This document shows, in pieces, positions 1 through 64,000 of a stretch of DNA of 64,000 nucleotides. The stretch is from Eledone cirrhosa (taxonomy: Eukaryota), in the NCBI GenBank assembly GCA_964016885.1, contig OZ024744.1, positions 123,938,001 through 124,002,000 of the forward strand. Reading direction: 5' to 3'. Position numbers and translations under genes: made by a program. Under the pieces are notes generated by a model that had not been told where the DNA came from, searched no databases, and saw only the letters and a list, made by a program, of their open reading frames with translations. How positions within the stretch are numbered: position 1 is the first letter of the stretch; each line of letters opens with the position of its first letter.

Positions 1-141
1 TTAGCGGTGCCAGTAGCTTTTTCTAACCACAAAATTCTTTGAAAAGGTTTAATTGACGAACAAATGTCCTGTACCACATTGATCCGCATTAACAAGACTT
101 TTTAAAAGTACAAAACAGCATTATTACTGCATCACTAAAGA

Positions 142-225
142 TAGTAAAGATACTATAAATATTTGAAATAACAAACCTGTTTTTAGATATTTTCTGCTAA
201 ATCATTACAGGATGTTAAGAGATAA
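142..225 (+). repeat. Intronic segment duplicated at 3469-3607
   Basis: tagtaaagatactataaatatttgaaataacaaacctgt..tagatattttctgctaaat..ttacagg (142-211) recurs at 3539-3607; gatatttt.tgctaaa.cattaca.gatgttaagagataa (186-225) recurs at 3469-3508. Confidence 0.85.
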
Positions 226-251
226 ATACAATATCTTTGTTTATATTTCAG

Positions 252-389
252 GGAATATGGGTGCGACAAGGAGCAATAGGTTTTATTACTGCTGTGGCTC
301 ATGTATTGAAAGTTGCAGATGTTCATTGCAACTTAATACCTCGAGTGAGAATGTTCCTAAAACAAAGTGTCCTTCATATTGACCAAAAA
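252..389 (+). CDS. PIK3R4: Internal coding exon (46 codons, phase 0) of a PIK3R4/VPS15-like phosphoinositide 3-kinase regulatory subunit 4
   Basis: Acceptor ttatatttcAG at 250-251, donor GTAAGT at 390-395. Translation GIWVRQGAIGFITAVAHVLKVADVHCNLIPRVRMFLKQSVLHIDQK resembles, from recall, vertebrate PIK3R4 '[29 protein letters not shown]...QPIIQIERK'. Joins in frame to the exon at 3681. Confidence 0.85.
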
Positions 390-547
390 GTAAGTTATTT
401 TCACACATTCTCTACCGTTGAAACCTACCCCTCTCCCCCCGCCCCCTCTCTCTCTAGTAATAATAATAAATGTGAAGACTAAAATCCAAAGAGGGCTCGA
501 TAAGGATAAATATATATCAAATATATAAGAACCGTAGAGCAAATATT

Positions 548-663
548 TATTAAAATAACAGATTAAAGTTTAAGCAAAGAATCGCTGCTTTCACCCTTAA
601 CGGGATCTTCTGATCTCGTTAAGGGTGAAAGCAGCGATTCTTTGCTTAAACTTTAATCTGTTA

Positions 664-671
<8 letters not shown>
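548..671. repeat. Near-perfect fold-back inverted repeat (60-bp arms, 4-nt loop)
   Basis: 548-607 is the reverse complement of 612-671 apart from one mismatch (G603/T616); loop TTCT at 608-611. Confidence 0.95.

Positions 672-713
<42 letters not shown>
669..713. repeat. (AT)n microsatellite
   Basis: About 22 perfect AT units directly abutting the right arm of the fold-back. Confidence 0.97.
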
Positions 714-716
<3 letters not shown>

Positions 717-740
717 GTAGGTTTCAATGTGTTTATTGCT

Positions 741-1540
741 TACATGATAAGTGGTTGGTGATAGAAAGCTTACCAAACAAAGGGTCAGGAAGACCCTTCA
801 GTTGTGTCAAAGACATGACAGCCTCTCTAGTCTTGGTGATCTACATGATAAACCTACCCAGTACACTCTGTAAAGTGGTTGGTGATATGGCATCCACCTG
901 TAGAAATCTTGTGAAACAAAAGGTTAGGAGGACCCTTCAGTTTGTGTCAAGGACCTGACATCCTCACCAGTGCACTTGGTACAATGTGAGATCATAAATA
1001 AATGATATGACAGATCCCTGGTTTGTCTGGGAGATCAGTAGCCACCACTTCAGTACTGACTTGGTCTATGTAGACCTGTCTAACCCTTGCTGGGAATATA
1101 GGTGATATGACAGATCCCTGGTTTGTCTGGGAGATCAGTACCCACCACTTCAGTACTGACTTGGTCTATGTAGATCTGTCTAACTCTTGCTAGACAGATC
1201 TAAGTGGATGTAAACATGACAATGATAGGAAGGTGATCCAGCCATTGAAAGCTTGCCAAAAGAAGTTTTGGAAGGACCCAGAGTTGTGCCAAAGGTACAA
1301 CATACTAACTATTGCTGGTGATCTACATGATAAATGCTCCCAATACATGTTATAAGAGTTTGGTGATAGGAAGGGTAACCAGCCATAGAAAACTTGCCAA
1401 ACAAAGGGTTGGCAGGACTCTTCTATGTCAAATGTTAGTGATCTTCACAATATCACACTTAGTACACACTGTAAAGTAGTTGGTGATATGAAGGGCTCCA
1501 GCCATAGAAAACTTGCCAAACAAAGGGTTGGAAGGTCTCT
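741..1540 (+). repeat. Degenerate tandem repeat (~5 copies of ~120-140 bp), probably derived from a SINE body
   Basis: The motif ttggtgata(g/t)gaaggg..ccagccatagaaaacttgccaaacaaagggtt recurs with divergence near 755, 880, 1222, 1360 and 1480. cccagtacactctgtaaagtggttgg...gcatcca (857-897) resembles, from recall, the cephalopod SINE central domain. Confidence 0.65.
1003..1191 (+). repeat. 100-bp-period tandem duplication (2 near-identical 89-bp copies)
   Basis: tgatatgacagatccctggtttgtctgggagatcagta...cttgct at 1003-1091 and 1103-1191, about 3 substitutions. Confidence 0.93.
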
Positions 1541-1554
1541 TTAACAATGTTAGC

Positions 1555-1700
1555 ACTGGTGCCATGCTAAAATGTATTTGGTAGAACACAGGGTTGTTTG
1601 TAAGTGAGCCCATCTGCAGGAACAGTAGCCCTTCTTGGATACTGGCTCAGTTGGTGAAGTTCCCCATCCAAACGTTGCTAGCAGGGAAAATGAACATTAA
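1555..1700 (+). mobile_element. Probable decayed SINE 3' part (RTE-type tail)
   Basis: Ends in catccaaacgttgctagcagggaaaatgaacattaa, similar to the recalled cephalopod SINE/RTE tail (gtccaacccatgccagcatggaaaacggacgttaa); follows SINE-body-like repeats. Recall only. Confidence 0.4.
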
Positions 1701-2551
1701 CTTTTTAGAGTTCAAACCGCCCGAAATTATTTCCCCTTCATTTGTTCAAACCGCCCAAAAACACCCACACTAAAAAATCATTCTAAAAATAAACAAACCA
1801 TCATCAAAATCTCGTCGATTCGAGACTGCTGCGAGATTAGGTCTTTACTGCGAAAATTAACACTTAATATAGTGAAACAAGTTAAAACAACAAGTATTTT
1901 TTTAACTTTGAAAGTAGAATAGATTTTTTTTTGTATCAACATGGCTTATGAAAGTAGCGATATCGACTTGGGAGGTTTTACACACGACGACATTCAGAAT
2001 AAACAAGAAACAAACGATAATATTAGTGATTTATCTTCAAATAAATCTGATGTTTATATTTCTGAAATTTCGTCCGACGATGATTGTTTTGAAAGTGAAA
2101 ATGAAGGAGATCTCCAGGATGCCATTGAAAATATTATAGCAACATGGTTGAAAAATACCACACTAATATATGTTCCCGATTTTATTGAAAATACTGGTCC
2201 ACAACACACATTAGCTCCCGATGCTAAAGCACTGGATTATTTCTTTTTGTTTTTACCACAAACTTTCTTCGAAGTTGTGGCAGAAGAGATTAATCGATAT
2301 GTCCAACAACAGATTTCAAATCAAGGAAAACCTGATCTGTTTGGCGACTGACAGATGCTGCGGAAATGCAAGCATTTTTTACCGTAAATATTATGTTCGG
2401 TATAAAACAATTTCCAAGACTGTGGAATTACTGGAACACTGGTATAAGGTTTAGTGATTCTTATATATCAAGTATTATGCCAAAAACAACATATTTAAAA
2501 TTAAACCAGTATTAGCACCTGGTTGATACTTCAAATGCCCCTGTTAATTAA
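1697..2551 (+). mobile_element. 3'-truncated piggyBac-family DNA transposon remnant
   Basis: TTAA at 1697-1700 followed by a subterminal direct repeat gttcaaaccgccc (1710-1722, 1744-1756), an AT-rich leader and a transposase remnant; homology stops at TTAATTAA 2544-2551. No matching right TIR seen. Confidence 0.7.
1941..2543 (+). pseudogene. piggyBac (PGBD4-like, DDE_Tnp_1_7) transposase N-terminal fragment, frameshifted
   Basis: Acidic N-terminus then FIENTGP..ALDYFFLFLPQTFFEVVAEEINRY; after a frameshift near 2341 it continues WRLTDAAEMQAFFTVNIMFGIKQFPRLWNYW..IMPKTTYLKLNQY*HLVD, matching the piggyBac pattern W...E..AF....MG.....YW...M...F.....LH..D; in-frame stop; catalytic core missing. 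Confidence 0.85.
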
Positions 2552-2856
2552 TTTCACCTGCCCATAAAAGTCAAATTTGACCCCAAAAATCAGGTAAAAT
2601 TATATAATTGTAAATTATTGATATTTAAACATCTACTGACAAAATTACAAGCCTGCACATGGAAAATTAAGAAAATTACAAACAAATAAAATTGATAACC
2701 CTCTTGAGTATGATTAACTGAAAATAATGTGCATAGATAAACATAACATTTGATAAATTAATGTGAATGCTAAAGGATTAAATGACAATGGCAATGTCTT
2801 ATCTTCTTCCATAGTACTGTTGCCATGATAAAATACACTTGTTATCTACTTCTCTG

Positions 2857-2923
2857 GTAGCTGCCGTATGGCCAAATAGCTAAGAAGTTCACTTCACAAC
2901 TGTAAAGTCCCAGGTTCAAACCC
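2857..2923 (+). mobile_element. tRNA-derived SINE head (Pol III A and B boxes), truncated
   Basis: A-box-like TGGCCAAATAGC 2869-2880 and B-box GGTTCAAACC 2913-2922; no cloverleaf 3' half; ends at the (CAT)n tail of the adjacent RTE. Confidence 0.6.
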
Positions 2924-3290
2924 ATCATCATTATATCATCATCATTATTTTTACATCTACACTTGTGTGGGTTGGATGGGTCCTTCTCAGCGCAGCATCT
3001 CTCCACTTGTCCCGTTCCTTCATCATCTCCTCTGTTAGTCTCAGTAATTTGAGGTCAGCTCTCATCACCACCCAGGTCTTTGGTCTACCTCTACTGCGAT
3101 TTCCTGACACTTCTTCACCTATCAGTCACCATCCATACACATCACATGTCCAAACCAACTCAGTTTTCTCTCCTACACACCACCTCAGATTCCTCTTAAA
3201 CCCAGCTTCTCCCTCAGTTCATCCAAGCTCTGCCTTTCTCTCACATTTACATTGCTCATCCAATGAAGCATGATTACTTCATTTCTCTCT
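2924..3290 (-). mobile_element. RTE-clade LINE 3' end, decayed
   Basis: Minus-strand translation ERNEVIMLHWMSNVNVRERQSLDELREKLGLRGI*GGV*ERKLSWFGHVMCMD..VKKC..VE/RGRPKTW..DLKLL..ERDKWR matches the RTE ORF C-terminus (RLRWFGHV, GRP..TW); several stops; (TGA)n-type tail at 2924-2945. Confidence 0.85.
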
Positions 3291-3292
3291 AG

Positions 3293-3355
3293 ACATACAT
3301 ATACACACACACATATCTCTCTCTCTCTATATATATATATATACTACATATATAT
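3293..3355. repeat. Compound (AC)n/(CT)n/(AT)n microsatellite
   Basis: acatacatatacacacacacatatctctctctctctatatatatatatat seen directly. Confidence 0.9.
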
Positions 3356-3680
3356 CATTACCATATAACATTGTCATTGTGACCACAGTGAAATATTCCT
3401 GACAAAGTCTCTCTACAATTCATTATTTTCCATTGCGCTAGGCAACTGCTCCCTACTCACGTTTGTTTGATATTTTATGCTAAACCATTACAAGATGTTA
3501 AGAGATAATACTACAAATTTTCACAACAATCTGTCCACTAGTAAAGATACTATAAACATTTGAAATAACAAACCTGTTTGTAGATATTTTCTGCTAAATG
3601 TTACAGGTGAAACATGACTTTTCATAATTTTTGTAAACCTTATTTTGTCTGTGTGTTTTTTTGTTTGTTTGTCTTTCCAG

Positions 3681-3857
3681 CATATTCTGTTAAACTGTGT
3701 TGGAGAATCAGTACCTCGAGCTGTGTTTGATTACGTGGTTCGATCACCCAACGTTGATGGTATATATGATGTTTTATTGAAAGGTAGTGAGAATCGTAAA
3801 ACTATGAGACGAGGACATAAATCATTGTATCCCGATTTAGATGAAATTATGTCCCCA
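3681..3857 (+). CDS. PIK3R4: Internal coding exon (59 codons, phase 0) of PIK3R4/VPS15-like gene
   Basis: Acceptor ttccAG 3679-3680, donor GTAAGT 3858-3863. HILLNCVGESVPRAVFDYVVRSPNVDGIYDVLL.. resembles recalled PIK3R4 '[32 protein letters not shown]', which directly follows the segment matched by the first exon. Confidence 0.85.
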
Positions 3858-3892
3858 GTAAGTATTTATGCCAACTTTCCTAACAGCAATTA

Positions 3893-4206
3893 TTTGGGGA
3901 GGGTCATGTTGTCCTAATATTGCCCCAAAATAATAAAAAACACTCCCTGTTTGGGGAGGGTCATGTTGTCCTAATATTGTCCCAAAGTAGTAAAACACAC
4001 TCCCTGTTTGGGGAGGGTCATGTTATCCTAATATTGTCCCAAAATAATAAAAACACTCCGTTTGAGGAGGGTCATGTTGTCCTAATATTGTCCCAAAATA
4101 ATAAAAACACTCCCTGTTTGGGGAGGGTCATGTTCTAATATTGTCCCAAAGTAGTAAAACACACTCCCTGTTTGGGGAGGGTCATATTGTCCTACTATTG
4201 TCCCAA
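3893..4206. repeat. 54-57-bp minisatellite, ~5.5 copies
   Basis: Unit tttggggagggtcatgttgtcctaatattgtcccaaa(a/g)ta(a/g)taaaa(c)acactccctg starting at 3893, 3950, 4007, 4061, 4117 and 4171. Confidence 0.95.
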
Positions 4207-4277
4207 TAGTCTGTAATAACTTGTCCAACCCATGTATGTAGGACAATAGTCTGTAATCACTTGTCCAGCCCATGTAT
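4204..4277. repeat. First ~2 monomers of the 40/41-bp satellite, cut off from the main array by the LINE
   Basis: caatagtctgtaataacttgtccaacccatgtatgtaggacaatagtctgtaatcacttgtccagcccatgtat matches the array consensus. Confidence 0.95.
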
Positions 4278-5444
4278 AATAATGATAATAATGAAAATAT
4301 TGTGGACAGTGCTCAGGTGCACTACAACTCATCAAAAGTGTATGTATAGTACATAGGGTAATGTACAAACGTCAGGAAAATGAACAGTGCATGAGTCATG
4401 ATATATACATGTGTGTATGTGTATGGAAGGGGGACATGAGGTGTAGTTTGGGCGAATTTCGGGAAGCATGAGGGTTTTAAAGGATGCAGTGTCTCGTCAG
4501 CTAACAACTGATGCAGACAGTTTGTTCCATGCTTCAGCAACTCTAAGCGTGAAAAAATGTTTCCGAAAGACATGGGAACTGTGCTGTTCTCTGATTTTGT
4601 AGGTATGTCTACGTCTGTTAGACACATGGAGATCAAAAAGGTGCTCAGTGTTGTTGTTAGCGAGATGGTTGATAACTTTGATGGTTAATAACTTTGTGGG
4701 TCTGTTGCCAGACGTCGGAGCTTCAATGAATCCATGCCCAGGGAAGCAAGGCGTTCAGAGTATGGTAGGTGTCTGATGGAGGGTATGCGGTTGGTTGGAC
4801 GTCTCTGAACAGTTTCCAGGAGGTCAATGTTCTGAGCAAGATAGGGGTTCCAGACTGATGATGCGGATTCCAAGTGTGGTCGTACCATAGCTGTATACAG
4901 CTTTAAATAGATGGCTGGAGAGCGGCTAACAAAGGTCTTGCTGAGTGATACCAACACATTCTCGGCCTTCTTGACAATCTTAGAGACATGCTTTGTCCAA
5001 CGCAAATCGCTGCTGACAGTAATGCCCAGGTCACGTTCACAAGAGCACTTCTTGATATCAGTATTGTGGAGGGAGTAAGTAGACGCAGGATTTTTCCTCC
5101 CAAAATGCATGGTGGTACACTTGTCCACAGCTAGCTTCAGTTGCCAGTCTGTGATCCAATGCTGCATTGTGTCCAGGTCTGATTGTAGGAAAGCGTTGTA
5201 GATTTCAGGATCAGTCCTTTTGATTTCAAGGTACAGCTTGATGTCATCTGCATATTTCAGTACCGTGGCTTTCTTTAAGTTGGCAGCTATGTCATTAATA
5301 TATGCCGCAAACAAAAGGGTACCAAGAACAGATGATATCTCATATGGTGAAGAATGCTGTCCTAGAACCGTGACTACTTTTTTCGGCTGAGTATGAAGGA
5401 TTTCAACCAGTTAAAAAGATCATCCCTTACACCCATTGCAGAGA
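4278..5444 (-). mobile_element. 5'-truncated CR1-clade non-LTR retrotransposon (RT C-terminal part, 3' UTR and (ATT)n-like tail), degenerate
   Basis: ORF 4685-5314(-) has YINDI, YADD, WQL.LAVDKC, ERDLGI, LY.AMVRPHLE.ASSVWNP, LE.VQRR, L.YSERL motifs typical of CR1 RT. Upstream SVLGTLLF is present but the GVPQG motif is missing and stops occur. Tail aataatgataataat at 4278-4292. Flanked by GTAT at 4274-4277 and 5445-5448. Confidence 0.9.
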
Positions 5445-8400
5445 GTATGTAGGACAATAGTGTGTAATAACTTGTCCAACACATGACAGGTAGGACAATG
5501 GTCTGTAATAACTTGTCCAACCCATGCCAGGTAGGACAATAGGCTGTAATAACTTGTCCAACCCATGTATGTAGGACGATAGTCTGTAATAACTTGTCTC
5601 GCCCATTACAGGTAGGACAATAGTCTGTAATAACTTGTCCAAGCCATGACAGGTAGGGCAATAGTCTGTTATAACTTGTCCAACCCATGACAGGTAGGAC
5701 AATAGTCTGTAATAACTTGTCCAACCCATGACAGGTAGGACAATAGTCTGTAATAACTTGTCCTAACCCATGTATGTAGGACAATAGTCTGTAATAACTT
5801 GTCCAACCCATGTATGTAGGACAATAGTCTGTAATAACTTGTCCAAGCCATGCCAGGTAGGATAATAGTCTGTAATAACTTGTCTAACCCATGTATGTAG
5901 GACAATAGTCTGTAATAACTTGTCCAACCCATGTATGGAGGACAATAGTCTGTAATAACTTGTCTAGCCAATGTATGGAGGACAATAGTCTGTAATAACT
6001 TGTCCAACCCATGGATGTAGGACAATAGTCTGTAATAATTTGTCCAACCCATGTATGTAGGACAATAGTCTGTAATAACTTGTCCAACCCATGTATGTAG
6101 GACAATAGTCTGTAATAACTTGTCTAGCCCATGTATGTAGGACAATAGTCTGTAATAACTTATCCAACCCATGTATGTAGGACAATAGTCTGTAATAACT
6201 TGTCCAACCCATGACAGGTAGGACAATAGTCTGTAATAACTTGTCCAACCCATGTATGTAGGACAATAGTCTGTAATAACTTGTCCAACCCATTTATGTT
6301 GGACAATAGTCTGTAATAACTTGTCCAACCCATGTATGTTGGACAATAGTCTGTAATAACTTGTCCAACCCATGACAGGTAGGACAATAGTCTGTAATAA
6401 CTTGTCCGACCCATGCCATGTAGGACAATAGTCTGTAATAACTTGTCCAACCCATGACAGGTAGGACAATAGTCTGTAATAACTTGTCCAACCCATGCCA
6501 GGTAGGACAAAGTCTGTAATAACTTGTCCAACCCATGACAGGTAGGACAATAGTCTGCAATAACTTGTCCAACCCATGTATGTAGGACAATAGTCTGTAA
6601 TAAGTTGTCCAACCCATGTATGTAGGACAATAGTCTGTAATAACTTGTCCTACCCATGACAGGTAGGACAATAGTCTGTAATAACTTGTCCAACCCATGT
6701 ATGTTGGACAATAGTCTGTAATAACTTGTCCAACCCACGACAGGCAGGACAATAGTCTGTAATTACTTGTCCAACCCATGTATGTAGCACAATAGTCTGT
6801 AATATCTTGTCCAACCCATGACAGGTAGGACAATAGTCTGTAATAACTTCTCCAACCCATGTATGTAGGACAATAGTCTGTAATAACTTGTCCAACCCAT
6901 GCCAGCTAGAACAATAGTCTGTAATAACTTGTCCAACCCATGTATGTAGGACAATAGTCTGTAATAACTTGTCCAACCCATGTATGTAGGACAATAGTCT
7001 GTAATAACTTGTCCAACCCATATATGTAGCACAATAGTCTGTAATATCTTGTCCAACCCATGACAGGTAGGACAATAGTCTGTAATAACTTGTCCAACCC
7101 ATGCCAGGTAGGACAATAGTCTGTAATAACTTGTCCAACCCATGACGGGTAGGACAATAGTCTGTAATATCTTGTCCAACCCATGACATGTAGGACAATA
7201 GTCTGTAATAACTTGTCCAACCAATGCCAGGTAGGACAATAGTCTGTAATAACTTGTCCAACCCATGTATGTAGGACAATAGTCTGTAATAACTTGTCCA
7301 ACCCATGACAGGTAGGACAATAGTCTGTAATAACTTGTCCAACCCATGCCAGGTAGGACAATAGTCTGTAATAACTTGTCCAACCCATGACGGGTAGGAC
7401 AATAGTCTGTAATAACTTGTCCAACCCATGTATGTAGGACAATAGTCTGTAATAACTTGTCCAACCCATGTATGTAGCACAATAGTCTGTAATATCTTCT
7501 CCAACCCATGACAGGTAGGACAATAGTCTGTAATAACTTGTCCAACCCATGTCAGGTAGGACAATAGTCTGTAGTAACTTGCCCAACCCATGTATGTAGG
7601 ACAATAGTCTGTAATAACTTGTCCAACCCATGACAGGTAGGACAATAGTCTGTAATAACTTGTCCAACCCATGTATGTAGGACAATAGTCTGTAATAACT
7701 TGTCCAACCCATGCCAGCTAGGACAATAGTCTGTAATAACTTGTCCAACCCATGTATGTAGGACAATAGTCTGTAATAACTTGTCCAACCCATGTATGTA
7801 GGACAATAGTCTGTAATAACTTGTCCAACCCATGAGAGGTAGGACAATAGTCTGTAATAACTTGTCCAACCCATGTATGTAGGACAATAGTCTGTCATAA
7901 CGTGTCCAACCCATGACAGGTAGGACAATAGTCTGTAATAACCTGTCCAACCCATGACAGGTAGGACAATAGTCTGTAATAATTTGTCCAACCCATGTAT
8001 GTAGGACAATAGTCTGTAATAACTTGTCCAACCCATGTATGTAGTACAATAGTCTATAATAACTTGTCCAACCCATGTATGTAGGACAATAGTCTGTAAT
8101 AACTTGTCCAACCCATGTATGTAGGACAATAGTCTGTAATAACTTGTCCAACCCATGTATGTAGGACAATAGTCTGTAATAACTTGTCCAACCCATGTAT
8201 GTAGGACAATAGTCTGTAATAACTTGTCCAACCCATGACAGGTAGGACAATAGTCTGTAATAACTTGTCCAACCCATGACAGGCAGGACAATAGTCTGTA
8301 ATAACTTGTCCAACCCATGTATGTAGGACAATAGTCTGTAATAACTTGCCCAACCCATGTATGTAGGACAATAGTCTCTAATAACTTGTCCAACCCATGT

Positions 8401-11400
8401 ATGTAGGACAATAGTCTGTAATAACTTGTCCAACCCATGCCAGGTAGGACAATAGTCTGTAATAACTTGTCCAACCCATGCCAGGTAGGACAATAGTCTG
8501 TAATAACTTGTCCAACCCATGTATGTAGGACAATAGTCTGTAATAACTTGTCCAACCCATGTATGTAGGACAATAGTCTGTAATAACTTGTCCAACCCAT
8601 GACAGGCAGGACAATAGTCTGTAATAACTTGTCCAACCCATGTATGTAGGACAATAGTCTGTAATAACTTGTCCAACCCATGTATGTAGGACAATAGTCT
8701 GTAATAACTTGTCCAACCCATGTATGTAGGACAATAGTCTGTAATAACTTGTCCAACCCATGTATGTAGGACAATAGTCTGTAATAACTTGTCCAACCCA
8801 TGACAGGTAGGACAATAGTCTGTAATAACTTGTCCAACCCATGACAGGCAGGACAATAGTCTGTAATAACTTGTCCAACCCATGTATGTAGGACAATAGT
8901 CTGTAATAACTTGCCCAACCCATGTATGTAGGACAATAGTCTCTAATAACTTGTCCAACCCATGTATGTAGGACAATAGTCTGTAATAACTTGTCCAACC
9001 CATGCCAGGTAGGACAATAGTCTGTAATAACTTGTCCAACCCATGCCAGGTAGGACAATAGTCTGTAATAACTTGTCCAACCCATGTATGTAGGACAATA
9101 GTCTGTAATAACTTGTCCAACCCATGTATGTAGGACAATAGTCTGTAATAACTTGTCCAACCCATGACAGGCAGGACAATAGTCTGTAATAACTTGTCCA
9201 ACCCATGTATGTAGGACAATAGTCTGTAATAACTTGCCCAACCCATGTATGTAGCACAATAGTCTGTAATATCTTGTCCAACCCATGACAGGTAGGACAA
9301 TAGTCTGTAATAATTTGTCCAACCCATGCCAGGTAGGACAATAGTCTGTAATAACTTGTCCAACCCATGTATGTAACACAATAGGCTGTAATATCTTGTC
9401 CAACCCATGACAGGTAGGACAATAGTCTGTAATAACTTGTCCAACCCATGCCAGGTAGGACAATAGTCTGTAATAACTTGTCCAACCCATGACAGGTAGG
9501 ACAATAGTCTGTAATAACTTGTCCAACCCATGTATGTAGGACAATAGTCTGTAATAACTTGTCCAACCCATGACAGGTAGGACAATAGTCTGTAATAACT
9601 TGTCCAACCCATGACAGGTAGGACAATAGTCTGTAATAACTTGTCCAACCCATGTATGTAGGACAATAGTCTGTAATAACTTGTCCAACCCATGTATGTA
9701 GGACAATAGTCTGTAATAACTTGTCCAACCCATGCCAGGTAGGACAATAGTCTGTAATAACTTGTCCAACCCATGACAGGTAGGACAATAGTCTGTAATA
9801 ACTTGTCCAACCCATGTATGTAGGACAATAGTCTGTAATAACTTGTCCAACCCATGTATGTAGCACAATAGTCTGTAATATCTTGTCCAACCCATGACAG
9901 GTAGGACAATAGTCTGTAATAATTTGTCCAGCCCATGCCAGGTAGGACAATAGTCTTTAATAACTTGTCCAACCCATGTATGTAACACAATAGGCTGTAA
10001 TATCTTGTCCAACCCATGACAGGTAGGACAATAGTCTGCAATAACTTGTCCAACCCATGCCAGGTAGGACAATAGTCTGTAATAACTTGTCCAACCCATG
10101 TATGTAGGACAATAGTCTGTAATAACTTGTCCAACCCATGACAGGTAGGACAATAGTCTGTAATAACTTGTCCAACCCATGACAGGTAGGACAATAGTCT
10201 GTAATAACTTGTCCAACCCATGTATGTAGGACAATAGTCTGTAATAACTTGTCCAACCCATATATGTAGCACAATAGTCTGTAATATCTTCTCCAACCCA
10301 TGACAGGTAGGACAATAGTCTGTAATAACTTGTCCAACCCATGTCAGGTAGGACAATAGTCTGTAATAACTTGTCCAACCCATGACAGGTAGGACAATAG
10401 TCTGTAATAACTTCTCCAACCCATGTATGAAGGACAATAGTCTGTAATAACTTGTCCAACCCATGCCAGCTAGGACAATAGTCTGTAATAACTTGTCCAA
10501 CCCATGTATGTAGGACAATAGTCTGTAATAACTTGTCCAATCCATGTATGTAGGACAATAGTCTGTAATAACTGTCCAACCCATGTATGTAGGACAATAG
10601 TCTGTAATAACGTGTCCAACCCATGACAGGTAGGATAATAGTCTGTAATAACTTGTCCAACCCATGCCAGGTAGGACAATAGTCTGTAATAACTTGTCCA
10701 ACCCATGTATGTAGGACAATAGCCTGTAATAACTTGTCCAACCCATGACAGGTAGGACAATAGTCTATAATAACTTGTCCAACCCATGCTAGGTAGTACA
10801 ATAGTCTATAATAACTTGTCCAACCCATGTATGTAGGACAATAGTCTGTAGTAACTTGTCCAACCCATGTATGTAGGACAATAGTCTGTAATAACTTGTC
10901 CAACCCATGACAGGTAGGACAATAGTCTGTAATAACTTGTCCAACCCATGACAGGTAGGAAAATAGTCTGTAATAACTTGTCCAACCCATGACAGGTAGG
11001 AAAATAGTCTGTAATAACTTGTCCAACCCATGTATGTAGGACAATAGTCTGTAATAACTTGTCCAACCCATGTATGTAGGACAATAGTCTGTAATAACTT
11101 GTCCAACCCATGACAGGTAGGACAATAGTCTGTAATAACTTGTCCAACCCATGACAGGTAGGAAAATAGTCTGTAATAACTTGTCCAACCCATGCTAGGT
11201 AGTACAATAGTCTATAATAACTTGTCCAACCCATGTGTGTAGGACAATAGTCTGTAATAACTTGTCCAACCCATGTATGTAGGACAATAGTCTGTAATAA
11301 CTTGCCCAACCCATGTATGTAGGACAATAGTCTGTAATAACTTGTCCAACCCATGTATGTAGGACAATAGTCTGTAATAACTTGTCCAACCCATGCCAGG

Positions 11401-14400
11401 TAGGACAATAGTCTGTAATAACTTGTCCAACCCATGTATGTAGGACAATAGTCTGTAATAACTTGTCCAACCCATGCCAGGTTGAACAATAGTCTGTAAT
11501 AACTTGTCCAGCCCATGCCAGGTAGGACAATAGTCTGTAATAACTTGTCCAACCCATGACTGGTAGGACAATAGTCTGTAATAACTTGTCCAACCCATGT
11601 ATGTAGGACAATAGTCTGTAATAACTTGTCCAACCCATGACAGGTAGGGCAATAGTCTGTAATAACTTGTCCAACACATGTATGTAGGACAATAGTCTGT
11701 AATAACTTGTCCAACCCATGTATGTAGGACAATAGTCTGTAATAACTTCTCCAACCCATGTATGTAGCACAATAGTCTGTAATATCTTGTCCAACCCATG
11801 ACAGGTAGGACAATAGTCTGTAATAACTTGTCCAACCCATGCCAGGTAGGACAATAGTCTGTAATAACTTGTCCAACCCATGTATGTAGGACAATAGTCT
11901 GTAATATCTTGTCCAACCCATGACAGGGAGGACAATAGTCTGTAATAACTTGTCCAACCCATGCCAGGTAGGACAATAGTCTGTAATAACTTGTCCAACC
12001 CATGTATGTAGGACAATAGTCTGCAATAACTTGTCCAACCCATGACGGGTAGGACAATAGTCTGTAATATCTTGTCCAACCCATGTATGTAGGACAATAG
12101 TCTGTAATAACATGTCTAACCCATGACAGGTAGGACAATAGTCTGTAATAACTTGTCCAACCCATGTATGTAGGACAATAGTCTGTAATAACTTATCCAA
12201 CCCATGTATGTAGGACAATAGTCTGTAATAACTTGTCCAACTCATGTATGTAGGACAATAGTCTGTAATAACTTGTCCAACCCATGACAGGTAGGGCAAT
12301 AGTCTGTAATAACTTGTCCAACCCATGTATGTAGGACAATAGTCTGTAATAACTTGTCCAACCTATGACAGGTAGGTCAATAGTCTGTAATAACTAGTCC
12401 AACCCATGCCAGGTAGGACAATAGTCTGTAATAACTTGTCCAACCCATGACAGGTAGGACAATAGTCTGTAATAACTTGTCCAACCCATGACAGGTAGGA
12501 CAACAGTCTGTAATAACTTGTCCAACCCATGACAGGTAGGACAATAGTCTGTAATAACTTGTCCAACCCATGACAGGTAGGACAATAGTCTGTAATAACT
12601 TGTCCTACCCATGACAGGTAGGACAATAGTCTGTAATAACTTGTCCAAGCCATGACAGGTAGGACAATAGTCCGTAATAGCTTGTCCAACCCATGAATGT
12701 AGGACAATAGTCTGTAATAACTTGTCCAACCCATGACAGGTAGGACAATAGTCTGTAATAACTTGTCCAACCCATGTATGTAGGACAATAGTCTGTAATA
12801 ACTTGTCCAACCCATGACAGGTAGGACAATAGTCTGTAATAATTTGTCTCGCCCATGAAAGGTAGGACAATAGTCTGTAATAACTTGTCCAACCCATGTA
12901 TGTAGGACAATACTCTGAAATAACTTGTCCAACCCATGTATGTAGGACAATAGTCTGTAATAACTTGTCCAACCCATGTATGTAGGACAATAGTCTATAA
13001 TAACTTGTCTAACCCATGACAGGTAGGACAATAGTCTGTAGTAACTTGTCCAACCCATGTATGTAGGACAATAGTCTGTAATAATTTGTCTCGCCCATGA
13101 CAGGTAGTACAATAGTCTGTAATAACTTGTCCAACCCATGTATGTAGGACAATAGTCTGTAATAACTCGTCCAACCCATGTATGTAGGACAATAGTCTGT
13201 AATAACTTGTCTCGCCCTTGACAGGTAGGACAATAGTCTGTAGTAACTTGTCCAACCAATGACAGGTAGGGCAATAGTCTTTAATAACTTGTCCAACCCA
13301 TGTATGTAGGACAATAGTCTGTAATAACTTGTCCAACCCATGTATGTAGGACAAAGTCTGTAATAACTTGTCCAACCCATGACAGGTAGGACAATAGTCT
13401 GCAATAACTTGTCCAACCCATGTATGTAGAACAATAGTCTGTAATAACTTGTCCAACCCATGACAGGTAGGACAATAGTCTGTAATAACTTGTCCAACCC
13501 ATGACAGGTAGGACAATAGTCTGTAATAACTTGTCCAACCCATGACAGGTAGGACAATAGTCTGTAATAACTTGTCCAACCCATGACACGTAAGACGATA
13601 GTCTGTAATAACTTATCCAACCCATGACAGGTAGGACAATAGTCTGTAATAACTTGTCCAACCCATGTATGTAGAACAATAGTCTGTAATAACTTGTCCA
13701 ACCCATGACAGGTAGGACAATAGTCTGTAATAATTTGTCCAACCCATGTATGTAGAACAATAGTCTGTAATAACTTGTCCAACCCATGACAGGTAAGACA
13801 ATAGTCTGTAATAACTTATCCAACCCATGACAGGTAGGACAATAGTCTGTAATAACTTGTCCAACCCATGACAGGTAAGACAATAGTCTGTAATAACTTG
13901 TCCAACCCATGACAGGTAGGACAATAGTCTGTAATAACTTGTCCAAACCATGACAGGTAGGAAATAGTCTGTAATAACGTGTCCAACCCATGCCAGGTAG
14001 GACAATAGTCTGTAATAACTTGTCCAACCCATGACAGGTAAGACAATAGTCTGTAATAACTTGTCCAACCCATGACAGGTAGGACAATAGTCTGTAATAA
14101 CTTGTCCAAACCATGACAGGTAGGAAATAGTCTGTAATAACTTGTCCAACCCATGACAGGTAGGACAATAGTCTGTAATAACTTGTCCAACCCATGACAG
14201 GTAGGACAATAGTCTGTAATAATTTGTCCAACCCATGACAGGTAAGACAATAGTCTGTAATAATTTATCCAACCCATGACAGGTAGGACAATAGTCTGTA
14301 ATAACTTGTCCAACCCATGTATGTAGAACAATAGTCTGTAATAACTTGTACAACCCATGACAGGTAGGACAATACTCTGTAATACCTCGTCCAACCCGTG

Positions 14401-17400
14401 ACAGGTAGGACAATAGTCTGTAATAACTTGTCCAACCCATGACAGGTAGGACAATAGTCTGTAATAACATGTCCAACCCATGTATATAGGACAATAGTCT
14501 GTAATAACTTGTCCAACCCATGTATTTAGGACAATAGTCTGTAATAAGTTGTCCAACCCATGTATATAGGACGATAGTCTGTAATAACTTGTCCAACCCA
14601 TGTATGTAGGACAATAGTCTGTAATAACTTGTCCAACCCATGACAGGTAGGTCAATCGTCTGTAATAACTTGTCCAACCCATGATAGGTAAGACAATAGT
14701 CTGTAATAACTTGTCCAACCCATGACATGTAGGACAATAGTCTGTAATAACTTGTCCAACCCATGTATGTAGGACAATAGTCTGTAATAACTTGTCCAAC
14801 CCATGACAGGTAGGACGATAGTCTGTAATAACTTGTCCAACCCATGTATGTAGGACAATAGTCTGTAATAACTTGTCCAACCCATGACAGGTAGGACAAT
14901 AGTCTGTAATAACTTGTCCAACCCATGTATGTAGGACAATAGTCTGTAATAACTTGTCCAACCCATGACAGGTAGGACAATAGTCTGTACTAACTTGTCC
15001 AACCCATGACAGGTATGACAATAGTCTGTAATAACTTGTCAAACCCATGACAGGTAGGACAATAGTCTGTAATAACTTGTCCAACCAATGAGAGGTAGGA
15101 CAACAGTTTGTAATAACTTGTCCAACCCATGACAGGTAGGACAATAGTCTGTAATAGCTTGTCCAACCAATGAGAGGTAGGACAATAGTTTGTAATAACT
15201 TGTCCAACCCATGACAAGTAGGACAATAGTCTGTAATACCTTGTCCAACCAATGACAGGTAGGACAATAGTCTGTAATAACTTGTTCAACCCATGTATGT
15301 AGGACAATAGTCTGTAATAACTTGTCCAACCCATTACAGGTAGGACAATAGTCTGTAATAACTTGTCCTACCCATGACAGGTAGGACAATAGTCTGTAAT
15401 AACTTGTCCAACCCATGACAGCTAGGACAATAGTCTGTAATAGCTTGTCCAACCCATGACAGGTAGGACAATAGTCTGTAATAACTTGTCCAACCCATGA
15501 CATGTAGGACAATAGTCTGTAATAACTTGTCCAACCCATGACAGGTAGGACAATAGTCTGTAATACCTCGTGCAACCTATGACAAGTGGGACAATAGTCT
15601 GTAATAACTTGTCCAACCCATGACAGGTAGGACAATAGTCTGTAATAACATGTCCAACCCATGTATATAGGACAATAGTCTGTAATAACTTGTCCAACCC
15701 ATGTATGTAGGACAATAGTCTGTATTAATTTGTCCAACCCATGTATGTGGGACAATAGTCTGTAATAACTTGTCCAACCCATGACAGGTAGGACAATAGT
15801 TTGTAATATCTTGTCCAACCCATGTATGTAGGACAATAGTCTGTAATAATTTGTCGAACCCATGCCAGGTAGGACAATAGTCTGTAATAACTTGTCCAAC
15901 CCATGTATGTAACACAATAGTCTGTAATAACTTGTCCAACCCATGACAGGTAGGACAATAGTCTGTAATAACTTGTCCAAACCATGACAGGTAGGGCAAT
16001 AGTCTGTAATAACTTGTCCAACCCATGACAGATAGGACAATAGTGTGTAATACCTCGTCCAACCCATGACAGGTAGGACAACAGTCTGTAATAACTTGTC
16101 CAACCCATGTATATAGGACAATAGTCTGTAATAACTTGTCCAACCCATGTATGTAGGACAATAGTCTGTAATAACTTGTCCAACCCATGTATGTAGGACA
16201 ATAGTCTGTAATAACTTGTCTCGCCCATGACAGGTAGGACAATAGTCTGTAATAACTTGTCCAACCCATGTATGTAGGACAAAAGTCTGTAATAACTTGT
16301 CTCGCCCTTGACATGTAGGACAATAGTCTGTAATAACTTCTCCAACCCATGACAGATAGGACAATAGTCTGTAATAACTTGTCCAACCATTGACAGGTAG
16401 GACAATAGTCTGTAATAACTTGTCCAACCCATGACAGGTAGGACAATAGTCTGTAATAACTTGTCCAACCCATGACAGGTAGGACAATAGTCTGTAATAA
16501 CTTGTCCAACCCATGTATGTAGGACAATAGTCTGTAATAACTTGTCCAACCCATGTATGTAGGATAATAGTCTGTAATAACTTGTCCAACCCATGACAGG
16601 TAGGATAATAGTCTGTAATAACTTGTCCAACCCATGACAGGTAGGACAATAGTCTGTAATAACTTGTCCAACCCATGTATGTAGAACAATAGTCTGTAAT
16701 AACTTGTCCAACCCATGACAAGTAGGACAATAGTCTGTAGTAACTTGTCCAACCCATGACAGGTAGGACAATAGTCTGTAATAACTTGTCCAACCCATGA
16801 CAGGTAGGACAATAGTCTGTAATAACTTGTCCAACCCATGTATGTAGAACAATAGTCTGTAATAACTTGTCCAACCCATGACAAGTAGGACAATAGTCTG
16901 TAATAACTTGTCCAACCCATGACAGGTAGGACAATAGTCTGTAATAACTTGTCCAACCCATGACAGGTAGGACAATAGTCTGTAATAATTTGTCCATCCC
17001 ATGTATGTAGGACAATAGTCTGTAATAACTTGTCGAACCCATGACAGGTAGGACTATAGTCTGTAATAACTTGTCCAACCCATGACAGGTAAGACAATAG
17101 TTTGTAATAACTTATCCAACCCATGACAGGTAGGACAATAGTCTGTAATAACTTGTCCAACCCATGCCAGGTAGGACAATAGTCTGTAATAACTTGTCTA
17201 ACCCATGACAGGTAAGACAATAGTCTGTAATAACTTGTCCAACGCATGACAGGTAGGACAATAGTCTGTAATAACTTGTCCAACCCATGACAGGTAGGAA
17301 ATAGTCTGTAATAACTTGTCCAACCCATGACAGGTAGGACAATAGTTTGTAATAACTTGTCCACCCCATGACAGGTAGGACAATAGTCTGTTATAACTTG

Positions 17401-20400
17401 TCCAACCCATGTATATAGGACGATAGTCTGTAATAACTTGTCCAACCCATGTATGTAGGACAATAGTCTGTAATAACTTGTCCAACCCATGACAGGTAGG
17501 ACAAGAGTCTGTAACACCTCGTCCAACCCATGACAGGTAGGACAATAGTCTGTAATAACTTGTCCAACCCATGACAGGTAGGACAATAGTCTGTAATAAC
17601 TCGTCCAACCCATGTATGTAGGACTATAGTCTGTAATAACTTGTCCAACCCATGACAGGTAAGACAATATTCTGTAATAACTTGTCCAACCCATGACAGG
17701 TAGGACAATAGTCTGTAATAACTCGTCCAACCCATGTATGTAGGACAATAGTCTGTAATAACTCGTCCAACCCATGACAGGTAAGACAATAGTCTATAAT
17801 AACTTGTCCAACCCATGCCAGGTAGGACAATAGTCTGTAATAACTCGTCTAACCCATGTATGCAGGACAATAGTCTGTAATAACTTGTCCAACCCATGAC
17901 AGGTAGGACAATAGTCTGTAATAACTTGTCCAAACCATGACAGGTAGGAAATAGTCTTTAATAACTTGTCCAACCCATGACAGGTAGGACAATAGTCTGT
18001 AATAACTTGTCCAACCCATGACAGGTAGGACAATAGTCTGTAATAATTTGTCCAACCCATGACAGGTAAGACAATAGTCTGTAATAATTTATCCAACCCA
18101 TGACAGGTAGGACAATAGTCTGTAATAACTTGTCCAACCCATGTATGTAGAACAATAGTCTGTAATAACTTGTCCAACCCATGACAGGTAGGACAATACT
18201 CTGTAATAGCTCGTCCAACCCGTGACAGGTAGGACAATAGTCTGTAATAACTTGTCCAACCCATGACAGGTAGGACAATAGTCTGTAATAACATGTCCAA
18301 CCCATGTATATAGGACAATAGTCTGTAATAACTTGTCCAACCCATGTATGTAGGACAATAGTCTGTAATAACTTGTCCAACCCATGACAGGTAGGACAAT
18401 AGTCTGTAATAACTTGTCCAACCAATGAGAGGTAGGACAATAGTTTGTAATAACTTGTCCAACCCATGACAGGTAGGACAATAGTCTGTAATAACTTGTC
18501 CAACCAATGAGAGGTAGGACAACAGTTTGTAATAACTTGTCCAACCCATGACAGGTAAGACAATAGTCTGTAATAACTTGTCCAACCCATGTATGTAGGA
18601 CAATAGTCTGTAATAACTTGTCCAACCCATGACAGGTAGGACGATAGTCTGTAATAACTTGTCCAACCCATGTATGTAGGACAATAGTCTGTAATAACTT
18701 GTCCAACCCATGACAGGTAGGACAATAGTCTGTAATAACTTGTCCAACCCATGTATGTAGGACAATAGTCTGTAATAACTTGTCCAACCCATGACAGGTA
18801 GGACAATAGTCTGTAATAACTTGTCCAACCCATGACAGGTAGGACAATAGTTTGTAATAACTTGTCAAACCCATGACAGGTAGGACAATAGTCTGTAATA
18901 ACTTGTCCAACCAATGAGAGGTAGGACAACAGTTTGTAATAACTTGTCCAACCCATGACAGGTAAGACAATAGTCTGTAATACCTTGTCCAACCAATGAG
19001 AGGTAGGACAATAGTTTGTAATAACTTGTCCAACCCATGACAGGTAGGACAATAGTCTGTAATACCTTGTCCAACCAATGACAGGTAGGACAATAGTCTG
19101 TAATAACTTGTTCAACCCATGTATGTAGGACAATAGTCTGTAATAACTTGTCCTACCCATGACAGGTAGGACAATAGTCTGTAATAACTTGTCCAACCCA
19201 TGACAGCTAGGACAATAGTCTGTAATAGCTTGTCCAACCCATGACAGGTAGAACAATAGTCTGTAATAACTTGTCCAACCCATGACAGGTAGGACAATAG
19301 TCTGTAATACCTTGTCCAACCAATGACAGGTAGGACGATAGTCTGTAATACCTCGTGCAACCCATGACAAGTAGGACAATAGTCTGTAATAACTTGTCCA
19401 ACCCATGACAGGTAGGACAATAGTCTGTAATACCTTGTCCAACCAATGACAGGTAGGACAATAGTCTGTAATACCTCGTGCAACCTATGACAAGTAGGAC
19501 AATAGTCTGTAATAACTTGTCCAACCCATGACAGGTAGGACAATAGTCTGTAATAACATGTCCAACCCATGTATATAGGAGAATAGTCTGTAATAACTTG
19601 TCCAACCCATGTATGTAGGACAATAGTCTGTATTAATTTGTCCAACCCATGTATGTGGGACAATAGTCTGTAATAACTTGTCCAACCCATGACAGGTAGG
19701 ACAATAGTTTGTAATATCTTGTCCAACCCATGTATGTAGGACAATAGTCTGTAATAATTTGTCGAACCCATGCCAGGTAGGACAATAGTCTGTAATAACT
19801 TGTCCAACCCATGTATGTAGCACAATAGTCTGTAATAACTTGTCCAACCCATGACAGGTAGGACAATAGTCTGTAATAACTTGTCCAAACCATGACAGGT
19901 AGGGCAATAGTCTGTAATAACTTGTCCAACCCATGACAGATAGGACAACAGTCTGTAATAACTTGTCCAACCCATGTATATAGGACAATAGTCTGTAATA
20001 ACTTGTCCAACCCATGTATGTAGGACAATAGTCTGTAATAACTTGTCCAACCCATGTATGTAGGACAATAGTCTGTAATAACTTGTCTCGCCCATGACAG
20101 GTAGGACAATAGTCTGTAATAACTTGTCCAACCCATGTATGTAGGACAAAAGTCTGTAATAACTTGTCTCGCCCTTGACATATAGGACAATAGTCTGTAA
20201 TAACTTCTCCAACCCATGACAGATAGGACAATAGTCTGTAATAACTTGTCCAACCATTGACAGGTAGGACAATAGTCTGTAATAACTTGTCCAACCCATG
20301 ACAGGTAGGACAATAGTCTGTAATAACTTGTCCAACCCATGACAGGTAGGACAATAGTCTGTAATAACTTGTCCAACCCATGTATGTAGGACAATAGTCT

Positions 20401-23400
20401 GTAATAACTTGTCCTACCCATGTATGGAGGACAATAGACTGTAATAACTTGTCCAACCCATGTATGTAGGATAATAGTCTGTAATAACTTGTCCAACCCA
20501 TGACAGGTAGGATAATAGTCTGTAATAACTTGTCCAACCCATGACAGGTAGGACAATAGTCTGTAATAACTTGTCCAACCCATGTATGTAGAACAATAGT
20601 CTGTAATAACTTGTCCAACCCATGACAAGTAGGACAATAGTCTGTAGTAACTTGTCCAACCCATGACAGGTAGGACAATAGTCTGTAATAACTTGTCCAA
20701 CCCATGACAGGTAGGACAATAGTCTGTAATAACTTGTCCAACCCATGTATGTAGAACAATAGTCTGTAATAACTTGTCCAACCCATGACAAGTAGGACAA
20801 TAGTCTGTAATAACTTGTCCAACCCATGACAGGTAGGACAATAGTCTGTAATAACTTGTCCAACCCATGACAGGTAGGACAATAGTCTGTAATAATTTGT
20901 CCATCCCATGTATGTAGGACAATAGTCTGTAATAACTTGTCGAACCCATGACAGGTAGGACTATAGTCTGTAATAACTTGTCCAACCCATGACGGGTAAG
21001 ACAATAGTTTGTAATAACTTATCCAACCCATGACAGGTAGGACAATAGTCTGTAATAACTTGTCCAACCCATGCCAGGTAGGACAATAGTCTGTAATAAC
21101 TTGTCTAACCCATGACAGGTAAGACAATAGTCTGTAATAACTTGTCCAACGCATGACAGGTAGGACAATAGTCTGTAATAACTTGTCCAACCCATGACAG
21201 GTAGGAAATAGTCTGTAATAACTTGTCCAACCCATGACAGGTAGGACAATAGTTTGTAATAACTTGTCCACCCCATGACAGGTAGGACAATAGTCTGTTA
21301 TAACTTGTCCAACCCATGTATATAGGACGATAGTCTGTAATAACTTGTCCAACCCATGTATGTAGGACAATAGTCTGTAATAACTTGTCCAACCCATGAC
21401 AGGTAGGACAAGAGTCTGTAACACCTCGTCCAACCCATGACAGGTAGGACAATAGTCTGTAATAACTTGTCCAACCCATGACAGGTAGGACAATAGTCTG
21501 TAATAACTCGTCCAACCCATGTATGTAGGACTATAGTCTGTAATAACTTGTCCAACCCATGACAGGTAAGACAATATTCTGTAATAACTTGTCCAAACCA
21601 TGACAGGTAGGACAATAGTCTGTAATAACTCGTCCAACCCATGTATGTAGGACAATAGTCTGTAATAACTCGTCCAACCCATGACAGGTAAGACAATAGT
21701 CTATAATAACTTGTCCAACCCATGCCATGTAGGACAATAGTCTAATAACTCGTCTAACCCATGTATGTAGGACAATAGTCTGTAATAACTTGTCCAACCC
21801 ATGACAGGTAGGACAATAGTCTGTAATAACTTGTCCAAACCATGACAGGTAGGAAATAGTCTTTAATAACTTGTCCAACCCATGACAGGTAGGACAATAG
21901 TCTGTAATAACTTGTCCAACCCATGACAGGTAGGACAATAGTCTGTAATAATTTGTCCAACCCATGACAGGTAAGACAATAGTCTGTAATAATTTATCCA
22001 ACCCATGACAGGTAGGACAATAGTCTGTAATAACTTGTCCAACCCATGTATGTAGAACAATAGTCTGTAATAACTTGTCCAACCCATGACAGGTAGGACA
22101 ATACTCTGTAATAGCTCGTCCAACCCGTGACAGGTAGGACAATAGTCTGTAATAACTTGTCCAACCCATGACAGGTAGGACAATAGTCTGTAATAACATG
22201 TCCAACCCATGTATATAGGACAATAGTCTGTAATAACTTGTCCAACCCATGTATGTAGGACAATAGTCTGTAATAACTTGTCCAACCCATGACAGGTAGG
22301 ACAATAGTCTGTAATAACTTGTCCAACCAATGAGAGGTAGGACAATAGTTTGTAATAACTTGTCCAACCCATGACAGGTAGGACAATAGTCTGTAATAAC
22401 TTGTCCAACCAATGAGAGGTAGGACAACAGTTTGTAATAACTTGTCCAACCCATGACAGGTAAGACAATAGTCTGTAATAACTTGTCCAACCCATGTATG
22501 TAGGACAATAGTCTGTAATAACTTGTCCAACCCATGACAGGTAGGACGATAGTCTGTAATAACTTGTCCAACCCATGTATGTAGGACAATAGTCTGTAAT
22601 AACTTGTCCAACCCATGACAGGTAGGACAATAGTCTGTAATAACTTGTCCAACCCATGTATGTAGGACAATAGTCTGTAATAACTTGTCCAACCCATGAC
22701 AGGTAGGACAATAGTCTGTACTAACTTGTCCAACCCATGACAGGTAGGACAATAGTTTGTAATAACTTGTCAAACCCATGACAGGTAGGACAATAGTCTG
22801 TAATAACTTGTCCAACCAATGAGAGGTAGGACAACAGTTTGTAATAACTTGTCCAACCCATGACAGGTAAGACAATAGTCTGTAATACCTTGTCCAACCA
22901 ATGAGAGGTAGGACAATAGTTTGTAATAACTTGTCCAACCCATGACAGGTAGGACAATAGTCTGTAATACCTTGTCCAACCAATGACAGGTAGGACAATA
23001 GTCTGTAATAACTTGTTCAACCCATGTATGTAGGACAATAGTCTGTAATAACTTGTCCTACCCATGACAGGTAGGACAATAGTCTGTAATAACTTGTCCA
23101 ACCCATGACAGCTAGGACAATAGTCTGTAATAGCTTGTCCAACCCATGACAGGTAGAACAATAGTCTGTAATAACTTGTCCAACCCATGACAGGTAGGAC
23201 AATAGTCTGTAATACCTTGTCCAACCAATGACAGGTAGGACGATAGTCTGTAATACCTCGTGCAACCCATGACAAGTAGGACAATAGTCTGTAATAACTT
23301 GTCCAACCCATGACAGGTAGGACAATAGTCTGTAATAACATGTCCAACCCATGTATATAGGACAATAGTCTGTAATAACTTGTCCAACCCATGTATGTAG

Positions 23401-26400
23401 GACCATAGTCTGTATTAATTTGTCCAACCCATGTATGTGGGACAATAGTCTGTAATAACTTGTCCAACCCATGACAGGTAGGACAATAGTTTGTAATATC
23501 TTGTCCAACCCATGTATGTAGGACAATAGTCTGTAATAATTTGTCCAACCCATGCCAGGTAGGACAATAGTCTGTAATAACTTGTCCAACCCATGTATGT
23601 AGGACAATAGTCTGTAATAATTTGTCCAACCCATGCCAGGTAGGACAATAGTCTGTAATATCTTGTCCAACCCATGTATGTAGGACAATAGTCTGTAATA
23701 ATTTGTCCAACCCATGCCAGGTAGGACAATAGTTTGTAATAACTTGTCCAACCCATGTATGTAACACAATAGTCTGTAATAACTTGTCCAACCCATGACA
23801 GGTAGGACAATAGTCTGTAATAACTTGTCCAAACCATGACAGGTAGGGCAATAGTCTGTAATAACTTGTCCAACCCATGACAGATAGGACAATAGTGTGT
23901 AATACCTCGTCCAACCCATGACAGGTAGGACAACAGTCTGTAATAACTTGTCCAACACATGTATATAGGACAATAGTCTGTAATAACTTGTCCAACCCAT
24001 GTATGTAGGACAATAGTCTGTAATAACTTGTCCAACCCATGACAGGTATGGCAATAGTCTGTAATAACTTGTCCAACCCATGTATGTAGGACAATAGTCT
24101 GTAATAACTTGTCTCGCTCATGACAGGTAGGACAATAGTCTGTAATAACTTGTCCAACCCATGTATGTAGGACAATAGTCTGTAATAACTTGTCTCGCCC
24201 TTGACATGTAGGACAATAGTCTGTAATAACTTCTCCAACCCATGACAGATAGGACAATAGTCTGTAATAACTTGTCCAACCCTTGACAGGTAGGACAATA
24301 GTCTGTAATAACTTGTCCAACCCATGACAGGTAGGACAATAGTCTGTAATAACTTGTCCAACACATGACAGGTAGGACAATAGTCTGTAATAACTTGTCC
24401 AACCCATGTATGTAGGACAATAGTCTGTAATAACTTGTCCAACCCATGTATGGAGGACAATAGTCTGTAATAACTTGTCCAACCCATGTATGTAGGATAA
24501 TAGTCTGTAATAACTTGTCCAACCCATGTATGTAGGACAATAGTCTGTAATAACTTGTCCAACCCATGACAGGTAGGACTATAGTCTGTAATAACTTGTC
24601 CAACCCATGACAGGTAGGACAATAGTCTGTAATAACTTGTCCAACCCATGACAGGTAGGACAATAGTCTGTAATAACTTGTCTCGCCCTTGACATGTAGG
24701 ACAATAGTCTGTAATAACTTCTCCAACCCATGACAGATAGGACAATAGTCTGTAATAACTTGTCCAACCCTTGACAGGTAGGACAATAGTCTGTAATAAC
24801 TTGTCCAACCCATGACAGGTAGGACAATAGTCTGTAATAACTTGTCCAACCCATGTATGTAGAACAATAGTCTGTAATAACTTGTCCAACCCATGACAAG
24901 TAGGACAATAGTCTGTAATAACTTGTCCAACCCATGACAGGTAGGACAATAGTCTGTAATAATTTGTCCAACCCATGTATGTAGGACAATAGTCTGTAAT
25001 AACTTGTCTAACCCATGACAGGTAAGACAATAGTCTGTAATAACTTGTCCAACGCATGACAGGTAGGACAATAGTCTGTAATAACTTGTCCAACCCATGA
25101 CAGGTAGGAAATAGTCTGTAATAACTTGTCCAACCCATGACAGGTAGGACAATAGTTTGTAATAACTTGTCCACCCCATGACAGGTAGGACAATAGTCTG
25201 TTATAACTTGTCCAACCCATGTATGTAGGACAATAGTCTATAATAACTTGTCCAACCCATGTATATAGGACGATAGTCTGTAATAACTTGTCCAACCCAT
25301 GTATGTAGGACAATAGTCTGTAATAACTTCTCCAACCCATGTATATAGGACGATAGTCTGTAATAACTTATCCAACCCATGACAGGTAGGACAATAGTCT
25401 GTAATAACTTGTCCAACCCATGACAGGTAGGACAATAGTCTGTAACACCTCGTCCAACCCATGACAGGTAGGACAATAGTCTGTAATAACTTGTCTAACC
25501 CATGACAGGTAGGACAATAGTCTGTAATAACTTGTCCAACCCATGACAGGTAGGACAATAGTCTGTAATAACTCGTCCAACCCATGTATGTAGGACAATA
25601 GTCTGTAATAACTTGTCCAACCCATGACAGGTAAGACAATATTCTGTAATAACTTGTCCAACCCATGACAGGTAGGACAATAGTCTGTAATAACTCGTCC
25701 AACCCATGTATGTAGGACAATAGTCTGTAATAACTTGTCCAACCCATGACAGGTACGACAATAGTCTGTAATAACTTGTCCAACCCATGCCAGGTAGGAC
25801 AATAGTCTGTAATAACTCGTCTAACCCATGTATGTAGGACAATAGTCTGTAATAACTTGTCCAAGCCATGAAAGGTAGGACAATAGTCTGTAATAACTTG
25901 TCCAACCCATGTATGTAGGACAATAGTCTGTAATAACTTGTCCAACCCATAACAGGTAGGACTATAGTCTGTAATAACTTGTCCAACCCATGACAGGTAT
26001 GACAATAGTCTGTAATAGCTTGTCCAACCCATGACAGGTAAGACAATAGTCTGTAATAACTTATCCAACCCATGACAGGTAGGACAATAGTCTGTAATAA
26101 CTTGTCCAACCCATGACAGGTAGGACAATAGTCTGTAATAACTTGTCCAACCCATGTCTATAGGACAATAGTCTGTAATAACTTGTCCAACCCATGTATG
26201 TAGGACAATAGTCTGTAATAACTTGTCCAACCCATGTATGTAGGACAATAGTCTGTAATAACTTGTCCAACCCATGACAGGTAGGGCAATAGTCTGTAAT
26301 AACTTGTCCAACCCATGTATGTAGGACAATAGTCTGTAATAACTTGTCTCGCCCATGACAGGTAGGACAATAGTCTGTAATAACTTGGCCAACCCTTGAC

Positions 26401-29400
26401 AGGTAGGACAATAGTCTGTAATAACTTGTCCAACCCATGACAGATAGGACAATAGTCTGTAATAACTTGGCCAACCCTTGACAGGTAGGACAATAGTCTG
26501 TAATAACTTGTCCAACCCATGACAGGTAGGACAATAGTCTGTAATAACTTGTCCAACCCATGACAGGTAGGACAATAGTCTGTAATAACTTGTCCACCCC
26601 ATGTATGTAGGACAACAGTGTGTAATAACTTGTCCAACCCATGTATGGAGGACAATAGTCTGTAGTAACTTGTCCAACCCATGTATGTAGGATAATAGTC
26701 TGTAATAACTTGTCCAACCAATGACAGGTAGGGCAATAGTCTGTAATAACTTGTCCAACCCATGTATGTAGGACAATAGTCTGTAATAACTTGTCCAACC
26801 CATGTTTGTAGGACAATAGTCTGTAATAACTTGTCTCGCCCTTGACATGTAGGACAATAGTCTGTAATAACTTCTCCAACCCATGACAGATAGGACAATA
26901 GTCTGTAATAACTTGTCCAACCCATGTATGTAGGATAATAGTCTGTAATAACTTGTCCAACCCATGTATGGAGGACAATAGTCTGTAATAACTTGTCCAA
27001 CCCATGTATGTAGGATAATAGTCTGTAATAACTTGTCCAACCCATGACAGGTAGGATAATAGTCTGTAATAACTTGTCCAACCCATGACAGGTAGGACAA
27101 TAGTCTGTAATAACTTTTCCAACCCATGTATGTAGAACAATAGTCTGTAATAACTTGTCCAACCCATGACAAGTAGGACAATAGTCTGTAATAACTTGTC
27201 CAACCCATGACAGGTAGGACAATAGTCTGTAATAATTTGTCCAACCCATGTATGTAGGACAATAGTCTGTAATAACTTGTCCAACCCATGACAGGTAGGA
27301 CTATAGTCTGTAATAACTTGTCCAACCCATGACAGGTAGGACAATAGTCTGTAATAACTTGTCCAACCCATGACAGGTAAGACAATAGTCTGTAATAACT
27401 TATCCAACCCATGACAGGTAGGACAATAGTCTGTAATAACTTGTCCAACCCATGCCAGGTAGGACAATAGTCTGTAATAACTTGTCTAACCCATGACAGG
27501 TAAGACAATAGTATGTAATAACTTGTCCAACCCATGACAGGTAGGACAATAGTCTGTAATAACTTGTCCAACCCATGTATGTAGGACAATAGTCTGTAAT
27601 AACTTGTCCAACCCATGTATGGAGGACAATAGTCTGTAATAACTTGTCCAACCCATGTATGTAGGATAATAGTCTGTAATAACTTGTCCAACCCATGTAT
27701 GTAGGACAATAGTCTGTAATAACTTGTCCAACCCATGTATGTAGGACAATAGTCTGTAATAACTTGTCCAACCCATGTATGTAGGACAATAGTCTGTAAT
27801 AACTTGTCCAACCAAGGACAGGTAGGGCAATAGTCTGTAATAACTTGTCCAACCCATGTATGTAGGACAATAGTCTGTAATAACTTGTCCAACCCATGTA
27901 TGTAGGACAATAGTCTGTAATAACTTGTCCAACCCATGACAGGTAGGATAATAGTCTTTAATGACTTGTCCAACCCATGACAGGTAGGACAATAGTCTGT
28001 AATAACTTGTCCAACCCATGTATGTAGAACAATAGTCTGTAATAACTTGTCCAACCCATGTATGTAGGACAATAGTCTGTAATAACTTGTCCAACCCATG
28101 ACAGGTAAGACAATAGTCTGTAATAACTTGTCCAACCCATGCCAGGTAGGACAATAGTCTGTAATAACTTGTCCAACCCATGACAGGTAAGACAATAGTC
28201 TGTAATAACTTGTCCAACCCATGACAGGTAGGAAATAGTCTGTAATAACTTGTCCAACCCATCTATATAGGACAATAGTCTGTAATAACTTGTCCAGCCC
28301 ATGACAGGTAGGACAATAGTCTGTAATAAGTTGTCCAACCCATGACAGGTAGGGCAATAGTCTGTAATAACTTGTCCAACCCATGACAGGTAGGGCAATA
28401 GTCTGTAATAACTTGTCCAACCCATGACAGGTAGGGCAATAGTCTGTAATAACTTGTCCAACCCATGTATGTAGGACAATAGTCTGTAATAACTTGTCTC
28501 GCCCATGACAGGTAGGACAATAGTCTGTAATAACTTGTCCAACCCATGTATGTAGGACAATAGTCTGTAATAACTTGTCTCGCCCTTGACATGTAGGACA
28601 ATAGTCTGTAATAACTTCTCCAACCCATGACAGATAGGACAATAGTCTGTAATAACTTGTCCAACCCATGTATGTAGGATAATAGTCTGTAATAACTTGT
28701 CCAACCCATGTATGGAGGACAATAGTCTGTAATAACTTGTCCAACCCATGTATGTAGGATAATAGTCTGTAATAACTTGTCCAACCCATGACAGGTAGGA
28801 TAATAGTCTGTAATAACTTGTCCAACCCATGACAGGTAGGACAATAGTCTGTAATAACTTTTCCAACCCATGTATGTAGAACAATAGTCTGTAATAACTT
28901 GTCCAACCCATGACAAGTAGGACAATAGTCTGTAATAACTTGTCCAACCCATGACAGGTAGGACAATAGTCTGTAATAATTTGTCCAACCCATGTATGTA
29001 GGACAATAGTCTGTAATAACTTGTCCAACCCATGACAGGTAGGACTATAGTCTGTAATAACTTGTCCAACCCATGACAGGTAGGACAATAGTCTGTAATA
29101 ACTTGTCCAACCCATGACAGGTAAGACAATAGTCTGTAATAACTTATCCAACCCATGACAGGTAGGACAATAGTTTGTAATAACTTGTCCAACCCATGAC
29201 AGGTAGGACAATAGTCTGTTATAACTTGTCCAACCCATGTATGTAGGACAATAGTCTATAATAACTTGTCCAACCCATGTATATAGGACGATAGTCTGTA
29301 ATAACTTGTCCAACCCATGTATGTAGGACAATAGTCTGTAATAACTTGTCCAACCCATGTATATAGGACGATAGTCTGTAATAACTTATCCAACCCATGA

Positions 29401-32400
29401 CAGGTAGGACAATAGTCTGTAATAACTTGTCCAACCCATGACAGGTAGGACAATAGTCTGTAACACCTCGTCCAACCCATGACAGGTAGGACAATAGTCT
29501 GTAATAACTTGTCCAACCCATGATAGGTAGGACAATAGTCTGTAATAACTCGTCCAACCCATGTATGTAGGACAATAGTCTGTAATAACTTGTCCAACCC
29601 ATGACAGGTAAGACAATATTCTGTAATAACTTGTCCAACCCATGACAGGTAGGACAATAGTCTGTAATAACTCGTCCAACCCATGTATGTAGGACAATAG
29701 TCTGTAATAACTTGTCCAACCCATGTATGTAGGACCATAGTCTGTATTAATTTGTCCAACCCATGTATGTGGGACAATAGTCTGTAATAACTTGTCCAAC
29801 CCATGACAGGTAGGACAATAGTTTGTAATATCTTGTCCAACCCATGTATGTAGGACAATAGTCTGTAATAATTTGTCCAACCCATGCCAGGTAGGACAAT
29901 AGTCTGTAATAACTTGTCCAACCCATGTATGTAACACAATAGTCTGTAATAACTTGTCCAACCCATGACAGGTAGGACAATAGTCTGTAATAACTTGTCC
30001 AAACCATGACAGGTAGGGCAATAGTCTGTAATAACTTGTCCAACCCATGACAGATAGGACAATAGTGTGTAATACCTCGTCCAACCCATGACAGGTAGTA
30101 CAACAGTCTGTAATAACTTGTCCAACCCATGTATATAGGACAATAGTCTGTAATAACTTGTCCAACCCATGTATGTAGGACAATAGTCTGTAATAACTTG
30201 TCCAACCCATGACAGGTATGGCAATAGTCTGTAATAACTTGTCCAACCCATGTATGTAGGACAATAGTCTGTAATAACTTGTCCTCGCCCATGACAGGTA
30301 GGACAATAGTCTGTAATAACTTCTCCAACCCATGACAGATAGGACAATAGTCTGTAATAACTTGTCCAACCCTTGACAGGTAGGACAATAGTCTGTAATA
30401 ACTTGTCCAACCCATGTATGTAGGACAATAGTCTGTAATAACTTGTCTCGCCCTTGACATGTAGGACAATAGTCTGTAATAACTTCTCCAACCCATGACA
30501 GATAGGACAATAGTCTGTAATAACTTGTCCAACCCTTGACAGGTAGGACAATAGTCTGTAATAACTTGTCCAACCCATGACAGGTAGGACAATAGTCTGT
30601 AATAACTTGTCCAACCCATGACAGGTAGGACAATAGTCTGTAATAACTTGTCCAACCCATGTATGTAGGACAATAGTCTGTAATAACTTGTCCAACCCAT
30701 GTATGGAGGACAATAGTCTGTAATAACTTGTCCAACCCATGTATGTAGGATAATAGTCTGTAATAACTTGTCCAACCCATGACAGGTAGGATAATAGTCT
30801 GTAATAACTTGTCCAACCCATGACAGGTAGGACAATAGTCTGTAATAACTTGTCCAACCCATGTATGTAGAACAATAGTCTGTAATAACTTGTCCAACCC
30901 ATGACAAGTAGGACAATAGTCTGTAATAACTTGTCCAACCCATGACAGGTAGGACAATAGATTGTAATAATTCGTACAACCCATGTATGTAGGACAATAG
31001 TCTGTAATAACTTGTCCAACCCATGACAGGTAGGACTATAGTCTGTAATAACTTGTCCAACCCATGACAGGTAGGACAATAGTCTGTAATAACTTGTCCA
31101 ACCCATGACAGGTAAGACAATAGTATGTAATAACTTATCCAACCCATGACAGGTAGGACAATAGTCTGTAATAACTTGTCCAACCCATGCCAGGTAGGAC
31201 AATAGTCTGTAATAACTTGTCTAACCCATGACAGGTAAGACAATAGTCTGTAATAACTTGTCCAACGCATGACAGGTAGGACAATAGTCTGTAATAACTT
31301 GTCCAACCCATGACAGGTAGGAAATAGTCTGTAATAACTTGTCCAACCCATGACAGGTAGGACAATAGTTTGTAATAACTTGTCCACCCCATGACAGGTA
31401 GGACAATAGTCTGTTATAACTTGTCCAACCCATGTATGTAGGACAATAGTCTATAATAACTTGTCCAACCCATGTATATAGGACGATAGTCTGTAATAAC
31501 TTGTCCAACCCATGTATGTAGGACAATAGTCTGTAATAACTTGTCCAACCCATGTATATAGGACGATAGTCTGTAATAACTTATCCAACCCATGACAGGT
31601 AGGACAATAGTTTGTAATAACTTGTCCAACCCATGACAGGTAGGACAATAGTCTGTAACACCTCGTCCAACCCATGACAGGTAGGACAATAGTCTGTAAT
31701 AACTTGTCCAACCCATGACAGGTAGGACAATAGTCTGTAATAACTCGTCCAACCCATGTATGTAGGACAATAGTCTGTAATAACTTGTCCAACCCATGAC
31801 AGGTAAGACAATATTCTGTAATAACTTGTCCAACCCATGACAGGTAGGACAATAGTCTGTAATAACTCGTCCAACCCATGTATGTAGGACAATAGTCTGT
31901 AATAACTTGTCCAACCCATGACAGGTAAGACAATAGTCTGTAATAACTTGTCCAACCCATGCCAGGTAGGACAATAGTCTGTAATAACTCGTCTAACCCA
32001 TGTATGTAGGACAATAGTCTGTAATAACTTGTCCAACCCATGACAGGTAGGACAATAGTCTGTAATAACTTGTCCAACCCATGTATATAGGACAATAGTC
32101 TGTAATAACTTGTCCAACCCATGTATGTAGGACAATAGTCTGTAGTAACTTGTCCAACCCATGGATGTAGGACAATAGTCTGTAATAACTTGTCCAACCC
32201 ATGACAGGTAGGGCAATAGTCTGTAATAACTTGTCCAACCCATGTATGTAGGACAATAGTCTGTAATAACTTGTCTCGCCCATGACAGGTAGGACAATAG
32301 TCTGTAATAACCTGTCCAACCCATGTATGTAGGACAATAGTCTGTATTAACTTGTCTCGCCCTTGACATGTAGGACAATAGTCTGTAATAACTTGTCCAA

Positions 32401-35400
32401 CCCATGACAGATAGGACAATAGTCTGTAATAACTTGGCCAACCCTTGACAGATAGGACAATAGTCTGTAATAACTTGTCCAACCCATGACAGGTAGGACA
32501 ATAGTCTGTAATAACTTGTCCAACCCATGACAGGTAGGACAATAGTCTGTAATAACTTGTCCAACCCATGTATGTAGGATAACAGTGTGTAATAACTTGT
32601 CCAACCCATGTATGGAGGACAATAGTCTGTAATAACTTGTCCAACCCATGTATGTAGGATAATAGTCTGTAATAACTTGTCCAACCAATGACAGGTAGGG
32701 CAATAGTCTGTAATAACTTGTCCAACCCATGTATGTAGGACAATAGTCTTTAATAACTTGTCCAACCCATGTTTGTAGGACAATAGTCTGTAATAACTAG
32801 TCTCGCCCTTGACATGTAGGACAATAGTCTGTAATAACTTGTCCAACCCATGACAGATAGGACAATAGTCTATAATAACTTGTCCAACCCTTGACAGGTA
32901 GGACAATAGTCTGTAATAACTTGTCCAACCCATGACAGGTAGGACAATAGTCTGTAATAACTTGTCCAACCCATGACAGGTAGGACAATAGTCTGTAATA
33001 ACTTGTCCAACCCATGTATGTAGGACAATAGTCTGTAATAACTTGTCCAACCCATGTATGTAGGACAAAGTCTGTAATAACTTGACCAACCCATGACAGG
33101 TAGGACAATAGTCTGTAATAACTTGTCCAACCCATGACAGGTAGGATAATAGTCTGTAATAACTTGTCCAACCCATGACAGGTAGGACAATAGTCTGTAA
33201 TAACTTGTCCAACCCATGTATGTAGAACAATAGTCTGTAATAACTTGTCCAACCCATGACAGGTAGGACTATAGTCTGTAATAACTTGTCCAACCCATGA
33301 CAGGTAGGACAATAGTCTGTAATAGCTTGTGCAACCCATGACAGGTAAGACAATAGTCTGTAATAACTTATCCAACCCATGATAGGTAGGACAATAGTCT
33401 GTAATAACTTGTCCAACCCATGACAGGTAAGACAATAGTCTGTAATAACTTGTCCAGCCCATGCCAGGTAGGACAATAGTCTGTAATAACTTGTCCAACC
33501 CATGACAGGTAAGACAATAGTCTGTAATAACTTGTCCAACCCATGACAGGTAGGAAATAGTCTGTAATAACTTGTCCAACCCATCTATATAGGACAATAG
33601 TCTGTAATAACTTGTCCAGCCCATGACAGGTAGGACAATAGTCTGTAATAACTTGTCCAACCCATGACAGGTAGGGCAATAGTCTGTAATAACTTGTCCA
33701 ACCCATGACAGGTAGGGCAATAGTCTGTAATAACTTGTCCAACCCATGACAGGTAGGGCAATAGTCTGTAATAACTTGTCCAACCCATGTATGTAGGACA
33801 ATAGTCTGTAATAACTTGTCTCGCCCATGACAGGTAGGACAATAGTCTGTAATAACTTGTCCAACCCATGTATGTAGGACAATAGTCTGTAATAACTTGT
33901 CTCGCCCTTGACAGGTAGGACAATAGTCTGTAATAACTTGTCCAACGCATGACAGGTAGGACAATAGTCTGTAATAACTTGTCCAACCCATGACAGGTAG
34001 GACAATAGTCTGTAATAACTTGTCCAACCCATGTATGTAGGATAATAGTCTGTAATAACTTGTCCAACCCATGACAGGTAGGATAATAGTCTGTAATAAC
34101 TTGTCCAACCCATGACAGGTAGGACAATAGTCTGTAATAACTTGTCCAACCCATGTATGTAGAACAATAGTCTGTAATAACTTGTCCAACCCATGACAAG
34201 TAGGACAATAGTCTGTAATAACTTGTCCAACCCATGACAGGTAGGACAATAGTCTGTAATAATTTGTCCAACCCATGTATGTAGGACAATTGTCTGTAAT
34301 AACTTGTCCAACCCATGACAGGTAGGACTATAGTCTGTAATAACTTGTCCAACCCATGACAGGTAAGACAATAGTCTGTAATAACTTGTCCAACCCATGA
34401 CAAATAAGACAATAGTCTGTAATAACTTATCCAACCCATGACAGGTAGGACAATAGTCTGTAATAATTTGTCCAACCCATGTATGTAGGACAATTGTCTG
34501 TAATAACTTGTCCAACCCATGACAGGTAGGACTATAGTCTGTAATAACTTGTCCAACCCATGACAGGTAAGACAATAGTCTGTAATAACTTGTCCAACCC
34601 ATGACAAATAAGACAATAGTCTGTAATAACTTATCCAACCCATGACAGGTAGGACAATAGTCTGTAATAACTTGTCCAACCCATGCCAGGTAGGAGAATA
34701 GTCTGTAATAACTTGTCTAACCCATGACAGGTAAGACAATAGTCTGTAATAACTTGTCCAACGCATGACAGGTAGGACAATAGTCTGTAATAACTTGTCC
34801 AACCCATGACAGGTAGGAAATAGTCTGTAATAACTTGTCCAACCCATGACAGGTAGGACAATAGTTTGTAATAACTTGTCCAACCCATGACAGGTAGGAC
34901 AATAGTCTGTTATAACTTGTCCAACCCATGTATGTAGGACAATAGTCTATAATAACTTGTCCAACCCATTTATATAGGACGATAGTCTGTAATAACTTGT
35001 CCAACCCATGTATGTAGGACAATAGTCTGTAATAACTTGTCCAACCCATGTATATAGGACGATAGTCTGTAATAACTTATCCAACCCATGACAGGTAGGA
35101 CAATAGTCTGTAATAACTTGTCCAACCCATGACAGGTAGGACAATAGTCTGTAACACCTCGTCCAACCCATGACAGGTAGGACAATAGTCTGTAATAACT
35201 TGTCCAACCCATGATAGGTAGGACAATAGTCTGTAATAACTCGTCCAACCCATGTATGTAGGACAATAGTCTGTAATAACTTGTCCAACCCATGACAGGT
35301 TAGACAATATTCTGTAATAACTTGTCCAACCCATGACAGGTAGGACAATAGTCTGTAATAACTCGTCCAACCCATGTATGTAGGACAATAGTCTGTAATA

Positions 35401-38400
35401 ACTTGTCCAACCCATGAAAGGTAGGACAAAAGTCTGTAGTAACTTGTCCAACCCATGTATGTAGGACAATAGTCTGTAATAACTTGTCCAACCCATAACA
35501 GGTAGGACTATAGTCTGTAATAACTTGTCCAACCCATGCCAGGTAGGACAATAGTCTGTAATAGCTTGTCCAACCCATGACAGGTAAGACAATAGTCTGT
35601 AATAACTTATCCAACCCATGACAGGTAGGACAATAGTCTGTAATAACTTGTCCAACCCATGACAGGTAGGACAATAGTCTGTAATAACTTGTCCAACCCA
35701 TGTATATAGGACAATAGTCTGTAATAACTTGTCCAACCCATGTATGTAGGACAATAGTCTGTAATAACTTGTCCAACCCATGTATGTAGGACAATAGTCT
35801 GTAATAACTTGTCCAACCCATGACAGGTAGGGCAATAGTCTGTAATAACTTGTCCAACCCATGTATGTAGGACAATAGTCTGTAATAACTTGTCTCGCCC
35901 ATGACAGGTAGGACAATAGTCTGTAATAACCTGTTCAACCCATGTATGTAGGACAATAGTCTGTATTAACTTGTCTCGCCCTTGACATGTAGGACAATAG
36001 TCTGTAATAACTTGTCCAACCCATGACAGATAGGACAATAGTCTGTAATAACTTGGCCAACCCTTGACAGGTAGGACAATAGTCTGTAATAACTTGTCCA
36101 ACCCATGACAGGTAGGACAATAGTCAGTAATAACTTGTCCAACCCATGACAGGTAGGACAATAGTCTGTAATAACTTGTCCAACCCATGTATGTAGGACA
36201 ATAGTCTGTAATAACTTGTCCAACCCATGTATGGAGGACAATTGTCTGTAATAACTTGTCCAACCCATGTATGTAGGATAATAGTCTGTAATAACTTGTC
36301 CAACCAATGACAGGTAGGGCAATAGTCTGTAATAACTTGTCCAACCCATGACAGGTAGGACAATAGTCTGTAATAACTTGTCCAACCCATGACAGGTAGG
36401 ACGATAGTCTGTAATAACTTGTCCAACCCATGTATGTAGGACAATAGTCTGTAATAACTTCTCCAACCCATGTATGGAGGACAATAGTCTGTAATAACTT
36501 GTCCAACCCATGACAGGTAGGACGATAGTCTGTAATAACTTGTCCAACCCATGTATGTAGGACAATAGTCTGTAATAACTTGTCCAGCCCATGTATGTAG
36601 GATAATAGTCTGTAATAACTTGTCCAACCAATGACAGGTAGGGCAATAGTCTGTAATAACTTGTCCAACCCATGTATGTAGGCCAATAGTCTGTAATAAC
36701 TTGTTCAACCCATGTATGTAGGACAATAGTCTGTAATAACTTGTCTCGCCCTTGACATGTAGGACAATAGTCTGTAATAACTTGTCCAACCCATGACAGA
36801 TAGGACAATAGTCTGTAATAACTTGTCCAACCCTTGACAGGTAGGACAATAGTCTGTAATAATTTGTCCAACCCATGACAGGTAGGACAATAGTCTGTAA
36901 TAACTTGTCCAACCCATGACAGGTAGGACAATAGTCTGTAATAACTTGTCCAACCCATGACAGGTAGGACAATAGTCTGTAATAACTTGTCCCACCCTTG
37001 ACAGGTAGGACAATAGTCTGTAATAACTTGTCCAACCCATGACAGGTAGGACAATAGTCTGTAATAACTTGTCCAACCCATGACAGGTAGGACAATAGTC
37101 TGTAATAACTTGTCCAACCCATGACAGGTAGGACAATAGTCTGTAATAACTTGTCCCACCCTTGACAGGTAGGACAATAGTCTGTAATAACTTGTCCAAC
37201 CCATGACAGGTAGGACAATAGTCTGTAATAACTTGTCCAACCCATGTATGTAGGACAATAGTCTGTAATAACTTGTCCAACCCATGTATGGAGGACAATA
37301 GTCTGTAATAACTTGTCCAACCCATGTATGTAGGATAATAGTCTGTAATAACTTATCCAACCCATGACAGGTAGGACAATAGTCTGTAATAGCTTGTGCA
37401 ACCCATGACAGGTAAGACAATAGTCTGTAATAACTTATCCAACCCATGATAGGTAGGACAATAGTCTGTAATAACTTGTCCAACCCATGACAGGTAAGAC
37501 AATAGTCTGTAATAACTTGTCCAACCCATGCCAGGTAGGACAATAGTCTGTAATAACTTGTCCAACCCATGACAGGTAAGACAATAGTCTGTAATAACTT
37601 GTCCAACCCATGACAGGTAGGAAATAGTCTGTAATAGCTTGTCCAACCCATCTATATAGGACAATAGTCTGTAATAACTTGTCCAGCCCATGACAGGTAG
37701 GACAATAGTCTGTAATAACTTGTCCAACCCATGACAGGTAGGGCAATAGTCTGTAATAACTTGTCCAACCCATGACAGGTAGGGCAATAGTCTGTAATAA
37801 CTTGTCCAACCCATGACAGGTAGGGCAATAGTCTGTAATAACTTGTCCAACCCATGTATGTAGGACAATAGTCTGTAATAACTTGTCTCGCCCATGACAG
37901 GTAGGACAATAGTCTGTAATAACTTGTCTCGCCCTTGACATGTAGGACAATAGTCTGTAATAACTTCTCCAACCCATGACAGATAGGACAATAGTCTGTA
38001 ATAACTTGTCCAACCCTTGACAGGTAGGACAATAGTCTGTAATAACTTGTCCAACGCATGACAGGTAGGACAATAATCTGTAATAACTTGTCCAACCCAT
38101 GTATGTAGGATAATAGTCTATAATAACTTGTCCAACCCATGTATGGAGGACAATAGTCTGTAATAACTTGTCCAACCCATGTATGTAGGATAATAGTCTG
38201 TAATAACTTGTCCAACCCATGACAGGTAGGATAATAGTCTGTAATAACTTGTTCAAGCCATGACAGGTAGGACAATAGTCTGTAATAACTTGTCCAACCC
38301 ATGTATGTAGGACAGTAGTCTGTAATAACTTGTCCAACCCATGACAGATAGGACAATAGTCTGTAATAACTTGTCCAACCCATGACAAGTAGGACAATAG

Positions 38401-41400
38401 TCTGTAATAATTTGTCCAACCCATGACAGGTAGGACAATAGTCTGTAATAATTTGTCCAACCCATGTATGTAGGACAATAGTCTGTAATAACTTGTCCAA
38501 CCCATGACAGGTAGGACTATAGTCTGTAATAACTTGTCCAACCCATGACAGGTAGGACAATAGTCTGTAATAACTTGTCCAACCCATGACAGGTAAGACA
38601 ATAGTCTGTAATAACTTGTTAACCCATGACAGGTAAGACAATAGTCTGTAATAACTTGTCCAACGCATGACAGGTAGGACAATAGTCTGTAATAACTTGT
38701 CCAACCCATGACAGGTAGGAAATAGTCTGTAATAACTTGTCCAACCCATGACAGGTAGGACAATAGTTTGTAATAACTTGTCCAACCCATGACAGGTAGG
38801 ACAATAGTCTGTTATAACTTGTCCAACCCATGTATGTAGGACAATAGTCTATAATAACTTGTCCAACCCATGTATATAGGACGATAGTCTGTAATAACTT
38901 GTCCAACCCATGTATGTAGGACAATAGTCTGTAATAACTTGTCCAACCCATGTATATAGGACGATAGTCTGTAATAACTTATCCAACCCATGACAGGTAG
39001 GACAATAGTCTGTAATAACTTGTCCAACGCATGACAGGTAGGACAATAGTCTGTAATAACTTGCCCAACCCATGACAGGTAGGACAATAGTCTGTAATAA
39101 CTTGTCCAACCCATGTATATAGGACGATAGTCTGTAATAACTTATCCAACCCATGTATATAGGACGATAGTCTGTAATAACTTGTCCAACCCATGACAGG
39201 TAGGACAATAGTCTGTAACACCTTGTCCAACCCATGACAGGTAGGACAATAGTCTGTAATAACTTGTCCAACCCATGATAGGTAGGACAATAGTCTGTAA
39301 TAACTCGTCCAACCCATGTATGTAGGACAATAGTCTGTAATAACTTGTCCAACCCATGACAGGTAAGACAATATTCTGTAATAACTTGTCCAACCCATGA
39401 CAGGTAGGACAATAGTCTGTAATAACTCGTCCAACCCATGTATGTAGGACAATAGTCTGTAATAACTTGTCCAACCCATGACAGGTAAGACAATAGTCTG
39501 TAATAACTTGTCCAACCCATGCCAGGTAGGACAATAGTCTGTAATAACTCGTCTAACCCATGTATGTAGGACAATAGTCTGTAATAACTTGTTCAACCCA
39601 TGAAAGGTAGGACAATAGTCCGTAGTAACTTGTCCAACCCATGTATGTAGGACAATAGTCTGTAATAACTTGTCCAACCCATAACAGGTAGGACTATAGT
39701 CTGTAATAACTTGTCCAACCCATGACAGGTAGGACAATAGTCTGTAATAGCTTGTCCAACCCATGACAGGTAAGACAATAGTCTGTAATAACTTATCCAA
39801 CCCATGACAGGTAGGACAATAGTCTGTAATAACTTGTCCAACCCATGACAGGTAGGACAATAGTCTGTAATAACTTGTCCAACCCATGACAGGTAAGACA
39901 ATAGTCTGTAATAACTTGTTAACCCATGACAGGTAAGACAATAGTCTGTAATAACTTGTCCAACGCATGACAGGTAGGACAATAGTCTGTAATAACTTGT
40001 CCAACCCATGACAGGTAGGAAATAGTCTGTAATAACTTGTCCAACCCATGACAGGTAGGACAATAGTTTGTAATAACTTGTCCAACCCATGACAGGTAGG
40101 ACAATAGTCTGTTATAACTTGTCCAACCCATGTATGTAGGACAATAGTCTATAATAACTTGTCCAACCCATGTATATAGGACGATAGTCTGTAATAACTT
40201 GTCCAACCCATGTATGTAGGACAATAGTCTGTAATAACTTGTCCAACCCATGTATATAGGACGATAGTCTGTAATAACTTATCCAACCCATGACAGGTAG
40301 GACAATAGTCTGTAATAACTTGTCCAACGCATGACAGGTAGGACAATAGTCTGTAATAACTTGTCCAACCCATGACAGGTAGGACAATAGTCTGTAATAA
40401 CTTGTCCAACCCATGTATATAGGACGATAGTCTGTATATAACTTATCCAACCCATGTATATAGGACGATAGTCTGTAATAACTTGTTAACCCATGACAGG
40501 TAAGACAATAGTCTGTAATAACTTGTCCAACGCATGACAGGTAGGACAATAGTCTGTAATAACTTGTCCAACCCATGACAGGTAGGAAATAGTCTGTAAT
40601 AACTTGTCCAACCCATGACAGGTAGGACAATAGTTTGTAATAACTTGTCCAACCCATGACAGGTAGGACAATAGTCTGTTATAACTTGTCCAACCCATGT
40701 ATGTAGGACAATAGTCTATAATAACTTGTCCAACCCATGTATATAGGACGATAGTCTGTAATAACTTGTCCAACCCATGTATGTAGGACAATAGTCTGTA
40801 ATAACTTGTCCAACCCATGTATATAGGACGATAGTCTGTAATAACTTATCCAACCCATGACAGGTAGGACAATAGTCTGTAATAACTTGTCCAACGCATG
40901 ACAGGTAGGACAATAGTCTGTAATAACTTGTCCAACCCATGACAGGTAAGACAATAGTCTGTAATAACTTGTCCAACCCATGCCAGGTAGGACAATAGTC
41001 TGTAATAACTCGTCTAACCCATGTATGTAGGACAATAGTCTGTAATAACTTGTCCAACCCATGAAAGGTAGGACAATAGTCTGTAGTAACTTGTCCAACC
41101 CATGTATGTAGGACAATAGTCTGTAATAACTTGTCCAACCCATAACAGGTAGGACTATAGTCTGTAATAACTTGTCCAACCCATGACAGGTAGGACAATA
41201 GTCTGTAATAGCTTGTCCAACCCATGACAGGTAAGACAATAGTCTGTAATAACTTATCCAACCCATGACAGGTAGGACAATAGTCTGTAATAACTTGTCC
41301 AACCCATGACAGGTAGGACAATAGTCTGTAATAACTTGTCCAACCCATGTATATAGGACAATAGTCTGTAATAACTTGTCCAACCCATGTATGTAGGACA

Positions 41401-44400
41401 ATAGTCTGTAATAACTTGTCCAACCCATGTATGTAGGACAATAGTCTGTAATAACTTGTCAAACCCATGACAGGTAGGGCAATAGTCTGTAATAACTTGT
41501 CCAACCCATGTATGTAGGACACTAGTCTGTAATAACTTGTCTCGCCCATGACAGGTAGGACAATAGTCTGTAATAACCTGTCCAACCCATGTATGTAGGA
41601 CAATAGTCTGTATTAACTTGTCTCGCCCTTGACATATAGGACAATAGTCTGTAATAACTTGTCCAACCCATGACAGATAGGACAATAGTCTGTAATAACT
41701 TGGCCAACCCTTGACACGTAGGACAATAGTCTGTAATAACTTGTCCAACCCATGACAGGTAGGACAATAGTCTGTAATAACTTGTCCAACCCATGACAGG
41801 TAGGACAATAGTCTGTAATAACTTGTCCAACCCATGTATGTAGGACAATAGTCTGTAATAACTTGTCCAACCCATGTATGGAGGACAATAGTCTGTAATA
41901 ACTTGTCCAACCCATGTATGTAGGATAATAGTCTGTAATAACTTGTCCAACCAATGACAGGTAGGGCAATAGTCTGTAATAACTTGTCCAACCCATGACA
42001 GGTAGGACAATAGTCTGTAATAACTTGTCCAACCCATGACAGGTAGGACGATAGTCTGTAATAACTTGTCCAACCCATGTATGTAGGACAATAGTCTGTA
42101 ATAACTTGTCCAACCCATGTATGGAGGACAATAGTCTGTAATAACTTGTCCAGCCCATGTATGTAGGATAATAGTCTGTAATAACTTGTCCAACCAATGA
42201 CAGGTAGGGCAATAGTCTGTAATAACTTGTCCAACCCATGTATGTAGGACAATAGTCTGTAATAACTTGTTCAACCCATGTATGTAGGACAATAGTCTGT
42301 AATAACTTGTGTCGCCCTTGACATGTAGGACAATAGTCTGTAATAACTTGTCCAACCCATGACAGATAGGACAATAGTCTGTAATAACTTGTCCAACCCT
42401 TGACAGGTAGGACAATAGTCTGTAATAACTTGTCCAACCCATGACAGGTAGGACAATAGTCTGTAATAACTTGTCCAACCCATGACAGGTAGGACAATAC
42501 TCTGTAATAACTTGTCCAACCCATGTATGTAGGACAATAGTCTGTAATAACTTGTCCAACCCATGTATGGAGGACAATAGTCTGTAATAACTTGTCCAAC
42601 CCATGTATGTAGGATAATAGTCTGTAATAACTTGTCCAACCAATGACAGGTAGGGCAATAGTCTGTAATAACTTGTCCAACCCATGTATGTAGGACAATA
42701 GTCTGTAATAACTTGTCCAACCCATGTATGTAGGACAAAGTCTGTAATAACTTGTCCAACCCATGACAGGTAGGACAATAGTCTGTAATAACTTGTCCAA
42801 CCCATGACAGGTAGGATAATAGTCTGTAATAACTTGTCCAACCCATGACAGGTAGGACAATAGTCTATAATAACTTGTCCAACCCATGTATGTAGAACAA
42901 TAGTCTGTAATAACTTGTCCAACCCATGACAGGTAAGATAATAGTCTGTAATAACTTGTCCAACCCATGCCAGGTAGGACAATAGTCTGTAATAACTTGT
43001 CCAACCCATGACAGGTAAGACAATAGTCTGTAATAACTTGTCCAAACCATGACAGGTAGGAAATAGTCTGTAATAACTTGTCCAACCCATCTATATAGGA
43101 CAATAGTCTGTAATAACTTGTCCAGCCCATGACAGGTAGGACAATAGTCTGTAATAACTTGTCCAACCCATGACAGGTAGGACAATAGTCTGTAATAACT
43201 TGTCCAACCCATGACAGGTAGGGCAATAGTCTGTAATAACTTGTCCAACCCATGACAGGTAGGGCAATAGTCTGTAATAACTTGTCCAACCCATGACAGG
43301 TAGGGCAATAGTCTGTAATAACTTGTCCAACCCATGTATGTAGGACAATAGTCTGTAATAACTTGTCTCGCCCTTGACATGTAGGACAATAGTCTGTAAT
43401 AACTTGTCCAACCCATGACAGATAGGACAATAGTCTGTAATAACTTTTCCAACCCTTGACAGGTAGGACAATAGTCTGTAATAACTTGTCCAACCCATGA
43501 CAGGTAGGACAATAGTCTGTAATAACTTGTCCAACCCATGACAGGTAGGACAATAGTCTGTAATAACTTGTCCAACCCATGTATGTAGGACAATAGTCTG
43601 TAATAACTTGTCCAACCCATGTATGGAGGACAATAGTCTGTAATAACTTGTCCAACCCATGTATGTAGGATAATAGTCTGTAATAACTTGTCCAACCAAT
43701 GACAGGTAGGGCAATAGTCTGTAATAACTTGTCCAACCCATGTATGTAGGACAATAGTCTGTAATAACTTGTCCAACCCATGTATGTAGGACAAAGTCTG
43801 TAATAACTTGTCCAACCCATGACAGGTAGGATAATAGTCTGTAATAACTTGTCCAACCCATGACAGGTAGGACAATAGTCTGTAATAACTTGTCCAACCC
43901 ATGTATGTAGAACAATAGTCTGTAATAACTTGTCGAACCCATGACAGGTAGGACAATAGTCTGTAATAACTTGTCCAACCCATGACAGGTAGGACAATAG
44001 TCTGTAATAACTTGTCCAACCCATGACAGGTAGGACAATAGTCTGTAATAACTCGTCCAACCCATGTATATAGGACAATAGTCTGTAATAACTTGTCCAA
44101 CCCATGTATGTAGGACAATAGTATGTAATAACTTGTCCAACCCATGACAGGTAGGACAATAGTCTGTAATAACTTGTCCAACCCATGTATGTAGGACAAT
44201 AGTCTGTAATAACTTGTCCAACCCATGACAGGTAGGACTATAGTCTGTAATAACTTGTCCAACCCATGACACGTAGGACAATAGTCTGTAATAGCTTGTC
44301 CAACCCATGACAGGTAAGACAATAGTCTGTAATAACTTATCCAACCCATGACAGGTAGGACAATAGTCTGTAATAACTTGTCCAACCCATGACAGGTAAG

Positions 44401-47400
44401 ACAATAGTCTGTAATAACTTGTACAACCCATGCCAGGTAGGACAATAGTCTGTAATAACTTGTCCAACCCATGACAGGTAAGACAATAGTCTGTAATAAC
44501 TTGTCCAACCCATGACAGGTAGGACAATAGTCTGTAATAACTTGTCCAACCCATGACAGGTAGGAAATAGTCTGTAATAACTTGTCCAACCCCTGTATAT
44601 AGGACAATAGTCTGTAATAACTTGTCCAGCCCATGACAGGTAGGACAATAGTCTGTAATAACTTGTCCAACCCATGCCAGGTAGGACAAAGTCTGTAAAC
44701 ACTTGTCCAACCCATGACAGGTAGGGCAATAGTCTGTAATAACTTGTCCAACCCTTGACAGGTAGGACAATAGTCTGTAATAACTTGTCCAACCCATGTA
44801 TGTAGGACAATAGTCTGTAATAACTTGTCCAACCCATGTATGTAGGACAATAGTCTGTAATAACTTGTCCAAACCATGTATGTAGGACAATAGTCTGTAA
44901 TAACTTGTCCAACCCATGACAGGTAGGACAATAGTCTGTAATAACTTGTCCAACCTATGTATGTAGGACAATAGTCTGTAATAACTTGTCCAACCCATGT
45001 ATGTAGGACAATAGTCTGTAATAACTTGTCCCACCCATGACAGGTAGGACAATAGTCTGTAATAACTTGTCCAACCCATGTATGTAGGACAATAGTCTGT
45101 AATAACTTGTCCAACCCATGACAGGTAGGACAATAGTCTGTAATAACTTGTCCAACCCATGACAGCTAGGACAATAGTCTGTAATAACTTGTCCAACCCA
45201 TGTATGTAGGACTATAGTCAGTAATAACTTGTCCAACCCATGACAGGTAGGACAATAGTCTGTAATAACTTGTCCAATCCATGACAGGTAGGACAATAGT
45301 CTGTAATACCTTGTCCAACCAATGACAGGTAGGACAATAGTTTGTAATAACTTGTCCAACCAACGACAGGTAGGACAATAGTCTGTAATAACTTGTTCAA
45401 CCCATGTATGTAGGACAATAGTCTGTAATAACTTGTCCAACCCATGACAGGTAAGAGAATAGTCTGTAATAACTTGTCCAACCCATGTATGTAGGTCAAT
45501 AGCCTGTAATAACTTGTCCAACCCATGGCAGGTAGGACAATAGTCTGTAATAAATTGTCCAACCCATGACAGGTAGGACAATAGTCTGTAATAACTTGTC
45601 CAACCCATGACAGGTAGGACAATAGTCTGTAATAACTCGTCCAACCCATGTATGTAGGACAATAGTCTGTAATAACTTGTCCAACCCATGACAGGTAGGG
45701 CAATAGTCTGTAATAACTTGTCCAACCCATGACAGGTAGGGCAATAGTCTGTAATAACTTGTCCAACCCATGTATGTAGGACAATAGTCTGTAATAACTT
45801 GTCTCGCCCTTGACATGTAGGACAATAGTCTGTAATAACTTGTCCAACCCATGACAGATAGGACAATAGTCTGTAATAACTTTTCCAACCCTTGACAGGT
45901 AGGACAATAGTCTGTAATAACTTGTCCAACCCATGACAGGTAGGACAATAGTCTGTAATAACTTGTCCAACCCATGACAGGTAGGACTATAGTCTGTAAT
46001 AACTTGTCCAACCCATGACACGTAGGACAATAGTCTGTAATAGCTTGTCCAACCCATGACAGGTAAGACAATAGTCTGTAATAACTTATCCAACCCATGA
46101 CAGGTAGGACAATAGTCTGTAATAACTTGTCCAACCCATGACAGGTAAGACAATAGTCTGTAATAACTTGTACAACCCATGCCAGGTAGGACAATAGTCT
46201 GTAATAACTTGTCCAACCCATGACAGGTAAGACAATAGTCTGTAATAACTTGTCCAACCCATGACAGGTAGGACAATAGTCTGTAATAACTTGTCCAACC
46301 CATGACAGGTAGGAAATAGTCTGTAATAACTTGTCCAACCCCTGTATATAGGACAATAGTCTGTAATAACTTGTCCAGCCCATGACAGGTAGGACAATAG
46401 TCTGTAATAACTTGTCCAACCCATGCCAGGTAGGACAAAGTCTGTAAACACTTGTCCAACCCATGACAGGTAGGGCAATAGTCTGTAATAACTTGTCCAA
46501 CCCTTGACAGGTAGGACAATAGTCTGTAATAACTTGTCCAACCCATGTATGTAGGACAATAGTCTGTAATAACTTGTCCAACCCATGTATGTAGGACAAT
46601 AGTCTGTAATAACTTGTCCAACCCATGTATGTAGGACAATAGTCTGTAATAACTTGTCCAACCCATGACAGGTAGGACAATAGTCTGTAATAACTTGTCC
46701 AACCTATGTATGTAGGACAATAGTCTGTAATAACTTGTCCAACCCATGTATGTAGGACAATAGTCTGTAATAACTTGTCCCACCCATGACAGGTAGGACA
46801 ATAGTCTGTAATAACTTGTCCAACCCATGTATGTAGGACAATAGTCTGTAATAACTTGTCCAACCCATGACAGGTAGGACAATAGTCTGTAATAACTTGT
46901 CCAACCCATGACAGCTAGGACAATAGTCTGTAATAACTTGTCCAACCCATGTATGTAGGACTATAGTCAGTAATAACTTGTCCAACCCATGACAGGTAGG
47001 ACAATAGTCTGTAATAACTTGTCCAATCCATGACAGGTAGGACAATAGTCTGTAATACCTTGTCCAACCAATGACAGGTAGGACAATAGTTTGTAATAAC
47101 TTGTCCAACCAACGACAGGTAGGACAATAGTCTGTAATAACTTGTTCAACCCATGTATGTAGGACAATAGTCTGTAATAACTTGTCCAACCCATGACAGG
47201 TAAGAGAATAGTCTGTAATAACTTGTCCAACCCATGTATGTAGGTCAATAGCCTGTAATAACTTGTCCAACCCATGGCAGGTAGGACAATAGTCTGTAAT
47301 AAATTGTCCAACCCATGACAGGTAGGACAATAGTCTGTAATAACTTGTCCAACCCATGACAGGTAGGACAATAGTCTGTAATAACTCGTCCAACCCATGT

Positions 47401-50400
47401 ATGTAGGACAATAGTCTGTAATAACTTGTCCAACCCATGACAGGTAGGGCAATAGTCTGTAATAACTTGTCCAACCCATGACAGGTAGGGCAATAGTCTG
47501 TAATAACTTGTCCAACCCATGTATGTAGGACAATAGTCTGTAATAACTTGTCTCGCCCTTGACATGTAGGACAATAGTCTGTAATAACTTGTCCAACCCA
47601 TGACAGATAGGACAATAGTCTGTAATAACTTTTCCAACCCTTGACAGGTAGGACAATAGTCTGTAATAACTTGTCCAACCCATGACAGGTAGGATAATAG
47701 TCTGTAATAACTTGTCCAACCCATGACAGGTAGGACAATAGTCTGTAATAACTTGTCCAACCCATGTATGTAGGACAATAGTCTGTAATAACTTGTCCAA
47801 CCCATGTATGGAGGACAATAATCTGTAATAACTTGTCCAACCCATGTATGTAGGATAATAGTCTGTAATAACTTGTCCAACCAATGACAGGTAGGGCAAT
47901 AGTCTGTAATAACTTGTCCAACCCATGTATGTAGGACAATAGTCTGTAATAACTTGTCCAACCCATGTATGTAGGACAAAGTCTGTAATAACTTGTCCAA
48001 CCCATGACAGGTAGGATAATAGTCTGTAATAACTTGTCCAACCCATGACAGGTAGGACAATAGTCTGTAATAACTTGTCCAACCCATGTATGTAGAACAA
48101 TAGTCTGTAATAACTTGTCGAACCCATGACAGGTAGGACAATAGTCTGTAATAACTTGTCCAACCAATGACAGGTAAGACAATAGTCTGTAATAACTTGT
48201 CCAACCCATGCCAGGTAGGACAATAGTCTGTAATAACTTGTCCAACCCATGTATATAGGACAATAGTCTGTAATAACTTGTCCAACCCATGTATGTAGGA
48301 CAATAGTCTGTAATAACTTGTCCAACCCATGACAGGTAGGACAATAGTCTGTAATAACTTGTCCAACCCATGACAGGTAGGACAATAGTCTGTAATAACT
48401 TGTCCAACCCATGACAGGTAGGACAATAGTCTGTAATAACTTGTCCAACCCATGTATATAGGACAATAGTCTGTAATAACTTGTCCAACCCATGTATGTA
48501 GGACAATAGTCTGTAATAACTTGTCCAACCCATGTATGTAGGACAATAGTCTGTAATAACTTGTCCAACCCATGACAGGTAGGGCAATAGTCTGTAATAA
48601 CTTGTCCAACCCATGTATGTAGGACACTAGTCTGTAATAACTTGTCTCGCCCATGACAGGTAGGACAATAGTCTGTAATAACCTGTCCAACCCATGTATG
48701 TAGGACAATAGTCTGTATTAACTTGTCTCGCCCTTGACATATAGGACAATAGTCTGTAATAACTTGTCCAACCCATGACAGATAGGACAATAGTCTGTAA
48801 TAACTTGGCCAACCCTTGACACGTAGGACAATAGTCTGTAATAACTTGTCCAACCCATGACAGGTAGGACAATAGTCTGTAATAACTTGTCCAACCCATG
48901 ACAGGTAGGACAATAGTCTGTAATAACTTGTCCAACCCATGTATGTAGGACAATAGTCTGTAATAACTTGTCCAACCCATGTATGGAGGACAATAGTCTG
49001 TAATAACTTGTCCAACCCATATATGTAGCATAATAGTCTGTAATAACTTGTCCAACCAATGACAGGTAGGGCAATAGTCTGTAATAACTTGTCCAACCCA
49101 TGACAGGTAGGACAATAGTCTGTAATAACTTGGCCAACCCTTGACAGGTAGGACAATAGTCTGTAATAACTTGTCCAACCCATGACAGGTAGGACAATAG
49201 TCAGTAATAACTTGTCCAACCCATGACAGGTAGGACAATAGTCTGTAATAACTTGTCCAACCCATGTATGTAGGACAATAGTCTGTAATAACTTGTCCAA
49301 CCCATGTATGGAGGACAATTGTCTGTAATAACTTGTCCAACCCATGTATGTAGGATAATAGTCTGTAATAACTTGTCCAACCAATGACAGGTAGGGCAAT
49401 AGTCTGTAATAACTTGTCCAACCCATGACAGGTAGGACAATAGTCTGTAATAACTTGTCCAACCCATGACAGGTAGGACGATAGTCTGTAATAACTTGTC
49501 CAACCCATGTATGTAGGACAATAGTCTGTAATAACTTCTCCAACCCATGTATGGAGGACAATAGTCTGTAATAACTTGTCCAACCCATGACAGGTAGGAC
49601 GATAGTCTGTAATAACTTGTCCAACCCATGTATGTAGGACAATAGTCTGTAATAACTTGTCCAGCCCATGTAGGTAGGATAATAGTCTGTAATAACTTGT
49701 CCAACCAATGACAGGTAGGGCAATAGTCTGTAATAACTTGTCCAACCCATGTATGTAGGACAATAGTCTGTAATAACTTGTTCAACCCATGTATGTAGGA
49801 CAATAGTCTGTAATAACTTGTCTCGCCCTTGACATGTAGGACAATAGTCTGTAATAACTTGTCCAACCCATGACAGATAGGACAATAGTCTGTAATAACT
49901 TGTCCAACCCTTGACAGGTAGGACAATAGTCTGTAATAACTTGTCCAACCCATGACAGGTAGGACAATAGTCTGTAATAACTTGTCCAACCCATGACAGG
50001 TAGGACAATAGTCTGTAATAACTTGTCCAACCCATGTATGTAGGACAATAGTCTGTAATAACTTGTCCAACCCATGTATGGAGGACAATAGTCTGTAATA
50101 ACTTGTCCAACCCATGTATGTAGGATAATAGTCTGTAATAACTTATCCAACCCATGACAGGTAGGACAATAGTCTGTAATAGCTTGTGCAACCCATGACA
50201 GGTAAGACAATAGTCTGTAATAACTTATCCAACCCATGATAGGTAGGACAATAGTCTGTAATAACTTGTCCAACCCATGACAGGTAAGACAATAGTCTGT
50301 AATAACTTGTCCAACCCATGCCAGGTAGGACAATAGTCTGTAATAACTTGTCCAACCCATGACAGGTAAGACAATAGTCTGTAATAACTTGTCCAACCCA

Positions 50401-53400
50401 TGATAGGTAGGAAATAGTCTGTAATAGCTTGTCCAACCCATCTATATAGGACAATAATCTGTAATAACTTGTCCAGCCCATGACAGGTAGGACAATAGTC
50501 TGTAATAACTTGTCCAACCCATGACAGGTAGGGCAATAGTCTGTAATAACTTGTCCAACCCATGACAGGTAGGGCAATAGTCTGTAATAACTTGTCCAAC
50601 CCATGACAGGTAGGGCAATAGTCTGTAATAACTTGTCCAACCCATGTATGTAGGACAATAGTCTGTAATAACTTGTCTCGCCCATGACAGGTAGGACAAT
50701 AGTCTGTAATAACTTGTCTCGCCCTTGACATGTAGGACAATAGTCTGTAATAACTTCTCCAACCCATGACAGATAGGACAATAGTCTGTAATAACTTGTC
50801 CAACCCTTGACAGGTAGGACAATAGTCTGTAATAACTTGTCCAACGCATGACAGGTAGGACAATAATCTGTAATAACTTGTCCAACCCATGTATGTAGTA
50901 TAATAGTCTGTAATAACTTGTCCAACCCATGTATGATGGACAATTGTCTGTAATAACTTGTCCAACCCATGTATGTAGGATAATAGTCTGTAATAACTTG
51001 TCCAACCCATGACAGGTAGGATAATAGTCTGTAATAACTTGTCCAAGCCATGACAGGTAGGACAATAGTCTGTAATAACTTGTCCAACCCATGTATGTAG
51101 GACAGTAGTCTGTAATAACTTGTCCAACCCATGACAGATAGGACAATAGTCTGTAATAACTTGTCCAACCCATGACAGGTAGGACAATAGTCTGTAATAA
51201 CTTGTCCAACCCATGACAGGTAAGACAATAGTCTGTAATAACTTGTTAACCCATGACAGGTAAGACAATAGTCTGTAATAACTTGTCCAACGCATGACAG
51301 GTAGGACAATAGTCTGTAATAACTTGTCCAACCCATGACAGGTAGGAAATAGTCTGTAATAACTTGTCCAACCCATGACAGGTAGGACAATAGTTTGTAA
51401 TAACTTGTCCAACCCATGACAGGTAGGACAATAGTCTGTTATAACTTGTCCAACCCATGTATGTAGGACAATAGTCTATAATAACTTGTCCAACCCATGT
51501 ATATAGGACGATAGTCTGTAATAACTTGTCCAACCCATGTATGTAGGACAATAGTCTGTAATAACTTGTCCAACCCATGTATATAGGACGATAGTCTGTA
51601 ATAACTTATCCAACCCATGACAGGTAGGACAATAGTCTGTAATAACTTGTCCAACGCATGACAGGTAGGACAATAGTCTGTAATAACTTGTCCAACCCAT
51701 GACAGGTAGGACAATAGTCTGTAATAACTTGTCCAACCCATGTATATAGGACGATAGTCTGTATATAACTTATCCAACCCATGTATATAGGACGATAGTC
51801 TGTAATAACTTGTCCAACCCATGACAGGTAGGACAATAGTCTGTAACACCTTGTCCAACCCATGACAGGTAGGACAATAGTCTGTAATAACTTGTCCAAC
51901 CCATGATAGGTAGGACAATAGTCTGTAATAACTCGTCCAACCCATGTATGTAGGACAATAGTCTGTAATAACTTGTCCAACCCATGACAGGTAAGACAAT
52001 ATTCTGTAATAACTTGTCCAACCCATGACAGGTAGGGCAATAGTCTGTAATAACTCGTCCAACCCATGTATGTAGGACAATAGTCTGTAATAACTTGTCC
52101 AACCCATGACAGGTAAGACAATAGTCTGTAATAACTTGTCCAACCCATGCCAGGTAGGACAATAGTCTGTAATAACTCGTCTAACCCATGTATGTAGGAC
52201 AATAGTCTGTAATAACTTGTCCAACCCATGAAAGGTAGGACAATAGTCTGTAGTAACTTGTCCAACCCATGTATGTAGGACAATAGTCTGTAATAACTTG
52301 TCCAACCCATAACAGGTAGGACTATAGTCTGTAATAACTTGTCCAACCCATGACAGGTAGGACAATAGTCTGTAATAGCTTGTCCAACCCATGACAGGTA
52401 AGACAATAGTCTGTAATAACTTATCCAACCCATGACAGGTAGGACAATAGTCTGTAATAACTTGTCCAACCCATGACAGGTAGGACAATAGTCTGTAATA
52501 ACTTGTCCAACCCATGTATATAGGACAATAGTCTGTAATAACTTGTCCAACCCATGTATCTAGGACAATAGTCTGTAATAACTTGTCCAACCCATGTATG
52601 TAGGACAATAGTCTGTAATAACTTGTCCAACCCATGACAGGTAGGGCAATAGTCTGTAATAACTTGTCCAACCCATGTATGTAGGACACTAGTCTGTAAT
52701 AACTTGTCTCGCCCATGACAGGTAGGACAATAGTCTGTAATAACCTGTCCAACCCATGTATGTAGGACAATAGTCTGTATTAACTTGTCTCGCCCTTGAC
52801 ATATAGGACAATAGTCTGTAATAACTTGTCCAACCCATGACAGATAGGACAATAGTCTGTAATAACTTGGCCAACCCTTGACACGTAGGACAATAGTCTG
52901 TAATAACTTGTCCAACCCATGACAGGTAGGACAATAGTCTGTAATAACTTGTCCAACCCATGACAGGTAGGACAATAGTCTGTAATAACTTGTCCAACCC
53001 ATGTATGTAGGACAATAGTCTGTAATAACTTGTCCAACCCATAACAGGTAGGACTATAGTCTGTAATAACTTGTCCAACCCATGACAGGTAGGACAATAG
53101 TCTGTAATAGCTTGTCCAACCCATGACAGGTAAGACAATAGTCTGTAATAACTTATCCAACCCATGACAGGTAGGACAATAGTCTGTAATAACTTGTCCA
53201 ACCCATGACAGGTAGGACAATAGTCTGTAATAACTTGTCCAACCCATGTATATAGGACAATAGTCTGTAATAACTTGTCCAACCCATGTATGTAGGACAA
53301 TAGTCTGTAATAACTTGTCCAACCCATGTATGTAGGACAATAGTCTGTAATAACTTGTCCAACCCATGACAGGTAGGGCAATAGTCTGTAATAACTTGTC

Positions 53401-56400
53401 CAACCCATGTATGTAGGACACTAGTCTGTAATAACTTGTCTCGCCCATGACAGGTAGGACAATAGTCTGTAATAACCTGTCCAACCCATGTATGTAGGAC
53501 AATAGTCTGTATTAACTTGTCTCGCCCTTGACATATAGGACAATAGTCTGTAATAACTTGTCCAACCCATGACAGATAGGACAATAGTCTGTAATAACTT
53601 GGCCAACCCTTGACACGTAGGACAATAGTCTGTAATAACTTGTCCAACCCATGACAGGTAGGACAATAGTCTGTAATAACTTGTCCAACCCATGACAGGT
53701 AGGACAATAGTCTGTAATAACTTGTCCAACCCATGTATGTAGGACAATAGTCTGTAATAACTTGTCCAACCCATGTATGGAGGACAATAGTCTGTAATAA
53801 CTTGTCCAACCCATGTATGTAGCATAATAGTCTGTAATAACTTGTCCAACCAATGACAGGTAGGGCAATAGTCTGTAATAACTTGTCCAACCCATGACAG
53901 GTAGGACAATAGTCTGTAATAACTTGGCCAACCCATGACAGGTAGGACAATAGTCAGTAATAACTTGTCCAACCCATGACAGGTAGGACAATAGTCTGTA
54001 ATAACTTGTCCAACCCATGTATGTAGGACAATAGTCTGTAATAACTTGTCCAACCCATGTATGGAGGACAATTGTCTGTAATAACTTGTCCAACCCATGT
54101 ATGTAGGATAATAGTCTGTAATAACTTGTCCAACCAATGACAGGTAGGGCAATAGTCTGTAATAACTTGTCCAACCCATGACAGGTAGGACAATAGTCTG
54201 TAATAACTTGTCCAACCCATGACAGGTAGGACGATAGTCTGTAATAACTTGTCCAACCCATGTATGTAGGACAATAGTCTGTAATAACTTCTCCAACCCA
54301 TGTATGGAGGACAATAGTCTGTAATAACTTGTCCAACCCATGACAGGTAGGACGATAGTCTGTAATAACTTGTCCAACCCATGTATGTAGGACAATAGTC
54401 TGTAATAACTTGTCCAGCCCATGTAGGTAGGATAATAGTCTGTAATAACTTGTCCAACCAATGACAGGTAGGGCAATAGTCTGTAATAACTTGTCCAACC
54501 CATGTATGTAGGACAATAGTCTGTAATAACTTGTTCAACCCATGTATGTAGGACAATAGTCTGTAATAACTTGTCTCGCCCTTGACATGTAGGACAATAG
54601 TCTGTAATAACTTGTCCAACCCATGACAGATAGGACAATAGTCTGTAATAACTTGTCCAACCCATGACAGGTAGGACAATAGTCTGTAATAACTTGTCCA
54701 ACCCATGACAGGTAGGACAATAGTCTGTAATAACTTGTCCAACCCATGTATGTAGGACAATAGTCTGTAATAACTTGTCCAACCCATGTATGGAGGACAA
54801 TAGTCTGTAATAACTTGTCCAACCCATGTATGTAGGATAATAGTCTGTAATAACTTATCCAACCCATGACAGGTAGGACAATAGTCTGTAATAGCTTGTG
54901 CAACCCATGACAGGTAAGACAATAGTCTGTAATAACTTATCCAACCCATGATAGGTAGGACAATAGTCTGTAATAACTTGTCCAACCCATGACAGGTAAG
55001 ACAATAGTCTGTAATAACTTGTCCAACCCATGCCAGGTAGGACAATAGTCTGTAATAACTTGTCCAACCCATGACAGGTAAGACAATAGTCTGTAATAAC
55101 TTGTCCAACCCATGATAGGTAGGAAATAGTCTGTAATAGCTTGTCCAACCCATCTATATAGGACAATAATCTGTAATAACTTGTCCAGCCCATGACAGGT
55201 AGGACAATAGTCTGTAATAACTTGTCCAACCCATGACAGGTAGGGCAATAGTCTGTAATAACTTGTCCAACCCATGACAGGTAGGGCAATAGTCTGTAAT
55301 AACTTGTCCAACCCATGACAGGTAGGGCAATAGTCTGTAATAACTTGTCCAACCCATGTATGTAGGACAATAGTCTGTAATAACTTGTCTCGCCCATGAC
55401 AGGTAGGACAATAGTCTGTAATAACTTGTCTCGCCCTTGACATGTAGGACAATAGTCTGTAATAACTTCTCCAACCCATGACAGATAGGACAATAGTCTG
55501 TAATAACTTGTCCAACCCTTGACAGGTAGGACAATAGTCTGTAATAACTTGTCCAACGCATGACAGGTAGGACAATAATCTGTAATAACTTGTCCAACCC
55601 ATGTATGTAGTATAATAGTCTGTAATAACTTGTCCAACCCATGTATGATGGACAATTGTCTGTAATAACTTGTCCAACCCATGTATGTAGGATAATAGTC
55701 TGTAATAACTTGTCCAACCCATGACAGGTAGGATAATAGTCTGTAATAACTTGTCCAAGCCATGACAGGTAGGACAATAGTCTGTAATAACTTGTCCAAC
55801 CCATGTATGTAGGACAGTAGTCTGTAATAACTTGTCCAACCCATGACAGATAGGACAATAGTCTGTAATAACTTGTCCAACCCATGACAGGTAGGACAAT
55901 AGTCTGTAATAACTTGTCCAACCCATGACAGGTAAGACAATAGTCTGTAATAACTTGTTAACCCATGACAGGTAAGACAATAGTCTGTAATAACTTGTCC
56001 AACGCATGACAGGTAGGACAATAGTCTGTAATAACTTGTCCAACCCATGACAGGTAGGAAATAGTCTGTAATAACTTGTCCAACCCATGACAGGTAGGAC
56101 AATAGTTTGTAATAACTTGTCCAACCCATGACAGGTAGGACAATAGTCTGTTATAACTTGTCCAACCCATGTATGTAGGACAATAGTCTATAATAACTTG
56201 TCCAACCCATGTATATAGGACGATAGTCTGTAATAACTTGTCCAACCCATGTATGTAGGACAATAGTCTGTAATAACTTGTCCAACCCATGTATATAGGA
56301 CGATAGTCTGTAATAACTTATCCAACCCATGACAGGTAGGACAATAGTCTGTAATAACTTGTCCAACGCATGACAGGTAGGACAATAGTCTGTAATAACT

Positions 56401-59400
56401 TGCCCAACCCATGACAGGTAGGACAATAGTCTGTAATAACTTGTCCAACCCATGTATATAGGACGATAGTCTGTAATAACTTATCCAACCCATGTATATA
56501 GGACGATAGTCTGTAATAACTTGTCCAACCCATGACAGGTAGGACAATAGTCTGTAACACCTTGTCCAACCCATGACAGGTAGGACAATAGTCTGTAATA
56601 ACTTGTCCAACCCATGATAGGTAGGACAATAGTCTGTAATAACTCGTCCAACCCATGTATGTAGGACAATAGTCTGTAATAACTTGTCCAACCCATGACA
56701 GGTAAGACAATATTCTGTAATAACTTGTCCAACCCATGACAGGTAGGACAATAGTCTGTAATAACTCGTCCAACCCATGTATGTAGGACAATAGTCTGTA
56801 ATAACTTGTCCAACCCATGACAGGTAAGACAATAGTCTGTAATAACTTGTCCAACCCATGCCAGGTAGGACAATAGTCTGTAATAACTCGTCTAACCCAT
56901 GTATGTAGGACAATTGTCTGTAATAACTTGTCCAACCCATGAAAGGTAGGACAATAGTCTGTAGTAACTTGTCCAACCCATGTATGTAGGACAATAGTCT
57001 GTAATAACTTGTCCAACCCATAACAGGTAGGACTATAGTCTGTAATAACTTGTCCAACCCATGACAGGTAGGACAATAGTCTGTAATAGCTTGTCCAACC
57101 CATGACAGGTAAGACAATAGTCTGTAATAACTTATCCAACCCATGACAGGTAGGACAATAGTCTGTAATAACTTGTCCAACCCATGACAGGTAGGACTAT
57201 AGTCTGTAATAACTTGTCCAACCCATGACAGGTAGGACAATAGTCTGTAATAACTTGTCCAACCCATGACAGGTAAGACAATAGTCTGTAATAACTTGTT
57301 AACCCATGACAGGTAAGACAATAGTCTGTAATAATTGTCCAACGCATGACAGGTAGGACAATAGTCTGTAATAACTTGTCCAACCCATGACAGGTAGGAA
57401 ATAGTCTGTAATAACTTGTCCAACCCATGACAGGTAGGACAATAGTTTGTAATAACTTGTCCAACCCATGACAGGTAGGACAATAGTCTGTTATAACTTG
57501 TCCAACCCATGTATGTAGGACAATAGTCTATAATAACTTGTCCAACCCATGTATATAGGACGATAGTCTGTAATAACTTGTCCAACCCATGTATGTAGGA
57601 CAATAGTCTGTAATAACTTGTCCAACCCATGTATATAGGACGATAGTCTGTAATAACTTATCCAACCCATGACAGGTAGGACAATAGTCTGTAATAACTT
57701 GTCCAACGCATGACAGGTAGGACAATAGTCTGTAATAACTTGTCCAACCCATGTATATAGGACGATAGTCTGTAATAACTTATCCAACCCATGTATATAG
57801 GACGATAGTCTGTAATAACTTGTCCAACCCATGACAGGTAGGACAATAGTCTGTAACACCTTGTCCAACCCATGACAGGTAGGACAATAGTCTGTAATAA
57901 CTTGTCCAACCCATGATAGGTAGGACAATAGTCTGTAATAACTCGTCCAACCCATGTATGTAGGACAATAGTCTGTAATAACTTGTCCAACCCATGACAG
58001 GTAAGACAATATTCTGTAATAACTTGTCCAACCCATGACAGGTAGGACAATAGTCTGTAATAACTCGTCCAACCCATGTATGTAGGACAATAGTCTGTAA
58101 TAACTTGTCCAACCCATGACAGGTAAGACAATAGTCTGTAATAACTTGTCCAACCCATGCCAGGTAGGACAATAGTCTGTAATAACTCGTCTAACCCATG
58201 TATGTAGGACAATAGTCTGTAATAACTTGTCCAACCCATGAAAGGTAGGACAATAGTCTGTAGTAACTTGTCCAACCCATGTATGTAGGACAATAGTCTG
58301 TAATAACTTGTCCAACCCATAACAGGTAGGACTATAGTCTGTAATAACTTGTCCAACCCATGACAGGTAGGACAATAGTCTGTAATAGCTTGTCCAACCC
58401 ATGACACGTAAGACAATAGTCTGTAATAACTTATCCAACCCATGACAGGTAGGACAATAGTCTGTAATAACTTGTCCAACCCATGACAGGTAGGACAATA
58501 GTCTGTAATAACTTGTCCAACCCATGTATATAGGACAATAGTCTGTAATAACTTGTCCAACCCATGTATGTAGGACAATTGTCTGTAATAACTTGTCCAA
58601 CCCATGTATGTAGGACAATAGTCTGTAATAACTTGTCCAACCCATGACAGGTAGGGCAATAGTCTGTAATAACTTGTCCAACCCATGTATGTAGGACACT
58701 AGTCTGTAATAACTTGTCTCGCCCATGACAGGTAGGACAATAGTCTGTAATAACCTGTCCAACCCATGTATGTAGGACAATAGTCTGTATTAACTTGTCT
58801 CGCCCTTGACATATAGGACAATAGTCTGTAATACTTGTCCAACCCATGACAGATAGGACAATAGTCTGTAATAACTTGGCCAACCCTTGACACGTAGGAC
58901 AATAGTCTGTAATAACTTGTCCAACTCATGACAGGTAGGACAATAGTCTGTAATAACTTGTCCAACCCATGACAGGTAGGACAATAGTCTGTAATAACTT
59001 GTCCAACCCATGTATGTAGGACAATAGTCTGTAATAACTTGTCCAACCCATGTATGGAGGACAATAATCTGTAATAACTTGTCCAACCCATGTATGTAGG
59101 ATAATAGTCTGTAATAACTTGTCCAACCCATGACAGGTAGGACAATAGTCTGTAATAACTTGTCCAACCCATGTATGTAGAACAATAGTCTGTAATAACT
59201 TGTCCAACCCATGACAGGTAAGATAATAGTCTGTAATAACTTGTCCAACCCATGCCAGGTAGGACAATAGTCTGTAATAACTTGTCCAACCCATGACAGG
59301 TAAGACAATAGTCTGTAATAACTTGTCCAACCCATGACAGGTAGGAAATAGTCTGTAATAACTTGTCCAACCCATCTATATAGGACAATAGTCTGTAATA

Positions 59401-62400
59401 ACTTGTCCAGCCCATGACAGGTAGGACAATAGTCTGTAATAACTTGTCCAACCCATGACAGGTAGGGCAATAGTCTATAATAACTTGTCCAACCCATGAC
59501 AGGTAGGGCAATAGTCTGTAATAACTTGTCCAACCCATGACAGGTAGGGCAATAGTCTGTAATAACTTGTCCAACCCATGTATGTAGGACAATAGTCTGT
59601 AATAACTTGTCTCGCCCTTGACATGTAGGACAATAGTCTGTAATAACTTGTCCAACCCATGACAGATAGGACAATAGTCTGTAATAACTTTTCCAACCCT
59701 TGACAGGTAGGACAATAGTCTGTAATAACTTGTCCAACCCATGACAGGTAGGACAATAGTCTGTAATAACTTGTCCAACCCATGTATGTAGGACAATAGT
59801 CTGTAATAACTTGTCCAACCCATGTATGGAGGACAATAGTCTGTAATAACTTGTCCAACCCATGTATGTAGGATAATAGTCTGTAATAACTTGTCCAACC
59901 AATGACAGGTAGGGCAATAGTCTGTAATAACTTGTCCAAACCATGTATGTAGGACAATAGTCTGTAATAACTTGTCCAACCCATGTATGTAGGACAAAGT
60001 CTGTAATAACTTGTCCAACCCATGACAGGTAGGATAATAGTCTGTAATAACTTGTCCAACCCATGACAGGTAGGACAATAGTCTGTAATAACTTGTCCAA
60101 CCCATGTATGTAGAACAATAGTCTGTAATAACTTGTCGAACCCATGACAGGTAGGACAATAGTCTGTAATAACTTGTCCAACCCATGACAGGTAGGACAA
60201 TAGTCTGTAATAACTTGTCCAACCCATGACAGGTAGGACAATAGTCTGTAATAACTCGTCCAACCCATGTATATAGGACAATAGTCTGTAATAACTTGTC
60301 CAACCCATGTATGTAGGACAATAGTATGTAATAACTTGTCCAACCCATGACAGGTAGGACAATAGTCTGTAATAACTTGTCCAACCCATGTATGTAGGAC
60401 AATAGTCTGTAATAACTTGTCCAACCCATGACAGGTAGGACTATAGTCTGTAATAACTTGTCCAACCCATGACACGTAGGACAATAGTCTGTAATAGCTT
60501 GTCCAACCCATGACAGGTAAGACAATAGTCTGTAATAACTTATCCAACCCATGACAGGTAGGACAATAGTCTGTAATAACTTGTCCAACCCATGACAGGT
60601 AAGACAATAGTCTGTAATAACTTGTACAACCCATGCCAGGTAGGACAATAGTCTGTAATAACTTGTCCAACCCATGACAGGTAAGACAATAGTCTGTAAT
60701 AACTTGTCCAACCCATGACAGGTAGGACAATAGTCTGTAATAACTTGTCCAACCCATGACAGGTAGGAAATAGTCTGTAATAACTTGTCCAACCCCTGTA
60801 TATAGGACAATAGTCTGTAATAACTTGTCCAGCCCATGACAGGTAGGACAATAGTCTGTAATAACTTGTCCAACCCATGCCAGGTAGGACAAAGTCTGTA
60901 AACACTTGTCCAACCCATGACAGGTAGGGCAATAGTCTGTAATAACTTGTCCAACCCTTGACAGGTAGGACAATAGTCTGTAATAACTTGTCCAACCCAT
61001 GTATGTAGGACAATAGTCTGTAATAACTTGTCCAACCCATGTATGTAGGACAATAGTCTGTAATAACTTGTCCAACACATGTATGTAGGACAATAGTCTG
61101 TAATAACTTGTCCAACCCATGACAGGTAGGACAATAGTCTGTAATAACTTGTCCAACCTATGTATGTAGGACAATAGTCTGTAATAACTTGTCCAACCCA
61201 TGTATGTAGGACAATAGTCTGTAATAACTTGTCCCACCCATGACAGGTAGGACAATAGTCTGTAATAACTTGTCCAACCCATGTATGTAGGACAATAGTC
61301 TGTAATAACTTGTCCAACCCATGACAGGTAGGATAATAGTCTGTAATAACTTGTCCAACCCATGACAGCTAGGACAATAGTCTGTAATAACTTGTCCAAC
61401 CCATGTATGTAGGACAATAGTCTGTAATAACTTGTCTCGCCCTTGACATGTAGGACAATAGTCTGTAATAACTTGTCCAACCCATGACAGATAGGACAAT
61501 AGTCTGTAATAACTTTTCCAACCCTTGACAGGTAGGACAATAGTCTGTAATAACTTGTCCATCCCATGACAGGTAGGACAATAGTCTGTAATAACTTGTC
61601 CAACCCATGTATGTAGGACAATAGTATGTAATAACTTGTCCAACCCATGTATATAGGACAATAGTCTGTAATAACTTGTCCAACCCATGACAGGTAGGAT
61701 AATAGTCTGTAATAACTTGTCCAACCCATGACAGGTAGGACAATAGTCTGTAATAACTTGTCCAACCCATGACAGCTAGGACAATAGTCTGTAATAACTT
61801 GTCCAACCCATGTATGTAGGACAATAGTCTGTAATAACTTGTCTCGCCCTTGACATGTAGGACAATAGTCTGTAATAACTTGTCCAACCCATGACAGATA
61901 GGACAATAGTCTGTAATAACTTTTCCAACCCTTGACAGGTAGGACAATAGTCTGTAATAACTTGTCCATCCCATGACAGGTAGGACAATAGTCTGTAATA
62001 ACTTGTCCAACCCATGTATGTAGGACAATAGTCTGTAATAACTTGTCCAACCCATGTATGGAGGACAATAGTCTGTAATAACTTGTCCAACCCATGTATG
62101 TAGGATAATAGTCTGTAATAACTTGTCCAACCAATGACAGGTAGGGCAATAGTCTGTAATAACTTGTCCAACCCATGTATGTAGGACAATAGTCTGTAAT
62201 AACTTGTCCAACCCATGTATGTAGGACAAAGTCTGTAATAACTTGTCCAACCCATGACAGGTAGGATAATAGTCTGTAATAACTTGTCCAACCCATGACA
62301 GGTAGGACAATAGTCTGTAATAACTTGTCCAACCCATGTATGTAGAACAATAGTCTGTAATAACTTGTCGAACCCATGACAGGTAGGACAATAGTCTGTA

Positions 62401-64000
62401 ATAACTTGTCCAACCCATGACAGGTAGGACAATAGTCTGTAATAACTTGTCCAACCCATGACAGGTAGGACAATAGTCTGTAATAACTCGTCCAACCCAT
62501 GTATATAGGACAATAGTCTGTAATAACTTGTCCAACCCATGACAGGTAGGATAATAGTCTGTAATAACTTGTCCAACCCATGACAGGTAGGACAATAGTC
62601 TGTAATAACTTGTCCAACCCATGTATGTAGGACAATAGTCTGTAATAACTTGTCCAACCCATGACAGGTAGGACTATAGTCTGTAATAACTTGTCCAACC
62701 CATGACACGTAGGACAATAGTCTGTAATAGCTTGTCCAACCCATGACAGGTAAGACAATAGTCTGTAATAACTTATCCAACCCATGACAGGTAGGACAAT
62801 AGTCTGTAATAACTTGTCCAACCCATGACAGGTAAGACAATAGTCTGTAATAACTTGTACAACCCATGCCAGGTAGGACAATAGTCTGTAATAACTTGTC
62901 CAACCCATGACAGGTAAGACAATAGTCTGTAATAACTTGTCCAACCCATGACAGGTAGGACAATAGTCTGTAATAACTTGTCCAACCCATGACAGGTAGG
63001 AAATAGTCTGTAATAACTTGTCCAACCCCTGTATATAGGACAATAGTCTGTAATAACTTGTCCAGCCCATGACAGGTAGGACAATAGTCTGTAATAACTT
63101 GTCCAACCCATGCCAGGTAGGACAAAGTCTGTAAACACTTGTCCAACCCATGACAGGTAGGGCAATAGTCTGTAATAACTTGTCCAACCCTTGACAGGTA
63201 GGACAATAGTCTGTAATAACTTGTCCAACCCATGTATGTAGGACAATAGTCTGTAATAACTTGTCCAACCCATGTATGTAGGACAATAGTCTGTAATAAC
63301 TTGTCCAACCCATGTATGTAGGACAATAGTCTGTAATAACTTGTCCAACCCATGACAGGTAGGACAATAGTCTGTAATAACTTGTCCAACCTATGTATGT
63401 AGGACAATAGTCTGTAATAACTTGTCCAACCCATGTATGTAGGACAATAGTCTGTAATAACTTGTCCCACCCATGACAGGTAGGACAATAGTCTGTAATA
63501 ACTTGTCCAACCCATGTATGTAGGACAATAGTCTGTAATAACTTGTCCAACCCATGACAGCTAGGACAATAGTCTGTAATAACTTGTCCAACCCATGTAT
63601 GTAGGACTATAGTCAGTAATAACTTGTCCAACCCATGACAGGTAGGACAATAGTCTGTAATAACTTGTCCAATCCATGACAGGTAGGACAATAGTCTGTA
63701 ATACCTTGTCCAACCAATGACAGGTAGGACAATAGTTTGTAATAACTTGTCCAACCAACGACAGGTAGGACAATAGTCTGTAATAACTTGTTCAACCCAT
63801 GTATGTAGGACAATAGTCTGTAATAACTTGTCCAACCCATGACAGGTAAGAGAATAGTCTGTAATAACTTGTCCAACCCATGTATGTAGGTCAATAGCCT
63901 GTAATAACTTGTCCAACCCATGGCAGGTAGGACAATAGTCTGTAATAAATTGTCCAACCCATGACAGGTAGGACAATAGTCTGTAATAACTTGTCCAACC
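5445..64000. repeat. Large satellite array of 40/41-bp monomers (~1,440 copies, single orientation, runs off the window end)
   Basis: Constant 37-bp core GTAGGACAATAGTCTGTAATAACTTGTCCAACCCATG followed by TAT (40 bp), ACAG (41 bp) or CCAG (41 bp); most monomers carry 0-3 differences; no unique insert seen. Copy number estimated as 58.5 kb / ~40.6 bp. Confidence 0.99.

Follow-up and report, generated by a model that had tools for sequence, protein, structure and literature searches.

An intact PIK3R4/VPS15 gene and its intron 20

The window, by which we mean the whole stretch of 64,000 nucleotides analysed from Eledone cirrhosa contig OZ024744.1 (here C28), carries two exons of an octopod PIK3R4/VPS15 gene, followed by the beginning of an intron that is occupied almost entirely by a satellite. 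The features along it are:

252..389, + strand: PIK3R4/VPS15 exon 19 (aa 649-694), phase 0 at both ends
3681..3857, + strand: PIK3R4/VPS15 exon 20 (aa 695-753), 177 nt, open, phase 0 at both ends
3858..64000, + strand: first 60 kb of intron 20, which as a whole spans C28:123,941,858-124,362,590 (420,733 bp, GTAAGT...TGACAG)
3893..4206, no strand assigned: minisatellite with a 57-bp period and 5.6 copies, separating the donor from the start of the 41-bp repeat
4205..4276, + strand: opening pair of 41-bp satellite units, on the side of the LINE fragment that faces the exon
4277..5448, - strand: 3' fragment of a non-LTR retrotransposon, ~1.2 kb, interrupting the array edge; RVT_1 in 4688-5410 (E 2.8e-09), broken by a stop
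5449..64000, + strand: 40/41-bp satellite array, continuing past the window to C28:124,362,535 (419,087 bp, 10,222 monomers)

The gene had been named as PIK3R4/VPS15 in an earlier note made from the letters of the window, and the name holds: exon 19 matches human PIK3R4 669-713 (E 7e-08) and the O. bimaculoides protein (98%), and over the full length 1,309 of 1,344 residues are identical to O. bimaculoides PIK3R4 in a gapless alignment. The complete gene, here copy A, has 34 exons with 4,035 coding nucleotides for 1,344 amino acids, zero internal stops and GT-AG boundaries at 33 of 33 introns. Its product is full-length, combines kinase-like, HEAT and WD40 regions, and is colinear with known orthologues; mismatches to O. 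bimaculoides number 14 in the 753 residues before the array and 21 in the 591 after it. Exon 20 DNA has a single match in the genome in a DNA search, and when used as the sole query it retrieved no PDB relative. An open reading frame at 1941-2348 has no Pfam match. In three sets of contigs, all from one sample, compared with window positions 1-5600, a 351-base contig carries exon 20 with zero differences. The summed read depth of the first satellite bin is ~7,000-15,000x that of this contig, which is not a copy number and possibly comes from the assembly's own sample; no contig among those listed in these sets spans 4.2-5.4 kb. None of these contig observations was given any weight.

As had been proposed from the window, exon 20 closes in an open frame at a GTAAGT donor (3858-3863, phase 0) and the following 60 kb are nearly all satellite: TRF recovers one array at 5449-64000 with a period of 41, 1,441.8 copies and a 91% match between neighbours, covering 58.5 of the 60.1 kb. 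Two details of that proposal had to be revised. The array is real, but to call it near-perfect was too strong, since 934 distinct monomers occur among the 10,222 of the whole array, the two main variants being 41 and 40 bp long; and while the run is continuous within the window from 5449, the true start lies at ~4205, on the exon side of the interrupting LINE fragment. The central claim, an array of more than 58 kb apparently inside an intron of PIK3R4/VPS15, is confirmed and turned out to be an understatement. Exon 21 starts at C28:124,362,591, on the same contig and strand as exon 20, joins it phase 0 to phase 0, and the reading frame is then intact to the stop; this excludes that the remaining exons lie elsewhere and makes the window merely the first 60 kb of a 420.7-kb intron. 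Well above 100 kb in length, this intron is 99.6% 40/41-bp satellite (~10,200 units), N-free, with a GC content of ~0.40. A mis-join near 4.2-5.4 kb, against which the earlier note had cautioned, is judged unlikely because satellite units flank the LINE fragment on both sides, the array ends ~60 bp from the exon-21 acceptor, and a duplicate of the gene independently carries the same satellite against exon 21.

Copy A as a whole spans 931 kb (931,019 bases), 87% of which is made up of five repeat-filled introns, and the surrounding 1,184,000 bases contain zero N. The four further introns of this kind (10, 18, 28 and 33) measure 56-135 kb, with 135,474 and 115,647 bp among them, and are filled with other tandem arrays whose units differ from one another and from that of intron 20. 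A dispersed sequence at window positions 3126-3205 can be aligned with the unit of intron 10, and the intron-18 unit, with 21,380 exact matches genome-wide, belongs to a genome-wide family. When the DNA is divided into 2-kb windows, 44% of the 126 that lie outside the gene are tandem, vs 81% inside. The flanking region is tandem-rich in the manner of heterochromatin.

All four of the Z-block marker families tested (compared with Table S6 of PMC10925132) match C28. DDOST matches this contig only, and the SPAG9-, PRPS1- and EIF5-type families lie at 59.36, 59.01 and 55.39 Mb on it in the published order, each with paralogue matches elsewhere as well. C28 is likely the Z sex chromosome; PIK3R4 is absent by name from the supplement of that study.

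The satellite unit: privacy, growth and sequence motifs

An exact 34-mer of the unit has 4,519 forward and 354 reverse matches genome-wide (4,873 in all), which are precisely the counts in the regions of copy A and of its inverted duplicate (copy B), respectively. The 41-bp unit is therefore private to intron 20 and the duplicate, and a single RNA FISH probe would report intron 20 alone. Variant composition drifts along the array. Recurring 800-mers make up 34% of it, 99.8% of the recurrences being at most 20 kb apart (median 4.6 kb), and no exact repeat of 10 kb length exists within the 419 kb; with zero N and zero such repeats, long accurate reads could be uniquely ordered. The array likely grew locally and recently, by repeated kilobase-scale tandem duplication.

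Seven dispersed near-matches to the unit, with a common downstream motif, are found within the gene region, and the last 60 bases of the array run into a motif that also occurs in dispersed elements of the same gene. Alignment of the unit to four dispersed elements gave scores of 42, 38, 35 and 34 against a maximum of 34 in 500 shuffles, so that three of the four narrowly exceed it; these alignments leave 12 bases of the unit unaccounted for. This modest evidence suggests that the unit may derive from a dispersed retroelement beside exon 21, specifically from its 3' tail.

On its sense strand, the array bears thousands of donor-like motifs and 164 poly(A)-signal hexamers, a possible processing hazard. 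Both main variants contain a donor-like 9-mer in sense, present in 4,803 and 2,917 copies. Their respective scores, 6.9 and 7.3, are within the span of 4.4-13.4 seen for the 33 real donors of the gene, and strong donors reach 1.59 per kb in sense vs 0 in antisense. Poly(A) hexamers occur at 0.39 per kb, vs 1.24 in ordinary introns. Across the 419 kb of sense strand there are zero acceptors above the lower quartile of the gene's real acceptors; since the array has no strong acceptor, recursive splicing at the AG/GT of the unit was rejected for now. The arrays of introns 10, 28 and 33 lack strong sense donors, intron 33 having strong donors on the antisense strand only, and intergenic arrays show a similar strand asymmetry; a comparison of six intronic and three intergenic arrays revealed no common strand preference in their splice or poly(A) motifs.

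The duplicate copy and the reading of the intron

Copy B lacks exons 13, 19 and 20 and contains a frameshift, leaving copy A as the only intact copy found; the intact paralogue that the earlier note had entertained did not appear. A genome-wide protein search revealed no third or intronless copy among 35 scored matches, although its first look was stricter, such that short exons of a third copy could escape detection, and it sees assembled copies only. Introns of the two copies differ by 456 substitutions in 87,850 bases (0.52%), whereas the shared coding sequence has only 5 in 3,637 (19 expected, P 2e-4). Amino-acid changes number three on the B lineage and zero on that of A, against 7.3 expected for either one (P 6e-4). 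As an average since the duplication, these substitution patterns show copy A to have been under purifying selection. Vps15-null mice are dead before E7.5 (PMC3779449), and by extension from the mouse the gene is presumably essential here too.

The 41-bp satellite against exon 21 of copy B forms an array of 44 kb with a variant make-up unlike that of A; because it was truncated by deletion, 44 kb is a floor. Only 2-14% of the 150-mers of this remnant are in common with the array of copy A, so most of the 419 kb, a length known from one assembly, may be very recent, perhaps unscreened by selection or atypical of the species. Array sizes differ up to threefold between the copies and the shifts go both ways: intron 10 measures 56 kb in A and 177 kb in B, and intron 28 measures 85 and 78 kb, respectively.

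We consider it probable that intron 20 of the only intact PIK3R4/VPS15 found is a 421-kb locus-private array, which likely grew in place and is likely transcribed and spliced out as a neutral passenger. The unit would have started as the 3' tail of a retroelement of a dispersed kind, adjacent to exon 21, and the array would have been enlarged recently through replication slippage or unequal exchange across distances of 2-12 kb. RNA polymerase II would read through it and exon 20 would be joined to exon 21, aided by the missing strong acceptors; introns 10, 18, 28 and 33 and the surrounding DNA at the distal end of the Z may have been inflated likewise from other element fragments. Transcription through the array and exon 20-21 splicing are what we infer from an intact gene with an array-filled intron, which cells likely must transcribe straight through. 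That array sizes moved both ways between the copies, and that tandem DNA is also common outside the gene, suggests that the expansion is probably selectively neutral and tolerated by an essential gene.

An array that is truly intronic, but whose length is an assembly product or the extreme of one individual, most animals having a much shorter intron, is in our judgement quite unlikely. Assemblers collapse arrays more often than they inflate them, the absence of Ns and of 10-kb exact repeats makes the reads orderable, and the variant make-up drifts along the array; the same-family array of 44 kb in copy B, whose size and different variants might speak for a short intron, was cut by deletion. 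Consistent with a shorter intron elsewhere are the single assembly, the threefold size differences between the copies and the strong length polymorphism of the avian parallel (PMC12954441). The very recent look of the expansion, the tandem-rich surroundings and the one haplotype per assembly would also suit a copy A that was recently silenced or crippled by the expansion, with the working PIK3R4 being an allele or copy absent from the assembly. Against this very improbable course of events stand a coding sequence (4,035 bases) and 66 splice sites free of any disabling change, zero amino-acid changes on the A lineage since duplication, and the lack of intronless or third copies among the 35 matches.

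It is likewise improbable that the satellite has been recruited, such that its donor-like motifs would load U1 snRNP against premature polyadenylation, or giant introns would govern when a Z-linked gene acts or at what dose. The sense-strand donors in both variants and the sparse poly(A) hexamers could be so explained, and a timing or dose role has been proposed for Y-loop genes; however, the donor pattern is not common to the arrays of introns 10, 28 and 33, intergenic arrays are similarly asymmetric, a single unit sequence amounts to a single observation, and the broken copy B retained and enlarged arrays. Moreover, in old short-read gene models of O. bimaculoides the break is at intron 21 rather than intron 20, which weakly hints that the difficult intron varies by species. 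A side question is whether copy B is the other haplotype, which the assembly would have duplicated and inverted in error. The intronic divergence is within what is generally known as the allelic range, less than 1.2 Mb separates B from the end of the contig, and the duplication extends past the downstream limit of the sequence compared. We nevertheless think it unlikely: one allele of an essential gene would carry three separate disabling lesions and three amino-acid changes, the 820,000 bases around B contain zero N, and beyond the upstream limit of the match (near A 123.525 Mb / B 136.036 Mb) B enters an array whose 30-mer has 0/7 reverse matches on C28. Copy A is the only intact copy found whether B is a second locus or a haplotype.

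Giant satellite-filled introns are known mainly from testis-specific fly genes, in which they are workable thanks to special proteins and an extended developmental window. If the octopod array is transcribed, a gene needed in every cell would show that ~10,000 tandem units are no barrier to ordinary transcription and splicing, or else octopods would have a general solution. A wider and rather doubtful reading is that the distal octopod Z makes housekeeping genes into Y-loop-like giants, with body-cell transcription through ~800 kb of independently expanding intron repeats, and that octopus cells, or the satellite via its donor-like motifs, supply a general means for the passage of polymerase and spliceosome. 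Were this true, the broken twin copy would serve as an internal control, showing how arrays change when selection acts and when it does not. The dead duplicate, 0.5% away, shows the pace of array turnover, and giant repeat introns offer a possible reason for broken cephalopod gene models in short-read assemblies.

Comparison with known giant introns and satellites

We found no report of satellite-filled introns in cephalopods in the literature, as judged by titles and abstract openings, with most subscription journals outside the coverage. Among the systems available for comparison, dystrophin has several introns of more than 100 kb, with sizes conserved between human and mouse (PMC11207136). 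Octopod PIK3R4 shares the several >100-kb introns in one long gene, but its intron 20 is a single young tandem array, and array sizes are threefold apart between copies 0.5% diverged. The SINE-derived satellites of squamates (PMC10702118) also arise from part of a dispersed retroelement and consist of locus-specific alternating subvariants, longer loci being more homogeneous. The octopod array may resemble them in an origin from part of a dispersed element, and it is like them in its locus-specific alternating subvariants and in the higher homogeneity of a long locus; however, the longest squamate loci in the available text of that study have ~950-1,200 monomers vs ~10,200 here, and introns go unmentioned there (0 occurrences), whereas the octopod array is intronic.

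The avian “sequence stuttering” of dot chromosomes (PMC12954441) comprises strictly local expansions with a unit that differs per intron, conserved exons between them, affected adjacent intergenic DNA and large length differences. The octopod repeat clusters are likewise local, placed between exons and different per intron, the 41-bp unit being private and the intron-18 unit genome-wide; length variation here, such as that of intron 10, comes from two copies in one assembly only. In the available text of that study, avian exon-stuttering spans measure 112-23,555 bp, are tied to GC-rich genes and are reported only for birds and gerbils, whereas the octopod array of up to 419 kb is ~18x the longest of these avian spans, has ~40% GC and belongs to a mollusc. 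With the thresholds of that study, 0/34 exons are copied into a neighbouring intron, and exon stuttering was set aside as a description of octopod PIK3R4.

In the Drosophila Y-loop genes kl-3 and kl-5, introns of hundreds of kb are almost all tandem repeat and >99% of the locus is non-coding; these genes are spermatocyte-specific, contain simple satellites, take ~90 hours to transcribe and employ dedicated RNA-binding proteins (PMC6508621, PMC11207136). Octopod PIK3R4 has comparable repeat-filled giant introns, is >99% non-coding (4,035 of 931,019 bases) and likely lies on a sex chromosome, the Z. Unlike the Y-loop genes, it has a housekeeping role, its units measure 41-90 bp and its probable chromosome is a gene-rich Z; in place of a germline-restricted fertility gene on a Y or W we find PIK3R4 on a contig with Z-block markers. 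Octopod PIK3R4 is structurally similar to a Y-loop gene without being one.

The PIK3R4 gene and its intron 20

The earlier note had placed two exons of PIK3R4/VPS15 ahead of at least 60 kb of satellite apparently lying in an intron of a gene that continues downstream. The window corresponds to C28:123,938,001-124,002,000. The 3.0-Gb octopod assembly was searched, using a stricter first look, with the 1,344-aa O. bimaculoides PIK3R4 protein (P0001), and all 35 scored matches fell on contig OZ024744.1 (C28), where they form two sets, copy A and copy B.

Window 252-389, + strand: exon 19, in one frame with exon 20, phase-0 ends
Window 3681-3857, + strand: exon 20, phase-0 ends; GTAAGT directly after, at 3858
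C28:123,941,858-124,362,590, + strand: intron 20, from the GTAAGT donor to the exon 21 acceptor
Window from 4205: first two satellite units, with a LINE fragment directly after
C28 123.57 to 124.50 Mb, + strand: copy A, from the P0001 search
C28 135.99 to 135.44 Mb, - strand: copy B, from the P0001 search

Exon 19 matches human PIK3R4 (E 7e-08) and P0001 (98%), and exon 20 stays open up to its donor, as had been read. The later exons of copy A lie beyond the array on the same strand, and the spliced model has 34 exons and 4,035 nt with GT-AG at 33/33 introns and no internal stops; its product is identical to P0001 at 1,309 of 1,344 residues, without gaps. Intron 20 measures 420,733 bp, well beyond the minimum first proposed. 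With a span of 931,019 bp, copy A is an outlier in size against a small sample from the same genome, namely VPS35 (~23 kb across profile positions 20-713) and seven adaptin-family multi-exon loci (spans 3-92 kb; widest inter-hit gap 63 kb). Five of its introns (55,841; 135,474; 115,647; 420,733; 84,727 bp) sum to 812,422 bp; the median is 4,033 bp, and 2,467 bp is the O. vulgaris median in the accessible part of PMC10700109. In one adaptin-family gene, consecutive exon hits stand 63 kb apart (C4:77,206,128-77,268,841), a candidate array-filled intron off the Z chromosome. Full-length PIK3R4 orthologues are known in four other octopods, one of them C-terminally truncated, and older short-read O. 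bimaculoides models break at intron 21.

In intron 20, a 57-bp minisatellite is followed by the two satellite units, a ~1.2-kb LINE fragment (RVT_1, E 2.8e-09) and an unbroken array of 419,087 bp that ends ~60 bp short of the exon 21 acceptor. The next ~60 kb had been described as nearly all satellite, in agreement with the single array that TRF reports between 5449 and the end of the window (1,441.8 copies at period 41, 91% matches). The array comprises 10,222 monomers, 934 of them distinct, with 41-bp (6,325) and 40-bp (3,654) forms in irregular order. Read by eye at window 5449-5490, every unit contains a 9-bp inverted repeat, imperfect and with a 14-base loop. A mis-join at 4.2-5.4 kb, which had been raised as a danger, is made unlikely by the satellite units that flank the LINE fragment on either side and by the copy B satellite, which also adjoins exon 21. 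N content is zero across 1,184,000 contiguous bases around copy A and 820,000 around copy B. Exact repeats in the array all stay below 10 kb, and 1.2% of its 6-kb words recur; this makes the length credible, although a single assembly stands behind it. The feature is real at the DNA level, and we consider it very probable that this very large array links exon 20 to exon 21.

Near-identical blocks in rearranged order lie 5' of exons 19 and 20 (window 1-250 and 3480-3640; contig joints go back 3385), which suggests local duplication of the acceptor-side intron DNA. A near-perfect inverted repeat at window 545-665 (~55-bp arms, then an (AT)22 run) is laid out as small, non-autonomous DNA transposons typically are. 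At window 1941-2520, a 136-aa open frame with its continuation looks like a decayed DNA-transposon gene; its first part has no Pfam match.

The inverted duplicate

C28:135,439,600-135,992,200, - strand: copy B, inverted PIK3R4 duplicate in a block of at least 135.32 to 136.04 Mb
C28:135,610,720-135,612,250: filler at the exon 19-20 deletion of copy B, four tandem units of ~390 bp between two different satellites

An intact paralog, another possibility raised against this gene, was not found in the P0001 search: in the sole other set, copy B, 31 of 34 exons are matched, exons 13, 19 and 20 are missing and exon 27 carries a 2-bp deletion. Filler DNA stands in place of both deletions, and the exon 19-20 site reads, without Ns, as intron-18 array, ~1.5-kb filler (the copy A region yields nothing that matches its units) and 44 kb left over from the 41-bp array. 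Copy B is more likely a true inverted duplicate than a misplaced haplotype, because its upstream edge, the one covered here, continues gap-free into an array without a counterpart near copy A.

Introns of the two copies differ by 0.52% (456 substitutions in 87,850 aligned bases), and their shared coding sequence by 5 substitutions in 3,637 bases, against an expectation of 19. The three amino-acid changes all fall on B, with the O. bimaculoides residue kept in A. The absence of changes in A against ~7 expected (P 6e-4, assuming equal rates on both lineages) thus indicates purifying selection on A since the split. The copy B 41-bp array has 2-14% of its 150-mers in common with that of A, and intron 10 measures 177 kb in B and 56 kb in A, pointing to fast turnover in both directions, the dead copy included. 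This turnover fits neutral behaviour and means that selection on A is no proof of a 421-kb intron at the time of selection.

Growth and origin of the arrays

For an exact 34-mer of the 41-bp unit, the whole genome contains 4,519 forward and 354 reverse matches, and the copy A and B regions give identical counts; hence, the repeat is private to intron 20 and its duplicate. Within the array, 34% of 800-mers are found more than once; of the 80,051 recurrences, 99.8% lie at most 20 kb apart (median 4.6 kb), implying that the array grew as blocks of several units were duplicated in tandem over short distances, presumably via unequal exchange or slippage. The motif at the 3' end of the array, a putative LINE or SINE tail, also lies 3' of seven dispersed near-matches to the unit in other parts of the gene region; for three of four such elements, the alignment narrowly outscores all of 500 shuffles.

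The other intronic arrays look similar in origin. At window 3126-3205, a dispersed sequence aligns with the intron 10 unit (83/90 bp). In intron 18 the unit is 48 bp long and, with 21,380 exact genome matches, singly and in other arrays (872 in the copy A and B regions), is therefore not private. Intron 28 has a different 48-bp unit, intron 33 a 100-bp unit and intron 12 AT-rich simple repeats. Tandem DNA occupies 81% of two-kb windows in the gene versus 44% of 126 outside; the process is thus regional, and the gene is not its target.

C28:123.47-123.53 Mb: two 48-bp arrays outside the gene
C28:124.55-124.62 Mb: 32-bp then 16-bp arrays outside the gene
C28:136,020,001-136,023,081 and beyond: piece of a dispersed element that is very young, with 3,081 bases matching at least 27 other places at 99-100%
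C28:136.04-136.14 Mb: 66/69-bp array outside the gene, at least 98 kb
C28:136.40 Mb: 80-bp array outside the gene

The 16- and 32-bp units, with one strand rich in G or C, resemble telomere-like repeats. Near its end, the young element contains an inverted internal stretch of ~220 bp.

Chromosome, transcription and known systems

All four tested marker families from the Z block conserved among cephalopods (PMC10925132, Table S6, as far as available) have hits on C28, which is therefore likely the Z. DDOST matches C28 only; SPAG9-, PRPS1- and EIF5-type families lie in the published order at 59.36, 59.01 and 55.39 Mb, each with paralogue hits elsewhere. The markers are 24-68 Mb from PIK3R4. The available portions of 10.1101/2024.12.09.627507 and PMC13122204 give names for the Z chromosome and mention neither its length nor PIK3R4. 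If the sampled animal is a Z0 female, copy A is its sole intact allele.

Vps15-null mice die before E7.5 (per the accessible text of PMC3779449). If this essentiality carries over to the octopus, the gene must be expressed and, copy A being the only intact copy found, polymerase would have to cross the array. On the sense strand of the array, acceptor scores never exceed the lower quartile for the real acceptors of this gene, so that pseudo-exons and recursive sites are not predicted. This strand carries donor-like motifs in thousands, and its poly(A) hexamers number 164 (0.39 per kb versus 1.24 in ordinary introns). The donor-like motifs could conceivably act in U1 protection, a mechanism from vertebrate work; however, we rank this low, since the other arrays do not have the same donor-like pattern. 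At typical transcription rates of 1-3 kb per minute, polymerase would need 5-15 hours to traverse the gene once.

Literature searches found no report of satellite-filled giant introns in cephalopods. Copy A is alike in structure to the Drosophila Y-loop genes (from the available parts of PMC6508621 and PMC11207136), although it is not a germline Y gene. Closest in pattern, going by the accessible portions of PMC12954441 and PMC10702118, are avian intron stuttering (local tandem expansion) and SINE-derived satellites. Unlike the former, copy A shows neither exon copying nor high GC, and its array is ~18 times the longest avian span given there and has about ten times the monomer number of the SINE-derived satellites.
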